Made by a program: the position numbers and the translations under genes. A stretch of DNA of 26,882 nucleotides, taken from contig CAZTMO010000001.1 in NCBI GenBank assembly GCA_964615105.1, positions 1-26,882 on the forward strand. The letters run 5' to 3'. Positions 1 to 26,882 of the stretch are shown here, one piece after another. How positions within the stretch are numbered: the first letter of the stretch is position 1; each line of letters starts with the position of its first letter. The DNA is from an uncultured Thermoleophilia bacterium. Its GTDB lineage: Bacteria; Actinomycetota; Thermoleophilia; UBA2241. The notes under the pieces were generated by a model. The model was not told the origin of the DNA, did no database searches, and saw nothing but the letters and a program-made list of their open reading frames with translations.

Positions 1-490
1 CCGGCCCCAGGGCCACCGTCAGGGAGATGAACGACAGGTCGGCGGTGACGAACGACGGCCGAAACGGTAGATGTTCGGCCGTCAAGTCGCGCGCGTTCGT
101 GCGCTCGAGCACCGTCACCCTTGCGTCGCCGCGAAGACGCCAGTCCAATTGCCCGTAGCCGACGTCGACGGCGGCGACGCGCGCCGCCCCGCCCTGCAGC
201 GCGCGGTCGACGAAGCCGCCGGTCGAGCTCCCGAGGTCGACCACATCCTCTCCCTCGAGCTGGACCTCAAGGACCTTCAAGGCGTGATCGAGCTTGTCGC
301 CGCCGCGCGAGACGAAGCGTCGCCGCGCCGCGATGGTGATGTGGGCATCGGCCGCGACCGGCGCCCCCGGCTTGTCGACGACGGCCCCGCCGACCCGCAC
401 CTCGCCGGCGAGCACGGCGGCACGCGCCTGAGCGCGCGTCGCGATGAGACCGCGGTCCACGAGGACGGAGTCGAGACGCCGACGCGGCAC
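1..490 (-). CDS. tlyA: TlyA-family rRNA (cytidine-2'-O)-methyltransferase / hemolysin A, 3' end runs off the window
   Basis: Not in the ORF track because it has no stop in the window. Hand translation from GTG at 490 gives MPRRRLDSVLVDRGLIATRAQARAAVLAGEVRV (S4 domain), FVSRGGDKL, VVDLGSSTGGF (SAM-binding), VDVGYGQL, LERTNAR and ADLSFISL. It lies directly downstream of dxs, a common arrangement. Confidence 0.95.
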   Translation of the reverse strand, partial: MPRRRLDSVLVDRGLIATRAQARAAVLAGEVRVGGAVVDKPGAPVAADAHITIAARRRFVSRGGDKLDHALKVLEVQLEGEDVVDLGSSTGGFVDRALQGGAARVAAVDVGYGQLDWRLRGDARVTVLERTNARDLTAEHLPFRPSFVTADLSFISLTVALGP

Positions 491-503
491 GACCGCGCCT
501 GGC

Positions 504-2390
504 CTACCGGACGTGGACGAGGCCGACAGGACGCCCGGCGGTCGCGGCGGCGACCGCCTCGGCCGTGAGACCCACGTCGGCGAGCAGGCGCTCCCTGTCA
601 CCGTGCGGCACAAAGGCGTCAGGCAGGCCGAAGCGGACGACGTCGACCCCGCGCCCGGCGACATGCTCGAGGACGGCGCTCCCGAACCCGCCGGGGAGCA
701 CGTTCTCCTCGACCGTGACAAGGCGCTCGTGCGTGCTCGCCAGACGATCGATCAGCGCTGTGTCCAGGGGCTTGACGAAGCGCGCGTCGACGACCGTGGG
801 GTTCCGGCCTTCGGTGCGCGACCGCTCGGCCGCTGCCAGAGCGATTCCGACCCCCGTGCCGATACCGACGAGGGCGACGTCGCGTCCCTCCTCGAGCACC
901 ACGCCGCGACCGATGTCGAAAACCTCGAGCTCCGCCGGGCAGTCGAACACGCTGGCCATGCCTCGTGGGTAGCGGATCGCCGCCGGCCCGTCGAGCGTCA
1001 GCGCCGTGCGAAGCATGTGCTGCAGCTCGACGTGGGTGGCCGGCGCCATGACGGTCATGTTCGGGATAAGGCGCAGATATGACAGGTCGAAGACGCCGTG
1101 GTGCGTAGGCCCGTCGTCGCCGACGAGGCCGGCGCGGTCGACGGCGAACACGATCGGGAGACGCTGCAGGCCCACGTCCTGCATCAGCATGTCGAAGGCA
1201 CGCTGCAAGAAGGTCGAGTAGATGGCGACGACCGGACGAAGCCCGCCGAGGGCGAGACCGGCGGCGAAGACGACGGCGTGCTCTTCGGCGATGCCGACGT
1301 CGTAGAAGCGTCCCGGGAGACGCTCCTTGAAGCGCCCCAGCCCCGCCCCCTCGGTCATGGCCGCCGTGATCGCCACGATGCGCTCGTCGCCCTCCGCGAG
1401 CCGGACGAGCGCGTCGCCGAACGCCTCCGTGTACGACATCCCTTCGACGACCGCCTTGATGTCGCCGTTGCCGAGGTGAAACGGGCCGGTGCCGTGGAAC
1501 TTCTCGGGACGTTGCTCCGCGGGCACGTAACCCTTTCCCTTCACCGTCTTCACGTGCAGGAGGACGGGCCGTCTCGTCTCGACCGCCTGACGAACTCCCT
1601 CGCGCACGGCCCTGATGTCGTGCCCGTCGATCACGCCGAGGTAGGCGAAGCCCAGCTCCTCGAAGAGCATGCCGGGGCTGATGAGGGCCTTCATCGAGTC
1701 CTTGACGTCCCTGCCGAGCGCGTAAGCGCGCTCGCCGATCCCGGGGATGCGCGCCACGCCGCGCTCGATGTCCTCGCGGAGCCTGGTGAGCGTGGGGTCG
1801 AGACGCAGCCGGTTGAGGTAGAGCTGTAGGGCGCCGATGTTCGGCTGGATCGACATCTGATTGTCGTTCAGTACGACAATGATCGGCGTGCGCATATGGC
1901 CGATGTTGTTGAGCGCCTCGAAGGCGACCCCGCCCGTCAGGGCACCGTCGCCGATCACGCAGACGACCGTGCCCTCGGCCCCGCCGGCGAGCCGGGCCGC
2001 CTCGGCGAGACCGAGGCCGTAGCCGATCGATGTCGAGGCGTGCCCCGTGCCGATGATGTCGTGCTCGGACTCGGCCCGACACGGAAAGCCGGAGATGCCG
2101 CCGTACTGACGGATGTTGCCGAAGCATTCGCGGCGGCCGGTGAGGATCTTGTGCGCGTAGCATTGGTGACCGACGTCCCAGACGATCTTGTCGTGCGGGC
2201 TCCTCAGCAGGCTGTGCAGGGCCACCGTGAGCTCGACGGTGCCCAGGCTCGCGGCGAGGTGGCCGCCGACCGCGCTGACGCAGTCGAGGACAAGGGTGCG
2301 GATCTCGTCCGCAAGCAGCGTCAGCTCGGGCTCTGAGAACTGGTGCAGGTCGGAGGGGTCCGTGACCCGGGACAGCAAGTCATCGGCCAT
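504..2390 (-). CDS. dxs: 1-deoxy-D-xylulose-5-phosphate synthase
   Basis: 628 aa with GGHLAASLG, WDVGHQCYAHKILTGR, GHASTSI, the TPP motif GDGALTGG...LNDN, DVGIAEEHAV, YSTFLQRA, DRAGLVGDDGPTHHG and IRYPRG. Confidence 0.98.
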   Translation of the reverse strand: MADDLLSRVTDPSDLHQFSEPELTLLADEIRTLVLDCVSAVGGHLAASLGTVELTVALHSLLRSPHDKIVWDVGHQCYAHKILTGRRECFGNIRQYGGISGFPCRAESEHDIIGTGHASTSIGYGLGLAEAARLAGGAEGTVVCVIGDGALTGGVAFEALNNIGHMRTPIIVVLNDNQMSIQPNIGALQLYLNRLRLDPTLTRLREDIERGVARIPGIGERAYALGRDVKDSMKALISPGMLFEELGFAYLGVIDGHDIRAVREGVRQAVETRRPVLLHVKTVKGKGYVPAEQRPEKFHGTGPFHLGNGDIKAVVEGMSYTEAFGDALVRLAEGDERIVAITAAMTEGAGLGRFKERLPGRFYDVGIAEEHAVVFAAGLALGGLRPVVAIYSTFLQRAFDMLMQDVGLQRLPIVFAVDRAGLVGDDGPTHHGVFDLSYLRLIPNMTVMAPATHVELQHMLRTALTLDGPAAIRYPRGMASVFDCPAELEVFDIGRGVVLEEGRDVALVGIGTGVGIALAAAERSRTEGRNPTVVDARFVKPLDTALIDRLASTHERLVTVEENVLPGGFGSAVLEHVAGRGVDVVRFGLPDAFVPHGDRERLLADVGLTAEAVAAATAGRPVGLVHVR

Positions 2391-2399
2391 CGCCGGGCG

Positions 2400-2408
2400 A
2401 GTATAGCA
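2400..2408 (-). promoter_or_regulatory. Extended -10 promoter (TGCTATACT) for dxs, probably a leaderless or near-leaderless transcript
   Basis: The minus strand reads GGTGCTATACTCGCCCGGCG-ATG, a TGnTAnnnT element 9 nt before the dxs ATG, with no Shine-Dalgarno sequence. Confidence 0.6.
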
Positions 2409-2481
2409 CCGCGCGGGCGACCGTCCGAGCGGACGCTCCGGAGCCCCCCGCCAGGCAGCCCCCCAATTGCCTGCGAAGACC

Positions 2482-3081
2482 TCAGCCGCCCCAGGGCGGG
2501 TACAGCTCGTGTGCGACCCCCACGGCGCTCAGAACCTTGCCGACGACGTGATCGACGGCATCATCCAGGCATCGCGGGCGGTTGTAGAAGGCTGGCATCG
2601 CGGGCAGGACCATCGCCCCGGCCTCGGACGCCTCGAGCAGACGGCGAAGGTGGATCGAAGAGAGCGGCATCTCCCTGGGGACGAGGACCAGCGGACGCCG
2701 CTCCTTCAGCGCCACCATGCCCACCTTGTGGATGAGCGTCTCGGTCATGCCGAGCGCGATCGCCGCCGCCGTCGACAGGGAGCACGGGCAGACGATCGCC
2801 GCGTCCGGCGCCGCCGACCCGCTGGAAGGAGGCGCGGCCAGATCGCCGGGAAGATACACGTGCGCCTCGGCTTGCGCCGCGTCAAGCAGGCGGCGCGTCA
2901 CCTCCTCGCGACCGGTCACCGTCAGATCGAGCTCGTGACGCACGACGTCCACGCCGACGTCCGAGATACACAGCGAGAGGCGGCGACCAGCGGCCGCCAA
3001 CGCGCCGAGCAGGCGCAGCGCGTATGGCGCCCCGCTGGCGCCAGTGATGCCCACAAAGACTGTCGACGGCGCGGTGTTCAT
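2482..3081 (-). CDS. ubiX: Flavin prenyltransferase UbiX (makes prFMN)
   Basis: Start refined to ATG 3081 (MNTAPSTVFVGITGASGAPYA). Motifs: GSAAPDAAIVCPCSLSTAAAIALG, ALKERRPLVLVPREMPLSSIHL and PAMPAFYNRP. Confidence 0.95.
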   Translation of the reverse strand: MNTAPSTVFVGITGASGAPYALRLLGALAAAGRRLSLCISDVGVDVVRHELDLTVTGREEVTRRLLDAAQAEAHVYLPGDLAAPPSSGSAAPDAAIVCPCSLSTAAAIALGMTETLIHKVGMVALKERRPLVLVPREMPLSSIHLRRLLEASEAGAMVLPAMPAFYNRPRCLDDAVDHVVGKVLSAVGVAHELYPPWGG

Positions 3082-3103
3082 AACGGATGCGATTCTATCA
3101 GGC

Positions 3104-3733
3104 TCACGGAGGGGCCCGCAGACCGGCCAGCACACGGTGAGCGGTCGCTTCAGACCCACCGGCGACCGCCACGGCGACCGGGACCGCGCGCCGGCGCGCC
3201 GCGATCACGACGAGGTCATCCGAGGCACGACGCCAGAGTCTCGCCCCGCGCCAACGGCGTGACAGGCGATCCCAGGTCCCCGCACCGGGAAGCCGGCCTG
3301 CGCCCACGTGAAGGATGATCAAGCCTTCCCCGTCGGTGAACGAGACCCGGTACCCGCGGTGCCAGGTCTGCGGATTAGGGAGTACGCTGCCGTCGCCGAC
3401 GGCGACGTACGGCGCCGCCAGCCCGTAAGCGACCGGCAGCCAGGTCGGGACGAGGACACGGTCGAGGCCGGAGCCCCGTCTCGCTTCGCCGACCCAGTGC
3501 CCGCCGCCGTCGGCCCTCTTCAGTCCTGGCGGCAGGGCGCCGCCCGGGTGCGAGGACCGGAACGCCTGCTCAACCGACGTGGCGGAAGAAGCCGGCTGAG
3601 GGTCAGACGTGCAGCCGCCAAGCGCGACCGCGACCCACAGCGTCACGACGACGAACGCGAACGCCACATTGAAGGCAACATGCGCCGCCGGGTGCACGGT
3701 CTTCCCCATCGCCCTCCTCTCATCCTCGGTCAC
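3104..3733 (-). CDS. Hypothetical lipoprotein of unknown function
   Basis: Part of ORF 3104..3952. Possible starts are GTG 3733 (after GGAGGGAG) or ATG 3709 (after AGGAGG). A hydrophobic stretch VAFNVAFAFVVVTLWVAVA is followed by the lipobox-like LGGC (Cys codon 3611-3613). No family recognised. Confidence 0.6.
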   Translation of the reverse strand: MTEDERRAMGKTVHPAAHVAFNVAFAFVVVTLWVAVALGGCTSDPQPASSATSVEQAFRSSHPGGALPPGLKRADGGGHWVGEARRGSGLDRVLVPTWLPVAYGLAAPYVAVGDGSVLPNPQTWHRGYRVSFTDGEGLIILHVGAGRLPGAGTWDRLSRRWRGARLWRRASDDLVVIAARRRAVPVAVAVAGGSEATAHRVLAGLRAPP

Positions 3734-3829
3734 ACGCTCCCTCCGCCACGATCTCGGCTCGTGCCCTCCCCGCTTCCAGATCTCCAACGAAGCACAGCGG
3801 CTGCGCGTCAGGGGCTTGCTGCGCCTGGC

Positions 3830-3864
3830 TTGGCGTTCCTTCTGGACCTGACGTAGAGTCCAGA
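3830..3864 (+). promoter_or_regulatory. Candidate sigma70 promoter for the M20 gene (TTGGCG-N18-TAGAGT), overlapped by the inverted repeat TCTGGAC-N10-GTCCAGA
   Basis: -35-like TTGGCG at 3830-3835 and -10-like TAGAGT at 3854-3859, 8 nt before ATG 3868 with no SD. The inverted repeat arms are at 3841-3847 and 3858-3864. Confidence 0.4.
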
Positions 3865-3867
3865 TGC

Positions 3868-5253
3868 ATGGCCCTCGACCTTCTCGCGATCGCACGTGAC
3901 CTTGTCGCCGTCGACACGCGCTCGAGCGTGTCCGACGCCGCCGCGGTCGCACTGCTCACGCCCCTTTGTCGCGACGTCGGGCTGGACGTCGTCACGCAAT
4001 CCGAACTGCGCGACGGCGTGAAGCAGTTCAATCTGGTGGCAACACGCCGCGAGGGCAGCGAGGCTCCGCTCTTGCTCGCCACGCACCTCGACACGGTGCC
4101 TCCCGGCGATCATGCCCTGTGGACGGTGTCGGGGGGAAGGCCGTTCGCTCTCACCGAACATGACGGGGACCTGTACGGTCTGGGCGCCGCCGACGTCAAG
4201 CTCGACTTCCTCTGCAAACTGGCAGCCCTCGACCGGTTGCGTGACGAGACGTTCAGGCGACCCGTCGTACTTGCCGGCACGTACGGCGAGGAGACTGGAC
4301 GCTATGGCGCCCATCTGCTCGTGCGCCGGCTCGAACCGCTGCCCGCGATGGCCCTGGTCGGAGAGCCGACCGACCTTCAGGCGTGCCCCTCGCACAAGGG
4401 CTATGTCGAGGTCCACGTCGCCGGGCGGAGGAGTGGCGCGACGGCATGTGACGCGTCGCCCCGTTGGCGCCTGCGCTTCTCCGGAGTGGCGGCGCACTCG
4501 TCGCAGCCCGACCGCGGCGTCTCTGCCTGCGACCTGCTTGTCGACTCTTTGCCGGGCCTCCGGCGTGCCGGTATCACGGCGGTCTACGAGGCATGGGGCG
4601 GCGAGGTGATGAACCTCGTGGCGCCGGTCGCCGAGCTCGTGGTCGGTGCCCCGGCAGCGCCGCACGTGCCGTCCGCCGTCATCTCCCCAGCCGACCACGA
4701 AGCGGCGGACTGGTCCCCGGCGCTCGTCGCGGCCCTCGAGCGGCTCCACACCGCCACGGCGGCTCTGCGCCGGCGTCTGGCCGCCTGGACCGACGACGCC
4801 TTCCGTCCTCCGTACAGCACCGTCAATAACGGCAGACTGCGACTCGCCGCCGATCATCTCGAGTACGCCTGCGACACGCGCACCCTGCCCGGCGATGCCC
4901 CACGCGAAGCGCTCGAGGACTACTTGCAGGACCTTCCCGCCCTGCGGGTGCCAAGCGTGGACCTGCGTGTGGACACGCGCTTCGCCGCCCCCCCGTTCGC
5001 CGCGCGCTCCGGCTCCGCTGTGCTTCGCGCGCTTCGGGAGACCATCGCCGATGTCGGGCTGCCGCCCACGGACGAGATCAAGAGCGGCACCACTGAGGCG
5101 ACCGTCTACGCGCAGGCGGGTATCGACACGGTCGTCTTTGGCCCCGGCCTCGCCACGGGCAACATCCACAAGCCGGACGAGCGTGTGCCCATCACGCACC
5201 TGCACGCCGCCGTGGACGTCTACGAGGGTGTCGTGCGGCGACTCTGCCTCTGA
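3868..5253 (+). CDS. M20/M25/M40 metallo-amidohydrolase (ArgE/DapE-like deacylase)
   Basis: The metal-ligand motifs appear in order: ATHLDTVPPG, LYGLGAADVK, YGEETG, LVGEPT and GNIHKPDERV. The dimerisation-domain motif GVAAHSSQP is present. This is the only plus-strand gene. Confidence 0.9.
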   Translation: MALDLLAIARDLVAVDTRSSVSDAAAVALLTPLCRDVGLDVVTQSELRDGVKQFNLVATRREGSEAPLLLATHLDTVPPGDHALWTVSGGRPFALTEHDGDLYGLGAADVKLDFLCKLAALDRLRDETFRRPVVLAGTYGEETGRYGAHLLVRRLEPLPAMALVGEPTDLQACPSHKGYVEVHVAGRRSGATACDASPRWRLRFSGVAAHSSQPDRGVSACDLLVDSLPGLRRAGITAVYEAWGGEVMNLVAPVAELVVGAPAAPHVPSAVISPADHEAADWSPALVAALERLHTATAALRRRLAAWTDDAFRPPYSTVNNGRLRLAADHLEYACDTRTLPGDAPREALEDYLQDLPALRVPSVDLRVDTRFAAPPFAARSGSAVLRALRETIADVGLPPTDEIKSGTTEATVYAQAGIDTVVFGPGLATGNIHKPDERVPITHLHAAVDVYEGVVRRLCL

Positions 5254-5265
5254 CCCCCTGGAGCT

Positions 5266-5511
5266 TCATCCGCCGCCCAACGGCGCCACGAACGTGACCA
5301 CGGCGCCGTCGTGCAGCACGTGATCGTCGCCGATCGGCTGACCGTCGAGCAACGCGATGCGCCCGACCTCAGTCGGCATGCCCAAGGCATCGACCACGGC
5401 AGACAGCGGCGCCTCGCGCCCCGCCACGTGCACCACGACCGAGCCCTCTCCGCCGGCTCCCGGCGGGAGAAAGGCGCGATGGCCGCCAAACAGCACCGCC
5501 GTCACGTGCAC
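5266..5511 (-). CDS. moaD: MoaD/ThiS-family sulfur-carrier protein (copy 1)
   Basis: GTG 5511 lies 6 nt after AGGAGG. The 81-aa ubiquitin-like protein ends VTFVAPLGGG with the C-terminal Gly-Gly. The symbol is family-level only. Confidence 0.85.
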   Translation of the reverse strand: MHVTAVLFGGHRAFLPPGAGGEGSVVVHVAGREAPLSAVVDALGMPTEVGRIALLDGQPIGDDHVLHDGAVVTFVAPLGGG

Positions 5512-5556
5512 CCGCGTCCTCCTCGTGCTGACCGCTCGCTGAAGCGCATCCGAGAC

Positions 5557-5597
5557 TGCCGCAGGCCGGCGGCGACCCTCGTCGCCGGCCTGCGGCA
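5557..5597. terminator. GC-rich hairpin (about 17-bp stem with a 3-nt bulge and 4-nt loop) just downstream of the cupin gene
   Basis: TGCCGCAGGCCG-gcg-GCGAC-cctc-GTCGC-CGGCCTGCGGCA lies 5 nt after the cupin stop. There is no U-tract on the minus strand, so it is either a U-less terminator or an mRNA-stabilising stem. Confidence 0.55.
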
Positions 5598-5602
5598 CGG
5601 GT

Positions 5603-5995
5603 TCAGGCGGGCCTTGTCGGAGGGTACTCCGGGTACGAGAACACGTACACCATACTCATCGGCTCCGCGCTGTCGTTGACCACCCCGTGGGGCACGCCCG
5701 CGGGGATCAGGACACCCTGGCCGGCCCGGTATGAGACGCACTCGTCGCCGATCGAGAGCTTCCCCTCGCCCTCCACGATGTAACACAGCTCGTCCACCTC
5801 GTGGACCATCTGGTTGGTGTTGGCGCCCGGCTGCCACGTCGAGAACCCAAGCATCGTCGCCGAGGCGCCGTTGAGCGGGCCCGAGACCAGCTCGCACACC
5901 CAACTGCCGTCCGGCAGGTCGGTCCGCTTGCCCTCGCTGACGTCGACCACCTTGACGCGCTCGGTCCAGCGCGCAGCGTCCGCGTTCTTGTCCAT
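5603..5995 (-). CDS. Cupin-domain protein (monocupin)
   Basis: 130 aa with motif 1 GANTNQMVHEVDELCYIVEGEG and motif 2 GQGVLIPAGVPHGVVN. The ATG abuts the stop of the upstream gene. Confidence 0.88.
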   Translation of the reverse strand: MDKNADAARWTERVKVVDVSEGKRTDLPDGSWVCELVSGPLNGASATMLGFSTWQPGANTNQMVHEVDELCYIVEGEGKLSIGDECVSYRAGQGVLIPAGVPHGVVNDSAEPMSMVYVFSYPEYPPTRPA

Positions 5996-6997
5996 TCAGA
6001 TCACCAGCGCTCCGTCCTTGATGAGCATGCGCCCTTCAGCCTCGAGGCTGATGTTGCGCAGACAGCCGTCCAGGTGCAGGGCGCTGTGGCTTTGACCTCC
6101 GGGGTAGCAGTGCGCGTTGTCGCCGAGGGCGAAGTGGATCGTGCCGAGCAGGCCCTTCTCGGAGGCCGAGCCGCTCGGCGACTTCGTGCTCGTGCCCATG
6201 GCGAACTCGGCGACGACGTTGGCGTTCTCGTCCGAGCCGGCGACGACCGCCTTGAGGCGCTCGGCCTCGACACCACCTGAGATCTCGACCGCGCGACCGT
6301 CCTTGATCACCCACTTGATGGGCTCGCTGAGCGACCCGAACACGCCCACGCCGAGCATGATGCCGTCAACGACGATGATCCCCTCGGTCTTGTCTTCGAC
6401 GGCGGCGTAAGCGACCTCACCCCACAGCGGGACTGGCCCCATCATCTCGCCAGCGCCCTTGATCGGGACGACCTTGAGCGCCGGACGGTCCTTGATGCAG
6501 ACCTTCACGTCCGTGCCGGCCGGGTTGGTCACGCGGACCCACTCGACGCCGTCCAGTGCCGCCATCAGCTTCTCTGTTCTGGCGACGGTCTCGAGGATGT
6601 CGTCCTCGGTGAGATCCCAGTCAGCCATGCCCTCTTCGATAGACCCGATCTTGGCGCCGTTCTTGACGCTGGCGGCCACCGGGTTGACGTGCGCGAACCG
6701 GTTGGCCCACTCCAGGTTCGTGGTGATGATGATGACGTCGGACGCCTCCATCGCCGCGGCGAGGTTCTTGGCCGGCTCCATAGGGACTTTCATCGACGCC
6801 AGAGCTGCGCTCACATGATGCGAGACGTCGGCGACGACCGGGTACGCACCGAGCGACACGGCGACCCCGGCCACCGCCTCGGCTTCGCGGCGGTGATCCT
6901 CGTCGCAGATGATGAGCACCGCGTCGCCCGCCTTGACGGTGAAGCAGGTCTCCACTACCAGCCGGGCGCCCTTGATGAGCGTCGTGTAGGACTTCAC
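5996..6997 (-). CDS. M29-fold (aminopeptidase T / AmpS-like, short type) metallohydrolase
   Basis: The start is probably GTG 6997, 6 nt after AAAGGGG. Motifs: VKAGDAVLII, VRVTNPAGTDV, PLWGEVAYA, EGIIVVDG, VAEFAMGT, SEKGLLGTIHFALGDN and LHLDG. Confidence 0.8.
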   Translation of the reverse strand: MKSYTTLIKGARLVVETCFTVKAGDAVLIICDEDHRREAEAVAGVAVSLGAYPVVADVSHHVSAALASMKVPMEPAKNLAAAMEASDVIIITTNLEWANRFAHVNPVAASVKNGAKIGSIEEGMADWDLTEDDILETVARTEKLMAALDGVEWVRVTNPAGTDVKVCIKDRPALKVVPIKGAGEMMGPVPLWGEVAYAAVEDKTEGIIVVDGIMLGVGVFGSLSEPIKWVIKDGRAVEISGGVEAERLKAVVAGSDENANVVAEFAMGTSTKSPSGSASEKGLLGTIHFALGDNAHCYPGGQSHSALHLDGCLRNISLEAEGRMLIKDGALVI

Positions 6998-7064
6998 AGC
7001 CAACCCCTTTCAGACCTTCGCTCGTGGGAGACGCGCCGCCCGCGACCCCCCTCCTCTCTCCGGC

Positions 7065-9404
7065 TCACTCCGCTGCCCGCTTCTTTCGCAGCGCCTCAAG
7101 CACTCTCTCGCGCGTCATCGGCAACTCATGCAGACGGATGCCCACGGCGTCGTAGACGGCGTTGGCGATGGCCGGCGCGGTGGGAACGAGGCCGGGCTCA
7201 CCGATACCCTTGGCCCCGAACGGTCCTTTCGTCCCGATACTCTCGACGCAGATGGCCTGCACTTCGGGCATATCGCCGATGTTGGGGATCTTGTAGTCGA
7301 GGAACCGGTCGTTGACGATCCTGCCGTTCTCGTGGACGAGCTCTTCCATGAGAGCGAAGCCGATCCCCTGCGCGACTGAGCCTTCGATCTGACCCTCGGC
7401 CATCGTCTGGTTGATCGTCGTTCCCGTCTCGTGCGCGGCCACGACCTTGAGCACCGTGACTTGACCGGTCTCCGGGTCGACCTCGACTTCGGCTGCCTGC
7501 GTGCCGAACGAGAAGTTGGGGATGTTCTTGGCGAAAGCCGTCGGGATCGTGTATCCCTCGGGCAGGCGGTCGACGAAACGACCCTTGCCCGAGATGGTGA
7601 TGCCGTGCTCGTTGACGGAGTGGTTCACGATCTCGGAGAGGTCGTGCTTCTCCGCCGCACCCTTCGCCCAGATCTTGCCGTCCTGGACAAGGACGTCCTC
7701 GGGAGCGACCTCGAGCATCTCGGCGGCGGCAGCGACGAGATTGCGCCTCGCGTCTTTCGCGGCAGCCAGGACGGCGTTGCCGTCCATGAAACTCGCGCGG
7801 CTCCCCCAGGAGCCCAGGTCATACGGCGTGAGCTCGGTGTCGTGGGAGAGGACCCTGATCGCACTGAGAGGCACGCCGAGCTCCTCGGCGGCGATCTGCG
7901 CCATCGCGGTGTGGGCACCCTGTCCCATGTCGAGAGCTGACGTGATCAGCGCCACCGTGCCTTCGTCGGAGAGCTTGACGAACGCCTCGGCCGAGTTGTA
8001 GCCGTAGAAGCGACCGCCGCCGCCGGTGTGGACCATGTTGGCCAAGCCGACACCACGCAGCGGCGTCCTGCCCTCAGGAGCTCTCTTCTCCGCCCATCCG
8101 ATGCCGTCGGCCGCCGTCTGCATACACTCCGTCATGGCGCAGCCGCAGACCTCGGCGCCTGTGTGCGTGGTCTGCATGGGCTCGTTGGCGTTCTTCATGC
8201 GCAACTCGAGCGGGTCCAGACCCATGCTCTCGGCGAGCTCGTCGATCTGGACCTCGGTCGCGAACGCTACCTGGGGGTTGCCGAAGCCGCGGAACGCCGT
8301 GCCCATCTGCTTGTTGGTGTAGACCAGCTCGCCGTGAAAGCGCACGTTAGGGACGTTGTAGAGCGTGCCGAACATCATGCTCGAGAAATTGACGGTGGCC
8401 GGTCCCTTGTCGTGGTACGCGCCCGCATCGCCGATGAGCGTGAGATCTCGCACGAGGATGCGCCCGTCTTTGGTCCCTCCGGTCTTGAGATGCAGCTTGT
8501 ACGGGTAGCGCGTCTTGCTGGTGGTGAACTCCTCGCTGCGGGTATTGACGATGCGCACCGCACGGCCGGTGATCCGCGAAAGGATCGCGGCGATGGGCAG
8601 CTTCATGTCCATGACCAGCCTGGATCCGAACCCGCCGCCCATGGATGAGTTGATCACCCGCACGTGGCTGAGCGGGACGTCGAGCACGCGGGCGATCTCC
8701 TGACGCTGCGTGTGTGGCGCCTGCGTCGTGGTCCAGATCGTCACGCGGTCGTCGACGTCCCACTTGGCGACGCAGTTGGAGGTCTCGAGACAGGTGTGCG
8801 CGACCTGGTGGGTGACATACGTGCCCTCCACCACGTGGTCGCATTCCTCGAAGGCCTTGTCGGGATCGCCAAAGAGGCGATCGACGCTCCACGTGGCGTT
8901 GCTCTCCTTGTCCTCGTGAACGAGGGGTGCGTCCGGCTTCATGGCCTCGTCGACGTCGAAGACGGCCGGCAGCGGCTCGTAGTCCACCACGATGAGCGAG
9001 AGCGCCTCCTCGGCCGTGTCCTCGTCGATCGCGGCTACGGCGGCCACTTCATCGCCAACGTAGCGCACCTTGTCGGTGCAGAGGATGTGCTTGTCGGCCA
9101 GGAACTGATAGAAGCTGAACTTGGTGTCGGGAACGTCGTCCGCCGTGATGACGGCGCGCACTCCCTTGAGGCGCCTCGCCGCCGCCGTGTCGATGGACCG
9201 GATCCTCGCATGAGGATGGGGACTGCGCAGGATCTTGCCGATGAGCATCCCCGGCATGTGATGGTCGCCGGTGTACTTCGCCTCGCCGCAGACCTTGGGG
9301 ATCGCGTCGATACGCGGCAGGCGCTGGCCGATGATCGTCATCTCTCTCTCGACGACCTCGGTCTTCACGTCTGTCTTCACGTCGGTCTCCACGTCGGATC
9401 TCAT
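7065..9404 (-). CDS. Xanthine dehydrogenase-family molybdopterin-binding large subunit (CoxL/XdhA-like)
   Basis: Start refined to ATG 9404, an ATGA overlap with the small-subunit stop. Motifs: RIDAIPKVCGEAKYTGD, GKILRSPHPHARI, MGGGFGSR, AFRGFGNPQ, DMGQGAHT, GSWGSR, EGQIEGSVAQGIG and GPFGAKGIGEP. Confidence 0.95.
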   Translation of the reverse strand: MRSDVETDVKTDVKTEVVEREMTIIGQRLPRIDAIPKVCGEAKYTGDHHMPGMLIGKILRSPHPHARIRSIDTAAARRLKGVRAVITADDVPDTKFSFYQFLADKHILCTDKVRYVGDEVAAVAAIDEDTAEEALSLIVVDYEPLPAVFDVDEAMKPDAPLVHEDKESNATWSVDRLFGDPDKAFEECDHVVEGTYVTHQVAHTCLETSNCVAKWDVDDRVTIWTTTQAPHTQRQEIARVLDVPLSHVRVINSSMGGGFGSRLVMDMKLPIAAILSRITGRAVRIVNTRSEEFTTSKTRYPYKLHLKTGGTKDGRILVRDLTLIGDAGAYHDKGPATVNFSSMMFGTLYNVPNVRFHGELVYTNKQMGTAFRGFGNPQVAFATEVQIDELAESMGLDPLELRMKNANEPMQTTHTGAEVCGCAMTECMQTAADGIGWAEKRAPEGRTPLRGVGLANMVHTGGGGRFYGYNSAEAFVKLSDEGTVALITSALDMGQGAHTAMAQIAAEELGVPLSAIRVLSHDTELTPYDLGSWGSRASFMDGNAVLAAAKDARRNLVAAAAEMLEVAPEDVLVQDGKIWAKGAAEKHDLSEIVNHSVNEHGITISGKGRFVDRLPEGYTIPTAFAKNIPNFSFGTQAAEVEVDPETGQVTVLKVVAAHETGTTINQTMAEGQIEGSVAQGIGFALMEELVHENGRIVNDRFLDYKIPNIGDMPEVQAICVESIGTKGPFGAKGIGEPGLVPTAPAIANAVYDAVGIRLHELPMTRERVLEALRKKRAAE
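9361..9396. repeat. Three-copy 12-bp tandem repeat in the 5' end of the molybdoenzyme large-subunit gene
   Basis: GTCTTCACGTCT / GTCTTCACGTCG / GTCTCCACGTCG, which encodes DVET-DVKT-DVKT on the minus strand. Confidence 0.8.
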
Positions 9405-9886
9405 CGTGACGTCACCTCCTCGCGAAGGTGGTCTCCCGCGGCCTTGACGGCCTCGATGATCTTCACGTAGCCGGTGCACCGGCAGAGGTTGCCCCGCAGC
9501 CCTTCGAGAATCTGTTCCCGGCTGGGATCGGGATTGCGATCGAGCAAGGCCTTCGCCGACATCACCATGCCGGGGGTACAGAAACCGCACTGGATGGCGC
9601 CGTGCTCGACGAAGGCACGCTGTACAGGGTCGAGCGAGCCCCCGCCGGCCAGACCTTCGATCGTCGTGACCTCGCGACCGTCGGCCTCGTGAGCAAGCAT
9701 GAGGCAGGAGTTGACCGGCTGACCGTCGAGCAGCACCGTGCAGGCTCCACACTCGCCCTGGTTACAGCCGTTCTTGGTACCTGTCAAGCCGATGTCTTCG
9801 CGGATGATCTCGAGGAGGGTGCGATGGGTGTCTACGAACAGGTCGTACTCGTCCCCGTTGACCGTTATGTGCAGCTCTCGCTTCAC
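9401..9886 (-). CDS. 2x[2Fe-2S] small subunit of a XDH-family molybdoenzyme (CoxS-like)
   Basis: [28 protein letters not shown] and GNLCRCTGY. The GTG start overlaps the FAD-subunit stop (GTGA). Confidence 0.96.
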
Positions 9887-10764
9887 CCTCGTCCTCCGTT
9901 CGTGACCCAGCCCTGCGCCGCTGTGAGGACGCGCCGCGACATGACCTCCACCAGCACCCGGCGGTACTCCGCCGAGGCGCGGATATCGTCGATGGGGCGT
10001 GACTCCTCGACCGCTTTGGCGGCCGCCGCCGCGATCACGACCTCGTCCAGCTCTCTACCGATCAGCGACGCCTCGGCGGCGCGCGCCCGCATGGGTGTGG
10101 GGGCGACGGCGCCCAGAGCGAGGCGAGCCTCGCGTACGACGACCGACCCCGGCTCGAAGGCGGCGAACAACGCCACGCCGACCGTACAGCAGTCCATGGC
10201 CGAGCGGAACGTCTTCAGATATGTGGCGAAGCTGTCCTGGGGCACGGCCGGCACGCGGACTGCCTTCAGCAGCTCGCCGCACCGCAGAACGGTCTGCCCG
10301 GGCCCCGTGAAGAAGTCCTCGAGCGGGACGACGCGTTCGTCGCTGCCATCGGTGAGAACGGCCTTGGCATCCAGGGCGATCAGGATCGCCGCCATGTCGG
10401 CTGACGGTGCGGCATTGCAGAGGTTCCCCCCGATGGTCGCCCGGGTGCGCACTTGCACCGAGCCGATCCAGGAGGCGGCCCGTGCGATCGCAGGGAAGCG
10501 CTCCATGACCTCAGGTGAATGCTCGATCACGCCGAGCGGCGTGACCGCTCCGATGGCGACGCCGCCTTGGGCGTCCGCCTCGATGAAGTTGAGGCCGGGC
10601 ACGTCACGAAGGCTCACGACCACGTCGGGACGCAGCCCGGCCGCCCTCACCTGTACGAGGACGTCTGTGCCTCCGGCCAAGGCCAGTGCGGAGCCGTTCG
10701 AGCCGGCCAGCACGTCGCAGGCCTCCTTGAGCGAACTCGGACGCGCGTAGTCGAACGCTCTCAT
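9883..10764 (-). CDS. FAD-binding medium subunit of a XDH-family molybdoenzyme (CoxM-like)
   Basis: Start refined to ATG 10764 (MRAFDYARPSSL). Motifs: LAGGTDVL, IGSVQVRTRATIGGNLCNAAPSAD, ALGAVAPTP and IDDIRASAEYR. Confidence 0.95.
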   Translation of the reverse strand: MRAFDYARPSSLKEACDVLAGSNGSALALAGGTDVLVQVRAAGLRPDVVVSLRDVPGLNFIEADAQGGVAIGAVTPLGVIEHSPEVMERFPAIARAASWIGSVQVRTRATIGGNLCNAAPSADMAAILIALDAKAVLTDGSDERVVPLEDFFTGPGQTVLRCGELLKAVRVPAVPQDSFATYLKTFRSAMDCCTVGVALFAAFEPGSVVVREARLALGAVAPTPMRARAAEASLIGRELDEVVIAAAAAKAVEESRPIDDIRASAEYRRVLVEVMSRRVLTAAQGWVTNGGRG

Positions 10765-10789
10765 TGAATCAGCTCCCGTCCGCGGCCTG

Positions 10790-12016
10790 TCATGCCGACC
10801 GGGTCGCCACGCCGGCGCGCGTGTTCTCGATCGGCGCTTCGACCATCGTGATCGCCTCGCGGGCGCACAGGAAGTAGCAGACGGCGCAGGAGTAGCAGTC
10901 CTTCGGCTTGACGAGGACAGCCTTCTTGTCGCGGATCTCGATGCACTCGCAGTGACCCGGCGCGGCGCAGAGACCACACCCGTTGCACTTCTCGAGGTCG
11001 ATCTCGGGGAGCATCGGGATGTAGTGCACCTCGCCCGGGGTGACGATGTACTTGAGAGCGATTCCGCGCATGTCCGCCAACGTCTCGTAGCCATTCTCGT
11101 CCATGAACTTGCGCATGCCGGGCTCGATCTTGGCGAACGCCTTGTAGCCCTTCAGGTAGAGGAGCGAGCAGTACGTGAGCACGGTGGCGCCGTACATGAT
11201 CATCTCCACGGAGTGGCGCCAGTTCATGAGACCGCCACCGCCGGCCAGCGGCAACGTCGGACAGATCGTGCGCATCTGCGCGATATGGCGGTAGGCGAGC
11301 GGCCGGATCCACGGGCCGCAGAGCCCGGCGAAGGACTGGTTGTCGGTCGACGGGTACATCGGCGTGCCGCCGTTCTTGATGTTGAGCGGCGGCAACGACT
11401 GCGGGCAGTTGATGGCCGACACCGCAGCCGCGCCGTTCTTCTCCACCGAACGCGCCACCATCATGGTGTTGGCCTCTGGGGTCATCTTCGGCATCACGGG
11501 GATCTTCACCGCATCGGCCACGGCCTTGCAGACCTGACCGGCCAGTGCCGGGTCCTTGCCTAGGGTGGCGCCGAGCTCGGGCTCTTCGTCGACACCCATC
11601 TGCTTGGCCATGAGCCCCAGGTTCGGACAGCTCATGTTGAGCTCGAGCATGTCGGCGCCGGCCTCTTCGAGCATGCGCGCCAACTTGGCCCAGCCCTCGA
11701 GGTCCTCACCAGGGCCCATCATGTTGGCGATGATCTTGAGCTCGGTCTGCTCCTTGCACTGCTGGATGAGCTCCTGCGTGTCCTCCACGCGCATACGCTC
11801 GCCCGACGGTGAGTAGAAGGCGCCTTCCTTCTCGATGATGTGATAGGGACGCGCGTACAACGGGACCTTGAGAAAGGTGAGCTTCGTGCTGACGGCCGAA
11901 GCGCCGTTCTCCTCAGCCCACTTGATCTTCTCGACCTTGTTCGTCAACTCGGACGAGGCGATGATGAATGGATTCTTAAGCTTGAGGCCTGCGAAGTCGA
12001 CTGACAGGTCAGCCAT
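10790..12016 (-). CDS. preA: PreA-like FMN TIM-barrel oxidoreductase (dihydroorotate/dihydropyrimidine dehydrogenase family) with C-terminal 2x[4Fe-4S] domain
   Basis: Start ATG 12016 after GAAGGGGGAG. Motifs: LSVDFAGLKLKNPFIIAS, LELNMSCPN (active-site loop Cys), PKMTP, SAINC, GLCGPWIRPLA, LAGGGG, CNGCGLC...HC and CYSCAVCYFLC. The symbol indicates similarity, not proven function. Confidence 0.85.
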   Translation of the reverse strand: MADLSVDFAGLKLKNPFIIASSELTNKVEKIKWAEENGASAVSTKLTFLKVPLYARPYHIIEKEGAFYSPSGERMRVEDTQELIQQCKEQTELKIIANMMGPGEDLEGWAKLARMLEEAGADMLELNMSCPNLGLMAKQMGVDEEPELGATLGKDPALAGQVCKAVADAVKIPVMPKMTPEANTMMVARSVEKNGAAAVSAINCPQSLPPLNIKNGGTPMYPSTDNQSFAGLCGPWIRPLAYRHIAQMRTICPTLPLAGGGGLMNWRHSVEMIMYGATVLTYCSLLYLKGYKAFAKIEPGMRKFMDENGYETLADMRGIALKYIVTPGEVHYIPMLPEIDLEKCNGCGLCAAPGHCECIEIRDKKAVLVKPKDCYSCAVCYFLCAREAITMVEAPIENTRAGVATRSA

Positions 12017-13661
12017 CGAGCTCCCCCTTCTGCACGTCGGTTTCCTCTGCGGTCTCTGCAAACCCGGACACCGCCACGGTCTCGCGGGTCGCCTCAAGGC
12101 GCGCGGCGATCTCCAGGTAGCGGCCCTCGACCGCCGCCTGAGCGTCGTCGCGCGCTTCGTCTGTCCAGTAGCCCAGCTCGTAGCCGAACCACGGCTTTCT
12201 CAGGCTCAGCGGCGGCAGGCCCTCGGCCTCCCAGCGCGCCAGCGCCCGTTCCATGAACTCCTTGCGCGGCAGCGACGTCGGCGGGTAGTCCCACTTGCGC
12301 GTCGCGTCGATGAGGATCGCCGACGTCCCCGAGGGCTGCGGGAAGCGCTGTTCGTCGACGTGCGCCTCTGGCGGCGCCGAGGACGGATCGAGGATGCTGG
12401 CCTTGCCGGTGACGATGTGCGTGTCCAGATGTGGGCGCATCCGGTAAGCCATAGCCCAGTTGACGGCATCGGCGTCATTGGGATCGATGTCCTCGTCGAC
12501 GGCGACGATCATCTTGCCGATCGTCGGGTCGAGCGCGACGGCGGCGTGGAGCGCCTGCCAGGGCTGCGACGGGTGTACCTTCTTGAGCTGGATGACCATC
12601 AACCCGTAGCTGCCGGTCATCTCGTGGAGCTGGACGTCGAGGATCCCCGGGATGTTCGCCGACTTCAACCTGTTGAGGTACACGGCGTCATAGGCGAGCT
12701 TGCGGATGAGGCTGCTCTCCGACGGCGGGAACTGGCTCAGGAAGGCCTGGTAGACCGGCGTCTTGCGGTGCATGATCCCCGTCACGTGGAACACCGGATT
12801 GGCGACGCGCGTGCCCATGTAGCCCGTGTACTCGCCGAAGGGCGCCTCCTGCTCGCGGTACGTCGGGTCGACGTATCCCTCGACGACGATCTCGGCGCTC
12901 GCCGGGACCTCGAGATCGACCGTCTGGCACTTGACCAGCTCGATCGGCTCGCCGGCGATGCCGCCGGCAACGGCGAACTCGTCGACGCCGTACGGGATCT
13001 TGGCGACGCTGCAGAGGCCGACGGCCGGCGTGCAGCCGAGGATGATGGCCGCCTCGAGCACCTTGCCGTTACGGCGCGCGCTCTGCAGGTGCAGGCCGAT
13101 GTGTTGGCTCTGATGAGCCATCATGCCGGCCTTTCCGCCCCCCTTCACCATCACCCGGTACGTGCCCACGTTGCGGTCGCCAGTCTCGGGATCCTTGGTC
13201 ACCCAGAAGGGCGAGGTGAAGTACGGCGCGGGGTCGAAGCCCGGCGTGGAGATGGGATGCGGGAACTCGAGAATGCCGTCGTGCTCAAGCAGCCCGTCGC
13301 CGACGTGGATCTCCTCCATGACGGGACCATCGTCGACGAGCACGGGAGGGATGTAGCCTCGGTGGACCGCCGCCCAGCGATCACTGATCTCGTCGGGGCC
13401 ACAGCCGAGCGCCTTCGCGTATACCGCCCGGTTGGCCCCGAGGACACCGACAGCGACGGGGCCGGGGAACGTGCGTCCGTTGACGTCTCTCACGTCCTCG
13501 AACACGAATGCCGTGCGCTGCTCGGCCGGCAGGCCGCGGAACTGCAGCCTGACCAGCGGCATGAGCTCGGTGTCCTTGCAGATCGGCGTGCGCACCCGCC
13601 GGAGCAGGTCTGCGGCCTCCAACGCCGCGATGTACTCGCGAAAATCCTTGTAATAGCTCAC
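12009..13661 (-). CDS. ubiD: UbiD-family prFMN-dependent (de)carboxylase, about 550 aa
   Basis: Start refined to GTG 13661 (GTGA overlap, MSYYKDFREYIAALE). Motifs: RNVGTYR, EIVVEG, EAPFGEYTGY, IVAVDEDIDP and ILIDATR. The symbol is family-level only. Confidence 0.93.
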   Translation of the reverse strand: MSYYKDFREYIAALEAADLLRRVRTPICKDTELMPLVRLQFRGLPAEQRTAFVFEDVRDVNGRTFPGPVAVGVLGANRAVYAKALGCGPDEISDRWAAVHRGYIPPVLVDDGPVMEEIHVGDGLLEHDGILEFPHPISTPGFDPAPYFTSPFWVTKDPETGDRNVGTYRVMVKGGGKAGMMAHQSQHIGLHLQSARRNGKVLEAAIILGCTPAVGLCSVAKIPYGVDEFAVAGGIAGEPIELVKCQTVDLEVPASAEIVVEGYVDPTYREQEAPFGEYTGYMGTRVANPVFHVTGIMHRKTPVYQAFLSQFPPSESSLIRKLAYDAVYLNRLKSANIPGILDVQLHEMTGSYGLMVIQLKKVHPSQPWQALHAAVALDPTIGKMIVAVDEDIDPNDADAVNWAMAYRMRPHLDTHIVTGKASILDPSSAPPEAHVDEQRFPQPSGTSAILIDATRKWDYPPTSLPRKEFMERALARWEAEGLPPLSLRKPWFGYELGYWTDEARDDAQAAVEGRYLEIAARLEATRETVAVSGFAETAEETDVQKGELDG

Positions 13662-15550
13662 AATCCTGCTCCATCCAGTAGGTTCGCGACGATCGGATCG
13701 CTCGTGACCCATTCGAGTCCGAGCCGCTCCAGGGTCTCGGGTGTTGGCATGCTCGTCACCGGGTCGTATCCGCTCGCGGCGTACAGCTCCCGGCGCATGA
13801 GGTCGAAGTCCACGACCTGCCCGGCGATCGGGCCCTCGGGGACCGCCTCCTCGAGGAGCCTCGCCGGGATCGTGTCGTCCTCGGCGCGCAGGCCTTCACG
13901 GACGTTGATGACGCGCTCCAGGGCGTTGATGCGCTCGCCGGCCAGGTACATGTCGGCCGCCGAGAACTCGTGCCCCGTCGCCGTGCCGATGAGCTCGGCC
14001 AGTGTGCCGTCCTGCATGCCGATGGTCAGGAACGCGCACGTGCCTGCGGAGTCGGCCGCCGCGGCTCGCCGGTTGCGGCTGCCGAGCGCGATCGGCGCCT
14101 TGCCCGAGTCCGCGAAGCGGTCGATGTCCGGGTTCGTCAGTTCGGCGGTGACCGTGTAGCCGCCGGCGTGATGGCAGCCGCCCCGGTTGCCGCACCCGTA
14201 GACGAGCGCCATCCCCTTCGCCCCACGAGGATCGTAACCGCCCACCTCCATGCCTTTGGCGTGCATCGCAAAGGCCTCGGAACCCTGGCCGATGCGTTCG
14301 GCCATCGCTTTGCTACCCAGCGCGATCTCAGCGCCGAAGCCGCGTCTGAAGGCGGCGTCCTTGACCAGCTCGATCATCGCCTCCGCGTTGCCGAAGCGCA
14401 GGTCGATGCCCCCTGTGTCTTCCTTGGTGATCAACCCGCGTTCGAAGCACTCCATGGCGAACGAGATGGTGACGCCGACCGAGATGGTGTCGATGCCGTA
14501 GAGATCGCAGAGCTGGTCGGCCGCGATGACCGCGCCCAGATCGTAGACGCCGCACGAGCTCCCCAGCGAGTAGACGGTCTCGTACTCCGGTCCTTCAGAG
14601 GTCGCCCCCGCGTAGGGACCGTCCCGCACGACCGTGACCTTGCTGCACCGCGAGGGACAAGGATCGCCGCACGGAGCGTCCTTAACGAGGTACTGCTCGC
14701 GCAGCATGTCGCCGAGCAGCCCACGACCCTTGTCGACCGGCGCCGACCGCTGCCAGTTGTCGGCCGGCATGATGCCCGAATTGAGCGTCACGGCGACAGT
14801 GCTGACCGAGCCGTGAAGCTTCAGCGGACCAGAGGTGAAGGGGTGCTCACGAAGCTCCTTGACGATCTTCTTGACCGCCGCTTTGAACCCGTCGGGATCG
14901 CCGACGGGCGCGGCCTCTGCGCCCGCGCGCACGACCATGGCCTTGACGTTCTTTGAGCCCATGACAGCGCCGGCGCCGCCGCGGCCGAGCGCACGACGCT
15001 CGTTGAGCAGGCAGGCGTAAGGAACGAGGTTCTCTCCGCCCGGGCCGATGCAGGTGATCGCGACTTGGCCGCGCGGCAGTTCGTCGCGGATGTACTCCTG
15101 CGCCGAAAGCGTATCGAGGCCCCAGAGGTGGCCGGCCGGATGCAGCTTGGCCTTGCCGCCAGTGATCTCGACGTACACCGGCTCGTCGCTACGCCCGGTG
15201 AGGACGATGACGTCGAAGCCGGAACGCTTGATCACCGGTCCCAGATCGCCCCCGGTGATGCAGAAGAGATAGAGCCCGGTCTGAGGCGACTTCGTCGCCA
15301 GGGCGGCCCGAGCAGAACCCGGGGCCGTCGTTCCGCTCAGGGGTCCGGAGGCGAAGATGAGCGGGTTCTCCGGACTCAGCGCGTCGGTCCCTGCGGGCAG
15401 CATGTCGAACAGGTAGCGGGCGGCAAGGCCGCGGCCGCCGACGAAGCTTCTCGCGGCGGCCGCATCGAGATCCTCGACACGCTGCTCGCCGCTGCCGACG
15501 TCGACGACGAGAACCTTGCCCCAGAATCCGCCCACAGGGAACTGCCCCAT
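13658..15550 (-). CDS. aor: Aldehyde:ferredoxin oxidoreductase (AOR/WOR) family tungstoenzyme catalytic subunit, paralog B
   Basis: ATG 15550 lies 6 nt after AAGGAG (alternative GTG 15556). Motifs: GGRGLAA, KSPQTG, GRGGAGAVMGSKNVKA, EGPEYETV, CDLYGIDTIS, KGMEVGGYDPR, RGGCHH and DSAGTCAF. Confidence 0.95.
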   Translation of the reverse strand: MGQFPVGGFWGKVLVVDVGSGEQRVEDLDAAAARSFVGGRGLAARYLFDMLPAGTDALSPENPLIFASGPLSGTTAPGSARAALATKSPQTGLYLFCITGGDLGPVIKRSGFDVIVLTGRSDEPVYVEITGGKAKLHPAGHLWGLDTLSAQEYIRDELPRGQVAITCIGPGGENLVPYACLLNERRALGRGGAGAVMGSKNVKAMVVRAGAEAAPVGDPDGFKAAVKKIVKELREHPFTSGPLKLHGSVSTVAVTLNSGIMPADNWQRSAPVDKGRGLLGDMLREQYLVKDAPCGDPCPSRCSKVTVVRDGPYAGATSEGPEYETVYSLGSSCGVYDLGAVIAADQLCDLYGIDTISVGVTISFAMECFERGLITKEDTGGIDLRFGNAEAMIELVKDAAFRRGFGAEIALGSKAMAERIGQGSEAFAMHAKGMEVGGYDPRGAKGMALVYGCGNRGGCHHAGGYTVTAELTNPDIDRFADSGKAPIALGSRNRRAAAADSAGTCAFLTIGMQDGTLAELIGTATGHEFSAADMYLAGERINALERVINVREGLRAEDDTIPARLLEEAVPEGPIAGQVVDFDLMRRELYAASGYDPVTSMPTPETLERLGLEWVTSDPIVANLLDGAGL

Positions 15551-15552
15551 GC

Positions 15553-16701
15553 TCACTCCTTTGCCAGCGCCTTGCGATACAGGCGCTCGAGGTCGGCAGG
15601 CGACGCGTTACGCACGTTCAGCCTGTAGTTGACGACTTTCGTGCACTGCTCGACCAGTACGGGGATCTCTTCGTCGGTGACGACAGCCGGGTCCAGGGTG
15701 GTCGGGAAGCCCACGGCCTCCATGAGACTCCAGAGGCGATAGAGCAGCTCCTCGGCGAGCTCGGCATCGTCGCCCTGCTCGCCGAGCAACCTCGCGATCG
15801 GGGCGATCTTGGCGCTGGCCACCGGCAGGTTGAACTCCATGGCGTACGGCAGCATGATGCCGGTGGCCAGCCCATGAGACATGTGGAGCCGTCCCAGTGG
15901 CTGCGACAGAACGTGGGCGAGACCCGGCAGCGACGTGCCCGTCGCCATGTTCGCGATCGTGCTGGCCTCGAGCATGCGCTGCTTGGCGCCGAGATCGCCG
16001 GTCAACGCCGCTCTGGGCAGACTGTCGAAGATCGTCGCCGCGGACGTCGCGGCCAAGCCGTCCGAGAAGTCGGTCGCGCCGACCGACCAGATCGCGTCCA
16101 GCGCATGCGCCAGGGCGTCCATCCCGGCAACCAGCGCCGGCCACGCCGGAAGGCTCTCCATGAGTCCGCCGTCCAGGATCGCGACGGTGGGGTACGTGCG
16201 TTCGTCGAGGATCGACATCTTGAAGCCGCGCGCCTCGTCGGTGAGGATCGTCACCTTCGAGACCTCGGTCCCCGAGCCCGCGGTAGTGGGGACGGCGATC
16301 ACCGGGAACGGCGCCTTGGCGGCCTTGTTGAAGCCCTCGTAGTCGGTGAGCACGCCGCCGTTGGCGGCCACGAGGGCGATTCCCTTACCGGCGCACATCG
16401 GGCTTCCGCCCCCCAGAGCTATGACCAGGTCGCAACCCTCCGCCTTGAAGACCTCGACGCCGGCAGCGACGGTGCGCACGCCGGGGTCTTCCTCGACTTG
16501 GTCAAACAGGACATAGGGCAATTCCGCCTCGTCCAGGAGGCCGGTGACGCGGCTCGTCACGCCCGCCGCCGACAGACCGGCGTCAGTACAGATGAACGCC
16601 TTGCTGCCCCCGGAGGCGCGCACCTGCGCCGCGACGGCCCCGATGCTGCCCAGGCCGTGCACGATCCGAGTAGGCATGAAGAAGAGCTTCGGCTGCGACA
16701 T
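15553..16701 (-). CDS. Iron-containing (group III) alcohol dehydrogenase
   Basis: The start is probably ATG 16701 after GGGGGA. Motifs: FFMPTRIVHG, LGGGSPM, VPTTAGSGTEVS, GMDALAHALD and GLAHVLSQ...SHG. Confidence 0.93.
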   Translation of the reverse strand: MSQPKLFFMPTRIVHGLGSIGAVAAQVRASGGSKAFICTDAGLSAAGVTSRVTGLLDEAELPYVLFDQVEEDPGVRTVAAGVEVFKAEGCDLVIALGGGSPMCAGKGIALVAANGGVLTDYEGFNKAAKAPFPVIAVPTTAGSGTEVSKVTILTDEARGFKMSILDERTYPTVAILDGGLMESLPAWPALVAGMDALAHALDAIWSVGATDFSDGLAATSAATIFDSLPRAALTGDLGAKQRMLEASTIANMATGTSLPGLAHVLSQPLGRLHMSHGLATGIMLPYAMEFNLPVASAKIAPIARLLGEQGDDAELAEELLYRLWSLMEAVGFPTTLDPAVVTDEEIPVLVEQCTKVVNYRLNVRNASPADLERLYRKALAKE

Positions 16702-16731
16702 CGATCCCCCAGTCATCAGACTCTTGTCTTA

Positions 16732-16759
16732 AGCATAGTCTATCGTCCAGTATTATGAA
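16732..16759 (-). promoter_or_regulatory. Candidate internal sigma70 promoter (TTCATA-N16-TATGCT) for the adh-to-cupin genes
   Basis: An AT-rich patch overlaps the gntR stop, with -35-like TTCATA at 16754-16759 and -10 TATGCT at 16732-16737. The predicted start is near 16725, about 25 nt upstream of the adh ATG. Confidence 0.5.
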
Positions 16760-17715
16760 TCGGACAAGTCGACCTCGAGGACATCGTCTGCTCCGGCCTG
16801 CCCGCGGACGTCCTCAGGCTCCAAGCTGACGAGCGCAGTACCGTCACGAACGGCTCCGCGCGCGGCCGCTTCACCAGTCAGCGCGTCCCAGAACGTCCCA
16901 CCGTTCTCGTGGCTCCTCGTGAGAAATCCGCGATGCTTGTACCGGTCGGAGCGGTAGTAGACCTCCGCCAGATCGACCACGCGGGCGTCCGACGTGTAGA
17001 CGGTGAGCGTCAGTTTGAGAAGCGAGGTCAGCAGATCCACTTCGAGCAACCTCGCCTGCTCGTCGTCGGCGGCCACCGCCTCGAACATCTGCGAAGCCCA
17101 ATCGACCTTGAAGCCGGTCCGCTTCTCGATCAGCACGATGAGGGGTTCCTTCTCAAGTTCGCTCAGCGAGAGACACGCGCCCACCTCGTACGGGACGTAG
17201 TTGGTCAAGACGGCCAGCGGCCGGTCGCCCACGAGCCGCACACGTTGCACGTAGAACAGGTCCGCGTCTTCGCCGATCGCGAACGTCTCAGCGAGGTCCG
17301 GCGTTGGTTTCACGAGCCTGAACTCGACCACGCGGACGCGCGTGTCGGGCCCGATGTGGATGAGATCCTCCAAGCTCCCGCTGATGTGCGGCGTCGCGTC
17401 GTCGGCAAGCTCCTCCGAGACGAACGAGCCCTTCCCCTTGACTCGCCGGATCAGGCCCTGGTCGTCGAGCATCTGGAGAGCCTGGCGCACCACCACACGG
17501 CTCACGCCGAAACGCTTCGTGAGCTCCGCCTCGGACGGCAACTGGCGCCCAGGCGCGAGCTTGCCCGCGATGATTTGCTCTTTGAGGTTCCGCATGACCT
17601 GGTAGTAGAGGGGGATCCCATTGCGACGACTTGGCCTCCCCCTGCGGGTCGTCGACAGCCGGCCGTCGCCGGCGGCAGCTCCCGGCCCGCCCTTGGAGCC
17701 CCACTGTCCACTCAT
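16753..17715 (-). CDS. GntR-family transcriptional regulator, HutC subfamily (wHTH plus UTRA)
   Basis: ATG 17715 lies 7 nt after AGGAG. The HTH reads IPLYYQV...LPSEAELTKRFGVSRVVVRQALQMLDDQGLIRRVKGKGSFV. The UTRA region includes VQRVRLVGDRPLAVLTNYVP and YYRSDRY. Confidence 0.95.
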   Translation of the reverse strand: MSGQWGSKGGPGAAAGDGRLSTTRRGRPSRRNGIPLYYQVMRNLKEQIIAGKLAPGRQLPSEAELTKRFGVSRVVVRQALQMLDDQGLIRRVKGKGSFVSEELADDATPHISGSLEDLIHIGPDTRVRVVEFRLVKPTPDLAETFAIGEDADLFYVQRVRLVGDRPLAVLTNYVPYEVGACLSLSELEKEPLIVLIEKRTGFKVDWASQMFEAVAADDEQARLLEVDLLTSLLKLTLTVYTSDARVVDLAEVYYRSDRYKHRGFLTRSHENGGTFWDALTGEAAARGAVRDGTALVSLEPEDVRGQAGADDVLEVDLSDS

Positions 17716-17742
17716 GTCCGTACTCCTGCCCCCATGAGGGCG

Positions 17743-18027
17743 TCAGCCCCCGCCCAGCGGCACGATCACCCGCAGCTCCGCCTCGTCGCGCACGACGGCG
17801 TCGGCGGCGACGCGCTCGCCGTCCAGCGTCAGAAAGGTCCTGCCTTCCTGCGGGACGGCGAGCACGTCCAGCACGTCGTCCACCGTGCTGCCGCGCTTCA
17901 ACTCCACGACCGTCCGACCCCGGTCTTCAGGCGGCAGCAGGCTCGCGTGATTGCCGAACAGCACGACCCTGACGCGAACGGTGTCAGCACCGGTCGGCTC
18001 CTGCGCCTGGCGGAGATGCTCGGCCAT
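17743..18027 (-). CDS. moaD: MoaD/ThiS-family sulfur-carrier protein (copy 2)
   Basis: 94 aa ending RVIVPLGGG, immediately downstream of AOR paralog A. The symbol is family-level only. Confidence 0.88.
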   Translation of the reverse strand: MAEHLRQAQEPTGADTVRVRVVLFGNHASLLPPEDRGRTVVELKRGSTVDDVLDVLAVPQEGRTFLTLDGERVAADAVVRDEAELRVIVPLGGG

Positions 18028-18033
18028 CGAACG

Positions 18034-19839
18034 TCAGACACCAAGCCGTTCGCGCGCGGCCGCGGTCGGCACTCCGTCTGCGTCCCAGCCGCGAAGGCTG
18101 TAGTACTCGTCCAGGACATCGGCGACGTCGAGCTTGTGTCCCTCGGGGTCTGACGGCGCCGCCTCTTCCGCGAACCGTCGCGGCAAAGCGTCGTCCGCCC
18201 GTGTGAACCCCTCCTCGACGTTGAAGAGACGCTCCAGCGTATTGACGCGCGAACCTATCGTGTACACGTCGTCCGTCGTGAGGTTCATTCCCGTGGGCAG
18301 GTTCGCACAGCGCGCGTAGAGCTCGACGCTGATGCCGAGGTCGACCGTGAACATGCACATGATCAGCGAGTCGATCATCACCGTGCTGTCCTGCATCCGC
18401 TTCACCAGCTCGGCTTTGCCCTCAAGAGAGTAGCGGTCGTAGTCGCCCAATACCCCGAGGAACTCCGCCGCCACGGTGAACGCCTTGTTGTGGTCGGCGC
18501 CGCGTCCGGTCGTGGCATAAGAGATGCCCATGCCGGTGAAGCCGCGCGGCGCGTAGGCGGCGATCTCGAGGCCCTTCACCTGCATGGCGTACTCCTCGCC
18601 CCTGCCCAGCTTGCGCGCCGCGCCGCGCGACCCGAGGGCGAGCACGTCGCCGAAGCCCTCACGTGCGCCGATGCTGAGAAGCGCGGGCCGCAGGACGTCG
18701 GCGTTGCCGAAGGTGAAGTCCAGCCCGTCGGTCTCGTCCTTCGTCAGCAGGCCCTTCTCGGTCATCTCCATGGCCCACGCGATGGTCGAGCCCGCCGTCA
18801 TCGTGTCGATGCCCATCTGATCGCAGAGGTAGTTGGCCTCCATGATCGCCGTGAGGTCGAGGATGCCGCAGAGGGGGCCGAGCGCCCAACACGACTCGTG
18901 GTCGAGGCGCTCGGATCGATACGAGCGCCCGTCGCGCTCGAACTCCAGGACCGCGCCGCAGATCACGTTGCAGCTGCTACAGGCTTCGCGACCGGTGATG
19001 TAGGAGTCGATCACCTCGTGATGGATCGTGCTGACATCCGGGACTCTGTCGTCCTGATGGTTCCGATAGGGCAGCCCGGTCGCCTCGTTCACGTTCGGCA
19101 GCATGCCGTTGGTCCCGGGCCAGCGAAACGCGGGCCGCACAGGGTTCTCCATGATGATGTCGTGAAGCGCCTTGCACCCGGCGATGTAGTCCGTGGTGGA
19201 CGCTGCGACGCTGACGCCGCCTGAGCCGCGCACGGCGACGGCCTTCAGTCGCTTGCTGCCGAAGACGGTCCCCGATCCGCCGCGACCGGCGTTGTGCTGC
19301 ATGTGCATGAACGTGCCGTAGCGCACGCCGTTCTCGCCGCCCGGGCCGATCGTCCCGATCTGGAAGTCGTGGCCGAGCTCCTCCTCGAGGAGAGCTTGCG
19401 CTTCGAGACACTCCTTGCCCCAGAGCCGCGTCGCGTCGACAAGTCGCGCCTTCTCGTCGTCCACGACCAGCGCCACCGGCTTCTCCGAAACGCCCGTGAT
19501 GATGATGCCGTCCCACCCGGCGTACTTGAGCGCGGGCCCGAAGTGGCCGCCCATGTAACTGGCCGAGATGGTCCCGGTCAGCGGGCTCTTCACGCCGATG
19601 GCGATGCGACTGGCGGTCGGGATCATCGTGCCCGTCGCCGGCCCGGTCGCGAACACGATCACGTTCTCCGGGCCGAGTGGGTCGATGCCCCTCGGCAGCA
19701 TGTCGTAGAGCAGCTTCGCCACAAAGCCGCGCCCGCCGATGTACTTCTCGGCGAGCTCGTCAGTGAGCGGCAGCGAGCCGAACTCCCCGGTCCCGAGGTC
19801 GACGGTCAGGAACTTGCCGGTGTAGCCGCCGTACTTCAT
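18034..19839 (-). CDS. aor: Aldehyde:ferredoxin oxidoreductase (AOR/WOR) family tungstoenzyme catalytic subunit, paralog A
   Basis: ATG 19839 follows GGAGG (ATGA overlap). Motifs: YIGGRGF, KSPLTG, GGHFGPALKYAGWDG, GRGGSGTVFGSKRLKA, CSSCNVIC, CDQMGIDTM, RGADH and DSLIMCMF. Confidence 0.95.
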   Translation of the reverse strand: MKYGGYTGKFLTVDLGTGEFGSLPLTDELAEKYIGGRGFVAKLLYDMLPRGIDPLGPENVIVFATGPATGTMIPTASRIAIGVKSPLTGTISASYMGGHFGPALKYAGWDGIIITGVSEKPVALVVDDEKARLVDATRLWGKECLEAQALLEEELGHDFQIGTIGPGGENGVRYGTFMHMQHNAGRGGSGTVFGSKRLKAVAVRGSGGVSVAASTTDYIAGCKALHDIIMENPVRPAFRWPGTNGMLPNVNEATGLPYRNHQDDRVPDVSTIHHEVIDSYITGREACSSCNVICGAVLEFERDGRSYRSERLDHESCWALGPLCGILDLTAIMEANYLCDQMGIDTMTAGSTIAWAMEMTEKGLLTKDETDGLDFTFGNADVLRPALLSIGAREGFGDVLALGSRGAARKLGRGEEYAMQVKGLEIAAYAPRGFTGMGISYATTGRGADHNKAFTVAAEFLGVLGDYDRYSLEGKAELVKRMQDSTVMIDSLIMCMFTVDLGISVELYARCANLPTGMNLTTDDVYTIGSRVNTLERLFNVEEGFTRADDALPRRFAEEAAPSDPEGHKLDVADVLDEYYSLRGWDADGVPTAAARERLGV

Positions 19840-20246
19840 GAGGCACCTCCCCAGGTGAGCGCCCCTTCGGGACACCACTTGACACAGAGCGGATCACCGT
19901 CGCACAGGTCGCAGATCATGATGCGCCTGTCGACGGCGTCCTGGTGGACGTTCGGGCAGGCGTCGAGACAGGCGCCGCAGTCGGTGCACTCCTCCTGGAT
20001 GAAGCGCACGACGCCGGCCTCCTCGTCCCAGACGAGCGCTTCCTGCGGGCACGCGTCGACGCAGACTCGCTCGTGCGTCATGTCACAGACGGAGCACTGC
20101 ATGGGCCCAAGGTGGATACCCGGCTGTCGCGAGACCTGGATGCACGCCCCGGATGGCTGAACGCGGCCAAGCTTGTTCAGCGAGCACACGCCCGAGCACA
20201 TATCGCAGGCGATGCACTTCTCGACATGGAACTCGATGTAGTTCAT
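19836..20246 (-). CDS. 4x[4Fe-4S] electron-transfer subunit (DmsB/AorA-like)
   Basis: Start ATG 20246 (MNYIEFHVEK). 136 aa with CIACDMCSGVC, CSVC...CVDACP, CTDCGACLDACP and CDLC...CVKWCP. Translationally coupled to AOR paralog A. Confidence 0.93.
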   Translation of the reverse strand: MNYIEFHVEKCIACDMCSGVCSLNKLGRVQPSGACIQVSRQPGIHLGPMQCSVCDMTHERVCVDACPQEALVWDEEAGVVRFIQEECTDCGACLDACPNVHQDAVDRRIMICDLCDGDPLCVKWCPEGALTWGGAS

Positions 20247-20262
20247 GTGTGGTCTCTCCCTG

Positions 20263-21432
20263 TCAGACTTGGTCGAGCTCCGCGAGAAACGCATCGACTC
20301 CGGCGCCCACGTCGGCGCGGGAGCCCATCTCGTTGAGGCAGTCCCCCAGCGCCGTGATGGCGAGAAGGCCGTACGCCGGGCTGCAGGTGCGTCCCATGTG
20401 GCCGAGTCGGACGAGCTTTCCGTAGATGGGGGTGTTGAAGAGGCTCCCCGAGATGAGCACGCCGAACTTCGCGACCATCCGGTCACGCAGCTTCTCATCA
20501 TCGACGCCGTCCGGAACGGCGACGGCGGTGGCCACATTGCACGCGTGCGCCTCGGTGTCGGGCCAGAGCTCGAGCCCCATCGCCTTGACGCCGGCCCGCG
20601 TGGCACGCGCCACCTCGGCGTATCGCCGGAAGTGCTCCTCGTGGCCCACCTCGAGGTACTCGCTCACCGCGGCGTTGAGGGCCGGCACCTCTGAAGTCGA
20701 GGTCGTGTACGGCCAGATCTCCTTCTCGAGCCAGAGCTCTTTCCAGTCAAGGATGCTGAAGTACGAGTAGCGGTTCGGCCGTTTGACAGTGCGGAAGAGC
20801 TCCCACGCGGCGTCGGAGATCGCCATGGCGCTGAGGCCGGGCGGCGCCCCAAGGACCTTCTGTGAGCCGACGGAGACGATGTCGATGCCCCACGCATCGA
20901 CCTCTACGGGGACGCTGCCGGCGCAGCTCACGGAGTCGACGAACACGAGCTTGCCATACTGCTTGCCCAGCTTGGCCAGGGTCTCGAGGTCAGATTGGGT
21001 GCCGCAGGGCGTCTCACAATGCACGAGCCAGAGGATCTTGGCCTCGGGATGCGCCTTGAGGACCGCCTCGAGCTGTTCCGGCTCGACGACGGTGTTCCAG
21101 TCGGTCTCGACCGGGATCGCCTTGGCGCCATACTTCTCGAGGAAGTAGCGGTTGCCCTCGCCGTAGTGCCCGCTCTCGATGTTGATCACCACGTCGCCCT
21201 CGTCGAGGCCGCAGAAGGAGATGGCCTCGAGTCCGAGGAGGGCCTCGCCCTGCATCATCACGATGTCGTTCTTCGTCTTAAGGAAGGCCTTGAACTTCTC
21301 CTGCGTGTCACGGAAGAGCTCCATGTAAGGCTGCGAGTAGTCGAAGAGCAGTTGCCCGCCGAGGGCGGAGCGGACCCTGTCCGAGAGCTCGACCGGCCCC
21401 GCAGTCATGATGAAGTCGATAGATCGGGTCAT
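20263..21432 (-). CDS. ppaT: Pyridoxamine:pyruvate aminotransferase-like protein (fold type I, class V)
   Basis: ATG 21432 lies 8 nt after AAGGAAGG. Motifs: TAGPV, LFDY, QGEALLGLEA, SGHYG, LKAHPE, HCETPCG, VDSVS, SQKVLGAPPGL, SILDW and GKLVRLGHMG. These match the M. loti PPAT sequence as I recall it better than AGXT/PucG (GSG-type motif). Class V membership is near-certain and the specific function is inferred. Confidence 0.8.
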   Translation of the reverse strand: MTRSIDFIMTAGPVELSDRVRSALGGQLLFDYSQPYMELFRDTQEKFKAFLKTKNDIVMMQGEALLGLEAISFCGLDEGDVVINIESGHYGEGNRYFLEKYGAKAIPVETDWNTVVEPEQLEAVLKAHPEAKILWLVHCETPCGTQSDLETLAKLGKQYGKLVFVDSVSCAGSVPVEVDAWGIDIVSVGSQKVLGAPPGLSAMAISDAAWELFRTVKRPNRYSYFSILDWKELWLEKEIWPYTTSTSEVPALNAAVSEYLEVGHEEHFRRYAEVARATRAGVKAMGLELWPDTEAHACNVATAVAVPDGVDDEKLRDRMVAKFGVLISGSLFNTPIYGKLVRLGHMGRTCSPAYGLLAITALGDCLNEMGSRADVGAGVDAFLAELDQV

Positions 21433-21467
21433 ACCGAACACCTTCCTTCGTTAAGTGGGTGACGGGC

Positions 21468-22403
21468 TCACCGCTGACCGCGCACGAACGGGATGGCGAG
21501 CGCCGAGGGCAGCATGCTGTGTCTCGCGAAGAGCGCCAAAGCCGCCATCACGGCGACGAACGGCAGCATCTGGACCAGGTCGGTGGAGATGTTGATGCCC
21601 ACCAACTGCAGGGCGGTGGCGATGGAAAGCGCGACACCGAACAGCAGCGATCCGATGAGCACCCATACCGGGCGTCCACGGCCGAGCATGGCGATCACGA
21701 TCGCGATGAAGCCGTAGCCGCCCGTCATGAACGGTACGAATATCCCGGCCGTCACGATCGCCATGTAACCGCCACCCAGGCCGGCCAAGGCTCCGGTGGA
21801 CAGCGCCGCGACGGTGCGGATCTTCAAGACGTCCACGCCGGCGTTGTCGAGCGCGACGGGCTTCCAGCCGGCGGCCCGGATGTTGAGGCCGAGGTTGGTC
21901 TTGTACAACATCCACCCGATCACGAAGATCAGGGCGAAGCCGATGTACACGATCAGCGGCTGGCTGAAGAGGCTTGGTCCCAACACCGGGATCCGCTCCA
22001 GCCCGGGAATCCCCAGGGTCGGCACGTTGTCGAGGCGAGGGTAGCTCTCGCCGAACTGCACCTGGTGAAGCAAGCTCGTGAGCCCTTCCATGGCGAGCAG
22101 GATGGCGATACCGACGACGATCTGGTCACGGCCCATGCGCACGCAGAAGACGACCATGAGCAGCGAGACCGCCATGCCGGCGAGGACCGCCGCCGCGAAG
22201 CCCAACCATGACGAGCCCGTCCAGTTGGCGGCCACGAACCCGAAGTAGGCGCCGAGGAGCATCATGCCCTCAAGGCCGATGTTGAGCAGTCCGGCTTGTT
22301 CCGAGATCGTCTCGCCGAGGGCGGCAAGGAGCAGCGGCATGCCGGCGAGGACCGCGCCCGTGATGACGGCGGCCACGAACTCAGTGGTCCAGAGCTCACC
22401 CAT
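21468..22403 (-). CDS. CUT2/nucleoside-type ABC transporter permease 2
   Basis: ATG 22403. Motifs: PLLLAALGETISEQAGLLNIGLEGMMLLGA, NIRAAG...AGVDV and GYGFIAIVIAMLGR. Multiple hydrophobic segments. Confidence 0.93.
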   Translation of the reverse strand: MGELWTTEFVAAVITGAVLAGMPLLLAALGETISEQAGLLNIGLEGMMLLGAYFGFVAANWTGSSWLGFAAAVLAGMAVSLLMVVFCVRMGRDQIVVGIAILLAMEGLTSLLHQVQFGESYPRLDNVPTLGIPGLERIPVLGPSLFSQPLIVYIGFALIFVIGWMLYKTNLGLNIRAAGWKPVALDNAGVDVLKIRTVAALSTGALAGLGGGYMAIVTAGIFVPFMTGGYGFIAIVIAMLGRGRPVWVLIGSLLFGVALSIATALQLVGINISTDLVQMLPFVAVMAALALFARHSMLPSALAIPFVRGQR

Positions 22404-23559
22404 TGCCGACGACCTCCTCGCGCCCGGGCGGGACGGGGTCACGGTCCTCAGCCGCCACCGCCTGTCCCTTGTCGGCCTTCTTGAACCAGCCTCGCGTGCG
22501 AGCCCATTCGGTGAAGACCATGAAGAAGAGGATGAGTCCCACGAGAAGCAGGAGGAAGTCGTTCGGCAGTCCCGCCTGTCGCGCCGCCTCGTGCCCGCCG
22601 ATCTGGATCACGGCGAAGAAGAACACGAAGGGGATCACCACCATGACATTGAGCCCGGCGAGAAAGACGATGGCGAACAGCGTCATGCCGAATGCCGGGT
22701 TCCAGTCGGAGCGCACGTAGCCCCACACTCCCAACACCTCGACGGCAGCGGCAAGTCCGATGAGCGCGCCACTCAGGGCGAACGCGGTGATGATGTCGCG
22801 CTTCACGTTGATGCCGGCGTGTACCGCGGCCTTGGGGTTCAGTCCCAGCATGCGCAGCCGCAGGCCGTACCCCGTCCGGGTCTGCATGTAGTGCACGATC
22901 GCCAACACGACCAAGGCGATGACGATGCCGATGTGGATGCGCGTCCCGGGTATGTACGGCAGAAGCTTCTCGAAGGGGATGACGTCGGTCTGGGGCATGA
23001 ACGCCTGCGTCGTCAGGAACGGCCCCTTGATCAGCATGTTGGCGAGATTGATGCCGACGTAGCTCATCATGAGGACGCTGATGATCTCGTTGATGCCGTA
23101 GTAGGCCTTGAGCACCGACGGGACGACGGTCCACGCCCCGCCTACCGCGAACCCGATGACGCACAGCAGGATGAGGGCCAGCCAGACGGGCATGGCGTTG
23201 GTGAACGGGACCCCGAGCCCGCCGATGATCGCCGCAGCCATGAGGAACTGCCCGTCACCGCCGATGTTCCAGAGCCCGGCCTGAAAGGCGACGATGAAGC
23301 CCGCCGACATCAGCAGCAGGGGTGCGAGACGAATGATCGTCTGCATCAATCCACTCCACGTGAACAGGCCGCTCTGGAGCGTGGTCACATAGAAGGCGAT
23401 GGGGTCTTTGCCCAAGACGAGCAGAAGCACGCCCCCGGCGATGAGGCCGTAAACGACGGGCGCCGCCACTCTCCAGAACGCCTTGGCCGCGCGCAGAGCC
23501 GCGGGCGCCTCGGTCGAGACCTGGACGGGCAACAGCGTCCCTTCAGCCATGTCACTCAC
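22396..23559 (-). CDS. CUT2/nucleoside-type ABC transporter permease 1
   Basis: GTG 23559 lies 8 nt after GGAGG (alternative ATG 23550). Motifs: GLWNIGGDGQF, GINEIIS, GYGLRLRMLGLNPKAAVHAGIN and ALSGALIGLA. Confidence 0.93.
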   Translation of the reverse strand: MSDMAEGTLLPVQVSTEAPAALRAAKAFWRVAAPVVYGLIAGGVLLLVLGKDPIAFYVTTLQSGLFTWSGLMQTIIRLAPLLLMSAGFIVAFQAGLWNIGGDGQFLMAAAIIGGLGVPFTNAMPVWLALILLCVIGFAVGGAWTVVPSVLKAYYGINEIISVLMMSYVGINLANMLIKGPFLTTQAFMPQTDVIPFEKLLPYIPGTRIHIGIVIALVVLAIVHYMQTRTGYGLRLRMLGLNPKAAVHAGINVKRDIITAFALSGALIGLAAAVEVLGVWGYVRSDWNPAFGMTLFAIVFLAGLNVMVVIPFVFFFAVIQIGGHEAARQAGLPNDFLLLLVGLILFFMVFTEWARTRGWFKKADKGQAVAAEDRDPVPPGREEVVGNG

Positions 23560-25237
23560 CCTGGCCGCCTCCAATCATCAGGGCGCCGATCTCCTGCTCC
23601 GCGCCGGATTTGTTCTGCACGATCCCCATGAGACGGCCGCGCGACAGGACGGCGATCCGATCGCAGAGCACGAGCAGCTCTTCGAGATCGGTGGAGATCA
23701 CCAGGGCTCCGGCGTCGCCTGTGTCGGCAAGCTGTCGGATCCGGGAGCGCACGGCGTTGGTCGTCTTCACGTCCAGACCGTACGTGGGTTTGTTGAAGAC
23801 CACGACTTTGGGATCGAACGAAAGCTCGCGAGCCAGCACCACCTTCTGCACGTTGCCGCCCGAGAGGGACCCGGCGTGCGTGTGGATGGTCGGAGTCATG
23901 ATGTTGTACTCACGCACGAGCTCGTCGGCGTTGGCGTCGATGGCTTCGAACCGCGTCCGTCCCCCGACCCAGAACGGGGCCATGCCGATGCGCTTGGTCA
24001 CCATGTTCACGGCGACACTGAGCGGCCCGACGATGCCTTCGTTGAGGCGGTCGTCGGTGACGTAGCGCAGGCCGTGCCGTTGACGAGCCTTGATACTGAG
24101 CCTGCGCATGGATCTGCCGTCCAGCCGGATGTCGCCGCCGTCAAGCCTTCGCTGCCCGGCGATGGCCTCGGCCAAGGGCCGCTGACCGTTACCGTCGACG
24201 CCGGCGACGCCGACGACCTCGCCAGCGTGCACCGTGAGGTCCAGCGCCTCGTCGATGCCGATCTCGCCACGGCCTCCTGTCACCATGACGCCCTCCAGCT
24301 CGAGCAGAGGCTGGCCGCCGCTCTCGGTTCGCCCGGCGGCGCCGCCCAATTCGGAGAGGTCGTGCAACTCGGCGACATTGGCGAGGCTCTCGGCCTCGCC
24401 GGGGAACATGAGGTTCACGACCATGGCGTGGAGATCCTCGTGCGACGAGCGCCGCATGGTGTCGCCGTCGATGGTCCCTTCCAGACGACCTTGACGCAGT
24501 ACCGATACACAATCGCCGATGGCGAACGCCTCGCGGAGCTTGTGGGTGATGAAAATGACTGCGAGGCCTTCCTTCTTCAACTGCACGATCACGCGTTCGA
24601 GGTCCTCGATGCCCTTGGGGGTCAGCATGGACGTGGGCTCGTCCAGGATCAGCACCTTCGATCCCTGCCACAGCGCCTTGAGGATCTCGACCTGCTGCTG
24701 CTGCCCCAGAGAAAGCTCCTGCACGACGGTGTCTGAGTCGACCTCCACCCCGAGGGTCGCCGACAACCGCGCCAAACCCTCCTCGGCCTTCTTCACACTC
24801 AGTCGCACCCCCTCGCCTTGCCCGAGCATGAGGTTCTCGAGCACGGTGAAGGTGGGGATCAAGCTGCTGTGCTGGTGGACCATCCCGATGCCGAGCTCGA
24901 TCGAGTCGCGCGGGCAGCTGATGCAGACCTCCTCGCCGCACACGCGAATGCTGCCTTCGTCGGGCTGGTAGATGCCGGCCAACACGTTCATCAACGTCGA
25001 CTTGCCGGCGCCGTTCTCTCCCAGCAGGCAATGGACTTCGCCCTGCCGAACCAGCAGGTTGACGCAGTCGTTGGCGCGCACCCCGGGAAAGATCTTGGTG
25101 ATGCCGCAGAACTGGATCGCGACGATCCTGTCGTCGCCGTTCCCACCCGGAGCTGCCTCGACGGGGCGGGCGGGCGCGGTCCCGAGACCGCGCCCGCCCG
25201 CCCCGTCGCTCTCGCGAGAGACGGGGGCCATCGTCAC
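23552..25237 (-). CDS. CUT2-type ABC transporter ATP-binding protein (two fused NBDs)
   Basis: Walker A GENGAGKST, GMVHQH, LSLGQQQ and ILDEPT. The second, degenerate NBD has LSGGNVQK and FNKPTYGLD. GTGA overlap with the bmp stop. Confidence 0.95.
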   Translation of the reverse strand: MTMAPVSRESDGAGGRGLGTAPARPVEAAPGGNGDDRIVAIQFCGITKIFPGVRANDCVNLLVRQGEVHCLLGENGAGKSTLMNVLAGIYQPDEGSIRVCGEEVCISCPRDSIELGIGMVHQHSSLIPTFTVLENLMLGQGEGVRLSVKKAEEGLARLSATLGVEVDSDTVVQELSLGQQQQVEILKALWQGSKVLILDEPTSMLTPKGIEDLERVIVQLKKEGLAVIFITHKLREAFAIGDCVSVLRQGRLEGTIDGDTMRRSSHEDLHAMVVNLMFPGEAESLANVAELHDLSELGGAAGRTESGGQPLLELEGVMVTGGRGEIGIDEALDLTVHAGEVVGVAGVDGNGQRPLAEAIAGQRRLDGGDIRLDGRSMRRLSIKARQRHGLRYVTDDRLNEGIVGPLSVAVNMVTKRIGMAPFWVGGRTRFEAIDANADELVREYNIMTPTIHTHAGSLSGGNVQKVVLARELSFDPKVVVFNKPTYGLDVKTTNAVRSRIRQLADTGDAGALVISTDLEELLVLCDRIAVLSRGRLMGIVQNKSGAEQEIGALMIGGGQGE

Positions 25238-26334
25238 TGCCCTGAAGCGATGAGGTCCTTGACTTGCTTACCCTTCGTCAGCTCGGGCACCTCGACGCTG
25301 CCGTCCAGGATCCCGGCCTTCGCGTTCTCGCAGGCCGTCCAGACGTCGTCGGGGATGTACTCCGTGTGCAGCAGCCCCATGCCGTTATCGAGGTCGAGGT
25401 AGAAGCTCGCCTCGCCCATGGTCCCGGCCTCGTAGTCCTGAAGGGCTTTGGTCATGAGCGGCGCCCAGTCCCACAGCACCGACGAAAGCAAGACGCCCTT
25501 CTTGTCGGTCGGCGACTTGTCGCCGATCACGTCGATGAACCAGACCTTGTCGGCGCCCTTCGGCGGGGTCGCGGTCTCGACCGCCTGCATCATTCCGAAC
25601 GAAGCACCATCGCCCATGCCGAAGATGATGTCGGCGCCACCGGAGATCGCGCTCGCGGTGACGCGCTTGCCGCCCGCGGCGTCGGCATAGGCAGCCTGGC
25701 CGATCTGCACATAGAGGATCTTCGTGTCGGGAGCGACCGAACGCACGCCGGCCACGAAGCCGCCCGCCTGCTTGGACCAGTTGAGGTCTTCTGCCGACAC
25801 GACGATCGCGACCGTGCCCGACTGCGTCATCTTGCCCGCGAGAACGCCGGCGAGGTAGCCGCCGTGCTCTCCTCTGGTCTCCATGGCCTGCACGAGCTGC
25901 GGGACGTTGACTTCCTCGTTGCCCGGGTCGCTCGCCGTCACAGGAATGTCGAGCGTCTTGGCCATCTTAGGGCCGACGGTGTTGTAGCCGCTCGCCCACG
26001 GGAAGATGACCTCGGCGCCGGCGGAGGCGCCCTGCTCCATGATCGGCGTGTTGTCGCCGTAGCCCGCCCCGTCCTGAATGATCAGCTCGGCGCCGATCGC
26101 CTCGGCAGCCGCCTTGGCGCCTTCCACACCCTGCTGGTTCCAGCCGTAGTCGTTACCCTTCTCAGGGGTGATCACGGCGACTTTGGTAAGCTCGACGCCG
26201 GCGGCCGGCGACTCAGCGGCACCACCCGTATCGTCACTGCGGCCGCCGCAGCCGGCGACCAGCGCGATCATGACCGCGAGCACCATCAGGGCGACCAGAA
26301 GTCCGCTCAGCCGAAAGAACTTGCTGCTCTTCAT
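25234..26334 (-). CDS. BMP-family (PnrA/Med-like) ABC substrate-binding lipoprotein
   Basis: Signal peptide with lipobox LVAGC, NDYGWNQQG, GYLAGVLAG, GGFVAGV, GADIIFG and WFIDVIGD. It is the first gene of the cluster. Confidence 0.92.
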   Translation of the reverse strand: MKSSKFFRLSGLLVALMVLAVMIALVAGCGGRSDDTGGAAESPAAGVELTKVAVITPEKGNDYGWNQQGVEGAKAAAEAIGAELIIQDGAGYGDNTPIMEQGASAGAEVIFPWASGYNTVGPKMAKTLDIPVTASDPGNEEVNVPQLVQAMETRGEHGGYLAGVLAGKMTQSGTVAIVVSAEDLNWSKQAGGFVAGVRSVAPDTKILYVQIGQAAYADAAGGKRVTASAISGGADIIFGMGDGASFGMMQAVETATPPKGADKVWFIDVIGDKSPTDKKGVLLSSVLWDWAPLMTKALQDYEAGTMGEASFYLDLDNGMGLLHTEYIPDDVWTACENAKAGILDGSVEVPELTKGKQVKDLIASGQ

Positions 26335-26638
26335 GAACCCTTCCCCCTTGGGAGTTCCCTTTGACGATCAGCGCCCTGTGGGCGCGACCCACGCGACACT
26401 TACGGTCTCTGAGTGAGTGTGCGGCCACCTCCTTCCAGCGACGAGCACGGTGGAACTGCGGTCCGGAAGGGCATGACGAGCGATCGACGCACCGCGCGCG
26501 ACGCGGCCGCACCTGTGCCGTTCAGCCTGAGGATCGATCTCGGCTCGCCTGTCACCACACCCATGCTCTCGCTGACTCGTGGTTCGCCTTCCCCCCTCCG
26601 GGACGGCTCGGGCCAACTCTTTCACTCCGGACGACTTG

Positions 26639-26676
26639 CGTCAAGGTCAGGACAAGTTGCTGTACCAGCCGGTACA
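26639..26676 (-). promoter_or_regulatory. Candidate cluster promoter/operator region: -35 TTGACG, HutC-like box AAGGTCAGGACAAG, palindrome TGTACC-N4-GGTACA
   Basis: TTGACG lies on the minus strand at 26639-26644, but its -10 (AAGAGT at 17 nt) is weak. A GTC-N2-GAC core is at 26646-26653 and a perfect 6-bp inverted repeat is at 26661-26676. Confidence 0.45.
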
Positions 26677-26763
26677 CACGCAGCCAGGTGACCGGGAGGG
26701 CCGACGACGCCCGCCGAAGCGCGATCACGAGGCGAAGGCGTCATGCCCCGCGCCGCTCGCGAG

Positions 26764-26882
26764 TCAGCGCGGGCGGCGCAGCATGTAGTCGGTCACGGCT
26801 GCCAGCTCAGTGGTGTCGCCGGGCAGTGCGGCGAGGCGCTCGATGGCGCGCGCGTGGCTCTCGCGCGCCCGACGGCGAGCGC
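26764..26882 (-). CDS. ispA: C-terminus of a polyprenyl (farnesyl/geranylgeranyl) diphosphate synthase, 5' part outside the window
   Basis: Hand translation gives ...ARRRARESHARAIERLAALPGDTTELAAVTDYMLRRPR* with TGA at 26764-26766. This resembles the IspA terminal helices, and ispA normally precedes dxs. Only 38 residues are visible. Confidence 0.7.
   Translation of the reverse strand, partial: ARRRARESHARAIERLAALPGDTTELAAVTDYMLRRPR

Follow-up and report, generated by a model that had tools for sequence, protein, structure and literature searches.

A conserved Thermoleophilia gene cluster as a candidate for vitamin B6 degradation by anaerobe-type enzymes

To our knowledge, vitamin B6 is broken down only by an aerobic pathway that uses oxygenases, and a locus of an uncultured Thermoleophilia bacterium raises the question of whether the vitamin could also be degraded without oxygen. 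The stretch of DNA analysed here, referred to as the window, comprises positions 1 to 26,882 (26,882 nucleotides) of contig CAZTMO010000001.1 (GCA_964615105.1), in which a minus-strand cluster at 5603-26334 was initially annotated as a candidate oxygen-independent B6 degradation pathway. The overall explanation that we favour, at a probability of about 0.6, is that this cluster imports and degrades vitamin B6 using anaerobe-type enzymes. We consider B6 very probable as the substrate, we place the steps from the PPAT-like aminotransferase through UbiD as proposed with moderate confidence, and we lean towards a route that is independent of O2 throughout. The initial annotation knew of no described anaerobic B6 gene cluster, and our literature searches likewise returned no anaerobic route of B6 degradation; oxygen-free breakdown, if true, would thus be new to the literature searched.

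Gene content and conservation of the cluster

The cluster is a 21-kb, operon-like array in which all genes are co-directional, and every gene that had been listed for it was found there, with identities assigned using Pfam and NCBIfam (Table 1). Across the cluster genes GC3 lies between 0.82 and 0.92, a codon-position GC pattern typical of genuine coding sequence. At ten gene junctions the start and stop codons overlap or are immediately adjacent, so that the earlier description of the cluster as largely translationally coupled holds, and the order of the genes parallels that of the proposed steps. Among the Pfam and NCBIfam matches of all open reading frames of the window there is no flavin monooxygenase, oxidase or Rieske oxygenase, in agreement with the initial annotation. 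To the earlier gene list we add a 16-Cys ferredoxin, a GntR/UTRA regulator and two MoaD/ThiS-like small open reading frames. The upstream one of these small frames is likewise placed in relatives of the locus and encodes a probable pterin-cofactor maturation factor; its paralogue near the cupin gene gave only weak Pfam matches, to Ub-Mut7C (20.3 bits) and TGS, and has tblastn matches 3' of the cupin gene at six related loci.

Table 1. Features of the window, with positions, strand and basis of assignment.
Feature	Position	Strand	Basis
UbiX flavin prenyltransferase (prFMN for UbiD)	2482-3081	-	TIGR00421, 176.8 bits (cutoff 108.9)
M20 (ArgE/DapE-like) amidohydrolase	3868-5253	+	Pfam M20; TIGR01892, 184 bits, under cutoff
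Second MoaD/ThiS-like small ORF, C-terminal GGG	5266-5511	-	Six-frame translation, start candidates, tblastn
Single-domain cupin	5603-5995	-	Pfam Cupin_2
NicX-fold/M29-like metalloenzyme	5996-6997	-	Pfam M29, 41.9 bits; PF26233 NicX (precomputed)
Molybdopterin subunit, XDH family	7065-9404	-	Pfam Ald_Xan_dh_C, MoCoBD_1, MoCoBD_2
2x[2Fe-2S] subunit of molybdoenzyme	9401-9886	-	Pfam Fer2_2, Fer2
FAD subunit of XDH-family molybdoenzyme	9883-10764	-	Pfam FAD_binding_5, CO_deh_flav_C
PreA-like flavin/Fe-S reductase, DHO_dh domain + 2x[4Fe-4S]	10790-12016	-	NF006183 PreA, 225.6 bits (cutoff 335)
UbiD-family prFMN-dependent decarboxylase	12009-13661	-	TIGR00148, 253.5 bits (cutoff 244.85)
AOR2, second aldehyde:ferredoxin oxidoreductase	13658-15550	-	AFOR_N + AFOR_C, 3e-121
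Iron-type alcohol dehydrogenase (Fe-ADH)	15553-16701	-	Pfam Fe-ADH
GntR/HutC-type (UTRA) transcription regulator	16753-17715	-	Pfam GntR + UTRA; same position in relatives
MoaD/ThiS-like small protein, C-terminal GGG	17743-18027	-	Translation; paralogue of 5266-5511 ORF
AOR1, tungsten-type aldehyde:ferredoxin oxidoreductase	18034-19839	-	AFOR_N + AFOR_C, 8e-121
Ferredoxin-like Fe-S protein, 16 Cys, four [4Fe-4S]-type motifs	19836-20246	-	Pfam Fer4 families
PPAT-like class-V aminotransferase	20263-21432	-	NF046070 PPAT best NCBIfam; 2Z9U best PDB
ABC permease, B6 permease subunit 1 type	21468-22403	-	NF047928, 434.8 bits (cutoff 465)
ABC permease, B6 permease subunit 2 type	22396-23550	-	NF047929, 399.1 bits (cutoff 400)
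ABC ATPase, two ATP-binding domains	23552-25231	-	NF047930 'putative B6 ABC transporter ATP-binding protein', 676.5 bits (cutoff 670)
Bmp/PnrA-family substrate-binding lipoprotein, lipobox LVAGC	25234-26334	-	Pfam Bmp; NF047927 best NCBIfam

The gene order recurs at 17 loci of Thermoleophilia/Actinomycetota genome bins, and the enzyme set is also found on two further contigs, on metagenome contigs and in Deltaproteobacteria and Chloroflexi bins, where the initial annotation's proposal to look for the same synteny in other genomes was thus borne out. Orthologues across phyla share 51-54% identity for both AORs, 63-67% for the PreA-like protein, 52-67% for the Mo subunit and 61-67% for the NicX-like protein. 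At metagenome loci of at least 9 kb, the gene for the NicX-like protein is adjoined by the cupin gene in 28 of 30 cases and stands next to the reductase candidate in 29, a decarboxylase in 26 and the Mo enzyme in 22. The recurrence of the order in the genome bins, other phyla and metagenome contigs indicates that the arrangement is not due to chance. A fortuitous neighbourhood of a nucleoside importer, aldehyde detoxification, a purine/pyrimidine module and a peptidase, which might be entertained because these families singly have common housekeeping roles and a regulator gene lies in mid-cluster, is contradicted by this recurrence and by the ten coupled junctions, and we regard it as extremely improbable.

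Enzymes are exchanged at matching steps in the sister clusters of other phyla, where 4-pyridoxolactonase-like, FHMPC-dehydrogenase-like and class-II-aldolase decarboxylase genes are swapped in (FHMPC, 5-formyl-3-hydroxy-2-methylpyridine-4-carboxylate). The FHMPC-dehydrogenase-like genes score 325-340 bits, compared with 268-274 for generic models, and a 4-pyridoxolactonase-like gene scores 291 bits, compared with 148 for the next family. At loci L083 and L089 and many metagenome loci the cluster carries the FHMPC-dehydrogenase-like gene, with no Fe-ADH homologue seen. Instead of this UbiD, sister clusters have either a different type of UbiD or a gene of the class-II aldolase family, to which the M. 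loti decarboxylase belongs. Some sister clusters also encode an alanine dehydrogenase.

Importer, candidate side-chain enzymes and the probable substrate

All four ABC subunits have a 'putative B6 ABC transporter' model as their best NCBIfam match, of which only the ATPase exceeds its cutoff; the substrate-binding protein matches its model ('putative B6 ABC transporter substrate-binding protein') over the full length with 371.6 bits (cutoff 400). Relative to the transporter of the characterised Mesorhizobium B6 cluster, the importer shows 47-62% identity, with 47% for the Bmp protein and 59-62% for permease subunit 1, and in Mesorhizobium the same transporter type lies between FHMPC dehydrogenase and 4-pyridoxolactonase/PPAT. 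The label 'putative B6' is, however, a curator's inference in its own right.

The aminotransferase had been called PPAT-like, and its best matches support this by a wide margin: it reaches 344.6 bits against the PPAT model (cutoff 600), with 160 for the next family, and its closest PDB entry is M. loti PPAT (1e-80; next 9e-46). Glu68, Thr146, Asp171, Lys197 and Arg345 are invariant, although Arg336 of PPAT is not conserved in the alignment. According to the 2008 PPAT structure paper, Glu68 reportedly blocks the phosphate pocket. Downstream, the ferredoxin stop codon overlaps the AOR1 start, and the order PPAT-ferredoxin-AOR1 is kept across phyla. The closest PDB entry to AOR1 is 1AOR (6e-125), with BamB-type matches far weaker, and the PDB matches of AOR2 are also AOR-type. 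At only 36% mutual identity the two are rightly described as divergent; AOR1 has an orthologue in L083 and L089 (53-54% identity), and AOR2 has a separate orthologue of its own in L083 (51%).

It is conceivable that the PPAT-like enzyme and the Bmp transporter were recruited from B6 metabolism into a cluster that acts on another heteroaromatic with aminomethyl, hydroxymethyl or formyl groups, for instance aminated furans, 5-hydroxymethyl pyrimidines or the pyrimidine moiety of thiamine. Nucleosides are the usual ligands of Bmp-family binding proteins, the reductase is dihydropyrimidine-dehydrogenase-like, the closest solved relative of UbiD acts on a furan dicarboxylate, and B6-specific models stay below cutoff with one exception; indeed, the PPAT, PreA and Mo-subunit scores fall below their NCBIfam equivalog cutoffs, as do those of all transporter subunits but the ATPase. 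Yet in different lineages the enzyme set is accompanied by four B6 markers (PPAT, 4-pyridoxolactonase-like, FHMPC-dehydrogenase-like and the Mesorhizobium-type transporter), and the PPAT residue Glu68 does not vary. Two AOR groups with an alcohol dehydrogenase also fit a substrate that, like B6 and unlike the thiamine pyrimidine, has two one-carbon side chains, and the fold of the ring-opening candidate is that of a pyridine-ring enzyme. We therefore consider a substrate other than B6 quite improbable. The PPAT match, the transporter and the B6-type genes of the sister clusters together support the core of the initial reading, a B6 catabolic cluster of anaerobe-type enzymes.

Candidate enzymes of decarboxylation, ring attack and ring opening

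The best PDB match of UbiD is HmfF (6H6X, 8e-57), a decarboxylase of the heteroaromatic dicarboxylate furan-2,5-dicarboxylate, and a UbiX gene is present nearby, as had been stated. The UbiX and M20 genes sit outside the 5603-26334 span; a pair of the two also lies 3' of the cupin gene at three other loci.

The PreA-like protein matches the FMN domain of dihydropyrimidine dehydrogenase (1GT8, 4e-31) and stands without a PreT partner. The Mo subunit is closest to 1RM6 (5e-145) and reaches no NCBIfam family cutoff, and the FAD subunit is XdhB-like (227.5 bits), with the 4-hydroxybenzoyl-CoA reductase beta model matching in two pieces (113 bits). Downstream of the Mo subunit gene, relatives carry the maturation genes YqeC, MocA and YqeB, of which YqeB and YqeC are those of selenium-dependent Mo hydroxylases, but these Mo-cofactor maturation genes, present at this spot in the closest relatives, are missing from the window. 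The proposed role of the Mo enzyme as a C6 hydroxylase is plausible, but six cluster variants are without it, and the role is thus not required everywhere; either those genomes can do without the enzyme or they encode it at another site.

The claim of an M29-fold hydrolase has to be amended with respect to the fold. The AlphaFold2 model (pLDDT 92) is closest in Foldseek to NicX (7CN3, TM 0.79, E 6e-23), with M29 peptidases at TM 0.65, and this strengthens the link to pyridines. NicX, an O2-dependent dioxygenase that cleaves the ring of 2,5-dihydroxypyridine, is the sole characterised structural relative of the window protein, which counts against an oxygen-free step. The same upper pathway, again with B6 as its substrate, could end in a hybrid route suited to microoxic habitats, in which the NicX-like protein would use O2 to cleave a 2,5-dihydroxypyridine-type intermediate produced by the Mo enzyme. 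The Pfam family is that of NicX, a 3-hydroxypyridine hydroxylated next to the nitrogen has exactly the 2,5-dihydroxypyridine pattern, Mo hydroxylase and NicX are a known pairing in nicotinate and 3-hydroxypyridine pathways, and NicX-like homologues of 50-59% identity occur on Gaiellaceae-type and soil contigs without AOR, UbiD or PreA. However, identity to NicX is just 21%, and two of its four iron ligands are changed (H265 to Glu, S302 to Ala; H318 and D320 are retained), the Glu aligning with the M29-peptidase Glu319 of PepS, and an extra His is invariant. In bins labelled Deltaproteobacteria, Thermodesulfobacteriota and Anaerolineae, the gene is furthermore surrounded by those of tungsten AORs, ferredoxins and Hdr/GlpC-like Fe-S proteins, and the almost always adjacent reductase candidate would be superfluous for a NicX-type route. 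Oxygenolytic cleavage thus appears unlikely to us. Judged from its ligand set, the protein probably differs from NicX in chemistry and would be hydrolytic, as first claimed, and ring opening without oxygen is likely.

The cupin has no informative relative among solved structures and is a candidate isomerase, decarboxylase or hydrolase, although with its possible His/Glu/His metal site the use of O2 is conceivable in principle. The M20 gene is convergent with the cluster and is equally placed and oriented at six related loci and several metagenome loci; the encoded enzyme is a candidate for deacetylating an N-acetyl product of ring cleavage.

Proposed route and comparison with aerobic B6 degradation

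Under the favoured reading of B6 degradation, pyridoxamine, pyridoxal and perhaps also pyridoxine, the unphosphorylated vitamers, would be taken up by the Bmp-type ABC importer, and the PPAT-like enzyme would convert pyridoxamine and pyruvate to pyridoxal and alanine. AOR1, with the 16-Cys ferredoxin as its probable electron-transfer partner, would oxidise the 4-formyl group of pyridoxal to give 4-pyridoxate, the 5'-hydroxymethyl group of which would be oxidised to the aldehyde by the Fe-ADH. AOR2 may then convert the 5-formyl acid to 3-hydroxy-2-methylpyridine-4,5-dicarboxylate, and UbiD, supplied with prFMN by UbiX, would remove one carboxyl group to leave the monocarboxylate. The subsequent O2-free attack on the ring would resemble nicotinate fermentation: the Mo enzyme would hydroxylate next to the nitrogen, and the PreA-like flavin/Fe-S enzyme, possibly with AOR-reduced ferredoxin, would reduce a C=C bond of the pyridone. 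Hydrolytic opening by the NicX-fold metalloenzyme could follow, with the N-acetyl product processed by the cupin and the M20 deacylase; the order of these ring steps is the one that we infer. Compared with the aerobic Mesorhizobium pathway, the proposed intermediates are the same, but anaerobe-type catalysts would take the place of oxygenases.

Layout and gene content of the cluster

At 65-70% G+C the window abounds in long spurious ORFs, and real genes were told from these by codon-position G+C. All real genes between 5603 and 26334 lie on the minus strand and, after refinement of start sites, ten of their junctions overlap or abut, with ATGA/GTGA overlaps at, for example, the ferredoxin/AOR1, AOR2/UbiD, FAD/2Fe-2S and 2Fe-2S/Mo boundaries, and with the genes for the M29-like protein and the cupin abutting directly. 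The initial annotation had described a co-directional, largely coupled cluster of this extent in which no oxygenase was recognisable, and both points stand: Pfam and NCBIfam bear out its gene inventory and match no oxygenase family in the window. The same searches add a 136-residue ferredoxin with 16 cysteines and a GntR/UTRA regulator. Two paralogous small ORFs resembling MoaD/ThiS-type carriers, one after AOR1 and the other after the cupin gene, keep their positions in relatives and are probably pterin-cofactor maturation factors. Genes for an M20 deacylase (plus strand), UbiX and a DXP synthase are also found in the flanks.

An AT-rich stretch in this genome of 67% G+C (16702-16760), downstream of the regulator gene, immediately precedes the Fe-ADH gene and contains the palindrome AGACTCTTGTCT at 16718-16729, an AGAC-N4-GTCT site. 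A search for regulator operators returned weak palindromes, of which AGAC-N4-GTCT occurs twice against 0.4 expected, which is non-significant on its own; the region may be an operator or an internal promoter, as a statistically weak candidate.

Table. Features of the cluster and its flanks
Feature	Position	Strand	Remark
Partial TlyA/FtsJ-like rRNA methyltransferase	2-502	-	flank
Hypothetical lipoprotein-like ORF	3104-3706	-	flank; no family match
MoaD/ThiS-type carrier-like ORF	5266-5511	-	~81 aa; ends Gly-Gly
Cupin	5603-5995	-	
NicX-like (M29-like) protein	5996-6997	-	
Mo enzyme, Mo subunit	7065-9404	-	
Mo enzyme, 2Fe-2S subunit	9401-9886	-	
Mo enzyme, FAD subunit	9883-10764	-	
PreA-like protein	10790-12016	-	
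UbiD	12009-13661	-	
AOR2	13658-15550	-	
Fe-ADH	15553-16701	-	
MoaD/ThiS-type carrier-like ORF	17743-18027	-	94 aa; ends Gly-Gly
AOR1	18034-19839	-	
Ferredoxin	19836-20246	-	
PPAT-like aminotransferase	20263-21432	-	
Bmp-type ABC transporter subunits	21468-26334	-	
C-terminal end of upstream gene	26766-26882	-	flank

Markers of vitamin B6 as the probable substrate

The best NCBIfam match of the aminotransferase is NF046070 (pyridoxamine-pyruvate aminotransferase, PPAT, EC 2.6.1.30), which covers positions 6-368 of 369 with 344.6 bits (E = 5.5e-103) against 160 bits for the next family, and among solved structures the M. loti PPAT is closest to it (2Z9U, 1e-80, 37% identity; next structure 9e-46). 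The NCBI equivalog cutoff is nevertheless 600 bits, and the homologues in the related cluster L012 and in L083 (Deltaproteobacteria) score 433 and 420. Across 11 aligned sequences, namely the window protein, the M. loti enzyme and nine homologues, Glu68, Thr146, Asp171, Lys197 and Arg345 are invariant, whereas the position of Arg336 is variable, with Leu in the window protein. In the PPAT structure Glu68 is said to exclude the phosphate of PLP, giving specificity for the free vitamer, and Lys197 reportedly forms the Schiff base, with Arg345 and Arg336 binding the carboxylate. Because Arg336 varies and the score lies under the equivalog cutoff, we call the protein PPAT-like and regard PPAT activity as putative. 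An exact-sequence look-up in public assemblies returned no match. A PPAT-like gene alone is not diagnostic, since one homologue, in an Anaerolineae bin, adjoins a contractile-injection-system locus and no catabolic cluster. Alanine dehydrogenase genes, present in the related clusters L009 and L088, would recycle the alanine from PPAT.

All four transporter subunits are matched best by the NCBI 'putative B6 ABC transporter' models (NF047927-NF047930), with the next families at less than half the score; the ATPase exceeds its cutoff (676.5 against 670), and the two permeases (399.1 against 400 and 434.8 against 465) and the binding protein (371.6 against 400) fall below theirs. We know of no experimental demonstration of B6-vitamer binding by this family. 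A transporter of this type adjoins the PPAT-like gene in the window and is also present in L086-L089 and in nine metagenome loci. The Mesorhizobium PPAT context places a Bmp-type transporter between a 3-hydroxyacyl-CoA-dehydrogenase-type gene and metallo-beta-lactamase, PPAT and SDR genes, an order presumably shared with the M. loti genes characterised as encoding the dehydrogenase of 5-formyl-3-hydroxy-2-methylpyridine-4-carboxylate (FHMPC), 4-pyridoxolactonase, PPAT and pyridoxal dehydrogenase; the window subunits are 47-62% identical to the Mesorhizobium transporter, and the aminotransferase 37% to its counterpart. Sister clusters carry alternative importers (L083 5874-9171 and 3581-5071; L090 20246-21005), namely an ECF system equipped with a dedicated S component, a sodium:solute symporter matched best by the pantothenate symporter PanF, and a TRAP transporter, ECF systems being typical vitamin importers.

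Further B6-type genes occur in these sister clusters: an FHMPC-dehydrogenase-like gene in L083 and L089, scoring 325 and 340 bits where generic models reach 268 and 274, and a 4-pyridoxolactonase-like gene in L088 from Chloroflexi, at 291 bits with the second-best family at 148. The cluster has an alcohol dehydrogenase beside two AOR orthologue groups that are kept at 51-54% identity across phyla, a set that fits a substrate bearing one-carbon side chains at two positions, such as B6. The aminotransferase, the transporter, the B6 genes of the sister clusters and this substrate fit agree, and these four lines of sequence evidence point towards B6. With the sub-cutoff scores of the aminotransferase and of three transporter subunits on one side and these four lines on the other, we consider it unlikely that the substrate is another substituted heteroaromatic.

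A proposed route and its candidate enzymes

In the scheme we propose, B6 would be imported and transaminated, then oxidised by AOR1 with ferredoxin, by the Fe-ADH and by AOR2; UbiD would decarboxylate the product, the Mo enzyme would hydroxylate it, the PreA-like protein would reduce it and the NicX-fold protein would open the ring, with the cupin and the M20 deacylase acting last. Gene order matches this proposed order of steps, and we infer all substrate assignments from sequence. We put at roughly 45%, a little short of even odds, the probability that this represents a complete O2-independent route of B6 mineralisation in anaerobes of several phyla, in which tungsten AORs serve as pyridoxal and formyl-pyridoxate:ferredoxin oxidoreductases, UbiD acts on a pyridine dicarboxylate and a NicX-fold protein hydrolytically opens a reduced pyridone; the latter would then be a non-oxygenolytic counterpart to the NicX dioxygenase and might share ancestry with it.

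Both AORs possess AFOR_N and AFOR_C domains, with cysteine motifs that read CxxCxxxC in AOR1 and CxxxCxxxC in AOR2, and are nearest to true AORs rather than to BamB, GAPOR or WOR5. A BamB-type ring-reductase role was rejected, as both are far nearer true AORs. They match Aromatoleum aromaticum AorABC (8C0Z) and the Pyrococcus AOR (1AOR) at 1e-103 to 1e-125, and AOR1 has the gene for a multi-cluster Fe-S subunit on its upstream side and a MoaD-like gene downstream, as is presumably the case in the aor operon. Unlike AorABC, the window has no AorC-type FAD/NAD subunit and has two paralogues for one pathway, and the proposed substrates are pyridine aldehydes. The two MoaD-like ORFs nearby are no more than suggestive of a putative tungsten-pterin cofactor.

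UbiD exceeds its TIGR00148 cutoff (253.5 against 244.85), as does UbiX, a conserved neighbour, that of TIGR00421 (176.8 against 108.9). The best solved relative of UbiD is HmfF, the furan-2,5-dicarboxylate decarboxylase, which by analogy is a sensible model for the putative decarboxylation of pyridine-4,5-dicarboxylate. The UbiD subtype in the window, marked by a long C-terminal extension, is represented at 48-58% identity in hundreds of genomes, among them the Pelotomaculum bin PtaB and many Alphaproteobacteria, at times beside UbiX but outside any such cluster. Those in 63 other genomes (L018-L080), again at 48-58%, have no cluster context but an occasional UbiX or Mo-enzyme subunit and were rejected as pathway evidence, their neighbours being unrelated.

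The Mo subunit is nearest to the alpha subunit of 4-hydroxybenzoyl-CoA reductase but scores 682 bits with the alpha model against a cutoff of 994.55, and the HcrABC beta model matches the FAD subunit in two pieces with 113 bits against 404.55, compared with 227.5 for XdhB. The Fe-S insertion and cysteine cluster motif of the reductase are absent from the FAD subunit sequence, and a dehydroxylase role of the 4-hydroxybenzoyl-CoA reductase type was rejected for want of this insertion; the enzyme is read as a hydroxylase because its FAD subunit is XdhB-like and lacks it. In the related cluster L001, a block of ~3.3 kb (16534-19890) that separates the NicX-like gene from the Mo subunit holds YqeC, MocA, an XdhC-like ORF and YqeB, a group of maturation genes known for Mo hydroxylases that depend on selenium, and a gap of equal size is present at this site in L002-L007 and L012; the enzyme is probably selenium-dependent in relatives. 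Neither YqeB nor YqeC is found in the window, where ~60 bp (7004-7064) separate the Mo subunit from the NicX-like gene, and the Mo subunit is intact although the maturation block is missing.

The Mo enzyme is missing from L009-L011, L014, L016 and L088, and in L009-L011 (~12800-17040), L088 (5717-10022), L106, L110 and L128 its site is occupied by a third member of the AOR family, which shares 32-33% identity with AOR2, beside a large CCG-domain (GlpC/HdrD-like) Fe-S protein and, in L088, also a ThiS-like ORF. Ring activation may therefore vary among variants, and the third AOR with the CCG-domain protein may form an alternative, tungsten-based ring-activating module. The PreA-like protein combines a DPD-type FMN domain with two [4Fe-4S] motifs and an ELNMSCPN segment, which we take to be the DPD active-site cysteine loop; it scores 225.6 against the PreA cutoff of 335, and no PreT-like partner gene is present in the window or the sister clusters.

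For the putative ring opener, which the initial annotation had called an M29 hydrolase, a single-sequence PDB search found nothing and a 9-sequence profile gave marginal matches only. An AlphaFold2 model of the family, predicted with database homologues (pLDDT 92), is nearest by Foldseek to NicX (7CN3; TM 0.79, E 6e-23), with M29 peptidases at TM 0.65. NicX is the 2,5-dihydroxypyridine 5,6-dioxygenase of Pseudomonas putida, and the fold match thus ties the cluster to pyridine-ring cleavage. At the positions of the NicX Fe(II) ligands, which we take to be His265, Ser302, His318 and Asp320, all homologues examined, of anaerobe and Gaiellaceae type alike, have Glu264, Ala290, His308 and Asp310, such that the last two ligands are kept and the first two replaced by Glu and Ala. 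Glu264 aligns with PepS Glu319, and His288, an additional histidine as in M29 peptidases, is invariant in the family together with His308 and Asp310. The Pfam score (PF02073, 41.9 against a gathering score of 27) and a Glu/His/His/Asp set like the metal ligands of M29 aminopeptidases (AmpS/PepS/AmpT) suit the M29 label; the protein is, however, ~80 residues shorter than these and its fold is closer to the dioxygenase.

Because two of the NicX ligands are replaced, a PepS-type Glu is present and an additional His is invariant, we favour a metallo-hydrolase, modelled as acting on a reduced pyridone in a role analogous to that of enamidase. With NicX, its best structural match, the protein shares its size, H318 and D320 and a pyridine-ring context with a Mo hydroxylase; at 21% identity, with H265 and S302 changed to Glu and Ala, an additional invariant His and an occurrence in anaerobe-type clusters, it also departs from NicX, and we judge oxygenolytic ring cleavage by it unlikely. 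The cupin, assigned a late step alongside hydrolytic opening, has no informative solved relative.

Distribution, variants and relation to known pathways

In a UbiD-based scan of one genome per species, the full arrangement was found only in 17 loci (UbiD identity 72-90%), all from uncultured Thermoleophilia/Actinomycetota bins save one short contig labelled Clostridiales. Searches with PPAT-like and NicX-like homologues exposed independent cluster versions (L083, L088-L090), so that looking for the enzyme set in other genomes, as first suggested, yielded these 17 loci plus versions in Deltaproteobacteria and Chloroflexi. In L083 an AOR2-type gene, SSF and ECF transporters, and Amidohydro_2, PPAT-like, ferredoxin, AOR1-type and PreA-like genes are followed by UbiD, FHMPC-dehydrogenase-like, NicX-like, cupin and three Mo-enzyme genes, and L088, L089 and L090 are variations. 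Set against this recurrence, the probability that the genes lie together by chance is next to negligible. A 240-residue Amidohydro_2 protein without an NCBIfam match, absent from the window, adjoins PPAT or the transporter (L083 9224-9955, L085 11158-11880, L087 12888-13628, L089 15280-15993) and may be a lactonase or a decarboxylase.

A metagenome scan with a NicX-like profile gave 30 loci of at least 9 kb, viewed with 10-kb flanks. A reductase candidate lies by the NicX-like gene in 29 of the 30 (21 PreA-like and 8 luciferase-like, possibly F420-dependent), a cupin in 28, a Mo enzyme in 22 and a decarboxylase in 26 (8 window-type UbiD, 12 of a second UbiD type, 6 of the class-II aldolase family). 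Three non-homologous or distantly related enzymes thus fill the decarboxylase position, a pattern to be expected if conservation concerns the step and not the protein. At least one B6 marker is present in the flanks of 16 of the 30; PPAT falls outside them in window-type loci because it is more than 10 kb from the NicX-like gene.

Three architectures can be discerned: the window type in Thermoleophilia, a further anaerobe type in other phyla, and a Gaiellaceae/soil-contig type without AOR, UbiD and PreA (L086, L087, L146, L147, L150, L153, L161, L167). The third type contains a luciferase-like oxidoreductase (possibly F420-dependent), NicX-like protein, cupin, class-II aldolase-family decarboxylase and Mo enzyme, and also a 4-pyridoxolactonase-like gene, B6 ABC transporter and PPAT. 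No MHPC-oxygenase-like gene was seen in view of these loci, and their luciferase-like protein could be either a reductase or an O2-using monooxygenase.

The G+C content of the cluster (6000-25000) is 2-5 points below that of the left flank (1-5000). Several proteins of the cluster, namely the PreA-like protein, the Mo subunits and the NicX-like protein, share 60-74% identity with their counterparts from other phyla (L083, L088-L090), far above PPAT (41-46%) and UbiD (38-43%). The low G+C and this higher cross-phylum identity suggest that the lower-pathway module spread horizontally.

To our knowledge, the breakdown of B6 has been elucidated in aerobes alone, whose ring-opening step depends on an oxygenase. 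The openly accessible full-text literature searched yielded no anaerobic or oxygenase-free B6 pathway, no paper that connects these enzyme families with B6 and nothing on what becomes of B6 in sediments, wetlands, digesters or guts; the only enzymes cited in a 2026 preprint on B6 catabolites are the classical aerobic ones. If true, the O2-independent route would constitute the anoxic sink of a vitamin for which many microbes rely on scavenging, with new physiological substrates for tungsten AORs and UbiD and a new reaction for the NicX/M29 fold. The cluster also supplies a marker set for B6 degraders in metagenomes (PPAT-like, NicX-like with cupin, PreA-like or luciferase-like (LLM) reductase candidate, decarboxylase); as proposed, it clearly exemplifies a pathway reassembled from non-homologous enzymes to match the oxygen regime.

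The strategy joins known kinds, namely B6 pathway I, nicotinate fermentation and the HMF pathway. With aerobic pathway I (Mesorhizobium loti MAFF303099 / Pseudomonas sp. MA-1) it shares a PPAT-type first enzyme, a homologous Bmp-type ABC transporter, a GntR-family regulator and the same predicted intermediates as far as the 4,5-dicarboxylate and its decarboxylation, and sister clusters keep 4-pyridoxolactonase-like, FHMPC-dehydrogenase-like and class-II aldolase-family decarboxylase genes of the pathway-I type. Unlike pathway I, the window has two tungsten-type AORs with ferredoxin, an Fe-ADH, UbiD/UbiX, a Mo hydroxylase and the PreA-like, NicX-fold and cupin proteins, and no homologue of pyridoxal 4-dehydrogenase, the lactonase, FHMPC dehydrogenase, MHPC oxygenase or AAMS hydrolase was found in it.

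Nicotinate fermentation in Eubacterium barkeri (nicotinate dehydrogenase, 6-hydroxynicotinate reductase, enamidase) shows the logic proposed here for the ring, with hydroxylation next to N by an XDH-family Mo enzyme, reduction by an Fe-S flavoprotein and hydrolytic opening, and the structures matched by the Mo subunit include those of nicotinate dehydrogenase subunits (3HRD, 2e-87). Here, however, the reductase is PreA/DPD-like, the putative ring opener has a NicX/M29 fold rather than that of an amidohydrolase-superfamily enamidase, downstream B12-dependent mutase genes are absent and the substrate would first need side-chain oxidation and decarboxylation. These last steps recall the HMF pathway (HmfF/HmfG and HmfABC of Cupriavidus basilensis; HmfF structure from Pelotomaculum, 6H6X), in which UbiD/UbiX decarboxylate a heteroaromatic dicarboxylate that arises by oxidation of hydroxymethyl and formyl side chains, and an XDH-family hydroxylase follows. 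In contrast to that pathway, the cluster has no CoA ligase, contains an aminotransferase and a B6-type transporter and employs AORs instead of an oxidase for the side chains, and its ring is by every marker a pyridine.

Follow-up and report, generated by a model that had tools for sequence, protein, structure and literature searches.

The window analysed here, a stretch of 26,882 nucleotides from an uncultured Thermoleophilia bacterium, encodes a protein of 333 amino acids that carries the metal ligands of M29 aminopeptidases within a cluster of catabolic genes. The question raised by this locus is which reaction such a protein carries out in such a setting. The original prediction proposed a hydrolase that opens a reduced lactam ring. 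The features of the window that bear on the answer are collected in Table 1.

Table 1. Genes and active-site codons in the window, in order of position.
Feature	Positions	Strand	Remarks
UbiX partner of UbiD	2482-3159
M20 (ArgE/DapE-like) deacylase	3868-5253	+
Cupin_2 gene	5603-5995	-	130 aa; Pfam assignment; ATG adjacent to the NicX-like stop codon
NicX/M29-fold gene	5996-6997	-	333 aa; GTG start at 6997, TGA stop at 5996-5998
H308-L309-D310	6068-6076	-	HLD motif; M29 His/Asp ligands, His318/Asp320 in NicX; H308 codon 6074-6076, D310 codon 6068-6070
A295-Y298	6104-6115	-	In the GDNAHCYPGG loop; A295 codon 6113-6115, Y298 codon 6104-6106
H288	6134-6136	-	TIHFALG motif; M29 His ligand, Leu in NicX
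E264	6206-6208	-	AEFAMG motif; second Glu ligand of M29, His265 in NicX
E194	6416-6418	-	WGEV motif; first Glu ligand of M29
H103	6689-6691	-	Aligned with NicX His105 (substrate-positioning residue)
XDH-family Mo enzyme	7065-10764	-	Large subunit 7065 to ~9400; 2Fe-2S subunit 9401-9886; FAD subunit 9883-10764
PreA/DPD-like flavin reductase	10790-12016	-	C-terminal 4Fe-4S domain
UbiD-family decarboxylase	12009-13712	-
Tungsten-type aldehyde:ferredoxin oxidoreductase	13658-15556	-
Fe-alcohol dehydrogenase	15553-16716	-
GntR/UTRA regulator	16753-17715	-
Tungsten-type aldehyde:ferredoxin oxidoreductase	18034-19878	-
Pyridoxamine-pyruvate transaminase (PPAT)-like gene	20263-21441	-	NF046070 top family
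Putative B6 ABC importer	21468-26334	-	NF047927-NF047930 matched

Foldseek comparison of the AF2 model of the protein (pLDDT 94.9) ranked NicX first (TM 0.78-0.80), followed by PepS, AmpT and AmpS and then by CgnB/E. In searches of the PDB, a profile of the family matched NicX (7cn3) at E = 2e-28 over nearly its full length (NicX residues 17-342), and the M29 peptidases at E values from 5e-14 (PepS) to 5e-8. The profile was needed for this comparison, as the PepS matches of the lone 333-residue sequence in a phmmer search of the PDB were insignificant (E = 0.2). The closest relative is the 2,5-dihydroxypyridine dioxygenase NicX, not AmpT. In Pfam, the protein scored 42 bits for PF02073, above the cut-off of 27, but the match is limited to residues 139-310, or profile positions 190-366 of 406. 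Its homologues bear precomputed PF26233 'NicX' matches, and the family name used here is taken from those annotations; the local Pfam copy reported no PF26233 match for the protein itself at E values up to 10. An identical 333-residue protein is already on record.

NicX of Pseudomonas putida KT2440 (PDB 7CN3/7CUP, PF26233), a 2,5-dihydroxypyridine 5,6-dioxygenase, is the nearest solved structure and also the nearest in sequence. The two proteins are of similar length (350 aa in NicX), His318, Asp320 and His105 of NicX correspond to H308, D310 and H103, and both belong to the catabolism of a pyridine ring beside a Mo-hydroxylase pathway. H103 is invariant in the orthologues. However, the metal sites differ. 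NicX coordinates a single Fe(II) by His265, Ser302, His318 and Asp320 and uses O2, whereas the window protein keeps only two of these four ligands, with E264 in place of His265 and A290 in place of Ser302. Glu194 and His288, which are Phe and Leu in NicX, are added and restore the two-metal set of M29. Glu177 and His189 of NicX are paired with V176 and P188 in a loop region of uncertain alignment. A further difference is that the NicX-like gene is also found in clusters of anaerobe type.

The M29 aminopeptidases PepS (4ICQ), AmpS (1ZJC) and AmpT (2AYI) share with the window protein the fold, the E, E, H, H, D ligands, which it keeps as a complete set, and a GTD motif. In contrast, sequence identity is about 15%, the window protein is about 75 residues shorter, Ala295 stands where these enzymes have an essential Tyr, and the context is catabolic rather than one of peptide turnover. 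CgnB and CgnE (PDB 6ZSV/6ZSU), which bind peptides in the RiPP pathway to crocagin, are remote members of this fold that have been recruited for a role other than that of a peptidase. Their likeness to the window protein is one of fold alone (TM ~0.5, 12% identity), and the family profile did not reach their sequences in the PDB search.

All five motifs on which the original prediction was built (WGEV, AEFAMG, SEK, TIHFALG and HLD) are present in the translation of the minus-strand gene. In profile alignments to PepS, AmpS and AmpT, the metal ligands of M29 coincide with E194, E264, H288, H308 and D310; the Glu of SEK (E280), counted earlier as part of the ligand set, is conserved yet lies outside the six canonical M29 residues. 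The five ligands are invariant in an alignment of 84 orthologues, of which 36 come from anaerobe-type and 48 from Chloroflexota-type clusters; in 36 more distant relatives their conservation is 94% or higher. H103, D163, R171, E201, D211 and E280 are further invariant polar residues of the 84 orthologues. Together, the invariant ligands and polar residues point to a catalytic metal site of hydrolase type, which would presumably hold two metal ions.

The same alignments confirm that A295 occupies the position of the M29 Tyr, seven residues after the His ligand. This Tyr is part of the 'EEHYHD' motif, and its mutation abolishes aminopeptidase activity (PMC7023490). However, the missing Tyr does not set the window protein apart as had been thought, because 35 of the 36 more distant relatives (~320 aa) lack it and so does NicX. 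Anaerobe-type orthologues have Ala or Ser at this position in all but one case (Ile; n = 36), while those of Chloroflexota type have His in 46 of 48 sequences and Tyr and Ser in one each. The adjacent N294 is nearly invariant in the orthogroup. Tyr298, three residues past A295 and inside a two-residue insertion specific to the orthogroup, is invariant in the 84 orthologues and might act as a stand-in for the M29 Tyr. Because the residue aligned with the M29 Tyr is not Tyr, the ability of the protein to hydrolyse a substrate is an assumption in what follows.

The Mo-enzyme genes precede the NicX-like gene with a gap of 67 nt, in agreement with the original prediction. The best PDB match of the flavin reductase upstream was pig dihydropyrimidine dehydrogenase (DPD); the catalytic Cys671 and the substrate residues Asn668 and Asn736 of that enzyme are kept, and Asn609 is replaced by Arg. 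The top structure for the PPAT-like transaminase was PDB 2z9u at 1e-80. Among the models of the importer, only that of the ATPase passed its cut-off (NF047930, 676.5 bits against 670); the permeases (NF047928/NF047929) and the binding protein (NF047927, 372 bits against 400) were just under theirs. The M20 deacylase may provide the pathway with a second amide hydrolase. As predicted, no TIM-barrel amidohydrolase accompanies the cluster: a six-frame search of the window contig gave no Amidohydro_1 or Amidohydro_2 match, while such enzymes are present elsewhere in the genome. In the cupin, H65, E69, H103 and N107 are conserved and may form a metal site. Complex prediction for the NicX-like protein and the cupin gave a score of 0.00 in both runs and is uninformative on binding either way.

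A search of GTDB species genomes identified 326 relatives, and the counts of well-flanked loci below refer to the best 80 of these, with loci regarded as well flanked if at least 6 kb were available on both sides. The cupin gene comes after the NicX-like gene in 80 of 82 loci, usually so that the stop codon of one overlaps or touches the start codon of the other. Close homologues had been expected to stay within catabolic clusters, and all 45 well-flanked loci, which span several phyla, indeed had the NicX-like gene followed by the cupin in such a cluster. Each of the 45 also contained a reductase and a decarboxylase-type gene, and most contained an XDH-type Mo enzyme.

Two types of cluster were distinguished. 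All 23 anaerobe-type loci, to which the window belongs, carry the cupin, a PreA-like reductase and UbiD. An M20 gene is present in 13 of them, all from Actinomycetota (Thermoleophilia-type) MAGs. The association with the Mo enzyme, on which the original prediction relied, holds in the window but is not universal, as 8 of the 23 loci lack this enzyme. Consequently, a 2-pyridone lactam could be the obligatory substrate only if those genomes encode the hydroxylase at another site. All 22 Chloroflexota-type loci have the cupin, the Mo enzyme, a vitamin B6 marker, a luciferase-like oxidoreductase and a class II aldolase-type protein, the last two replacing the DPD/PreA-like reductase and UbiD. The luciferase-like protein could alternatively be an alcohol dehydrogenase or an oxygenase and not a counterpart of the PreA-like enzyme, and the XDH-type enzyme could instead serve as a pyridoxal or FHMPC aldehyde oxidase. 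The class II aldolase was rejected as the nearest kin of the Mesorhizobium loti decarboxylase Mlr6791, since it scored 61 bits against 109 for uncharacterised 'aldolases', which places the two in the same superfamily only. Amidohydrolase-like ORFs were found in 2 of 84 loci, at least 8 kb away in both.

The neighbouring genes link the orthogroup to vitamin B6. The markers in its clusters are the PPAT-like transaminase, FHMPC dehydrogenase (PDB 4om8 at 4e-78, NF042925), 4-pyridoxolactonase (NF047925) and the B6 ABC importer; NCBIfam curated cut-offs were mostly unreached, so these proteins are relatives and not proven orthologues of the named enzymes. A marker lies within 10 kb of the NicX-like gene in all 22 Chloroflexota-type and in 7 of the 23 anaerobe-type loci; those of the window are at least 13 kb from the gene and fall outside this range. 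To our knowledge, bacterial B6 breakdown has been described solely for two oxygen-requiring routes. The M. loti pathway has PPAT, the lactonase and FHMPC dehydrogenase in common with the NicX-like gene clusters. After the decarboxylase, however, M. loti uses an O2-requiring flavin oxygenase (MHPC oxygenase) for ring cleavage and an alpha/beta hydrolase (2-(acetamidomethylene)succinate hydrolase) for the final hydrolysis, whereas the Mo enzyme, the reductase, the NicX-like protein and the cupin take this place in the clusters described here. In the literature searched, neither anaerobic B6 degradation nor NicX-like hydrolases nor this gene set was described, and a 2026 preprint on B6 catabolites makes no mention of such genes.

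Hydrolytic opening of a partly saturated N-heterocycle after the action of a Mo-hydroxylase and a reductase is known from enamidase, HxnM and dihydropyrimidinase (PMC9304392). In Eubacterium barkeri (enamidase) and Aspergillus nidulans (HxnT/HxnM), the pyridine ring is reduced and then opened by hydrolysis (PMC9304392). The window follows the same logic, with a Mo enzyme and a DPD-like reductase. The E. barkeri enamidase, the HxnM cyclic imidase of A. nidulans and dihydropyrimidinase belong to TIM-barrel amidohydrolase or imidase families of unrelated fold; they are functional analogues only, because the window protein is modelled with the NicX/M29 fold.

In this organism, the proposed pathway would start with the import of B6 vitamers, which the PPAT-like transaminase, the two tungsten aldehyde oxidoreductases and the alcohol dehydrogenase would convert to a hydroxymethylpyridine dicarboxylate. 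UbiD/UbiX would remove a carboxyl group, and the XDH-type Mo enzyme would hydroxylate the free carbon beside the ring nitrogen to give a 2-pyridone, that is, a methylated, carboxylated 2,5-dihydroxypyridine. The DPD/PreA-like flavoenzyme would then saturate the enone double bond, as in uracil. In the NicX/M29-fold enzyme, metal-activated water would cleave a C-N bond of the ring (lactam or enamide), which in other pathways is the role of dihydropyrimidinase or enamidase. The ring-opened product, which is labile, may pass to the cupin for tautomerisation, decarboxylation or deamination. The ring opener could alternatively be the cupin or, in the Actinomycetota (Thermoleophilia-type) clusters, the M20 enzyme.

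Ligands, fold and context thus fit a non-peptidase hydrolase of heterocycle catabolism, as originally predicted, while the opening of a lactam ring itself is the conjectural part. With moderate confidence, we propose that the NicX-like protein is an oxygen-independent C-N hydrolase that opens a reduced pyridone ring. This putative two-metal hydrolase of the NicX/M29 fold and the cupin may well form the constant core of an oxygen-independent module for cleavage of the B6 ring. More tentatively, the pair could be the ring-cleaving core of an undescribed O2-independent B6 route and the NicX-like protein the first ring-opening hydrolase of its fold. The route would be used by strict anaerobes, with the DPD-like reductase and UbiD, and by Chloroflexota/Actinomycetota, with the luciferase-like reductase and the class II aldolase-type decarboxylase.

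The same ligand set and gene context also fit hydrolysis of a later, acyclic amide, in which ammonia, acetate or acetamide would be released from a ring-opened N-acyl or carboxamide intermediate. The protein would then be the counterpart of 2-(acetamidomethylene)succinate hydrolase, and the ring would be opened by the cupin, by collapse of the reductase product or by another enzyme. M29 enzymes cut acyclic amide bonds, an acyclic enamide hydrolase is the last enzyme of the canonical B6 pathway (work cited in PMC3538738), and the universal cupin partner keeps its possible metal site. We nevertheless consider this reading unlikely: most clusters offer just two constant proteins for ring opening, the NicX-like protein and the cupin, cupins with hydrolytic activity are rare, and in the Actinomycetota (Thermoleophilia-type) clusters the M20 deacylase is already at hand for an acyclic amide. 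It is distinctly improbable that the protein is not a hydrolase at all but a metal-dependent isomerase, tautomerase, decarboxylase or hydratase, or a non-catalytic binder of a B6-derived intermediate like CgnB/CgnE. The fold does occur in non-hydrolytic roles, as a dioxygenase in NicX and in peptide binding in CgnB/CgnE, and the aligned position lacks the catalytic Tyr of M29. However, the invariance of the five dinuclear ligands and of further polar residues in 84 orthologues speaks against such a role, and CgnB/CgnE resemble the protein at the level of fold only, unmatched by the family profile.

Cleavage of a 2,5-dihydroxypyridine-like B6 intermediate with O2 by an Fe(II) dioxygenase of NicX type was rejected as very unlikely. 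NicX is the closest solved relative, H103 aligns with its His105, and the Mo-hydroxylated B6 intermediate would be a 2,5-dihydroxypyridine derivative. Against this, two of the four iron ligands are lost, two extra carboxylate/His ligands are gained, the alignment, uncertain in this loop, shows no counterpart of Glu177 and His189, and the same active-site residues occur in clusters of oxygen-sensitive enzymes; the tungsten AORs and Fe-S/ferredoxin-type reductases in these clusters disfavour an O2-dependent cleavage. An ordinary housekeeping M29 aminopeptidase that neighbours a catabolic operon by chance would agree with the PF02073 score above the cut-off and with the source annotation, 'leucyl aminopeptidase (aminopeptidase T)'. 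The partial Pfam coverage, the short length, the absence of the essential Tyr and the synteny with the cupin and catabolic genes at 45 of 45 loci in several phyla leave this explanation with hardly any probability, and it too was discarded.

For the ring-opening step that is missing from O2-independent mineralisation of vitamin B6, the NicX-like gene is the strongest candidate, and the literature searched held no account of B6 mineralisation without oxygen or without MHPC oxygenase. The substrate context can now be named as vitamin B6 catabolism, and the NicX-like protein and the cupin form a defined enzyme pair with defined upstream enzymes that would supply the substrate. If ring opening by the NicX-like protein is true, heterocycle hydrolysis would become the third chemistry of a fold known from aminopeptidases and one dioxygenase. 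Most members of the large 'NicX' Pfam family would then be two-metal hydrolases, and the exception would be the dioxygenase NicX, which gave the family its name but has a metal site that the related proteins do not share. The annotation of hundreds of related proteins called 'aminopeptidase T' would also be corrected.

The gene order of the cluster is given in the table below. All genes of the window are encoded on the minus strand, with the sole exception of the M20 gene. The NicX-like gene is present as one copy in the 2.19-Mb genome (81% complete), and its GTG start yields an N-terminus, MKSYTTL, that is common to all homologues. The Pfam M29 match of the protein was partial (42 bits, profile positions 190-366 of 406), and no NCBIfam model was found for it. 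The importer permeases (NF047928/NF047929) and binding protein (NF047927) scored just under the NCBIfam cut-offs.

Genes of the window in map order
Feature	Position	Strand	Remarks
Putative B6 ABC importer		-	ATPase above NF047930 cut-off
Class V aminotransferase		-	Top family pyridoxamine-pyruvate transaminase; top structure M. loti 2z9u, 1e-80
Two aldehyde:ferredoxin oxidoreductases, GntR/UTRA regulator, Fe-alcohol dehydrogenase		-	
UbiD	within 10790-13712	-	
PreA/DPD-like flavoprotein (PreA-like reductase)	10790-12016	-	4Fe-4S domain
XDH-family Mo enzyme		-	Three subunits
NicX-like gene	5996-6997	-	333 aa; GTG 6997 to TGA 5996-5998; identical 333-aa protein on record
Cupin	5603-5995	-	130 aa; ATG abuts NicX-like stop
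MoaD/ThiS-like gene		-	
M20 (ArgE/DapE-like) deacylase	3868-5253	+	
UbiX, dxs		-	

A family alignment of 50 sequences, which combined 13 orthologues with 36 more distant relatives, was compared as a profile with the PDB. NicX (7cn3) was matched over nearly its full length (E = 2e-28), and PepS, AmpS and AmpT at 5e-14 to 5e-8. Using a confident AlphaFold model (mean pLDDT 94.9), Foldseek ranked NicX (TM 0.78-0.80) above three M29 aminopeptidases and these above CgnB/CgnE. The fold relationships named in the original prediction are thereby borne out, with the correction that NicX stands closest. As a whole the family is large: 743 representative clusters were counted at E up to 1e-10.

All motifs read from the sequence were confirmed: E194 (WGEV), E264 (AEFAMG), E280 (SEK), H288 (TIHFALG) and H308/D310 (HLD). 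In the residue-level alignment, E194, E264, H288, H308 and D310 coincide with the peptidase ligands Glu, Glu, His, His and Asp, each retained in at least 34 of the 36 more distant relatives (34 to 36 of 36). M29 peptidases also carry a Tyr seven residues after the His ligand, within an 'EEHYHD' motif in which mutation of any residue abolishes activity (PMC7023490). A295 does occupy this position, as had been claimed; however, Tyr occurs in only 1 of the 36 more distant relatives, so its loss is close to family-wide and is no mark of the NicX-like gene. The protein shares five ligands with the peptidases and lacks their Tyr; that it is itself a peptidase is highly improbable.

In NicX a single Fe(II) is held by His265, Ser302, His318 and Asp320 (PMC7910607), which align with E264, A290, H308 and D310 of the NicX-like protein; the positions of E194 and H288 are Phe and Leu in NicX. 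Judged by alignment, the NicX-like protein combines an overall NicX sequence with a metal site of the two-metal aminopeptidase type. H103, invariant in the orthogroup, aligns with NicX His105, which positions the pyridine substrate (PMC7910607). Tyr298 is likewise invariant and lies on a two-residue insertion confined to the orthogroup. Across both cluster types described below, 84 of 84 orthologues retain H103, D163, R171, E194, E201, D211, E264, E280, K281, H288, D293, N294, Y298, H308 and D310.

Pfam PF26233 bears the name of NicX, yet NicX has lost the M29 two-metal ligands that 34-36 of the 36 distant relatives keep, and the public label for PF26233-type relatives is 'leucyl aminopeptidase (aminopeptidase T)'. 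For the majority of the family, neither name is likely to be a good guide. The nearest paralogue outside the orthogroup (P0124, 46% identical; L085:2634-3641) is flanked by a bis-MGD molybdopterin oxidoreductase and an Amdase/Asp-Glu-racemase-type gene, with a branched-chain-type ABC transporter, a cupin and an amine oxidase nearby. For the family, this locus adds a further setting that is catabolic and not peptidase-related.

The same gene order, PreA-like, UbiD, (3-hydroxyacyl-CoA-dehydrogenase-type), NicX-like and cupin, recurs in four loci from metagenomes or MAGs with orthologues 61-69% identical (from Anaerolineales, Syntrophomonadaceae, Thermodesulfobacteriota and Aerophobetes). The dehydrogenase-type gene of one (L003) matched M. 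loti FHMPC dehydrogenase (PDB 4om8) at 4e-78, far above any acyl-CoA dehydrogenase. Screening a single genome for each GTDB species gave 326 relatives, the best 80 of which were taken with 10-kb flanks. Neighbours were scored by tblastn with the window proteins and the proteins of two Chloroflexota loci as queries. Two cluster types emerged, the second drawn from Thermomicrobiales, other Chloroflexota, Gaiellaceae and some Bacillota.

Neighbours within 10 kb, in loci that extend 6 kb or more beyond the NicX-like gene in both directions
Neighbour	Anaerobe-type (>=60% identity, n=23)	Chloroflexota-type (52-59% identity, n=22)
Cupin	23/23	22/22
PreA-like reductase	23/23	0/22
Luciferase-like oxidoreductase	0/23	22/22
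UbiD	23/23	0/22
Class II aldolase-type protein	0/23	22/22
Mo enzyme (large subunit)	15/23	22/22
LUD/CCG iron-sulfur protein	6/23	0/22
Aldehyde:ferredoxin oxidoreductase	15/23	0/22
M20 deacylase	13/23	0/22
Any B6 marker	7/23	22/22

The constant unit across clusters is the NicX-like protein with the cupin. In 80 of 82 loci the cupin gene comes next on the same strand, and the stop and start codons mostly overlap or abut. Conserved cupin residues are H65, E69, H103 and N107. Motif 1 is unusual, with a single His (H65-x3-E69) in place of HxH; motif 2 is normal (H103, N107), and a C-terminal YPPT is invariant. One cupin (L018) diverges fully after motif 1 and looks frameshifted.

The PreA-like/UbiD and luciferase-like/class II aldolase-type pairs were never mixed in one locus (23/23 vs 22/22). 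A reductase and a decarboxylase are always present, from unrelated families in each cluster type, a non-orthologous replacement which argues that the two types carry out the same chemistry. The luciferase-like protein came nearest to F420-dependent classes, with scores under their cut-offs, and might instead be an alcohol dehydrogenase. The class II aldolase-type protein shares a superfamily with the B6 decarboxylase Mlr6791, without being its closest relative. B6 markers of the Chloroflexota type included 4-pyridoxolactonase (NF047925, 289 bits), FHMPC dehydrogenase (NF042925, 394 bits), pyridoxamine-pyruvate transaminase (NF046070, 434 bits) and the B6 binding protein, all topping their lists yet under the curated cut-offs. 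The Mo enzyme is missing from 8 of 23 anaerobe-type loci, and in 6 of those 8 a LutB/LutA-like iron-sulfur protein lies directly upstream. This protein (~676 aa; LUD, Fer4 and CCG domains) stands immediately 5' of the NicX-like gene at L001:7967-9997, and likewise in L014, L015, L020, L023 and L030-L032, which are anaerobe-type loci that lack the XDH-type Mo enzyme.

Pig dihydropyrimidine dehydrogenase, in its FMN/pyrimidine domain, is what the PreA-like reductase of the window most resembles. The catalytic Cys is retained (its aligned column is precisely where the C671A and C671S variants in the PDB differ), as are the equivalents of the pyrimidine-binding Asn668 and Asn736; Asn609 is replaced by Arg, which could be a carboxylate-binding change. 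This pattern is consistent with a uracil-like, cyclic enone-lactam as substrate, perhaps carboxylated. No gene for a PreT-like NAD(P)H/FAD subunit was found in the window.

Metal amidohydrolases open dihydropyrimidines, dihydroorotate and tetrahydro-6-oxonicotinate. As originally noted, the cluster encodes no TIM-barrel dihydropyrimidinase or enamidase; no TIM-barrel amidohydrolase lies anywhere on the window contig, and none is conserved in related loci (present in 2/84, both at least 8 kb distant). The two-metal NicX-like protein is therefore the best candidate ring-opening hydrolase. The two-metal ligands, the reductase context and the absence of a clustered TIM-barrel rival favour this proposal and the loss of Tyr, not being distinctive, does not; we hold ring-opening hydrolysis to be about as probable as its opposite. 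A 506-aa Amidohydro_1 protein (197 bits) on another contig of the genome (G000:C310:1344-2405) indicates that a dihydropyrimidinase-like enzyme exists outside the cluster, and it could conceivably belong to the pathway. Alternatively, the NicX-like protein could use the same two-metal site as an acyclic amide hydrolase in the same pathway, which is unlikely; the ring might then be opened by the cupin or by the M20 enzyme, whose gene adjoins the cluster (at 47-71% identity) only in Actinomycetota (Thermoleophilia-type) loci and is absent from loci of other phyla. A non-hydrolytic role is quite unlikely.

Since the same active-site residues occur in clusters with oxygen-sensitive enzymes and in probably aerobic Chloroflexota, the reaction should be independent of O2; that the protein is a dioxygenase, even with NicX as nearest relative, is highly improbable. 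Neither a flavin oxygenase nor an alpha/beta hydrolase fit for MHPC oxygenase or 2-(acetamidomethylene)succinate hydrolase was found in two gene-by-gene annotated Chloroflexota loci, and the NicX-like/cupin unit seems to replace these two canonical enzymes. If 3-hydroxy-2-methylpyridine-5-carboxylate were Mo-hydroxylated at its free alpha-carbon, the product would be a substituted 2,5-dihydroxypyridine; such a product falls in the NicX substrate class, which would explain recruitment of the NicX fold. The Mo enzyme might instead act as an aldehyde oxidase on pyridoxal or FHMPC. Pyridine routes that reduce and then hydrolyse are described in E. barkeri (enamidase) and A. nidulans (HxnT, HxnM) (PMC9304392).

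The fold, ligand set and Pfam family of the NicX-like protein are already known. In the literature searched, we found no description of the predicted reaction, of the constant pairing with the cupin, or of a role in a B6 pathway that works without the oxygenase. The interest of the NicX-like gene is that it comes with a concrete, testable set of enzymes.

Follow-up and report, generated by a model that had tools for sequence, protein, structure and literature searches.

Genes for an enzyme of the xanthine dehydrogenase (XDH) family lie in the genome of an uncultured Thermoleophilia bacterium, in a cluster that is tied to vitamin B6 because it contains a gene for a pyridoxamine-pyruvate-aminotransferase (PPAT)-like protein. 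What reaction does this enzyme catalyse, and on which compound? We analysed a window of 26,882 nucleotides around the genes and propose that the enzyme is a hydroxylase, probably selenium-dependent, of C6 of a 3-hydroxy-2-methylpyridine carboxylate, a proposal to which we give a probability of about one half and in which the substrate is a candidate. It is the neighbouring genes that suggest both a ring derived from B6 and attack at C6.

Results

Gene structure and family membership

The three genes encode an enzyme of the xanthine oxidase or Mo-hydroxylase family, of the LMS three-subunit type (Table 1). They are coupled by overlaps, as the first-pass annotation had stated: GTGA at 9883-9886 is common to the stop of the FAD gene and the start of the FeS gene, and ATGA at 9401-9404 is common to the stop of the FeS gene and the start of the Mo gene. 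A GGAG-type Shine-Dalgarno sequence is found 8-13 nt 5' of each of the three starts. Pfam matches were strong in the Mo subunit (MoCoBD_1, 1.2e-79; MoCoBD_2, 1.1e-78; Ald_Xan_dh_C, 8.8e-33), the small subunit (Fer2_2, 2.1e-34) and the FAD subunit (FAD_binding_5, 4.7e-48; CO_deh_flav_C, 2.9e-23). Eight cysteines in the small subunit have the canonical spacing expected for two [2Fe-2S] clusters, and its top PDB match is NdhS (3HRD_D, 178.9 bits).

Table 1. Features of the cluster, with positions in the window
Feature	Position	Strand	Size, basis or context
Cupin	5603-5995	minus	Pfam Cupin_2; always adjoins the NicX-like gene (14/14)
NicX-fold (M29-like) protein	5996-7003	minus	AF2 model, pLDDT 79.7; 61 nt downstream of the Mo gene
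Molybdopterin-binding large (Mo) subunit	7065-9404	minus	779 aa; Pfam, NCBIfam, PDB searches by halves, column analysis
Small subunit, two [2Fe-2S] clusters	9401-9886	minus	161 aa; Pfam Fer2 and Fer2_2
FAD-binding medium subunit, CoxM/CutM type, without [4Fe-4S] insertion	9883-10764	minus	293 aa; Pfam FAD_binding_5 and CO_deh_flav_C
PreA/DPD-like FMN reductase, C-terminal 2x[4Fe-4S] domain	10790-12019	minus	Pfam DHO_dh
UbiD-family decarboxylase	12009-13712	minus	Pfam UbiD domains; 14/14 with the XDH clade
PPAT-like protein	20263-21441	minus	NF046070

The FAD subunit had been said to lack the [4Fe-4S] insertion of HcrB, and this is borne out: its five cysteines are scattered with no Cys-rich insertion, and it aligns end to end with the CutM/CoxM flavoproteins, whereas HcrB covers residues 4-117 only. 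Its top PDB match is CutM (1FFV_C, 148 bits, residues 4-283), with NdhF at 87.9 bits, and the HcrB model TIGR03195, with a cut-off of 404.55, gives 113 bits. Nor did Pfam find a domain of a CoA ligase or of a CoA transferase in the 21 called genes of the window, again in line with the earlier reading.

Active-site residues and nearest relatives of known structure

The four motifs that had been picked out in the large subunit, GGGFGSR, RGFGNPQ, GSWGSRAS and KGIGEP, all occur in its translation. Throughout a core clade of 30 sequences Gln228, Arg299, Phe374 and the catalytic Glu736 do not vary, and Ndh, XdhB and XdhA have identical residues in the aligned positions; we take their bovine equivalents to be Gln767, Arg880, Phe914 and Glu1261, respectively. 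Column analysis placed Leu263 in the column of the xanthine-binding glutamate (Glu802), where Deinococcus XdhB has Glu, and a glycine where XdhB has the ISF phenylalanine, presumably bovine Phe1009, together with an inserted and invariant Arg465.

In PDB searches by halves, the N-terminal half of the Mo subunit matched NdhL (3HRD_A) with 298.8 bits, HcrA with 269.7 and CoxL with 197.8, and the C-terminal half matched NdhM (3HRD_B) with 216.6 bits, HcrA with 210.0 and KdhL with 156.4. The Eubacterium barkeri nicotinate dehydrogenase (Ndh) beats HcrA by only about 35 bits when the two halves are summed, and the whole-chain search puts HcrA on top with 488 bits. The loops separate the two more sharply: AFRGFGNPQ corresponds to AFRGFGVPQ in Ndh and AMRGHGTVD in Hcr, and GAKGIGEPGL to GAKGVGEPAL in Ndh and GAKEASEGML in Hcr. 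Judged by their sequence, the active-site loops are of the hydroxylase (Ndh) type and not of the reductase (Hcr) type. The leucine in the Glu802 column and the place of E. barkeri Ndh as closest solved relative agree with the first-pass annotation, which had preferred a pyridine-ring hydroxylase to a xanthine dehydrogenase.

No NCBIfam equivalog cut-off is reached by the Mo subunit. The best whole-length model is HcrA (682 bits; cut-off 994.55), followed by XdhA (601.8 against 780); PucD (510.7 against 783.65), XdhB (343.8 against 849.5) and CoxL (358.7 against 991.15) also fall short, and the aldehyde models score 442 (glyceraldehyde dehydrogenase), 394 (pterin aldehyde oxidoreductase) and 353 bits (PaoC). 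Several known classes can be set aside. Xanthine dehydrogenase is ruled out by Leu263 and by the failure to reach any Xdh cut-off, and 4-hydroxybenzoyl-CoA reductase by the missed HcrA cut-off, the missing [4Fe-4S] insertion, the non-Hcr loops and a separate position in the tree. The missed CoxL cut-off and AFRGFGNPQ, where 1N5W_B has AYRCSFR, speak against aerobic CO dehydrogenase. The unsplit Mo chain and a neighbourhood that is not one of nicotinate fermentation speak against an E. barkeri-type nicotinate dehydrogenase proper.

A conserved module of putative ring-opening genes

The core clade has a support of 0.999 and stands apart from the clade of Hcr-motif sequences, with bona fide Xdh distant. 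The clade that holds the window enzyme is well supported and has members in several phyla. Among the 14 loci with a Mo subunit of at least 50% identity and enough flank, all have the NicX-like gene, the cupin and UbiD, and the NicX-like gene and cupin are present in none of 35 loci from other XDH clades. The PreA-like reductase accompanies the enzyme in all ten loci in which the Mo subunit is at least 58% identical and was found in none of the four loci with enough flank in the 50-54% clade. Every occurrence of the enzyme comes with a NicX-fold protein, and most lineages add a DPD-like ene-reductase, as befits the pyridine-ring hydroxylase of the earlier reading.

The model of the NicX-fold protein has 2,5-dihydroxypyridine dioxygenase as its top fold match (7CN3_A, E 2.1e-21, TM 0.76/0.73), compared with TM values of at most 0.61 for M29 peptidases; from this model the protein is a candidate ring-opening enzyme for the XDH product. 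The PreA/DPD-like gene lies on the upstream side of the FAD gene, 23 nt from it. Its protein scores 225.8 bits with the PreA model NF006183 (cut-off 335), has the FMN domain of pig DPD as its top PDB match (112 bits) and retains an invariant NMSCPN Cys loop, and is a candidate reductase of the hydroxylated ring. Enzymes of the NicX-fold and DPD-like types act on rings with an oxygen already next to the nitrogen, which supports the hydroxylase reading; as partners they need a ring hydroxylated at that position, so the reading is not refuted. The UbiD decarboxylase presumably supplies the monocarboxylate substrate or consumes the hydroxylated product.

Is the substrate derived from vitamin B6?

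The PPAT-like protein scores 344.6 bits with NF046070, whose cut-off is 600, and the next family reaches 159.9; in the window's lineage XDH is also accompanied by tungsten aldehyde oxidoreductases (AORs) and the dihydropyrimidine-dehydrogenase (DPD)-like reductase. Elsewhere the module has other company. In two deltaproteobacterial loci the order PreA-UbiD-NicX-like-cupin-XDH is found with the carboxylate transporter TctBAC and a Liv-type transporter, and there is no PPAT, AOR or alcohol dehydrogenase (ADH) within 22 kb; no PPAT orthologue was found in the deltaproteobacterial MAG (best match 32%), so the substrate of the module need not derive from B6. A sister group of loci (L117-L121, 54% identity) has an amidohydrolase and an MFS transporter as neighbours instead. 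These loci, and the DPD-like nature of the neighbouring reductase, would suit a hydroxylase of some other heteroaromatic carboxylate, for example a mono- or dicarboxylate of pyridine that is imported directly, 2-furoate made from furandicarboxylate, or a methylpyrimidine carboxylate of the thiamine type, with the B6-type upper genes as one of several feeder modules.

We consider such a substrate unlikely, although it is the strongest of the competing explanations. Orthologues of XDH, the NicX-like protein and PPAT are confined to the same eight of 41 genomes from the window's lineage and share one contig in seven of those eight (in G016 no contig was seen to carry an intact XDH as well as PPAT), and a PPAT-like gene (42-43% identity) recurs in another lineage, at loci of 58-61% identity. 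A set of two AORs and an ADH suits the pair of side chains on B6, the NicX fold favours a dihydroxypyridine over a furan or a pyrimidine, and the alanine dehydrogenase present in several clusters suits an aminotransferase coupled to pyruvate and alanine.

The same neighbourhoods bear on the idea that the enzyme is an XO-family aldehyde oxidoreductase that converts pyridoxal or a 5-formyl intermediate to the acid. Animal aldehyde oxidase oxidises pyridoxal to the acid, the XO family contains such enzymes, and several distant clusters have just one AOR even though B6 calls for two aldehyde oxidations. Yet the window already has two AORs, the aldehyde models (353-442 bits) lie far under HcrA and XdhA, the XDH is kept in the deltaproteobacterial module with no ADH, aminotransferase or AOR nearby, and its constant partners are candidates for ring opening and not side-chain enzymes. 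We regard this function as very improbable.

Selenium and cofactor maturation genes

A yqeC::mocA fusion and yqeB lie directly 3' of the Mo gene in all six well-flanked, close orthologous loci, two of which also have xdhC; the scores there are 129-133 bits for YqeC and 344-354 bits for YqeB. XdhC and MocA are the family's dedicated factors for maturation, linked to the cytosine-dinucleotide cofactor. In the window's own genome yqeB, yqeC and mocA are on contig C6, adjoining two paralogous XDH enzymes, and xdhC is on C232; none of these maturation genes is in the window's own cluster. In the orthologous loci and on C6, YqeB (TIGR03309) scores 344-363 bits against a cut-off of 220 and YqeC (TIGR03172) 127-133 bits against cut-offs of 73 and 27.6. 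All five relatives with an XDH orthologue have selD (318-353 bits). In the window's own genome the search for selD gave just a fragment, with 78 bits, at the end of a contig. YqeB and YqeC are markers linked to selenium-dependent Mo hydroxylases (Haft and Self 2008), and E. coli xdhABC is near yqeB-yqeC-mocA. Hydroxylases of that class need, for their activity, labile selenium at the Mo centre. The enzyme probably resembles E. barkeri Ndh in having a cofactor of the cytosine-dinucleotide type and a selenium ligand that is labile.

The link to a selenium cofactor had been missed by the first-pass annotation.

Oxidation or reduction?

The first-pass annotation had also judged a reductive role unlikely. 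Its argument from the absent Fe-S insertion and CoA genes is weakened by two XO-family enzymes: Ucdh, the NADH-dependent urolithin C 9-dehydroxylase of Enterocloster bolteae, dehydroxylates free phenols and has a medium subunit described in its paper only as an FAD subunit, and DOPDH (XdhAC), a urate 6-dehydroxylase with YqeB/YqeC/SelD as its selenium markers, runs reductively. A reductive role is thus less excluded than had been thought. An enzyme of this kind, working in reverse like 4-hydroxybenzoyl-CoA reductase, would strip the B6-derived ring of its phenolic 3-OH. The electrons would be supplied by NAD(P)H or by ferredoxin, which the two AORs would provide in reduced form, and HcrA is the top match in both the whole-length HMM and the whole-chain PDB comparisons. 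We nevertheless find it decidedly unlikely: the loops are of the Ndh type and Hcr-motif sequences form their own clade, the FAD subunit has no low-potential cluster, and the 3-OH is neither para to a carboxyl or thioester group nor next to the nitrogen. Its loss would leave an unactivated pyridine in a cluster with no second hydroxylase, and the NicX-like and DPD-like neighbours with no plausible substrate.

Discussion

Our preferred reading, hydroxylation of a B6-derived ring at C6, can be set in a pathway. B6 vitamers would be taken up and oxidised by the products of the upstream genes, the PPAT-like aminotransferase, an Fe-ADH and the two tungsten AORs, and this side-chain oxidation would yield 3-hydroxy-2-methylpyridine-4,5-dicarboxylate, to be decarboxylated by the UbiD enzyme. 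The XDH would then attack C6, since the other carbon beside the ring nitrogen is not free, with a Mo-bound oxygen derived from water; Glu736 would act as the base and two electrons would reach FAD by way of both [2Fe-2S] clusters. In the product the hydroxyl and oxo groups would be mutually para, which is the pattern of 2,5-dihydroxypyridine. Two fates can be envisaged for it: the DPD-like reductase may reduce the ene-lactam double bond before hydrolytic opening, or the adjacent NicX-fold protein may cleave the hydroxylated ring directly.

To our knowledge, hydroxylation of the B6 ring for opening has so far been known only from an oxygen-using enzyme. In the aerobic B6 pathway of Mesorhizobium loti this is MHPC oxygenase, a monooxygenase of the flavoprotein type with O2 and NADH as its cosubstrates. 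We offer as a speculation, one that we think improbable as a whole, that selenium-dependent C6 hydroxylation, reduction of the pyridone by the DPD-like enzyme and hydrolytic opening by the NicX-fold protein together replace MHPC oxygenase in an O2-independent opening of the ring. The electrons released by hydroxylation would be used, directly or via ferredoxin, by the DPD-like reductase on the new pyridone. Such a route would be the first anaerobic one for B6 catabolism and would include the first Mo/Se enzyme on a B6 compound; it would also give the NicX fold a new chemistry, hydrolysis in place of dioxygenation.

How does the enzyme compare with known systems? MHPC oxygenase would share its intermediate with the window enzyme, and it likewise prepares and opens a pyridine ring, but it is an unrelated flavoprotein that takes its oxygen from O2, whereas the window enzyme would take the oxygen atom from water. 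HcrCAB of Thauera aromatica (PDB 1RM6) is likewise built of three subunits and has the highest whole-length HMM and whole-chain PDB scores; it differs in its RGHGTVD and KEASEG loops, the [4Fe-4S] insertion of its beta subunit and its separate clade, and the window has no CoA ligase. E. coli XdhABC and bona fide enzymes of the XdhB/PucD type belong to the same family and are distant in the tree. Ucdh and DOPDH, compared by description, are XO-family enzymes from anaerobes, with three subunits or of a related build, and they depend on XdhC. DOPDH requires YqeBC/SelD as well, and a reductase and an amidohydrolase come after it. Both Ucdh and DOPDH work reductively, whereas the chemistry of its neighbours favours an oxidative step for the window enzyme.

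The closest system for both Mo halves and the FeS subunit is the E. barkeri nicotinate dehydrogenase NdhFSLM (PDB 3HRD), a selenium-dependent Mo hydroxylase that, in an anaerobe, hydroxylates a pyridine carboxylate next to the nitrogen with water. The two share the RGFG-PQ and GxGEP loops and the leucine after the GGGFG motif, and orthologues of the window enzyme are linked to selenium-cofactor accessory genes. In the nicotinate pathway the Ndh step is followed by a ring reductase and then a hydrolase. The differences are that the Mo subunit of Ndh is split into L and M chains and is a single chain here, that the FAD subunit here is nearer to CutM/CoxM than to NdhF, and that the neighbours are NicX-like, cupin, UbiD and DPD-like genes in place of those for nicotinate fermentation; the presumed substrate, moreover, is a 3-hydroxy-2-methylpyridine carboxylate, in which the methyl group blocks the C6 position of the nicotinate type.

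Results

Structure of the three-gene molybdoenzyme

The first-pass annotation had described three genes joined by translational overlaps, and all three were recovered at those positions on the minus strand, with GTGA at the junction of the FAD and [2Fe-2S] subunit genes, ATGA at that of the [2Fe-2S] and molybdopterin (Mo) subunit genes, and a GGAG-type ribosome-binding site ahead of each start. Pfam assigned all of the expected domains (E-values 1e-23 to 1e-79), and the four motifs that had been quoted for the large subunit are all found in its translation. Five cysteines are scattered through the FAD subunit, which has no Cys-rich insertion; the CO-dehydrogenase flavoproteins CutM/CoxM match it along its full length, and its alignment with HcrB, of 4-hydroxybenzoyl-CoA reductase (Hcr, 4-HBCR), stops at residue 117, where the HcrB insertion starts. 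The earlier statement that the [4Fe-4S] insertion is lacking is thus borne out, as is the statement that no CoA ligase or transferase is nearby: no such domain was detected among the 21 genes called in the window. The MAG of which the window forms contig C1 is 81% complete, and its closest named relatives are Thermoleophilia MAGs. The first 21 codons of the Mo gene form an N-terminal extension with DVKT repeats; orthologous subunits are mostly 755-761 aa long, align only from residue 22-24 onwards, and codon 22 is an ATG that may be an alternative start.

Coordinates of the features discussed, in the window and in related loci (L) and genomes (G; contigs, C)
Feature	Sequence	Position	Strand	Length (aa)
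FAD subunit	window	9883-10764	-	293
[2Fe-2S] subunit	window	9401-9886	-	161
Molybdopterin subunit (Mo gene)	window	7065-9404	-	779
GTGA junction, FAD/FeS	window	9883-9886	-	
ATGA junction, FeS/Mo	window	9401-9404	-	
N-terminal extension of Mo subunit	window	9341-9404	-	
M29-like (NicX-like) gene	window	5996-7003	-	
PreA/DPD-like reductase	window	10790-12019	-	
UbiD	window	12009-13712	-	
PPAT-like aminotransferase	window	20263-21441	-	
Two paralogous XDH trios with yqeC, mocA, yqeB	G000 C6 (L179)	about 9772-20000		
Partial PPAT, XDH Mo and NicX-like copies	G007 C17	58107-76645		
Alanine dehydrogenase	L014	15361-16596		
3-Hydroxyacyl-CoA-dehydrogenase-family gene	L107	6199-7149		
3-Hydroxyacyl-CoA-dehydrogenase-family gene	L142	990-1949		
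3-Hydroxyacyl-CoA-dehydrogenase-family gene	L128	6167-7126		
2x[4Fe-4S] ferredoxin	L107	1215-1613		
Sister-lineage XDH cluster	L121	2741-10957		

Placement within the XDH family

The Mo subunit reached none of the NCBIfam equivalog cut-offs, scoring 682 bits on HcrA (cut-off 994.55), 601.8 on XdhA (780), 510.7 on PucD, 358.7 on CoxL and 343.8 on XdhB. Among whole PDB chains its top match was HcrA (1RM6_A, 488 bits), a ranking that is partly an artefact because the large subunit of Eubacterium barkeri nicotinate dehydrogenase (Ndh) is deposited as two chains. When the subunit was divided, residues 1-440 matched NdhL best (3HRD_A, 298.8 bits; HcrA 269.7, CoxL 197.8) and residues 441-779 matched NdhM best (3HRD_B, 216.6 bits; HcrA 210.0, KdhL 156.4); NdhS was the closest match of the [2Fe-2S] subunit (178.9 bits). 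The active-site loops follow the same pattern: AFRGFGNPQ and GAKGIGEPGL resemble AFRGFGVPQ and GAKGVGEPAL of Ndh, whereas Hcr has AMRGHGTVD and GAKEASEGML, so that both loops are, as judged by sequence, of the hydroxylase type. Across an alignment of 159 large subunits, Gln228, Arg299, Phe374 and Glu736, which we take to be bovine Gln767, Arg880, Phe914 and Glu1261, are invariant in the window's clade. The xanthine-binding Glu of a Deinococcus XdhB is replaced by Leu at position 263, and Gly463 occupies the column in which XDH has its second stacking Phe, with an inserted, invariant Arg465 after it. Motifs and cut-offs together rule out both xanthine dehydrogenase and CO dehydrogenase. That the enzyme is an aldehyde oxidoreductase acting on pyridoxal-type aldehydes we regard as highly improbable.

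In a FastTree phylogeny (LG+gamma), the window enzyme belongs to a clade of 30 sequences (at least 58% identity; support 0.999), which a sister assemblage of 17 sequences (43-54% identity) joins with support 0.937. The eight sequences with Hcr loops form a clade of their own, L067 (894 bits on TIGR03194, the model for HcrA) among them, and E. coli XdhA and XdhD, together with XdhB, CoxL and PaoC, are all distant; the sequences annotated PaoC, XdhB and CoxL came as outgroups from a plasmid collection, in which no characterised Ndh or Hcr anchor was found. Ten representatives of the nearest clades all fall below every equivalog cut-off. The split large-subunit genes of three related genomes (G031, G036 and G038) were considered as Ndh proxies and rejected, for they group with CoxL-like sequences. 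Placement relative to E. barkeri Ndh, T. aromatica Hcr and Enterocloster bolteae Ucdh, which stand outside the tree, uses bit scores, motifs and the Hcr-like proxy L067. With its hydroxylase-type catalytic loops, the enzyme therefore represents a lineage, so far uncharacterised, that lies between Ndh, Hcr and E. coli XdhA; it is neither a xanthine dehydrogenase, nor a CO dehydrogenase, nor a 4-HBCR.

A conserved gene cluster

The minus-strand array of the window comprises, in order, a PnrA-type ABC transporter, a class V aminotransferase, a tungsten aldehyde oxidoreductase (AOR), a GntR regulator, an Fe-ADH, a second AOR, UbiD, a PreA/DPD-like reductase with a 2x[4Fe-4S] tail, the XDH trio, an M29-like gene 61 nt downstream of the Mo gene, a cupin and a MoaD-like gene, after which come a convergent M20 hydrolase, UbiX and DXS. 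The aminotransferase scores 344.6 bits on the model of pyridoxamine-pyruvate transaminase (PPAT), against 159.9 for the next family. We mapped the window's proteins by tblastn on 169 loci from genome and metagenome contigs and counted only loci with at least 6 kb upstream and at least 5 kb downstream of the Mo gene; near-duplicates among them (L014/L110 and L139/L150) make the independent numbers somewhat smaller. At 50% identity or more (Mo subunit, here and below), 14/14 loci have the M29-like gene, the cupin and UbiD with the Mo gene, and in 35 loci of other clades the first two occur with it in none. All ten loci at 58% identity or more have the PreA-like gene, and none of the four at 50-54% does. 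A distant lineage (L107, L127 and L128; 58-61% identity) also has a PPAT-like gene of 42-43% identity, together with an AOR and an ABC transporter of the window's type.

Orthologues of XDH, the M29-like protein and PPAT are found in the same eight of 41 related genomes and lie on one contig in seven of these; in the eighth, G016, C12 carries the intact XDH and one copy of the M29-like gene, and C1 carries PPAT next to a truncated XDH copy that contains an in-frame TGA. Beyond those eight, one genome has decayed copies of all three and another has PPAT alone. The partial copies in G007 carry in-frame TGA codons, which suggests that the B6-type cluster is being lost there.

A deltaproteobacterial MAG (L014/L110, 67% identity) has the order PreA-UbiD-M29-like-cupin-XDH, followed by TctBAC and alanine dehydrogenase, and no PPAT orthologue was found in its genome (best match 32%). 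This genome lends some weight to the view that the same hydroxylation chemistry is directed at another heteroaromatic acid, a reading that we consider rather doubtful for the window enzyme. Alanine dehydrogenase occurs in several versions of the cluster (also L098 and L142, by tblastn), and fits a recycling of the pyruvate/alanine pair of PPAT; it is present, too, in the deltaproteobacterial locus whose genome gave no PPAT orthologue.

Other variants were observed. Distant lineages have a 3-hydroxyacyl-CoA-dehydrogenase-family gene between UbiD and the NicX-like gene, called from Pfam 3HCDH_N/3HCDH in L107 and L142 and by position and size only in L128; the window has none at that position, and no CoA ligase was seen among the scanned genes of these lineages. 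The product of a small ferredoxin gene between the PPAT-like gene and AOR of L107 is a candidate for carrying electrons between AOR, the DPD-like reductase and perhaps XDH. In a sister XDH lineage (L117-L121, 54% identity) an amidohydrolase, an MFS transporter and a 2-hydroxyacid dehydrogenase replace NicX-like, cupin and UbiD, probably as part of another N-heterocycle pathway. In Binatia and Deltaproteobacteria MAGs (L015, L018, L020 and L032) another XDH clade (43% identity) adjoins a UbiD-family decarboxylase 44-46% identical to the window's UbiD, in the order UbiD-FeS-Mo-FAD, so that a decarboxylase is paired with a Mo hydroxylase in a cluster other than the B6-type one as well.

Selenium-related maturation genes

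The Ndh of E. barkeri is a selenium-dependent molybdenum hydroxylase. YqeB, YqeC and SelD have been proposed as markers of this class of enzyme (Haft and Self 2008, PMC2276186). Close orthologous loci (75-83% identity) have, after the Mo gene, a YqeC::MocA fusion (TIGR03172, 129-133 bits, cut-off 73; TIGR03310, 162-177 bits, cut-off 186.45), often XdhC, and YqeB (TIGR03309, 344-354 bits, cut-off 220); where these loci are well flanked, the fusion and YqeB are present in 6/6 and XdhC in 2/6. The cluster of the window and that of L098 lack yqeC::mocA, xdhC and yqeB. The window's own genome has yqeC/mocA and yqeB on C6, adjoining two paralogous XDH enzymes, and xdhC on C232; of selD only a fragment, scoring 78 bits, was detected at the end of a contig. 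The two trios on C6 are arranged back to back, together with yqeC, mocA (in what appears to be another frame than yqeC) and yqeB, and their Mo subunits are 39% and 36% identical to the window's; the only selenium-cofactor accessory genes detected in this genome therefore stand beside paralogues and not beside the B6-cluster enzyme. All five searched relatives with an XDH orthologue (G005, G012, G016, G018 and G024) have selD above cut-off. Each copy has one in-frame TGA, as a selenocysteine-containing SelD would, so the lineage also decodes selenocysteine. Because marker genes occur in orthologous loci and the closest solved relative, Ndh, is selenium-dependent, a Mo-Se centre is likely in the window enzyme.

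Discussion

The neighbours of the hydroxylase resemble enzymes that act on nitrogen-containing rings already bearing oxygen next to the nitrogen. The AlphaFold model of the M29-like protein (pLDDT 79.7) has as its best fold match NicX, the 2,5-dihydroxypyridine 5,6-dioxygenase of Pseudomonas putida (7CN3_A; E 2.1e-21, TM 0.76/0.73), and M29 aminopeptidases reach a TM of at most 0.61; the fold search alone found NicX, which phmmer against the PDB did not retrieve. For the PreA-like reductase the best match is the FMN domain of pig dihydropyrimidine dehydrogenase (DPD; 112 bits), and the NMSCPN catalytic-Cys loop, invariant across seven homologues, is retained. In the vitamin B6 ring, C2 bears a methyl group and C3 a hydroxyl, which leaves C6 as the one unsubstituted carbon adjoining the nitrogen. 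An oxygen introduced at C6 would lie para to the 3-OH, in the 2,5-dihydroxypyridine pattern recognised by NicX, and the pyridone tautomer would be an ene-lactam like the one that DPD reduces in uracil. This chemical argument is compatible with all three conserved partners. We put at about one in two the probability that the window enzyme, probably selenium-dependent, hydroxylates C6 of a B6-derived 3-hydroxy-2-methylpyridine carboxylate with oxygen from water.

A reductive role had been dismissed earlier for want of the [4Fe-4S] insertion and of CoA genes. Both absences are real but they are not decisive, given two xanthine-oxidase (XO)-family enzymes that work reductively. Ucdh of E. bolteae, to which 4-HBCR is the closest among characterised enzymes (32.7% identity), uses NADH to dehydroxylate free urolithins (bioRxiv 10.1101/2025.01.17.632430). 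DOPDH, which is YqeBC/SelD-dependent, takes the 6-oxo group off urate, whereupon a reductase and an amidohydrolase act (bioRxiv 10.1101/2025.04.24.650524), and selenium markers thus leave the direction unfixed. Reductive removal of the 3-OH is nonetheless improbable here: it would yield an unactivated pyridine in a cluster with no other hydroxylase and would leave the NicX-like and DPD-like partners without a plausible substrate. The Ndh-type loops, the separation from the Hcr-motif clade and the substrate needs of the neighbours favour the oxidative direction.

The cluster is a conserved module, distributed among Thermoleophilia, Thermodesulfobacteriota/'Deltaproteobacteria' and related MAGs, that combines a Mo (probably Mo-Se) hydroxylase with tungsten enzymes, UbiD, a DPD-like reductase and a NicX-fold protein. 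Should the assignment prove correct, the module offers a testable route of B6 turnover in anoxic sediments and groundwater, an extra substrate class for Mo hydroxylases and one more client of the selenium-cofactor system, of which little is understood. Full-text searches of the literature turned up no account of a B6 pathway that is anaerobic or depends on molybdenum. The enzyme alone is the expected kind of N-heterocycle hydroxylase, and its interest lies in the substrate and the partners. To our knowledge, bacterial breakdown of vitamin B6 is known only in aerobic soil bacteria, which open the ring with a flavin oxygenase; the pathway apparently served by the window enzyme would be new.

Follow-up and report, generated by a model that had tools for sequence, protein, structure and literature searches.

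When a PreA-like iron-sulfur flavoprotein is encoded with no gene for PreT beside it, two questions arise, namely where its electrons come from and which ring it acts on. Such a gene is surrounded by a co-directional cluster of ~21 kb in the window, that is, the whole analysed stretch of 26,882 nucleotides from an uncultured Thermoleophilia bacterium (Table 1). A sequence-only reading had proposed a ferredoxin-driven pyridone reductase; the observation behind that proposal has been confirmed, while the proposed function is supported in part. The reading which we regard as the best one, though it falls somewhat short of an even chance, is that of a ferredoxin-driven ring reductase for a pyridine-carboxylate intermediate within a cluster for oxygen-independent vitamin B6 catabolism, the donor, direction, substrate and order of steps being those that we infer below.

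Table 1. Features of the window in order of position, with the evidence for each
Feature	Position	Strand	Evidence
UbiX flavin prenyltransferase, makes prFMN for UbiD	2482..3159	minus	TIGR00421, 176 bits (cut-off 108.9)
M20 ArgE/DapE-like deacylase, divergent	3868..5253	plus	Pfam Peptidase_M20
Small ubiquitin-fold (ThiS/Mut7-C-like) ORF at cluster end, weak	5266..5598	minus	Ub-Mut7C, 20.3 bits, below cut-off
Cupin_2 protein, after NicX-like gene	5603..5995	minus	Pfam Cupin_2, 62.3 bits
NicX/M29-like metalloenzyme, candidate ring-opening hydrolase	5996..7003	minus	Pfam Peptidase_M29, 41.9 bits
Xanthine-dehydrogenase-family Mo enzyme, three subunits	7065..10764	minus	Pfam and NCBIfam
Mo enzyme, Mo subunit	7065-9404	minus	
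Mo enzyme, 2Fe-2S subunit	9401-9886	minus	
Mo enzyme, FAD subunit	9883-10764	minus	
PreA-like Fe-S flavoprotein gene, 408 aa	10790..12016	minus	ORF with start and stop codons
Two 4Fe-4S motifs of PreA-like protein	10865..10987	minus	Region aligns with DPD domain V
FMN-binding class-1 DHOD/DPD-type TIM barrel, residues 4-305	11102..12007	minus	Pfam PF01180
Active-site loop N127-M-S-C130-P-N132, predicted catalytic Cys	11621..11638	minus	Aligns with DPD N668-S670-C671
Arg74, clade-specific, substrate loop at DPD/DHOD Asn609/Asn67 region	11795..11797	minus	Invariant in 40 sequences
UbiD-family prFMN decarboxylase	12009..13712	minus	Pfam UbiD N, core and C domains
AOR1, aldehyde:ferredoxin oxidoreductase, tungsten AOR family	13658..15556	minus	AFOR_N 234, AFOR_C 405.6 bits
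Iron-containing alcohol dehydrogenase (Fe-ADH)	15553..16716	minus	Pfam Fe-ADH and ADH_Fe_C
GntR/UTRA (HutC-type) regulator	16753..17715	minus	Pfam GntR and UTRA
ThiS/MoaD-like small protein, after AOR2	17743..18027	minus	Pfam ThiS, 22.9 bits
AOR2, aldehyde:ferredoxin oxidoreductase	18034..19878	minus	AFOR_N 243, AFOR_C 404 bits
Polyferredoxin, 139 aa, upstream of AOR2	19836..20255	minus	Several Fer4 families
Class-V aminotransferase, PPAT closest	20263..21441	minus	NCBIfam NF046070, PDB 2z9u
BMP-type ABC transporter, four genes	21468..26334	minus	NCBIfam 'putative B6 ABC transporter' equivalogs
Transporter permease 1	21468-22442	minus	NF047928, 434.6 bits (cut-off 465)
Transporter permease 2	22396-23574	minus	NF047929, 399.0 bits (cut-off 400)
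Transporter ATPase	23552-25237	minus	NF047930, 676.5 bits (cut-off 670), passes
Transporter binding protein	25234-26334	minus	NF047927, 371.6 bits (cut-off 400)

A stand-alone flavoprotein distinct from PreA

The PreA-like gene begins with an ATG at 12016, preceded by a GGGGGAG ribosome-binding site, and ends with a TGA at 10792-10790. Residues 4-305 of its product match Pfam DHO_dh with 89.8 bits, and residues 339-391 give a weak Fer4 dicluster match. The top Foldseek matches of its AF2 model (pLDDT 90.2) were domains IV-V of pig dihydropyrimidine dehydrogenase (DPD), with a query-normalised TM-score (TMq) of about 0.8 and an E-value of 2.5e-26, class-1 dihydroorotate dehydrogenases (DHODs) ranking after them. 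The NMSCPN loop was found in 96 of 107 full-length homologues, and the two Fe-S motifs read C344-x2-C347-x2-C350-x5-C356 and C374-x2-C377-x2-C380-x3-C384; since this 5,3 spacing recurs in 105 of the 107, the unusual form of the first motif is conserved in the family rather than accidental. All eight motif cysteines, together with K45, N127 and C130, were invariant in an alignment of 40 sequences, as were P131, K177 and G261-G262. The architecture noticed at the outset, i.e. an FMN barrel bearing an NMSCPN loop together with a pair of 4Fe-4S motifs of which the first is atypical, is thus confirmed by Pfam, by alignment and by AF2/Foldseek.

Identity with E. coli PreA amounts to 30% over a full-length alignment, and the score against the NCBIfam PreA model (NF006183) is 225.6 bits, below the curated equivalog cut-off of 335. 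All the NCBIfam DHOD cut-offs were missed as well, the class 1B profiles giving 154.5 bits against 269 (NF005574) and 146.5 against 270 (TIGR01037). The pyrimidine-binding signature (Asn609, Asn668, Asn736-Thr737 and SCP-His/Gln) is not present as a whole, the equivalents of DPD Asn668 and Asn736 being kept and those of Asn609 and Thr737 being lost. Five co-varying positions set the clade apart from PreA/DPD. In the window protein S69 stands for Asn609, N98 for Ser, N132 for His or Gln, C204 for Thr737 and Cx5C for Cx3C; the clade signature comprises Arg74, Asn98, SCPN and Cx5C where PreA/DPD have Asn609, Ser, SCP[H/Q] and Cx3C. Among Cx5C-type relatives 44 of 51 carry Arg74, among Cx3C (PreA/DPD-type) ones 6 of 43, counts to be read with the ambiguity that alignment methods disagree on the loop around this residue. 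The protein is, then, a member of a separate clade of stand-alone DPD/DHOD-type Fe-S flavoproteins and not a PreA orthologue; what had been called a stand-alone PreA-like reductase without PreT is indeed a stand-alone DPD-like Fe-S flavoprotein, though not simply PreA minus its partner.

With E. coli PreA and domains IV-V of mammalian DPD it has in common an FMN TIM barrel with a catalytic-Cys loop followed by a 2x[4Fe-4S] domain and, presumably, a chemistry in which a hydride and a proton from Cys are added to a ring C=C bond, whereas it has no PreT nearby, a different genomic context and an insertion of 8-10 residues after the active-site loop. The class 1A and 1B DHODs (L. lactis PyrDA, and PyrDB with PyrK) share the barrel, at a TMq of about 0.65, and the N-x-S-C-P-N motif; in contrast to them, the protein carries its own Fe-S domain with no PyrK, has Ser as the equivalent of Asn67, and shows an invariant Arg in the carboxylate-binding loop. 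On residue comparison with DHODs, the combination of invariant Arg74 and a DHOD-type SCPN suggests a carboxylated ring as substrate, and, as in DHODs, the carboxylate probably sits on the hydride-receiving carbon. Clade members at 41-47% identity lie in unrelated contexts, namely clusters of glycyl-radical enzyme and of citryl-CoA-like type, so that function is not uniform across the clade.

Electron supply and conserved neighbours

A tblastn search with E. coli PreT drew a blank both in the window and in 27 related loci taken with 10-kb flanks, regions in which GltD and PyrK genes were likewise missing, and no PreT was called in loci L029-L031. The gene map of the window contains no PreT-, GltD- or PyrK-encoding gene and has no space for one of PreT or PyrK size, nor was a PyrK-sized FAD/2Fe-2S gene found in it. 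In E. coli preT and preA overlap, whereas preT is adjacent in none of about 30 loci of the type studied here. The claim that no NAD(P)H-FAD partner lies nearby therefore holds, according to tblastn and gene maps, throughout these loci from several phyla.

Both AORs are genuine (AFOR_C 405.6 and 404.1 bits), and the polyferredoxin, which resembles the Fe-S N-terminus of PadI, is likely an electron carrier. With two AORs and a polyferredoxin in one cluster of an anaerobic-digester organism, ferredoxin supply is the most economical reading. The donor proposed earlier, ferredoxin reduced by the AORs, is retained on these grounds, while the closed redox loop proposed with it is not, since under the B6 interpretation two AOR steps give 4 electrons and the reductase uses 2. 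Mechanistically, in view of the missing NADH/FAD module of the PreT type, the two clusters would most probably accept electrons one by one from ferredoxin, which the two tungsten AORs would keep reduced through the adjacent polyferredoxin. Electrons would then pass from the 4Fe-4S clusters to FMN, which would transfer a hydride to one ring carbon while Cys130 protonates its neighbour, as in uracil/orotate reduction.

As regards the surrounding genes, the UbiD stop codon and the PreA-like start overlap by 8 nt, so that the PreA-like gene is translationally coupled to an HmfF-like UbiD. UbiD adjoins the PreA-like gene in nearly all relatives at least 58% identical, an adjacency that extends from Thermoleophilia to an Anaerolineales MAG and to other, more distant uncultured metagenome lineages (58-66% identical). 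Two loci (L020 and L022) show the order UbiX, PreA-like, UbiD, with UbiX directly upstream of the PreA-like gene and with a GntR/UTRA-type regulator likewise heading the cluster. The partners conserved across loci are the NicX/M29-like protein, whose gene stands beside the PreA-like/UbiD pair across phyla, the cupin, and an AOR with a ThiS-like protein and ferredoxin; NicX-like and cupin genes remain paired in L014, L009, L020, L022 and L030, and in L020, L022, L029 and L033 a ThiS-like gene again comes after an AOR. Within the window the Fe-ADH gene also overlaps the AOR1 start, by 4 nt. Synteny shows the M20 deacylase beside the cluster to be conserved in Thermoleophilia. The Mo enzyme module is optional in the family, being missing from L009, L010, L015, L020 and L022, and in other lineages its slot is filled by an AOR and an HdrD-like protein. 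A single fusion of the PreA-like protein with the Mo enzyme FAD subunit was rejected as an assembly artefact, its contig being full of frameshifts.

A possible oxygen-independent route for vitamin B6

Aerobes are the only organisms for which catabolism of vitamin B6 is known, and their ring opening needs an oxygenase (PMC3538738). Neither an anaerobic vitamin B6 route nor a paper describing the present cluster was found in the literature searched. The source Thermoleophilia inhabits anaerobic digesters and sludge; RNA-labelled libraries gave short contigs across the cluster at low depth, a weak signal given possible DNA carry-over.

All four transporter genes match B6 equivalogs, whose NCBIfam labels are context-based and 'putative', one scoring above its cut-off and three below, with permease 2 within 1 bit. 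The transaminase reaches 344.6 bits against the pyridoxamine--pyruvate transaminase (PPAT) model NF046070, where the cut-off is 600 and the next family gives 160, and matches M. loti PPAT (PDB 2z9u) with 274.5 bits and 37% identity over 380 aa. Its Schiff-base Lys is kept, and its homologues carry the JGI name pyridoxamine--pyruvate transaminase. A 44%-identical homologue, in a locus that keeps the order transaminase-ferredoxin-AOR, has an ECF vitamin-type transporter as its neighbour, and the transporter genes there are followed by a ThiS-like gene. Furthermore, the genes of the window cluster are arranged in the same sequence as the steps of aerobic B6 pathway I (PMC3538738). The B6-type transporter and the PPAT-like transaminase make 3-hydroxy-2-methylpyridine-5-carboxylate (MHPC), or a hydroxylated derivative, the likely substrate; in more general terms, we infer that the substrate is most likely a heteroaromatic monocarboxylate released by the coupled UbiD. 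Since the Mo hydroxylase is optional in the family, this need not be a pyridone. Of the 2-pyridone suggested by the sequence-only reading, the N-heteroaromatic, pyridine-type ring is thus supported by context, while the requirement for a pyridone is not.

The proposed route would begin with uptake by the B6-type ABC transporter, followed by conversion of pyridoxamine to pyridoxal by the PPAT-like transaminase and of pyridoxal to 4-pyridoxate by AOR2 with ferredoxin. Fe-ADH and then AOR1 would oxidise the 5-hydroxymethyl group, giving 3-hydroxy-2-methylpyridine-4,5-dicarboxylate, which UbiD/UbiX would decarboxylate to MHPC. The best PDB match of the UbiD is HmfF, the 2,5-furandicarboxylate decarboxylase (6h6x), with 196 bits against 133 for UbiD, and both the HmfF/HmfG pair (UbiD/UbiX) and the pair described here would take one carboxylate off a heteroaromatic dicarboxylate; by contrast, the present cluster has no furoyl-CoA ligase and contains nitrogen-handling genes, and HmfF has no known DPD-like reductase partner. 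The PreA-like enzyme would act in place of the O2-dependent MHPC oxygenase, reducing MHPC or a hydroxylated pyridone form of it; the keto tautomer of MHPC shares with orotate the arrangement carbonyl-CH=C(COO-). The Mo enzyme, whose Mo subunit has 4-hydroxybenzoyl-CoA reductase alpha (1rm6, 488 bits) as best PDB match, could either oxidise the resulting imine/aldehyde or perform the hydroxylation. The NicX/M29-like metalloenzyme and the cupin may then open and process the ring; in a profile search the former gave weak matches only, to PepS and NicX 7cn3 (E 1e-3 to 6e-3), and its homologues carry the NicX domain PF26233. The M20 protein scores 184 bits against NCBIfam acetylornithine deacetylase, under the cut-off.

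Up to the MHPC-yielding decarboxylation, the order of chemical steps would be that of aerobic pathway I of Mesorhizobium loti and Pseudomonas MA-1, with which the cluster also has a GntR regulator in common and, to judge by family scores that mostly stay under the curated cut-offs, a transaminase of PPAT type and a putative B6 transporter. The cluster differs in having tungsten AORs for pyridoxal dehydrogenase plus lactonase and for FHMPC dehydrogenase, Fe-ADH for 4-pyridoxate dehydrogenase, and UbiD/UbiX for the class-II-aldolase-type decarboxylase, while PreA-like, Mo enzyme, NicX/M29-like, cupin and M20 proteins stand in place of the ring-opening enzymes. As for MHPC oxygenase and 2-(acetamidomethylene)succinate hydrolase, neither a flavin monooxygenase gene nor one for an alpha/beta-hydrolase occurs in the gene map of the window. 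Reduction of MHPC, a fully aromatic 3-hydroxypyridine, is far more difficult than that of uracil, orotate or a pyridone, which counts against MHPC itself as the substrate.

A precedent for ferredoxin-linked ring reduction exists in E. barkeri, where 6-hydroxynicotinate is converted to THON after the action of a Mo hydroxylase and before hydrolytic ring opening (PMC3511419). The proposed likeness to its 6-hydroxynicotinate reductase (EC 1.3.7.1) lies in ferredoxin-dependent reduction of a hydroxypyridine carboxylate, here deduced from context; the differences are that the Mo hydroxylase is optional in the present family and that the substrate is probably a B6-derived methyl-hydroxypyridine carboxylate.

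A bolder version, which we judge rather unlikely, would make the PreA-like protein an ATP-independent dearomatising reductase of flavin and Fe-S type that binds MHPC, a true hydroxypyridine, in an orotate-like pose, is fed by low-potential ferredoxin from the tungsten AORs and catalyses the key step of a complete oxygen-independent mineralisation of vitamin B6. All the oxygen- and NAD-dependent enzymes of the classical route would then be swapped for AOR, prFMN-UbiD and a DPD-like reductase, with pyridoxamine, pyridoxal and 4-pyridoxate as inputs and with a Mo or W oxidoreductase and then the M29-like ring hydrolase as end steps. Such a pathway would operate in uncultured digester Thermoleophilia, and its lower part would also occur in distant uncultured lineages, including the Anaerolineales MAG.

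Competing explanations and implications

The most serious competitor, which we see as having a real though minor chance, keeps the same ferredoxin-linked C=C reduction of the UbiD product and supposes that the cluster degrades another heteroaromatic methylamine, alcohol, aldehyde or acid. The candidates are furans (HMF, furfural or furandicarboxylate, leading to 2-furoate), pyrimidines (5-hydroxymethyl-, formyl- or carboxy-uracil, leading to uracil, or the thiamine pyrimidine HMP) and nicotinate-type pyridine carboxylates. HmfF being the closest relative of the cluster UbiD speaks for furans, although the M29-like gene, the M20 amidohydrolase-type gene and the transaminase would then be left unexplained; pyrimidines are known substrates of the enzyme family, but the uracil-binding Asn609 and Thr737 of DPD are not conserved. 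Near a 65%-identical relative lie genes for an NMT1-type ABC transporter and for a hydrolase of the isochorismatase/nicotinamidase family, and the neighbours of a 48%-identical one comprise a Mo hydroxylase, a Tct tricarboxylate transporter, two UbiDs and genes for ICL, PrpD and aconitase, a set which recalls the lower nicotinate pathway. Moreover, the core cluster occurs in other phyla with no B6-specific gene within 10 kb, no transaminase, Fe-ADH or B6 transporter having been seen at that distance in the non-Thermoleophilia loci, so that the B6 interpretation may cover only an upper pathway added in Thermoleophilia. Nevertheless, the transporter and the PPAT-like transaminase are two independent substrate-specific signals that both indicate B6, and the gene order matches the B6 pathway step by step.

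It is quite improbable that the enzyme works oxidatively in the manner of a DHOD, desaturating or aromatising a reduced heterocycle while its clusters hand electrons on to ferredoxin or the adjacent Mo enzyme. In favour stand the reversibility of DHOD-family enzymes, the DHOD-like SCPN motif and the fact that the next gene downstream encodes the FAD subunit of the Mo enzyme; against this, a C-C single bond would have to reduce a ferredoxin of low potential, which is uphill in thermodynamic terms, the Mo enzyme is missing from many family loci, and the cluster otherwise comprises only oxidative steps yielding reduced carriers, which calls for an electron sink.

Still less probable is an ordinary PreA or DHOD acting on uracil, thymine or orotate with its PreT or PyrK encoded elsewhere. 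Its best NCBIfam match is PreA, its best PDB match is DPD, databases name its homologues PreA, and the catalytic Cys, N127 and N203 are kept; the scores, however, lie below the PreA and all DHOD cut-offs, the PreA/DPD signature and any adjacent preT are missing as described above, and the gene forms a translationally coupled part of a catabolic cluster that has nothing to do with pyrimidine metabolism. Barely plausible, finally, is a non-catabolic role as an accessory redox protein for UbiD/UbiX, e.g. an oxygen-independent maturase taking reduced prFMN to its active iminium form, a step which in vitro uses O2: the host organisms live without O2 and the gene orders and overlap with UbiD would fit, but the catalytic Cys and the substrate-binding Asn of turnover enzymes are strictly conserved, the 65%-identical relative has no adjacent UbiD, most UbiD genes in anaerobes have, to our knowledge, no PreA-like neighbour, and no precedent is known.

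Hundreds of database entries named "PreA", "dihydroorotate dehydrogenase" or "tRNA-dihydrouridine synthase" are probably misnamed, which matters for the use of preTA as a marker of fluoropyrimidine inactivation by bacteria. If the ferredoxin-driven ring reductase is real, the DPD/DHOD family would gain a new substrate class together with an input from ferredoxin instead of PreT or PyrK, and a second, presumably non-homologous solution to ferredoxin-driven hydroxypyridine ring reduction would stand beside 6-hydroxynicotinate reductase. It would also provide a route for recycling cofactor-derived N-heterocycles in anoxic habitats such as digesters and sediments.

The PreA-like gene and its cluster

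The window has a GC content of about 67% and carries nearly all of its genes on the minus strand, where a cluster spans from position 26334 down to about 5266 (see table). The PreA-like interval is exactly one gene, with its ATG at 12016 and its TGA stop at 10790, preceded by a GGGGGAG ribosome-binding site; its first 8 nt also form the end of the upstream UbiD gene, stop codon included, and overlaps of 4-8 nt occur at several gene junctions. A promoter and terminator scan of the window gave no signal above chance, and no oxygenase gene is present in the window cluster. Two small ThiS/MoaD-like (ubiquitin-fold) ORFs are found in the window. In several phyla a gene for an aldehyde:ferredoxin oxidoreductase (AOR) is likewise followed by a ThiS-like one, and this pairing may be related to the handling of the tungsten-pterin cofactor. 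The NicX/M29-like protein, considered as a true NicX dioxygenase, had no PDB match as a single sequence, and a profile search returned marginal matches only, to both PepS and NicX; it may be either a hydrolase or a dioxygenase.

Features of the window, with the cluster genes in order, and of the related loci compared with it
Feature	Position	Strand	Remark
BMP-type ABC transporter, four genes		minus	order 1
Class-V aminotransferase		minus	order 2
Polyferredoxin		minus	order 3
AOR2		minus	order 4
ThiS-like protein	17743-18027	minus	order 5; after AOR2
GntR/UTRA regulator		minus	order 6
Fe-ADH		minus	order 7
AOR1		minus	order 8
UbiD		minus	order 9
PreA-like protein	10790-12016	minus	order 10
Loop directly after NMSCPN	11567-11623		residues ~131-150
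Mo enzyme: FAD, 2Fe-2S and Mo subunits	7065-10764	minus	order 11
Junction of Mo subunit and NicX-like gene	7003-7065		directly abutting
NicX/M29-like protein	5996-7003	minus	order 12
Cupin		minus	order 13
Small ubiquitin-fold ORF	5266-5598	minus	order 14; cluster end
M20 deacylase		divergent	beyond cluster end; then UbiX
282-aa ORF	3104-3952	minus	between UbiX and M20 gene; hydrophobic segment present
Housekeeping genes	1-2390		window 5' end; partial TlyA-like rRNA methyltransferase and DXS
Replacement pair, L015	11119-15218		
Replacement pair, L020	12755-17170		
Replacement pair, L022	12673-16912		
Four-gene insert, L014	14889-18245		between Mo subunit and NicX-like gene
Alanine dehydrogenase/PNT-family gene, L009	12858-13970		after cupin
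PPAT-like aminotransferase region, L033	369-7421		unrelated contig

In the 408-aa product, Pfam places a DHO_dh barrel at residues 4-305 (89.8 bits), and residues 339-391 weakly match a 4Fe-4S dicluster family. Its loop N127-M-S-C130-P-N132 was aligned with the catalytic loop of pig dihydropyrimidine dehydrogenase, DPD (N668, S670, C671), while its cysteines form the motifs C344xxC347xxC350x5C356 and C374xxC377xxC380x3C384. All eight cysteines, together with K45, R74, N98, N127, C130 and P131, were invariant in a 40-sequence family alignment, and the unusual 5,3 spacing was found in 105 of 107 full-length homologues. The AlphaFold2 model was confident (pLDDT 90.2, pTM 0.89), its closest structures being domains IV-V of DPD (query-normalised TM-score, TMq, about 0.8), followed by the class-1 dihydroorotate dehydrogenases (DHODs). 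The Pfam match, both alignments and the model thus bear out what the sequence-only reading had described, namely an FMN barrel with an NMSCPN active-site loop and two 4Fe-4S motifs, the first of them atypical. The sole low-confidence stretch of the model is the loop directly after NMSCPN, which holds an insertion of 8-10 residues compared with PreA and DPD, and whose counterpart in DPD is the mobile active-site lid.

Relation to PreA and dihydropyrimidine dehydrogenase

The window had been said to encode neither PyrK nor PreT, the NADH/FAD partner of PreA, and this was confirmed, since tblastn with E. coli PreT gave no match, either in the window or across 27 related loci taken with their 10-kb flanks, and the gene map of the window leaves no space for a PreT or PyrK gene; nor was a PreT called in three further loci. 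Aligned along its full length, the PreA-like protein shows 30% identity with E. coli PreA; it scores 225.6 bits with the NCBI PreA equivalog, against a cut-off of 335, and falls below every DHOD cut-off.

To gather relatives, 1.84 billion representative proteins were searched exhaustively with HMMER, and about 120 full-length ones were aligned with E. coli PreA. In this alignment two feature sets co-vary. The window's clade carries Arg74 in the substrate loop, Asn at position 98, N-x-x-C-P-N in the active-site loop, Asn-Cys at positions 203-204 and a Cx5C first cluster motif, whereas PreA/DPD-type sequences show, in the same order, Asn at window position 69 (DPD Asn609, a comparison for which only the large MAFFT alignment was used, together with the lack of a conserved Asn in that loop, where phmmer, profile HMM and MAFFT differ by at most 7 residues in placing the equivalent), Ser, S-C-P-His/Gln, Asn-Thr (DPD 736-737) and Cx3C. 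Sequences with Cx5C have Arg74 in 44 of 51 cases and Asn98 in 46 of 51, while those with Cx3C have Ser98 in 33 of 43 and Arg74 in 6 of 43. Because the protein of the window bears Ser69, Asn98, Asn132 and Cys204, and because the feature sets co-vary, it is, as judged from its sequence, a member of a separate clade and not a PreA deprived of its partner. The stand-alone PreA-like reductase originally proposed is therefore kept as regards the lack of a PreT nearby, and revised as regards PreA itself, given the separate clade, the score below the PreA cut-off and the different signature.

Relatives, conserved core and variable slot

The PreA-like gene recurs, at 56-98% identity and with strong synteny, in 19 genome loci, all from MAGs of uncultured Thermoleophilia or Actinomycetes. 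Metagenomes from anaerobic digester, biogas and sludge samples, and some marine ones, contain near-identical DNA, and short contigs of low depth over the whole cluster occur in RNA-labelled libraries from such sites, a weak sign of its expression. Relatives of 58-66% identity belong to an Anaerolineales MAG and to other uncultured metagenome lineages, and they keep a core made up of GntR/UTRA, UbiX, PreA-like, UbiD, AOR and ThiS-like genes, as well as an HdrD/LutAB-like CCG Fe-S protein, a NicX-like protein, a cupin and a ferredoxin with a second AOR. In locus L031 (homologue P0063, 65%), a sigma-54 activator lies upstream of the PreA-like gene, and downstream an NMT1-type ABC transporter and an isochorismatase/nicotinamidase-family hydrolase stand where the window has UbiD, the contig ending soon after.

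In locus L024 (P0106, 48% identity) the PreA-like gene is flanked by an AOR and a DUF6282 protein, and surrounded by a Mo hydroxylase, a ComA-like protein, two UbiD, a TctABC transporter, ICL/PEP-mutase, PrpD and aconitase, which may represent a pyridine di- or tricarboxylate pathway whose lower part resembles that of nicotinate. Relatives of 41-47% identity lie in unrelated gene contexts; of L029 (P0113, 47%) and L026/L027 (P0120, 41%), one adjoins genes for a glycyl-radical enzyme and the corresponding activase, together with a TRAP-type transporter, Fe-ADH and AOR, and the other belongs to a cluster with fumarase, citryl-CoA-synthetase-like and lyase genes and a C_GCAxxG_C_C protein. From these differing contexts of its distant members, the Cx5C/Arg74 clade clearly comprises several functions. 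A fusion of the PreA-like protein with the FAD subunit (P0102, 703 aa, locus L025), considered as evidence of a physical complex, was rejected as an assembly artefact, because most cluster genes on that contig are split or frameshifted.

What lies between the PreA-like and NicX-like genes differs among loci: the Mo trio fills this slot in most Thermoleophilia, as it does in the window, an AOR with an HdrD-like protein takes its place in L015, L020 and L022, and L009 and L010 have nothing there; therefore, the Mo hydroxylase is not an obligatory partner. The replacement pair consists of an AOR of 650-680 aa and a LutB/LutA-like or HdrD-like CCG Fe-S protein of about 660-680 aa, with a ThiS-like gene also between the two in L020 and L022. 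That the 670-aa AOR of these three loci might be a BamB-like dearomatising reductase was discarded, as it matches true AORs better (401 bits, against 214 for BamB). Where Thermoleophilia loci lack the Mo enzyme, the cupin is followed by an alanine dehydrogenase/PNT-family gene, whose product may handle an amino product of ring opening.

In L014, the nearest MAG, the insert after the Mo subunit comprises YqeC, a MocA-like cytidylyltransferase, XdhC and an unknown 332-aa ORF; the window lacks the three maturation genes among them (YqeC, MocA and XdhC). Related Mo-carrying Thermoleophilia loci show an unannotated gap of about 2.4-3.4 kb at this position. Conservation between the window and L014 is mosaic: identity reaches 98% for the PreA-like and 95% for the NicX-like protein but only 77-79% for the three Mo subunits lying between them, which suggests that the Mo module was exchanged by recombination.

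A proposed role in vitamin B6 catabolism

The preferred reading takes the PreA-like protein as a ferredoxin-driven ring reductase in oxygen-free vitamin B6 catabolism. Three of the neighbours hint at the substrate. The UbiD of the window has its best match in HmfF, which decarboxylates a heteroaromatic dicarboxylate (196 bits, compared with 133 for UbiD). The aminotransferase scores 344.6 bits with the NCBIfam of pyridoxamine-pyruvate transaminase (PPAT; cut-off 600), the next family reaching 160, and can be aligned over its whole length with M. loti PPAT (274.5 bits, 37% identity); it keeps the Schiff-base Lys and the Glu reported to exclude the PLP phosphate in the PPAT structure, and the JGI annotation of its homologues agrees with PPAT. 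Moreover, the four ABC transporter genes each match NCBIfam equivalogs named "putative B6 ABC transporter" (ATPase, 676.5 bits for a cut-off of 670; permease 2, 399.0 for 400; permease 1, 434.6 for 465; binding protein, 371.6 for 400), and for the binding protein it is this match that is informative, its PDB relatives being weak matches with no ligand information. On the unrelated contig L033, a 44%-identical PPAT-like aminotransferase is followed, as in the window, by ferredoxin and AOR, and then by a full ECF vitamin-type transporter (S component, two ATPases, T component) and a ThiS-like gene, a gene set with the appearance of an independent upper module acting on a vitamin-like substrate. 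When compared with the step order of the aerobic vitamin B6 pathway I, reviewed in PMC3538738, the gene order of the window is colinear with it, and the PreA-like gene comes next after the UbiD step, where the oxygenase of 3-hydroxy-2-methylpyridine-5-carboxylate (MHPC) would act.

In the proposed pathway, uptake by the ABC transporter would be followed by conversion of pyridoxamine to pyridoxal by the aminotransferase and of pyridoxal to 4-pyridoxate by AOR2, replacing dehydrogenase and lactonase; Fe-ADH would oxidise the 5-hydroxymethyl group, AOR1 the 5-formyl group, and UbiD/UbiX would decarboxylate the 4,5-dicarboxylate. The PreA-like enzyme has an FMN site, a catalytic Cys and two clusters without an NAD(P)H module, and its clusters would receive electrons from ferredoxin reduced by the AORs through the polyferredoxin, FMN then passing a hydride to a ring carbon while Cys130 would protonate the adjacent one. 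Arg74 probably lies in the loop which, in class-1 DHODs, binds the orotate carboxylate via backbone amides, and the SCPN motif is of DHOD type; both together suggest a carboxylated ring as substrate. The keto tautomer of MHPC and orotate share a carbonyl-CH=C(COO-) unit. The product would be a cyclic imine or aldehyde, oxidisable either by an aldehyde-oxidase/xanthine-dehydrogenase-family Mo enzyme or by an AOR, which would thus explain their alternation in one slot. Ring opening and trimming would afterwards fall to the M29/NicX-like metalloenzyme and the cupin.

In lineages that carry the Mo enzyme, it may alternatively act first and hydroxylate C6, the reductase then working on the resulting pyridone, an order with a precedent in nicotinate fermentation (PMC3511419). 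The pyridone substrate of the sequence-only reading is retained in this restricted form, the Mo hydroxylase not being obligatory in view of L009, L010, L015, L020 and L022. The PreA-like enzyme would be a counterpart of 6-hydroxynicotinate reductase in its proposed role.

The main weaknesses of the vitamin B6 reading are that its labels are context-based and mostly just below cut-offs, that no version of the cluster other than that of Thermoleophilia showed B6-specific genes, and that MHPC is hard to reduce. A reading with the same chemistry but some other heteroaromatic substrate, for example a furan, a substituted pyrimidine or a nicotinate-type acid, has a modest chance of being correct. 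That the enzyme runs in the oxidative direction, against the electron flow proposed here, is unlikely. Fold and probable chemistry liken it to DPD/PreA and class-1 DHODs, but it falls below their HMM cut-offs and differs from them in partner subunit and substrate signature, and it is very improbable that it is a normal PreA or DHOD whose partner is encoded elsewhere, while a role as prFMN-maturation accessory for UbiD is the least credible of all.

In the literature, no paper was found on the PreA-like/UbiD/AOR cluster, its clade or an anaerobic B6 pathway. The architecture of the PreA-like enzyme is familiar; what is new is its partner logic, its clade signature and its probable place in an oxygen-free vitamin B6 pathway.

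Follow-up and report, generated by a model that had tools for sequence, protein, structure and literature searches.

A long UbiD-family gene holds the decarboxylase position of a vitamin B6 catabolic cluster in the window, a stretch of 26,882 nucleotides from an uncultured Thermoleophilia bacterium, and it is mutually exclusive there with a class II aldolase gene. From the sequence evidence we lean towards the view that its product decarboxylates 3-hydroxy-2-methylpyridine-4,5-dicarboxylate (HMPDC) in B6 catabolism, most likely at the C4 carboxylate, yielding 3-hydroxy-2-methylpyridine-5-carboxylate. The enzyme is probably the first UbiD of its kind on a pyridine ring, because it is located where related bacteria have an unrelated B6 decarboxylase. 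Our literature search found no paper on a UbiD enzyme acting on a pyridine acid. An earlier note on this DNA is partly confirmed: the gene, its length and its motifs stand, and five details are corrected.

The UbiD gene and its product

The gene, its two coupled neighbours and the sequence elements discussed here are as follows.

12009..13661, minus strand: UbiD-family decarboxylase CDS, 550 aa, GTG start, TGA stop at 12009-12011 (translation, Pfam, TIGR00148, AF2 model)
13155..13175, minus strand: RNVGTYR, residues 163-169, with predicted metal/prFMN-site Asn164 and catalytic Arg169
12819..12848, minus strand: EAPFGEYTGY, residues 272-281, with Glu272 and Glu277 of the predicted E-R-E network
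12012..12299, minus strand: C-terminal extension past Pfam UbiD_C, residues 455-550 (AF2 secondary structure and pLDDT, clade-wide conservation, tail-only search)
12165..12197, minus strand: KPWFGYELGYW aromatic loop, residues 489-499, hallmark of the long-UbiD clade
13658..15556, minus strand: AOR paralog B, tungsten-type aldehyde:ferredoxin oxidoreductase family (Pfam AFOR_N/AFOR_C), adjoining UbiD in Thermoleophilia loci
10790..12016, minus strand: PreA-like FMN/Fe-S reductase (NF006183 225.6 bits, below the cut-off of 335), adjoining UbiD in related loci

The open reading frame reported earlier at 12009-13661 is real and has those bounds; translation places it on the minus strand and gives a product of 550 aa from a GTG start codon at 13661. 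UbiD relatives share the N-terminus M(S/A/G)YY(K/R/A)DFREY and lengths of 527-552 aa, and GTG 13661, not an upstream ATG at 13712, is therefore taken as the right start. Overlapping start and stop codons had been described on both sides of the gene. This holds for AOR B, whose stop overlaps the UbiD start as GTGA (13661-13658), but the junction with the PreA-like gene is an 8-nt overlap, ATGGCTGA, between the PreA-like ATG at 12016 and the UbiD stop at 12011-12009. Judging from these junctions, translation of UbiD is coupled to both genes.

All three Pfam domains, UbiD_N, UbiD and UbiD_C (PF20695, PF01977, PF20696), were found above their gathering scores, ending near residue 452, and TIGR00148 scores 253.5 bits against a cut-off of 244.85. 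As had been noted, the protein is longer than typical UbiD enzymes (550 aa, against 448-527 aa for every solved UbiD matched), and both hallmark motifs are intact. RNVGTYR, whose N164, G166, Y168 and R169 are invariant among 88 relatives, corresponds to RNVSIHR in HmfF and to QNLGIYR in E. coli UbiD. The HmfF counterpart of EAPFGEYTGY is EGPFGEY; the same 88 relatives all have E277, F275 and G280, and nearly all have E272. R169, E272 and E277, together with N164, H187 and E228, are present here and conserved across 92 clade members; all 14 members of the Thermoleophilia subclade, and nearly all of 78 other clade members, keep N164, R169, E228, E272 and E277. We take Asn164, His187 and Glu228 to be the metal/cofactor ligands corresponding to Fdc1 N168, H191 and E233. 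MPLVRLQFRG, described before as an N-terminal segment, is a motif inside the UbiD_N domain (residues 34-43).

The best Foldseek match of the AF2 model (pLDDT 90.6, pTM 0.86) was HmfF 6H6V (E 1e-42), and its best 50 matches were all UbiD enzymes. On sequence and model, the gene is predicted to encode a prFMN-dependent UbiD-type decarboxylase with intact catalytic motifs. Three more specific identities were considered and rejected. Scores for quinone UbiD/MqnL are 150 bits against a cut-off of 788 (NF008175) and 213 against 496 (TIGR03701). For the phenolic acid decarboxylase VdcC/BsdC the score is 205 bits against 650 (NF041204), with no VdcD-like gene and with UbiX 8.85 kb off. HmfF orthology fails, as HmfF groups with short UbiDs outside the long clade and its furan-specificity His aligns with Ser316.

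The C-terminal extension marks a large clade

The tail had been thought to end at KPWFGYELGYW; 51 more residues follow, comprising two predicted helices and an acidic disordered end. In the AF2 model the whole extension forms a helix (467-479), the aromatic loop, two helices (501-511 and 515-523) and the disordered end (539-550). P490, G493, G497, W499, A507, A510 and G513 do not vary among 88 relatives drawn from many phyla, and W491, Y494 and L496 are nearly as constant. A tail-only sequence search returned 296 cluster representatives, in which the tail is always C-terminal in proteins of ~530-555 aa or fragments. The motifs of this clade, a PWxGYxLGYW loop followed by two helices, ELMPLVRxQFRGL and SQFPPSESS, are all present here. 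In our tree the long-UbiD clade (91 members) is monophyletic with support 100, and no long-clade member tested reached any named NCBIfam equivalog. JGI pipelines label relatives '4-hydroxy-3-polyprenylbenzoate decarboxylase'.

Long-tailed UbiDs, 525-552 aa in length, are spread over many phyla, and their gene contexts are unrelated. The aromatic extension, presented earlier as a trait of this gene, is thus common to the whole clade, and the long aromatic tail is unrelated to B6. Because it marks a far larger clade with other contexts, we propose a function for the Thermoleophilia subclade only. The earlier expectation of a function for an uncharacterised UbiD clade is right in that the clade has no characterised member, and is narrowed here to that subclade. 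The 14 cluster-linked Thermoleophilia UbiDs group as a single clade (SH-aLRT 100, stem length 0.31) within the 91-member one, with identities of 72-92%.

A conserved gene cluster linked to vitamin B6

The remaining genes of interest in the window are listed below.

21468..26334, minus strand: BMP-type ABC importer (SBP 25234-26334, ATPase, two permeases)
20263..21441, minus strand: PPAT-like class V aminotransferase, a pyridoxamine-pyruvate aminotransferase relative (NF046070 and PDB 2Z9U matches)
18034..20246, minus strand: poly-ferredoxin (19836-20246) and AOR paralog A (18034-19878 as ORF bounds) (Pfam; relatives' loci)
16753..17715, minus strand: GntR/UTRA regulator inside the cluster (Pfam; kept in relatives)
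15553..16716, minus strand: iron-containing alcohol dehydrogenase (Pfam Fe-ADH/ADH_Fe_C)
7065..10764, minus strand: XDH-family molybdenum hydroxylase (FAD 9883-10764, 2Fe-2S 9401-9886, Mo 7065-9404 subunits)
5996..7003, minus strand: NicX-like / M29-fold protein (Pfam M29; PF26233 NicX in relatives)
5603..5995, minus strand: cupin at the cluster end, conserved in relatives
2482..3159, minus strand: UbiX flavin prenyltransferase, the prFMN synthase (TIGR00421 176 bits, cut-off 108.9)

The order perm-AT-Fer4-AOR-GntR-FeADH-AOR-UbiD-PreA-...-NicX-cupin is limited to loci of the subclade and was absent at the loci of ~60 other long-clade members. After the PreA-like gene the conserved cluster also holds either a Mo-hydroxylase, present in the subgroup of 83-92% identity and in L018, or, in L005-type loci, a third AOR with a GlpC-like Fe-S protein. 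Fe-ADH copies, 60-91% identical, were found in 15 of the 19 Thermoleophilia loci; some relatives, L005 and L088 among them, carry a Zn-ADH as well, and L005 also encodes a true alanine dehydrogenase (498 bits, cut-off 392). The UbiX that had been called neighbouring is in the window and on the same strand, but 8.85 kb downstream of UbiD. The genome encodes a second UbiX, and both are above cut-off; a same-strand UbiX 11-12 kb downstream of UbiD recurs in the closest relatives only.

The aminotransferase scores 344.6 bits against NF046070 (cut-off 600, next family 160 bits) and 274.5 bits against M. loti PPAT, PDB 2Z9U (next match 159.7). Counting also the sister cluster described below, aminotransferases of both cluster types reach 345-463 bits against NF046070, and 274 and 376 bits against 2Z9U (next matches 160 and 149); the two types are just 37% identical, yet PPAT is the best match of both. 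The importer SBP scores 371.6 bits against NF047927, 'putative B6 ABC transporter substrate-binding protein' (cut-off 400), and the homologous L005 permease 428 bits against NF047928 (cut-off 465). Since the scores of the PPAT-like protein, the importer and the FHMPC dehydrogenase of the sister cluster are mostly below the NCBI equivalog cut-offs, exact specificities may differ. Converting both the 4-aminomethyl and the 5-hydroxymethyl group of pyridoxamine to carboxylates requires this set of enzymes: one aminotransferase, one ADH and two AORs.

A sister cluster carries a class II aldolase gene in place of UbiD

The importer, PPAT-like gene, NicX-like protein and cupin recur in a sister cluster that other families of the class carry. 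Where the UbiD type has AOR, ADH and UbiD, it carries an SDR pyridoxal 4-dehydrogenase (NF047923, 362 bits, cut-off 325), an FHMPC dehydrogenase (NF042925, 431 bits, cut-off 500, next family 214) and a class II aldolase-family protein. These aldolase-type loci, of which L155 was scanned in full, with homologues in L143, L154, L156 and L157, also carry an XDH-family enzyme and an LLM oxidoreductase. Next to its class II aldolase, L155 encodes a NicX-like protein with 51% identity to that of the window. The aldolase-family gene lies 8.2-10.3 kb from the PPAT-like gene in all 11 genomes with the sister cluster (four families). It matches M. loti Mlr6791 (PDB 2Z7B) with E 1.5e-19 and 74 bits, and other aldolase-fold proteins better (8IQA, 97 bits); we infer that it is an HMPDC decarboxylase.

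None of the 11 aldolase-type genomes has a long UbiD at E<=1e-100, and the UbiD-type loci searched hold no homologue of the aldolase, FHMPC dehydrogenase, pyridoxal 4-dehydrogenase, LLM or GMC proteins. An MHPC oxygenase was seen in neither cluster type. UbiD-type clusters are confined to families f1 and f4 and aldolase-type clusters to f2, f3, f5 and f7, so the mutual exclusion rests on few evolutionary events. The pattern is one of non-orthologous displacement. Together with the PPAT-like gene and the importer, it supports the suggestion already made that UbiD may be a non-homologous replacement of the aldolase-type B6 decarboxylase.

Proposed pathway and alternative readings

We infer substrate, regiochemistry and step order from gene content. 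The BMP-type importer would bring in B6 vitamers, and the PPAT-like aminotransferase would convert pyridoxamine and pyruvate to pyridoxal and alanine. AOR A with the poly-ferredoxin would then oxidize the 4-aldehyde to 4-pyridoxate; Fe-ADH would act on the 5-hydroxymethyl group, and AOR B would take the resulting aldehyde to the dicarboxylate. UbiD would remove the C4 carboxylate, which lies ortho to the 3-hydroxyl, and the ring would be processed by the PreA-like reductase, the Mo-hydroxylase (or third AOR), the NicX-like protein and the cupin. UbiX would supply prFMN, with the metal-bound cofactor expected at Asn164, His187 and Glu228. Arg169, Glu272 and Glu277 would form the catalytic E-R-E network, Glu277 reprotonating the ring carbon after CO2 loss.

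The gene order FeADH-AOR-UbiD-PreA-XDH sets neighbours, not chemistry, and UbiD might serve another step of the same B6-type pathway: on 4-pyridoxate (also named in the earlier note) or 5-pyridoxate, on the C5 carboxyl of HMPDC, or after ring hydroxylation by the Mo-enzyme. In that case UbiD and the class II aldolase would not catalyse exactly equivalent reactions. With its XDH, NicX-like and PreA or LLM proteins, the lower pathway is unlike the M. loti route, and CO2 might also be lost at a different step. We nevertheless find this rather unlikely. Two AORs and an ADH imply that both side chains are oxidized ahead of decarboxylation, the displaced aldolase accompanies FHMPC dehydrogenase, whose product is the dicarboxylate, and it is the C4 carboxyl that the ortho hydroxyl activates chemically. 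Hydroxyl-activated carboxyl loss is established chemistry of hydroxyarylic acid decarboxylases.

More improbable still is that the cluster degrades another hydroxymethyl- or aminomethyl-heteroaromatic, with UbiD acting on its (di)carboxylate; furans (HMF via FDCA), the thiamine pyrimidine and 5-hydroxymethyl-pyrimidines are candidates. The closest solved relative is HmfF, and the HMF pathway likewise joins alcohol and aldehyde oxidation, UbiD and an XDH-family enzyme; the PreA-like and M20 genes are reminiscent of reductive pyrimidine breakdown, and nucleosides are the usual cargo of BMP-type importers. Yet HmfF lies outside the long clade with Ser316 here for its His296, the cluster has no CoA ligase for a furoyl-CoA route, and both aminotransferases, the importer and the sister pyridoxal 4-dehydrogenase and FHMPC dehydrogenase point to B6. 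A decarboxylase with a housekeeping role in quinone biosynthesis (UbiD/MqnL type), or a carboxylase like those of anaerobic phenol/benzene activation, that just happens to lie in the cluster would agree with the JGI name and with the pairing of some long-clade members elsewhere with a short UbiD and an aryl-CoA ligase. We regard this as very improbable, given scores far under the MqnL, UbiD, VdcC and phenylphosphate carboxylase cut-offs, the translational coupling to AOR B and the PreA-like gene, the restriction of the subclade to the B6-type cluster, a separate MqnL-like UbiD fragment in the genome (contig 172), and a cluster with no kinase, ligase or partner subunit.

HMPDC decarboxylation at C4 is the reading that we prefer. 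A wider proposal is more tentative, and we hold it with slightly less confidence: that the Thermoleophilia subclade comprises the first prFMN/UbiD pyridine-ring enzymes, HMPDC decarboxylases of an undescribed oxygenase-free ferredoxin/tungsten-AOR B6 route, and that by extension the whole long-tailed clade consists of hydroxylated (hetero)aromatic dicarboxylate decarboxylases.

Significance

UbiD enzymes are wanted as reversible (de)carboxylation catalysts, and to our knowledge about a dozen substrate classes are known. A pyridine-dicarboxylate UbiD would extend prFMN chemistry to electron-poor N-heterocycles, with possible use in making or trimming pyridine carboxylates. It would also anchor a second, probably oxygen-independent route of B6 breakdown in abundant uncultured Thermoleophilia of soil and groundwater. 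The two cluster types would then be a clean natural case in which a whole module for oxidation and decarboxylation was displaced by non-orthologous genes: module by module, the new route would have replaced the class II aldolase decarboxylase and the NAD/FAD dehydrogenases that serve the oxygen-tolerant one, with the importer, aminotransferase and NicX-like/cupin lower pathway retained. The proposal offers an initial lead on function in a UbiD clade that has ~300 clusters at 50% identity and lacks a characterised member, and the prediction is directly testable with commercially or synthetically accessible substrates.

Comparison with known systems

UbiD enzymes acting on N-heteroaromatic acids include HudA/PA0254 (pyrrole-2-carboxylate) and AnInD (indole-3-carboxylate), with TM ~0.8 and ~25% identity to this UbiD; these enzymes act on electron-rich five-membered N-rings rather than on pyridines. 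HudA belongs to the Fdc branch and is dimeric (PMC7976604). AroY and VdcCD catalyse prFMN-dependent loss of a ring carboxyl activated by a ring hydroxyl, via a proposed quinoid prFMN adduct (PMC8379154). By analogy, theirs is the most plausible model for decarboxylation of a 3-hydroxypyridine-4-carboxylate, although their substrates are benzene rings with a para-hydroxyl, unlike the proposed pyridine, and no VdcD zinc-ribbon subunit is encoded near this UbiD.

The closest solved relative is HmfF, the 2,5-furandicarboxylate decarboxylase of Pelotomaculum thermopropionicum (PDB 6H6V/6H6X) and Cupriavidus basilensis (196 bits, E 8e-57; TM 0.86-0.91 on target, ~30-32% identity). Like this UbiD it has an E-R-E network, and its substrate is a heteroaromatic dicarboxylate. 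Arg269, just before the catalytic Glu strand, is also Arg in HmfF, whereas in 78 other long-clade members the residue is Leu, Val or Met. HmfF differs in length (448 aa, without the ~95-residue tail) and in gene context, working with furoyl-CoA enzymes; its furan specificity is set by His H296/297 (PMC7976604).

The proposed functional equivalent is Mlr6791, the HMPDC 4-decarboxylase of M. loti (PDB 2Z7B, EC 4.1.1.51), which catalyses the B6 step proposed here for UbiD and whose family fills the matching slot in the sister cluster, next to the common importer, PPAT-like, NicX-like and cupin genes. The two are not homologous: Mlr6791 has a metal-dependent class II aldolase/adducin fold of ~240-270 aa, whereas the UbiD, 550 aa long, would depend on prFMN and UbiX.

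The UbiD gene and its product

The gene under study is the following:

12009-13661, minus strand: UbiD-family decarboxylase gene, 550 aa

Read from an ATG, the minus-strand ORF spans 12009-13712 and translates into 567 aa. Its homologues are 527-552 aa long and begin with M(S/A/G)YY(K/R/A)DFREY, which agrees with a GTG start at 13661. The GTGA at this position overlaps the stop codon of the upstream gene of the tungsten-type aldehyde:ferredoxin oxidoreductase (AOR) family. At the 3' junction, the ATG of the PreA-like gene (12016) lies within the final UbiD codons (ATGGCTGA), giving an 8-nt overlap.

The product includes all three Pfam UbiD domains, the last of which ends at about residue 452. 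The motifs RNVGTYR (163-169) and EAPFGEYTGY (272-281) are intact, and residues N164, R169, E228, E272 and E277 are invariant or near-invariant across the clade of long UbiDs described below. Of the earlier note's observations the intact motifs stand, while strand, protein end, junctions and the specificity of the tail had to be corrected. The sole NCBIfam model passed was TIGR00148, a generic UbiD model (253.5 bits vs a cut-off of 244.85); the product scored far under the cut-offs for MqnL, UbiD, VdcC, the phenylphosphate carboxylase subunits and BagN. An AlphaFold model built with 88 relatives as input was confident (pLDDT 90.6, pTM 0.86). Its top structural match was HmfF, followed by HudA, E. 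coli UbiD, Fdc, AroY, InD and VdcC, and sequence comparison with solved structures likewise ranked HmfF first (E 8e-57). The gene clearly belongs to a known family, and a new substrate class and pathway role are predicted for it here.

A quinone-biosynthetic identity was rejected, given the low MqnL and UbiD scores and a separate MqnL-like UbiD in the genome. The latter gene, on contig 172 (locus L002), is cut by the contig end and scores 205.7 bits to the menaquinone enzyme MqnL over the first 192 of 433 model positions.

The long tail and its clade

The segment KPWFGYELGYW, which had been taken for the protein's end, in fact occupies residues 489-499 of 550; after it come two helices by prediction and then an acidic, disordered C-terminus. 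Nor is the tail peculiar to this gene: the extension is found clade-wide. Residues P490, G493, G497, W499, A507, A510 and G513 are invariant in an alignment with 88 relatives from Actinomycetota, Chloroflexota, Thermodesulfobacteriota, Bacillota, Pseudomonadota, Binatota, Tectimicrobiota and Thermoplasmatota. Searching 1.8 billion cluster representatives with the tail only gave 296 matches, always at the C-terminus of proteins of ~530-555 aa or of fragments. The one part confined to the closest relatives of the window UbiD is the acidic stretch of the final ~20 residues. The tree groups 91 long UbiDs in a single clade (support 100); HmfF falls outside it, and so do the short UbiD paralogs found together with some long UbiDs. 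None of the clade members tested reaches a named NCBIfam equivalog, so the clade is uncharacterised as far as NCBIfam-type libraries show.

Two readings of the tail were considered. As a mark of vitamin B6 specificity it was rejected, being clade-wide and occurring in unrelated gene contexts. That it is a fused VdcD-like small subunit found no support, since the tail-only search returned nothing other than C-termini of long UbiDs or gene fragments.

Gene context across the clade

We compared the context of 80 loci, one genome per species. Loci needed here are:

L005:12824-20126: cluster of a Thermoleophilia subgroup with UbiDs of 72-77% identity
L024:10001-13156; L087:466-3792 (= L025): long-UbiD / nadC / UbiX loci of Thermincola and Pelotomaculum
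L149:12947-14610 (genome G212, same family as the window genome): split cluster UbiD
G111 contig 15, 78151-92998: two long-UbiD paralogs in another genome of the class
Window 3868-5253, plus strand: M20/ArgE-DapE-type deacylase gene

Among these 80 loci, the window-type cluster is carried only by Thermoleophilia sequences at 72-92% identity. It comprises permeases, an aminotransferase resembling pyridoxamine-pyruvate aminotransferase (PPAT), a poly-ferredoxin, AOR A, a GntR/UTRA regulator, Fe-ADH, AOR B, UbiD, the PreA-like gene, an XDH-type trio, a NicX-like gene and a cupin. The 14 cluster-linked UbiDs form one clade on a long stem (support 100). In the 72-77% subgroup, a third AOR-family gene and a 730-aa GlpC/CCG-type Fe-S protein stand in place of the XDH trio, and the cluster gains a Zn-ADH, a ThiS-like gene and a true alanine dehydrogenase.

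The M20-type deacylase gene lies just past the cupin, on the opposite strand. It recurs beside the cluster in several relatives (43-52% identity), and its product may therefore deacylate a ring-opened product. In L149 the cluster UbiD is split over several reading frames and is either a pseudogene or the result of frameshift errors of long-read assembly; in the same genome, another contig opens with a separate UbiD fragment of 222 aa. The two paralogs in G111 (47% and 44% identity) lie ~11 kb from a class II aldolase-family gene and apart from that genome's PPAT-like gene.

The remaining ~60 members of the long-UbiD clade have neighbours that differ from those of the window cluster. Alphaproteobacterial members lie near Bug-type binding proteins, gentisate/5-aminosalicylate dioxygenase-like bicupins, amidohydrolase_2 and IclR. 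At such loci (L058, L059, L063-L069, L083-L086) the long UbiDs occur as two or three tandem paralogs with Bug/TctC binding proteins and gentisate/5-aminosalicylate 1,2-dioxygenase-like bicupins, and look like an aerobic catabolic cluster for some hydroxy-aromatic (di)carboxylate. Chloroflexi and Deltaproteobacteria long UbiDs lie beside short UbiD partners and PaaK-like ligases.

In the nearest outgroup of the Thermoleophilia subclade, the long-UbiD / nadC / UbiX arrangement is kept in two Bacillota families. The Pelotomaculum nadC is a true TIGR00078 equivalog (355 bits), and the Thermincola copy is 58% identical. This neighbour may hint at pyridine-2,3-dicarboxylate (quinolinate) chemistry; we keep it as a lead because TRAP transporters and aryl-CoA-type ligases are also present at these loci. 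The Thermincola locus holds a second long UbiD, a TRAP transporter, two AMP-binding ligases and a sigma-54 regulator.

Links to vitamin B6

The window aminotransferase shares only 37% identity with its L005-type counterpart, and each has PPAT of M. loti as by far its best solved match (274.5 bits vs 159.7 for the next solved protein, and 376.4 vs 148.6, respectively). Their scores to NF046070 are 345-463 bits (cut-off 600), and those to the next family 160-218 bits. The alanine dehydrogenase of the L005-type cluster fits a pyruvate/alanine-coupled transaminase. The window binding protein matches NF047927, the model named "putative B6 ABC transporter substrate-binding protein", at 371.6 bits (cut-off 400), and the L005 permease matches NF047928 at 428 bits (cut-off 465). 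Forming the 4,5-dicarboxylate from the 4-aminomethyl and 5-hydroxymethyl groups of pyridoxamine would take one aminotransferase, a single alcohol dehydrogenase and a pair of aldehyde oxidoreductases, for all of which the cluster has predicted genes; a Zn-ADH is additionally present in some relatives, e.g. L005 and L088.

UbiD-type and aldolase-type clusters

The L005 aminotransferase was searched against 401 genomes of the class, and 20 kb around 33 matches as well as four upstream regions were examined. Around the PPAT-like genes two cluster types were found, one with UbiD (including L149, despite its broken frames) and one with an aldolase, besides a third locus type:

L155:3606-13773; also L143, L154, L156, L157: aldolase-type B6 cluster
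L130:5226-12431; also L129, L131: HdrC/B-like, HdrA-like, MvhD, Fer4 and NAD-binding Fe-S genes directly after the importer and PPAT-like gene

The aldolase type has the same importer (L155 binding protein 430.7 bits to NF047927, over the cut-off), a PPAT-like gene, a cupin, an XDH-family enzyme and a NicX-like protein 51% identical to the window's. L155, which was fully read, encodes an SDR pyridoxal 4-dehydrogenase (NF047923, 362 bits, over the 325 cut-off), an FHMPC dehydrogenase (NF042925, 431 bits vs a cut-off of 500; next family 214), a luciferase-like (LLM) oxidoreductase and a class II aldolase-family protein; some aldolase-type loci add a GMC oxidoreductase. Homologues of both dehydrogenases and of the aldolase recur in L143, L154, L156 and L157; the LLM oxidoreductase was detected in L143, L156 and L157, not in L154. 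The aldolase-family protein matches Mlr6791 (PDB 2Z7B, E 1.5e-19), which the reference list of PMC3538738 gives as the M. loti decarboxylase of 3-hydroxy-2-methylpyridine-4,5-dicarboxylate (HMPDC); the family assignment of Mlr6791 rests on this PDB match and that list. The L155-type cluster is oxygen-tolerant-looking and is found in other Thermoleophilia families.

All 11 aldolase-type genomes have 8.2-10.3 kb between the aldolase and aminotransferase genes, and none of them has a long UbiD at E<=1e-100. Conversely, homologues of the aldolase, both dehydrogenases, LLM and GMC are absent from all UbiD-type loci, and the only class II aldolase of the window genome sits on another contig. From this mutual exclusion we conclude that UbiD and the aldolase-fold decarboxylase are alternative fillings of one slot, in a test limited by the split of cluster types by family (f1, f4 vs f2, f3, f5, f7). 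The predicted AOR and Fe-ADH alternate likewise with NAD/FAD dehydrogenases, and the PreA-like gene with LLM. The earlier note's interpretation of UbiD as a non-homologous decarboxylase of the B6 pathway thus gains support from independent comparative evidence.

Neither decarboxylase is near the Hdr/Mvh-like genes of the third locus type, and the importer/aminotransferase pair is therefore not always accompanied by a catabolic module. No oxygenase for 3-hydroxy-2-methylpyridine-5-carboxylate (MHPC), the proposed decarboxylation product, was seen in either cluster type, so both probably depart from the M. loti route in the lower pathway.

Predicted reaction and comparison with known UbiD enzymes

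The most probable reaction predicted from these comparisons is prFMN-dependent C4 decarboxylation of HMPDC. The carboxyl group would be lost from the carbon ortho to the ring hydroxyl, on the model of the hydroxyarylic acid decarboxylases AroY and VdcCD, which act via a proposed quinoid prFMN adduct (PMC8379154). In full-text searches of the literature, no publication connected UbiD or prFMN with pyridoxal, 4-pyridoxate or pyridine carboxylates. The genome has two UbiX genes, and one of them would supply the cofactor. The first is 8.85 kb downstream of UbiD on the same strand; the nearest relatives, unlike the 72-77% subgroup, also have a UbiX on the same strand, 11-12 kb downstream. The genome's second UbiX is on contig 52 (L089).

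At 28 positions the subclade has a fixed residue that is rare elsewhere; these positions serve as leads only. Among them, M181, H183, Q184 and S185 just precede the conserved metal-site His187, I423 adjoins the conserved Leu424, and R269 stands directly before the catalytic Glu strand. By analogy with Fdc1 structures, these segments presumably line the substrate pocket. HmfF, also a dicarboxylate decarboxylase, has Arg at the R269 position too, whereas other members of the long clade have Leu, Val or Met. The window UbiD was nevertheless rejected as an HmfF orthologue: HmfF falls outside the long clade, and the His that sets its furan specificity (PMC7976604) corresponds to Ser316 in the window UbiD.

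Follow-up and report, generated by a model that had tools for sequence, protein, structure and literature searches.

The aminotransferase encoded at positions 20263..21432 (minus strand) of the window, by which we mean the whole 26,882-nucleotide stretch of DNA analysed here, carries a remodelled phosphate pocket in which Gly-Glu-Ala-Leu stands in place of Gly-Ser-Gly-Thr and Trp240 in place of a polar residue, and its glutamate, Glu63, is part of this wider change. We put at about 0.65 the probability that this protein is a PPAT-like, probably cofactor-independent pyridoxamine:2-oxo-acid aminotransferase (PPAT, pyridoxamine--pyruvate transaminase). The conserved gene cluster in which it lies probably breaks down vitamin B6 by means of oxygen-sensitive enzymes, a route that is apparently undescribed as far as our literature search found.

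Relation to M. loti PPAT

The aminotransferase gene encodes a class-V, fold-type-I protein of 389 residues that belongs to a clade of PPAT-like sequences bearing a glutamate in the phosphate-binding loop, hereafter the Glu-loop clade. Its coding sequence runs on the minus strand from ATG 21432 to the stop codon TGA 20263-20265. The Shine-Dalgarno sequence GAAGGAAGG (21441..21449, minus strand) ends 8 nt upstream of this ATG and overlaps an alternative GTG at 21441, which argues for ATG 21432 as the start; additionally, 389 residues is the length of most close homologues. With this numbering, the remodelled "phosphate-binding" loop Gly62-Glu63-Ala64-Leu65 (21238..21249, minus strand, as are all codons given here) lies at the N-terminus of helix 64-75, with Glu63 encoded by GAG at 21244-21246 within QGEALLGLEA. 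The remaining residues of interest are Thr141 (21010-21012), the pyridine N1 ligand Asp166 (20935-20937), the Schiff-base lysine Lys192 (20857-20859), Trp240 (20713-20715), Leu331 (20440..20442) and the carboxylate-binding Arg342 (20407-20409). The gene coordinates, the Glu63 codon and the residues Thr141, Asp166, Lys192 and Arg342 that the initial annotation had given proved exact when the sequence was read again.

To our knowledge, PPAT is the only characterised aminotransferase for which the "cofactor" serves as substrate, and studies of it have been confined to the rhizobial and Pseudomonas type. Glu68 of PPAT is said to have been recognised by Yoshikane et al. in 2008 as the residue that excludes the phosphate. 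PPAT works without pyridoxal phosphate (PLP), forming a Schiff base between Lys197 and pyridoxal with Asp171 on N1 (PMC9309667), and its PDB entries contain no cofactor, or pyridoxamine, or pyridoxal (PMC6698932).

Several lines of comparison place the window's aminotransferase next to this enzyme. Firstly, a HMMER search of the PDB returned PPAT (2z9u) as the closest solved protein by sequence (E = 1e-80, 274 bits), with PucG second at 160 bits, and BLASTP aligned 379 residues of the aminotransferase with PPAT (37% identical), leaving one gap of two residues and none between residues 9 and 330. Secondly, an AlphaFold model (pLDDT 94.7), in which Glu63 sits between strand 56-61 and helix 64-75, found its best Foldseek match in the same entry, 2z9u (TM 0.96, rmsd 1.4 A). 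Thirdly, Glu63 falls on the glutamate of PPAT HGEPVLGLEA in the HMMER, BLASTP and two MAFFT alignments, so that its proposed equivalence to PPAT Glu68 is borne out by direct pairwise alignment. Glu63, Thr141, Asp166 and Lys192 correspond to PPAT Glu68, Thr146, Asp171 and Lys197, each standing 5 positions lower in gene numbering, equivalent to an offset of 4 in the PDB chain, which lacks Met1.

The two arginines with which PPAT grips the alpha-carboxylate of pyruvate or alanine, Arg336 and Arg345, are shared in part. Arg342 aligns with Arg345, while the position of Arg336 is taken by Leu331, beside the two-residue insertion of the Arg336 loop that constitutes the only indel of the pairwise alignment; both assignments agree with the initial annotation. 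There is no arginine anywhere in ISGSLFNTPIYG, and every aligned member of the aminotransferase's own clade has leucine or isoleucine at the Arg336 position. Among the representatives, arginine at this site is found in the narrow M. loti PPAT clade and in three further sequences (P0152, P0157 and P0191). The aminotransferase consequently has one of the two arginines of the PPAT pair, Arg342, and lacks an equivalent of Arg336.

The best curated family is NF046070, pyridoxamine--pyruvate transaminase, at 344.6 bits, with the next family at 159.9, yet the equivalog cut-off of 600 bits is not reached; related clusters hold aminotransferase homologues that attain 419.8 and 458 bits on the same model. 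In a neighbour-joining tree, the aminotransferase's own clade has 100% bootstrap support, and a 49-leaf clade made up entirely of Glu-loop sequences, at 72%, unites it with the PPATs of M. loti and Rhizobium daejeonense. All 62 Glu-loop sequences lie within one 65-leaf clade, although the deep node joining all Glu-loop proteins is weak (37% bootstrap). The initial annotation had read the protein as a PPAT-type enzyme, and had pointed to phylogeny as a check. That reading stands insofar as PPAT is the closest solved protein by sequence and fold and shares its Glu-loop clade in the tree; as the NF046070 cut-off is missed and Arg336 is absent, we term the protein PPAT-like and withhold strict PPAT membership. 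The initial annotation had also anticipated that automated pipelines would label the gene an alanine-glyoxylate aminotransferase, which is true of NCBI, where close homologues are named "alanine--glyoxylate aminotransferase family protein", but not of JGI/IMG, where many are already named "pyridoxamine--pyruvate transaminase".

The phosphate pocket across the AGXT-like family

Residue counts over 62 Glu-loop sequences and 96 non-Glu representatives reveal which of the matched residues are informative. Thr141, Asp166, Lys192 and Arg342 are wholly or almost wholly conserved in Glu-loop and ordinary family members alike and hold no PPAT-specific information, and only the glutamate therefore discriminates between the two; the constant offset of 5 reflects mere gap-free homology. 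The match of four active-site residues to PPAT, as put forward initially, is correct as an alignment, but three of the four are family-wide invariants, and the four were dropped as a joint PPAT signature for this reason. The fold, together with the Lys/Asp/Thr set, is likewise common to the whole AGXT-like family, and its presence here is necessary for a PPAT assignment but unspecific. Consistent with this broader membership, the protein matches Aminotran_5 (PF00266, E = 3.8e-20), with Lys192 and Arg342 in place.

The discriminating positions are those of the phosphate pocket. Most of the 96 non-Glu representatives have serine or threonine at site 63, 88 have glycine at site 64, where the aminotransferase has alanine, and 93 have Thr, Ser, Arg or His at site 65, where it has leucine. 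At the position of Trp240 (q240), polar in 83 of the 96, a hydrophobic Phe, Trp, Leu or Ile is found in 61 of the 62 Glu-loop sequences; ordinary family members have Thr, Tyr or His here, and PPAT has Phe. The resulting patterns are G-E-A-[LVIM] for the Glu-loop sequences and G-[ST]-G-[TSRH] for the others, in keeping with the Gly/Ser loop that had been ascribed to AGXT/PucG-type enzymes and that both the PDB and the MAFFT alignments display. The aminotransferase bears the full Glu-loop signature, G-E-A-L plus Trp240, rather than the Gly-Ser/Thr-Gly-Thr/Ser/His loop and polar partner-subunit ligand of AGXT, PucG and SgaA. In human AGT, the phosphate ligands are Gly82/His83 and Tyr260/Thr263, and we take the Trp240 site to be that of Tyr260, a ligand contributed by the partner subunit.

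In 38 homologues, with identities as low as 41%, Gly62, Glu63 and Ala64 do not vary, and the Glu-loop clade accounts for about 60 of the best 150 cluster representatives at 50% identity. A Fisher test of Glu63 against q240 gives p = 1e-29, a value that ignores shared ancestry and is descriptive only.

The gene cluster and the proposed pathway

On the minus strand, the aminotransferase gene is preceded by genes for an importer: a BMP-family lipoprotein with the lipobox LVAGC, which is the substrate-binding protein (25234..26334), an ABC transporter ATPase (23552-25237) and two ABC permeases (22396-23574 and 21468-22442). It is followed by a ferredoxin with two [4Fe-4S] clusters (19836..20246), whose ATG, preceded by GGGAGAG, lies 16 nt past the aminotransferase stop, and by a tungsten-type aldehyde:ferredoxin oxidoreductase, AOR1 (18034..19839), whose start overlaps the ferredoxin stop (ATGA). 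Further minus-strand genes encode a GntR/UTRA-family regulator (16753..17715), an iron-containing alcohol dehydrogenase (15553..16716), a second aldehyde:ferredoxin oxidoreductase (AOR2, 13658..15556), which shares about 36% identity with AOR1, a UbiD-family (prenylated-FMN) decarboxylase with 6h6x/6h6v as its best solved relative (12009..13712), a PreA/dihydroorotate-dehydrogenase-like flavoprotein with a C-terminal 2x[4Fe-4S] motif (10790..12016), and a xanthine-dehydrogenase-family Mo hydroxylase (7065..10764) composed of FAD (9883-10764), [2Fe-2S] (9401-9886) and Mo (7065-9404) components. These are followed, on the same strand, by a NicX-like protein of the M29 fold (5996-7003) and a cupin (5603-5995). 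The NicX-like protein is 25% identical to an annotated NicX and keeps the H-L-D motif; it has Glu at what we take to be one of the iron-binding His sites of NicX, and a phmmer search of the PDB with it gave no match. A UbiX-like flavoprotein (PF02441; 2482..3159, minus strand) likely supplies prenyl-FMN to the UbiD enzyme, while an M20 (ArgE/DapE-like) deacylase encoded on the plus strand (3868..5253) is of uncertain cluster membership. A DXS gene is located near the cluster. Scanning the window for Rfam families and for tRNAs gave no hit.

The arrangement is conserved. The gene order binding protein, ABC ATPase, permease, permease, aminotransferase, ferredoxin, AOR, GntR, alcohol dehydrogenase, AOR, UbiD, PreA is the same in some 12 MAG loci of Thermoleophilia, the class to which the loci closest to the window belong, and a set comprising aminotransferase, ferredoxin, AOR, PreA, UbiD, NicX, cupin and XDH recurs in Deltaproteobacteria-type MAGs. 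The pair of NicX-like protein and cupin recurs in four related clusters (L083, L086, L091 and L092). Additional Glu-loop homologues lie beside contractile-injection-system genes or beside MTHFR and the glycine cleavage system, and one is a lone paralogue, so the Glu loop need not signal B6 catabolism everywhere. Among cultured anaerobes, no carrier of the cluster came to light; the homologue of Peptoclostridium acidaminophilum has the loop AGEGI and an uninformative neighbourhood.

Several features of the window and of related loci point to vitamin B6. The window's binding protein scores 371.6 bits on NF047927, "putative B6 ABC transporter SBP", just under the cut-off of 400, and its Gaiellaceae orthologue, which adjoins the aminotransferase there, exceeds that cut-off at 413.5 bits; these scores support vitamin B6 as the probable substrate of the aminotransferase. 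The L086 cluster adjoins a PF07155 ECF S-component; this family includes PdxU and HmpT, the latter of which has pyridoxamine as its substrate (PMC9997740). A 3HCDH-family protein is present in both L086 and L091, and that of L086 finds its best PDB match in 4om8 (252 bits, the next being 216), the FHMPC dehydrogenase that acts in B6 breakdown by M. loti, and its best NCBIfam match in the FHMPC dehydrogenase family NF042925 (325 bits). Lastly, the PGAP-named PPAT on a Rhizobium daejeonense plasmid adjoins GntR, a BMP ABC transporter, a lactonase, a GMC oxidoreductase and NicX. For the class-II-aldolase-type protein of the Gaiellaceae cluster, HMPDC decarboxylase (2z7b) ranks no higher than fourth among the hits, a weak resemblance that is not relied on. 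Taken together, the binding-protein model, the PdxU/HmpT-family component, the FHMPC-dehydrogenase homologue and the R. daejeonense neighbourhood provide the genomic association with B6 expected of a PPAT, and they bear out the initial suggestion that this gene holds the clue to the substrate of the cluster.

From these data we infer the substrate of the aminotransferase and every downstream step as follows. A B6 vitamer would be imported by the BMP-type ABC transporter, and unphosphorylated pyridoxamine or pyridoxal would be bound as substrate in the site where relatives hold PLP; the predicted independence of PLP follows from the sequence of this pocket, in which Glu63-Ala64-Leu65 and Trp240 would occupy the space otherwise taken by the 5'-phosphate. 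Lys192 would form the Schiff base with pyridoxal, Asp166 would pair with the ring nitrogen, Thr141 would contact O3' and Arg342 would grip the carboxylate of the 2-oxo acid. Pyruvate is the likeliest such acid, yet it is unproven because the second PPAT arginine is absent, in line with the suspicion of the initial annotation that the keto-acid partner may differ. Transamination of pyridoxamine and the 2-oxo acid would yield pyridoxal and an amino acid, and pyridoxal would in turn be oxidised to 4-pyridoxate by the ferredoxin and AOR1, to which the aminotransferase is translationally linked. The iron-containing alcohol dehydrogenase may oxidise the 5'-hydroxymethyl group, and this enzyme together with AOR2, UbiD/UbiX, the Mo hydroxylase, the PreA-like protein, the NicX-like protein with its cupin and possibly the M20 protein may accomplish 5' oxidation, decarboxylation, hydroxylation and ring opening.

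A bolder proposal, which we hold tentatively and at somewhat less than even odds, is that the aminotransferase is the entry enzyme of an undescribed, largely O2-independent B6 catabolic pathway in uncultured Thermoleophilia and Deltaproteobacteria-type MAGs. Here, pyridoxamine would lose its amino group without the help of PLP, both side chains would be oxidised by ferredoxin-linked, tungsten-type AORs and removed by the prenylated-FMN UbiD decarboxylase, and the pyridine ring would be hydroxylated by the Mo enzyme, reduced, and opened by the NicX-like/cupin pair. If true, substitutes would stand in for all oxygenase and NAD-dehydrogenase steps of the two aerobic B6 routes known so far.

The PPAT-type, cofactor-less mechanism could also serve another substrate or role, be it a modified vitamer (5'-modified, glycosylated, ginkgotoxin-like or a pathway intermediate), a different 2-oxo acid, or the salvage of pyridoxamine and pyridoxal. 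The loss of Arg336 with a two-residue insertion in that loop, Trp rather than Phe at q240, an identity to PPAT of just 37% and the occurrence of some homologues outside catabolic clusters are all compatible with such a role. We nevertheless regard it as unlikely, given that the translational link to ferredoxin and AOR, within a cluster found across phyla, indicates aldehyde oxidation and hence catabolism over salvage, and that no sequence feature indicates a different vitamer.

Slightly less probable still is that the protein is an ordinary PLP-dependent aminotransferase of the AGXT/PucG type, acting on an amino acid with glyoxylate or pyruvate and handling nitrogen, as PucG does, in a purine-, pyrimidine- or nicotinate-type cluster. 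The NCBI label of close homologues, the rank of PucG as second in the PDB by sequence and fold, the retained SQK motif and the missed NF046070 cut-off fit this view, and a BMP transporter, XDH-type hydroxylase, PreA-like reductase and M20 hydrolase would suit purine or pyrimidine catabolism. On the other hand, the three phosphate-contacting loop sites and q240 all follow the PPAT pattern and are invariant in the clade, and the binding protein fits the B6-specific model rather than a nucleoside one. Moreover, purine and pyrimidine catabolism is not known to involve AORs, an alcohol dehydrogenase or UbiD/UbiX, whereas these enzymes suit the loss of the two one-carbon side chains of B6, to which the FHMPC-dehydrogenase homologue and the PdxU/HmpT-family component of related clusters also point.

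Most improbable is that the cluster degrades a non-B6 heterocycle by transamination of an aminomethyl heteroaromatic (e.g., thiamine-derived 4-amino-5-aminomethyl-2-methylpyrimidine), with loosely bound pyridoxal or some other arrangement as cofactor, for while aminotransferase, AOR and UbiD could strip any aminomethyl side chain, a PreA-like reductase and an M20 (ArgE/YlmB-like) hydrolase suit pyrimidine chemistry, and the DXS gene is close by, a cofactor-less aminotransferase requires the 3-hydroxy-4-aminomethylpyridine electron sink of its substrate, the binding-protein, FHMPC-dehydrogenase-like, NicX-like and PdxU/HmpT-family evidence indicates a pyridine, specifically B6, and two AORs with one aminotransferase and one alcohol dehydrogenase fit the two unlike side chains of pyridoxamine.

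The reading of the gene as a PPAT-like enzyme of B6 catabolism bears on several wider questions. The Glu-loop signature marks a large and mostly uncharacterised aminotransferase clade, one branch of which, without the second arginine, appears hard-wired to a ferredoxin and a tungsten-type AOR, and the combination of G-E-A-hydrophobic with Phe/Trp at q240 offers a rule by which PPAT-like and AGXT-like annotations, now labelled differently by NCBI and IMG, can be told apart from the sequence. The cluster lends independent genomic support to the "putative B6" BMP-type ABC transporter family, and it nominates pyridoxal as a candidate new substrate for an AOR and pyridine dicarboxylates as candidates for UbiD. 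Our literature search found nothing relevant on anaerobic B6 catabolism, on AOR or UbiD with pyridoxal or 4-pyridoxate, or on a BMP-family B6 transporter, and a 2026 preprint on B6 catabolites was unrelated to this cluster; the proposed pathway supplies a testable hypothesis for B6 degradation where oxygen is scarce, a question on which no literature was found.

Comparison with known systems

Of the solved enzymes, AGXT, SgaA, PucG and HKT (3ISL, 1H0C, 2CH1, 2DR1) share with the aminotransferase the fold (TM 0.84-0.93), the catalytic Lys, Asp and Thr/Ser, the C-terminal Arg and the SQK motif, but they differ in having G-[ST]-G-[TSRH] and a polar q240 where it has G-E-A-L and Trp, and their identity to it is 25-30%. 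PPAT (M. loti mlr6806, PDB 2Z9U-2Z9X, EC 2.6.1.30) shares the fold, the Glu loop, the Lys/Asp/Thr pyridoxal site, Arg345 and a hydrophobic aromatic residue at q240, and the authentic PPAT gene of R. daejeonense likewise lies beside GntR, a BMP-type ABC transporter and NicX. Differences from PPAT are found in the loop itself (QGEAL here, HGEPV there), in the lysine motif, which is Ser-Gln-Lys here (Q191-K192), as in ordinary AGXT, and Pro-Asn-Lys in PPAT, in the neighbouring genes, which are ferredoxin and a tungsten-type AOR here as opposed to NAD-dependent pyridoxal 4-dehydrogenase and lactonase, and in the host, an uncultured Thermoleophilia-type actinobacterium.

Nicotinate is degraded by fermentation in Eubacterium barkeri and by the aerobic nic cluster, with the NicAB hydroxylase and the NicX dioxygenase. 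These pathways resemble the cluster described here in combining a Mo-dependent XDH-family hydroxylase with a ring reductase and a NicX-family protein; they differ in that no nicotinate-specific genes were recognised in the window's cluster.

The aerobic B6 pathway I of M. loti and Pseudomonas MA-1 comprises PPAT, pyridoxal 4-dehydrogenase, 4-pyridoxolactonase, 4-pyridoxic acid dehydrogenase, FHMPC dehydrogenase, HMPDC decarboxylase, MHPC oxygenase and AAMS hydrolase. The entry reaction predicted here is the same, and the presumed logic is similar, with side chains converted to carboxylates, followed by decarboxylation and then ring opening. Additionally, related clusters hold the FHMPC-dehydrogenase homologue, and that of the Gaiellaceae the class-II-aldolase-type protein related to HMPDC decarboxylase. 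The means would differ at each stage: ferredoxin-linked AORs, and not NAD or flavin dehydrogenases, would oxidise the aldehydes, UbiD/UbiX would take the place of a class-II-aldolase-type enzyme in decarboxylation, and a Mo hydroxylase, a PreA-like protein and a NicX-like protein with its cupin would stand where the aerobic pathway employs the flavin monooxygenase MHPCO.

Phosphate pocket and phylogeny of the aminotransferase

The aminotransferase gene (20263..21432, reverse strand) translates to 389 amino acids. A Shine-Dalgarno sequence, GAAGGAAGG, ends 8 nt before ATG 21432 and overlaps the alternative GTG 21441; its position, together with the 389-residue length of most close homologues, indicates that the ATG start is sound. 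Direct translation from this start reproduces exactly the residues and codons reported in the initial annotation, namely Glu63 (GAG, 21244-21246, within QGEALLGLEA), Thr141, Asp166, Lys192 and Arg342. Among all PDB sequences, the top phmmer match is the pyridoxamine-pyruvate aminotransferase (PPAT) of M. loti (2z9u; E = 1e-80, 274 bits), with PucG second at 160 bits, and BLASTP aligns the protein with PPAT at 37% identity over 379 residues with one 2-residue gap. This pairwise alignment places Glu63 on PPAT Glu68, Thr141 on Thr146, Asp166 on Asp171, Lys192 on Lys197, and Arg342 on Arg345. The constant offset of 5 proposed initially for the first four holds, being 4 against the PDB chain because that chain lacks Met1. 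The sole indel sits in the loop bearing PPAT Arg336, where the suspected replacement of this residue is borne out: Leu331 occupies the position, and the equivalent loop, ISGSLFNTPIYG, contains no arginine. In an AlphaFold model derived from 38 homologues (pLDDT 94.7), Glu63 lies where strand 56-61 gives way to the N-terminal end of helix 64-75, a predicted location corresponding to the classic phosphate-binding position; the first Foldseek match to this model is 2z9u (TM 0.96, rmsd 1.4 A), followed by PucG (TM 0.92).

The informative residues emerge from an alignment that joins the protein to reference sequences, 120 homologues from databases and 150 representatives of clusters formed at 50% identity. 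Thr141, Asp166, Lys192 and Arg342 vary little or not at all across the entire AGXT-like family and say nothing about PPAT-type function; while all of the residues put forward initially do align with PPAT, these four are not specific to it. The discriminating sites are instead those of the phosphate pocket, for which counts from 62 sequences carrying Glu at position 63 (Glu-loop sequences) and 96 others are not phylogenetically independent. At position 63, Glu in the former is mostly Ser or Thr in the latter; at position 64, Ala (47/62) contrasts with Gly (88/96); at position 65, Leu, Val, Ile or Met (57/62) contrasts with Thr, Ser, Arg or His (93/96); and position 240 is Phe, Trp, Leu, Ile or the like in 61 of the 62 and polar in 83 of the 96. 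Position 240 corresponds to Tyr260 of human AGT, a phosphate ligand from the partner subunit. The protein displays the full pattern, G-E-A-L plus Trp240, which broadens the evidence beyond a single Glu, and G62, E63 and A64 are unchanged in homologues down to 41% identity.

In a neighbour-joining tree of 158 sequences (200 bootstraps), all 62 Glu-loop sequences fall within one 65-leaf clade with a weak bootstrap of 37%. Consistent with the kinship proposed initially, a 49-leaf core with Glu throughout joins the lineage of the window's aminotransferase (bootstrap 100%) to the M. loti and Rhizobium daejeonense PPATs at 72%. Among the representatives, an arginine matching Arg336 is seen in a narrow group around authentic PPAT and in a few scattered others. 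The curated PPAT model NF046070 (cut-off 600) gives the protein 344.6 bits. Judged from sequence, the enzyme clusters with PPAT and probably works like it, but is not a strict equivalog.

A conserved gene cluster

The aminotransferase is surrounded by a conserved cluster of ~17 genes (2482-26334, reverse strand), also present at homologue loci L001-L015, L086, L091 and L092. A BMP-family ABC transporter, composed of a lipoprotein substrate-binding protein (25234-26334; lipoprotein signal LVAGC), an ATPase (23552-25237) and two permeases (22396-23574 and 21468-22442), precedes the aminotransferase, whose stop codon lies 16 nt from the ATG of a 2x[4Fe-4S] ferredoxin (19836-20246); the ferredoxin stop in turn overlaps, as ATGA, the start of a tungsten-type aldehyde:ferredoxin oxidoreductase, AOR1 (18034-19839; nearest solved relative Pyrococcus furiosus AOR, 1aor, 421 bits). 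There follow a GntR/UTRA regulator (16753-17715), an Fe-alcohol dehydrogenase (15553-16716), a second oxidoreductase, AOR2 (13658-15556), UbiD (12009-13712), a PreA-like flavoprotein with an Fe-S motif (10790-12016), the FAD (9883-10764), [2Fe-2S] (9401-9886) and Mo (7065-9404) subunits of an XDH-family enzyme, a NicX-like protein of M29 fold (5996-7003), a cupin (5603-5995) and a UbiX-like flavoprotein (2482-3159), all on the reverse strand. An M20 deacylase (ArgE/DapE-like; 3868-5253, forward strand) and DXP synthase (504-2390, reverse strand) flank the cluster. A 110-residue ORF downstream of the cupin (5266-5598, reverse strand) gives a sub-threshold match to the ubiquitin fold (ThiS/MoaD-like) and resembles in this the small proteins found with AOR genes in L092; ORFs at 3104-3952 (reverse) and 2467-3318 (forward) have no Pfam match.

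The nearest solved relative of UbiD is 6h6x/6h6v, the furandicarboxylate decarboxylase HmfF, acting on a heteroaromatic dicarboxylate. The NicX-like protein, always paired with a small cupin, shares 67% and 53% identity with its counterparts at L086 and L083, respectively, but only 25% with an annotated NicX, keeping the H-L-D motif; phmmer finds no match to it in the PDB. One Glu stands where NicX has an iron-binding His, in 'AHVGWG'.

The order from substrate-binding protein through ATPase, permeases, aminotransferase, ferredoxin, AOR1, GntR, alcohol dehydrogenase, AOR2 and UbiD to PreA recurs in some twelve MAG loci from Thermoleophilia or Actinomycetota, and the cluster extends to Deltaproteobacteria-type MAGs with another transporter. 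Among loci whose aminotransferases are 42-48% identical (L083, L086, L087, L091, L092), the genes stay together, with informative substitutions: the Deltaproteobacteria-type L086 and L091 carry aminotransferase-ferredoxin-AOR-PreA-UbiD-3HCDH-NicX-cupin-XDH; L092 has UbiD, AORs, NicX-cupin and aminotransferase-ferredoxin-AOR; and the Gaiellaceae loci L083 and L087 combine the aminotransferase with GntR, the BMP transporter, XDH subunits, NicX, cupin and a class-II-aldolase-type protein. In L092, the stretch 1-13021 holds three AOR genes, several ferredoxins, two ThiS/MoaD-like small proteins and an HdrD-like CCG/Fe-S protein, with no XDH genes in view; its last AOR gene apparently includes a permease domain, through either fusion or miscalling. 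The L083 class-II-aldolase/adducin-type protein (461-1177, reverse strand) stands in place of UbiD; its 85-bit match to 2z7b, HMPDC decarboxylase from M. loti, is only its fourth in the PDB. Luciferase-like monooxygenases in the L083 cluster suggest that the Gaiellaceae version is an aerobic variant.

Glu-loop aminotransferases in other contexts

The Glu loop does not always accompany a catabolic cluster. Anaerolineae-type loci L081, L082 and L085 encode Glu-loop aminotransferases (42-48% identity) directly upstream of extracellular contractile-injection-system genes (sheath, tube, PAAR, Pvc16), and that of L093 lies between MTHFR and an SNF transporter with the glycine cleavage system; neither setting fits B6 catabolism. 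One MAG contig (CAVRZA010000001.1; L090/L002, 144785-165954, and L007) bears two paralogues, one of 82% identity inside the full cluster and one of 86% alone, the latter adjoining another class-V aminotransferase of 481 residues, a GntR/FCD regulator and an Opp-type ABC transporter. In a Solirubrobacterales MAG (L017, 8815-11161), two tandem Glu-loop aminotransferases, with loops QGECM and QGEAV, adjoin a divergently oriented BMP ABC transporter. Such homologues outside catabolic clusters make a salvage role, or another vitamer, possible for parts of the Glu-loop clade. A conventional PLP-dependent AGXT/PucG role for the window's enzyme is disfavoured both by its phosphate-pocket changes and by the AOR, alcohol dehydrogenase and UbiD content of its cluster.

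A putative vitamin B6 catabolic route

Independent pointers favour B6 catabolism. Firstly, the window's substrate-binding protein matches NF047927 ('putative B6 ABC transporter substrate-binding protein') along the whole of its sequence, with 371.6 bits; as this is just below the cut-off of 400, its PGAP name would probably be the generic BMP-family one only; a Gaiellaceae orthologue, at 413.5 bits, exceeds the cut-off. Secondly, the L086 cluster is preceded by an ECF transporter with an S-component of PF07155, a family that includes PdxU as well as HmpT, which takes pyridoxamine as its substrate (PMC9997740). Additionally, the L086 3HCDH protein has as its top PDB match the FHMPC dehydrogenase from the B6 pathway of M. 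loti (4om8; 252 bits versus 216 for the next), and its best NCBIfam is FHMPC_DH (325 bits, under the cut-off of 500).

Set beside the observed homology, pocket residues, operon coupling and conserved gene set, these pointers permit a route to be proposed. The aminotransferase would bind unphosphorylated pyridoxamine or pyridoxal as substrate, forming a Schiff base via Lys192, with N1 bound by Asp166, O3' by Thr141 and the 2-oxo-acid carboxylate by Arg342, while Glu63, Ala64, Leu65 and Trp240 would fill the phosphate pocket. Pyridoxamine and a 2-oxo acid would thereby yield pyridoxal and an amino acid, the identity of the acceptor being uncertain since Arg336 is missing. AOR1 and ferredoxin could then convert pyridoxal to 4-pyridoxate, the alcohol dehydrogenase and AOR2 could oxidise the 5'-hydroxymethyl group, and UbiD/UbiX could decarboxylate; the Mo hydroxylase, the PreA-like reductase and the NicX-like/cupin pair are candidates for ring activation and opening, steps in which the M20 deacylase may take part. 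On a parsimonious reading, the single aminotransferase, the single alcohol dehydrogenase and the two AORs would match exactly the two differing one-carbon side chains of pyridoxamine. The cluster has the look of a route for vitamin B6 catabolism that is largely O2-independent and so far undescribed; its 'anaerobic' nature is offered as a hypothesis, since the NicX-like protein may need O2.

The PPAT-like label is not itself new: the initial expectation of an alanine-glyoxylate aminotransferase label holds for NCBI ('alanine--glyoxylate aminotransferase family protein') and fails for JGI/IMG, where many close homologues are already named 'pyridoxamine--pyruvate transaminase'. There are no characterised members in this branch, and no report of a ferredoxin/AOR/UbiD-based B6 pathway was found in the open-access literature. 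The cluster-level hypothesis is a more interesting lead than the aminotransferase itself, which is PPAT-like, has no Arg336 and is linked to a ferredoxin and an AOR. On a plasmid of R. daejeonense, the PGAP-named PPAT adjoins a GntR gene, a BMP ABC transporter and a lactonase-family protein, in a neighbourhood that includes SDRs, a GMC oxidoreductase, amidases and an annotated 2,5-dihydroxypyridine dioxygenase NicX; aminotransferase, BMP transporter and NicX-type protein therefore recur from authentic aerobic PPAT clusters to the window.

Follow-up and report, generated by a model that had tools for sequence, protein, structure and literature searches.

The importer genes and their surroundings

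The window, meaning the whole 26,882-nucleotide stretch of DNA analysed here, comes from a Thermoleophilia genome that is 81% complete. On its minus strand, four intact, co-directional and tightly packed open reading frames run from position 26334 to 21468. The first (25234..26334) encodes a 366-aa substrate-binding lipoprotein of the BMP/PnrA family, with a lipobox ending at Cys29 and a match to the Pfam family Bmp, PF02608 (E 1.7e-19; 70.4 bits for a cut-off of 24.1); no other BMP protein was found in this genome. Its stop overlaps by 4 nt the start of a gene for a CUT2-type tandem ABC ATPase (23552..25237) with two ABC_tran domains, in which the N-terminal Walker A is intact, the second Walker A is degenerate and an LSGGN signature lies in the C-terminal part. 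Two PF02653 (BPD_transp_2) permeases follow, subunit 2 at 22396..23550 (ATG 23550 is the likely start codon; the open frame extends up to 23574) and subunit 1 at 21468..22403 (likely start codon ATG 22403; open frame up to 22442), and a purine-rich site precedes each likely start. A PF02608 lipoprotein, a tandem ATPase and two PF02653 permeases thus form one run, as in BMP/CUT2 ABC importers, and the start codon of an aminotransferase gene (21441) lies 26 nt past the last permease stop. The original prediction of a complete four-gene importer directly upstream of a gene resembling pyridoxamine-pyruvate aminotransferase (PPAT) is therefore borne out by intact reading frames and Pfam assignments. 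We infer that the importer genes are co-transcribed. An Rfam search of positions 16000-26882 gave no riboswitch or other family, and a promoter scan returned no site and terminators at chance level.

The class V aminotransferase (20263..21441, minus strand) has as its best PDB match the PPAT of M. loti, 2Z9U (E 1e-80; next best 8e-46). Its Glu66 aligns with the phosphate-site Glu68 of that enzyme and its catalytic lysine is Lys195, but Arg336 has no counterpart, since the Arg of the 2Z9U SGRG motif aligns to Leu334, and the score against NF046070 (344.6) is below the cut-off of 600. The phosphate-site Glu is present in 62/62 co-located aminotransferase homologues, and the two other class V paralogues of the genome have Gly-Thr or Gly-Ser at this position. 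From its sequence the protein is a divergent, PPAT-like aminotransferase, and Glu66 leads us to predict that it converts pyridoxamine to pyridoxal with pyruvate.

Downstream lies a putative breakdown block (5266..20246, minus strand; Pfam and NCBIfam assignments), whose order is kept in relatives. It comprises genes for a ferredoxin, AOR A, MoaD, a GntR/UTRA protein, an Fe-ADH, AOR B and UbiD, followed by a PreA-like protein, an XDH-type M/S/L trio, an M29/NicX-like protein, a cupin and a second MoaD. The XDH-type trio and the PreA-like protein are cluster members that the first reading of this DNA had omitted; they could suggest purine or pyrimidine breakdown, and both score below their NCBIfam cut-offs. 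The claim that genes for nucleoside phosphorylase, nucleoside hydrolase and sugar catabolism are missing from the cluster stood up to a Pfam search of 20 ORFs of the window, which detected none of these families. Neither the window nor any of 101 related loci gave a tblastn match to 12 phosphorylase and hydrolase queries, which did pick up the phosphorylases that this genome encodes on other contigs.

Comparison with 80 related loci (42-81% identity) from Actinomycetota, Chloroflexota, Alphaproteobacteria, one spirochaete and one SAR324 genome showed a B6-catabolic marker in 68, and in 40/44 of the loci of at least 20 kb. PPAT is the neighbour found most often (59/80), followed by 4-pyridoxolactonase (41), FHMPC dehydrogenase (33) and pyridoxal dehydrogenase (31). 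In one alphaproteobacterial locus (L077), NF047927, 4-pyridoxolactonase, PPAT and pyridoxal 4-dehydrogenase all score above their cut-offs. Within the window's own family (n=36 genomes), the BMP protein and PPAT each occur in 11 genomes and together in 10, in nine of which the two genes share a contig, separated by about 5 kb. Alanine dehydrogenase adjoins the importer in two loci (L188 and L190). In families f1 and f4 the importer's flanks carry mqn genes, which are absent beside the aerobic and alphaproteobacterial members. Two importers of carriers negative for PdxS (L146, L194) have no PPAT, AOR or catabolic gene alongside.

The top NCBIfam matches of all four subunits are, by a wide margin, the 'putative B6 ABC transporter' models NF047927-30. 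The ATPase alone exceeds its cut-off (NF047930; 676.5 for 670), and the other three fall slightly below theirs: the BMP protein with 371.6 bits for 400 (NF047927), the permease at 22396..23550 with 399 for 400 (NF047929) and the permease at 21468..22403 with 434.6 for 465 (NF047928); the models themselves are labelled just 'putative'. This label means that B6 import is already on record as a prediction, and the proposal of a B6 vitamer as a new ligand for the family has to be given up as a novelty. No experimental ligand or study of these transporters was found in the searched literature, mostly without subscription papers, and an ESM Atlas search returned generic BMP clusters only. On its sequence, the importer is best placed within the NCBIfam putative B6 family as one of its divergent members, with a predicted ligand. 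It shares that family's gene order and PPAT link, but its neighbours are AOR/UbiD genes and not those of the classical M. loti-type enzymes, and its host genome lacks pdxST, pdxJ and a known B6 kinase.

The binding pocket and the candidate cargoes

An AlphaFold2 model of the BMP protein (pLDDT 95) has a TM-score of about 0.8 to BmpD, PnrA and Lbp, with a pocket formed by W65, N66, Y92, Y117, W186, Y216, D268, I270 and W288. The conserved nucleoside pocket of this fold consists of Phe27, Phe151, Phe176, Val224, Asp225 and Lys242 in BmpA numbering, with Asp98, Asp225 and Lys242 contacting the ribose (PMC13325309). Residues were mapped through Lbp and PnrA, not to BmpA directly, in alignments of about 25% identity. 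On this mapping, the base-stacking pair Phe27 and Phe176 is kept as W65 and Y216 (99-100% conserved) and Asp98 as D136 (83%), while the ribose residues expected of a PnrA-type receptor are missing: Asp225 is replaced by an invariant Ile270 (83/83) and Lys242 by a near-invariant Trp288 (82/83). Phe151 corresponds to Gln/Met189, and an invariant Asp268 stands where nucleoside BMPs have Gly. Acidic and aromatic residues occupy the invariant positions of the pocket, none of which is an Arg. Lys59 and Lys188, frequent among actinobacterial members, give way to other residues in the alphaproteobacterial ones. The remodelled pocket fits a small cationic aromatic ligand without ribose, in a predicted pose.

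These observations bear on whether the system is an ordinary BMP importer for a nucleoside, a nucleobase or a futalosine-type compound, serving the XDH-like, PreA-like or mqn (menaquinone) genes. The nucleoside BMPs PnrA/TmpC (2FQW, 6Y9U), BmpA/BmpD (9Q1U, 6SHU) and Lbp (7X0R) share the fold and the CUT2 operon with the window's protein, as well as the stacking aromatics, a DxxFN-type motif and an Asp at the Asp98 position, but identity is 16-26% and nucleoside-salvage neighbours are lacking here. In favour of this reading, nucleosides, guanine/atrazine or riboflavin are the ligands of every close relative with a solved structure and a known ligand, the protein retains the aromatic stack together with Asn66 and Asp136, the importer's BMP protein is the sole one found in its genome, and mqn genes accompany the importer in f1 and f4. 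A nucleoside cargo is nevertheless very unlikely in our estimate: other residues stand in for the ribose Asp and Lys, searches of 101 loci detected no phosphorylase or hydrolase, the XDH and PreA matches are below cut-off, and mqn adjacency is missing in aerobic and alphaproteobacterial members. Such a cargo would also leave the B6 neighbours, and the pdxS pattern described below, unexplained.

A riboflavin importer like RfuABCD would share the fold and the operon type and would likewise carry a vitamin. In RfuABCD (4IIL; PMC3573665), a BMP-family importer has been turned to the uptake of a vitamin that its host cannot make, as proposed here, but the system is structurally distant: RfuA is the weakest BMP fold match (E 1e-13, 15% identity) and gave no sequence match. 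Neither close similarity to RfuA nor a riboflavin-auxotrophic host was found; lumazine synthase, tested as a control on vitamin identity, is encoded in 5/5 carriers, so that what carriers lose is pdxST and not this marker of riboflavin synthesis. Rfam detected no FMN riboswitch upstream. We give riboflavin hardly any credence.

Another reading takes 4-pyridoxate or its lactone as the main cargo, either for breakdown or for reduction to pyridoxal by a reversible AOR. AORs are able to run in reverse, two of them are encoded in the window, and 4-pyridoxolactonase homologues occur in 41/80 loci. Against this, a cation sits better in an acidic pocket than a carboxylate does, no other gene accompanies the importer as constantly as PPAT (59/80), and the PdxS-negative carriers L146 and L194, with no adjacent AOR or catabolic gene, need a cargo that can be converted to PLP. 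We regard this reading as quite improbable.

Free vitamers are more likely than PLP or PMP as the cargo, and three points favour them: the acidic pocket, the presence of the same core in clusters with enzymes acting on free vitamers, and the retention of PdxY in two carriers. The Glu of PPAT excludes phosphate, and no phosphatase or kinase family is present among the annotated cluster genes, which also speaks against a phosphorylated cargo, as do the acidic and aromatic invariant positions without an Arg. In its favour are the common Lys59 and Lys188 of actinobacterial members and the several importers that have no PPAT alongside (L146, L194). A further argument for phosphorylated B6 comes from the genomes that carry the importer.

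Carriers of the importer and vitamin B6 synthesis

The BMP protein is distributed in a pattern complementary to PdxS. Among 75 genomes of the family, 11 encode the BMP protein without PdxS, four both, five neither and 55 PdxS only. Across 301 genomes of the class, all at least 90% complete except the window's genome, the corresponding counts are 24, 8, 5 and 264; the binding protein is thus found in 24/29 PdxS-negative and 8/272 PdxS-positive genomes, nine of the PdxS-negative genomes having been assigned by absence from the PdxS-positive list. The pattern has exceptions on both sides, with five PdxS-negative genomes lacking the BMP protein and eight BMP carriers retaining PdxS, and the 24 PdxS-negative carriers span four families. 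Fisher tests gave p values of 9e-7 (family) and 6e-24 (class), which ignore kinship and are not taken as proof. In an RpoB tree of 40-41 family genomes, PdxS-negative carriers stand in several places beside PdxS-positive sisters, and an independent-pairs test on the family tree (7 pairs) gave a mean of 4.5 pairs the same way and 0.3 opposite, which is not significant (sign test, p=0.125). Because PdxS is present in 272/301 genomes, we infer loss of pdxST and not its gain.

In seven PdxS-positive relatives the gene order is an EF-G-like gene, pdxS, pdxT and yebC. In the window's genome (contig C22), the EF-G-like gene abuts yebC with a gap of about 50 nt and no pdxST between them, and nine other carriers likewise have the two directly side by side (gaps of roughly 10-175 nt across all ten). 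Since the flanking genes are joined on one contig, an assembly gap is ruled out as the cause of the missing pdxS in these 10 genomes. PdxJ, as an alternative route of synthesis, was found in none of 34 genomes tested. In one genome (G179), pdxS and pdxT lie directly ahead of the importer, with pdxS-pdxT-BMP-ATPase-permeases in a single direction. The loss of pdxST in carriers suggests that the importer supplies the vitamin and not food alone. The tie to B6 breakdown in the original prediction holds in so far as B6-catabolic neighbours are common, but it is incomplete, as the distribution points to vitamin salvage too.

Salvage of a free vitamer needs a kinase. Since PF08543 alone scores true PdxY weakly (E 2e-15), the search was repeated with TIGR00687, which was above cut-off in 2/40 genomes. 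Of the 24 PdxS-negative carriers, two encode PdxY, three a ThiD-type kinase and 19, including the window's genome, neither; in these 19, PdxJ is missing as well, and no pyridoxal kinase (PdxK/PdxY/ThiD-type) can be recognised. The best PfkB protein of the window's genome is 1-phosphofructokinase-like and was rejected as a B6 kinase. Kinase-less PdxS-negative carriers still encode PLP enzymes, although free vitamers cannot become PLP by any known route without such a kinase. Carriers with neither synthesis nor kinase must therefore have either an unrecognised kinase or a cargo that is already phosphorylated.

Under the second alternative, PLP or PMP would enter for direct use as cofactor, and any surplus would be dephosphorylated before reaching PPAT and the breakdown enzymes. 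The 19/24 PdxS-negative carriers that lack PdxS, PdxJ and a known B6 kinase, yet encode PLP enzymes, speak for it, and it has been argued that where a genome encodes neither synthesis nor salvage, PLP has to be taken up by some as yet unknown route (PMC9997740). On the other side, a true PdxY in two PdxS-negative carriers fits the import of free vitamers, and alternative B6 kinases are said still to await discovery (PMC9997740). Overall, a phosphorylated cargo seems to us rather unlikely, if less so than the nucleoside and 4-pyridoxate readings.

Proposed function and significance

Taken as a whole, a B6-type cargo is supported by the family models, the conserved neighbourhood, the remodelled ribose site and the pdxS-complementary distribution, and binding of some form of B6 is predicted with considerable confidence. 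The gene cluster probably encodes an importer that uses ATP to take up unphosphorylated B6; pyridoxamine is the likeliest vitamer, and pyridoxine or pyridoxal are possible ones. In the proposed mechanism, Trp65 and Tyr216 of the membrane-anchored BMP protein would sandwich the pyridine ring, and an acidic, aromatic environment (E58, D62, D268), free of the ribose-binding Asp and Lys, would hold the cationic, hydroxymethyl-bearing vitamer. Import by two permeases with an ATPase is established for such an importer architecture, and here the two permeases and the tandem ATPase would move the vitamer inward. The adjacent PPAT, and perhaps Fe-ADH, would then make pyridoxal. One part may be broken down via 4-pyridoxate and then by AOR and the downstream block; because pdxST and pdxJ are both missing from the window's genome, another part must be converted to PLP, in a salvage branch that would include a putative kinase step.

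Bacterial B6 uptake is an open problem. The characterised prokaryotic B6 transporters are PdxU, PdxU2/HmpT and P5PA only, with substrates verified for two of them (PMC9997740), and 848 genomes have no known B6 synthesis or salvage route (PMC9997740). The original prediction held that known uptake is mainly by ECF-type or other carriers; this needs amending, as P5PA is an ABC-type importer of PLP, but its binding protein belongs to a different family, PF13531 (PMC8427247, PMC9997740). P5PA/P5PAB (PMC8427247) and the ECF-type PdxU and PdxU2/HmpT (PMC9997740) likewise import B6 forms, and their families (PF13531; PF07155) are not BMP/CUT2.

The importer described here most likely takes up vitamin B6. 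Its NCBIfam label, and the loss of B6 synthesis genes in most related bacteria that carry it, recommend it as a candidate for one of the bacterial B6 transporters yet to be identified. The family has rested so far on a 'putative' label, and the loss of pdxST in its carriers adds a line of evidence distinct from gene neighbourhood. The B6 identity itself is a prior prediction; the complementary pdxST loss and the missing kinase are new here. If, as we think possible though doubtful, the BMP family imports PLP or PMP and so alone replaces synthesis and kinase salvage in Thermoleophilia with repeated pdxST loss, it would be the first BMP-type importer with a phosphorylated cofactor as its cargo, and would offer one explanation of how PLP is supplied in bacteria without kinase or synthesis. 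If the cargo is free B6, the lineages of its carriers must hold an undescribed pyridoxal kinase. Whether direct PLP/PMP import or a missing kinase, either outcome would fill a gap.

Genes adjoining related importers

In one related importer locus (L188:8273-16437, genome G179), mqnC, the PLP synthase genes pdxS and pdxT, the four importer genes and an alanine dehydrogenase gene are all in the same direction, and an alanine dehydrogenase gene is also found near the importer and the PPAT-like gene at L190:5812-6924. Menaquinone genes of the futalosine pathway immediately adjoin the importer in two families (loci L020, L026, L084, L189, L194 and L195), often with heterodisulfide-reductase-like genes coming next. 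Around the same importer, actinobacterial clusters L076, L009 and L191 carry luciferase-like monooxygenase, Amidohydro_2, M29, cupin, class II aldolase and XDH-type genes. The alphaproteobacterial B6 clusters L065, L070 and L077 contain genes putatively named, from their sequences, as cupin-dioxygenase-like, LVIVD-repeat-like, RidA-like and GST-like.

PLP enzymes, kinases and BMP paralogues

An SHMT family search of three PdxS-negative genomes from the genus of the source bacterium (G000, G010 and G017; two of the three at least 95% complete) did not find a canonical glyA. All its matches were weak (E about 1e-33) and lay in frames of 930-990 aa (G000:C5:7496-8713; G010; G017). A full-length kinase of the ThiD/PdxK family was present in only 9 of the 75 genomes surveyed in family f1, that of the source bacterium.

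The BMP and PPAT genes are duplicated in tandem at L010:7215-15900, and a second BMP paralogue at L041:1673-2818 has an altered pocket (W186F and W288Y, window numbering). The window BMP gene is preceded by a long leader, non-coding in appearance (26335-26882), in which neither an Rfam match nor a sigma-70-like site was found.

Variation among PPAT-like genes

Genome G041 (92% complete) has the importer (L081:6400-11443) and keeps pdxS, and no PPAT-like gene was found genome-wide in it. Genome G021 has a second PPAT-like gene, 86% to that of the window (L088:266-9955); its neighbours are a GntR gene, a class V protein of 514 aa and an ABC system of the family-5 peptide type. The Arg of the M. 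loti PPAT SGRG motif is Leu in the window PPAT-like protein (20263-21441) and Tyr or Gln in most homologues; these replacements may reflect a changed preference for the keto acid.
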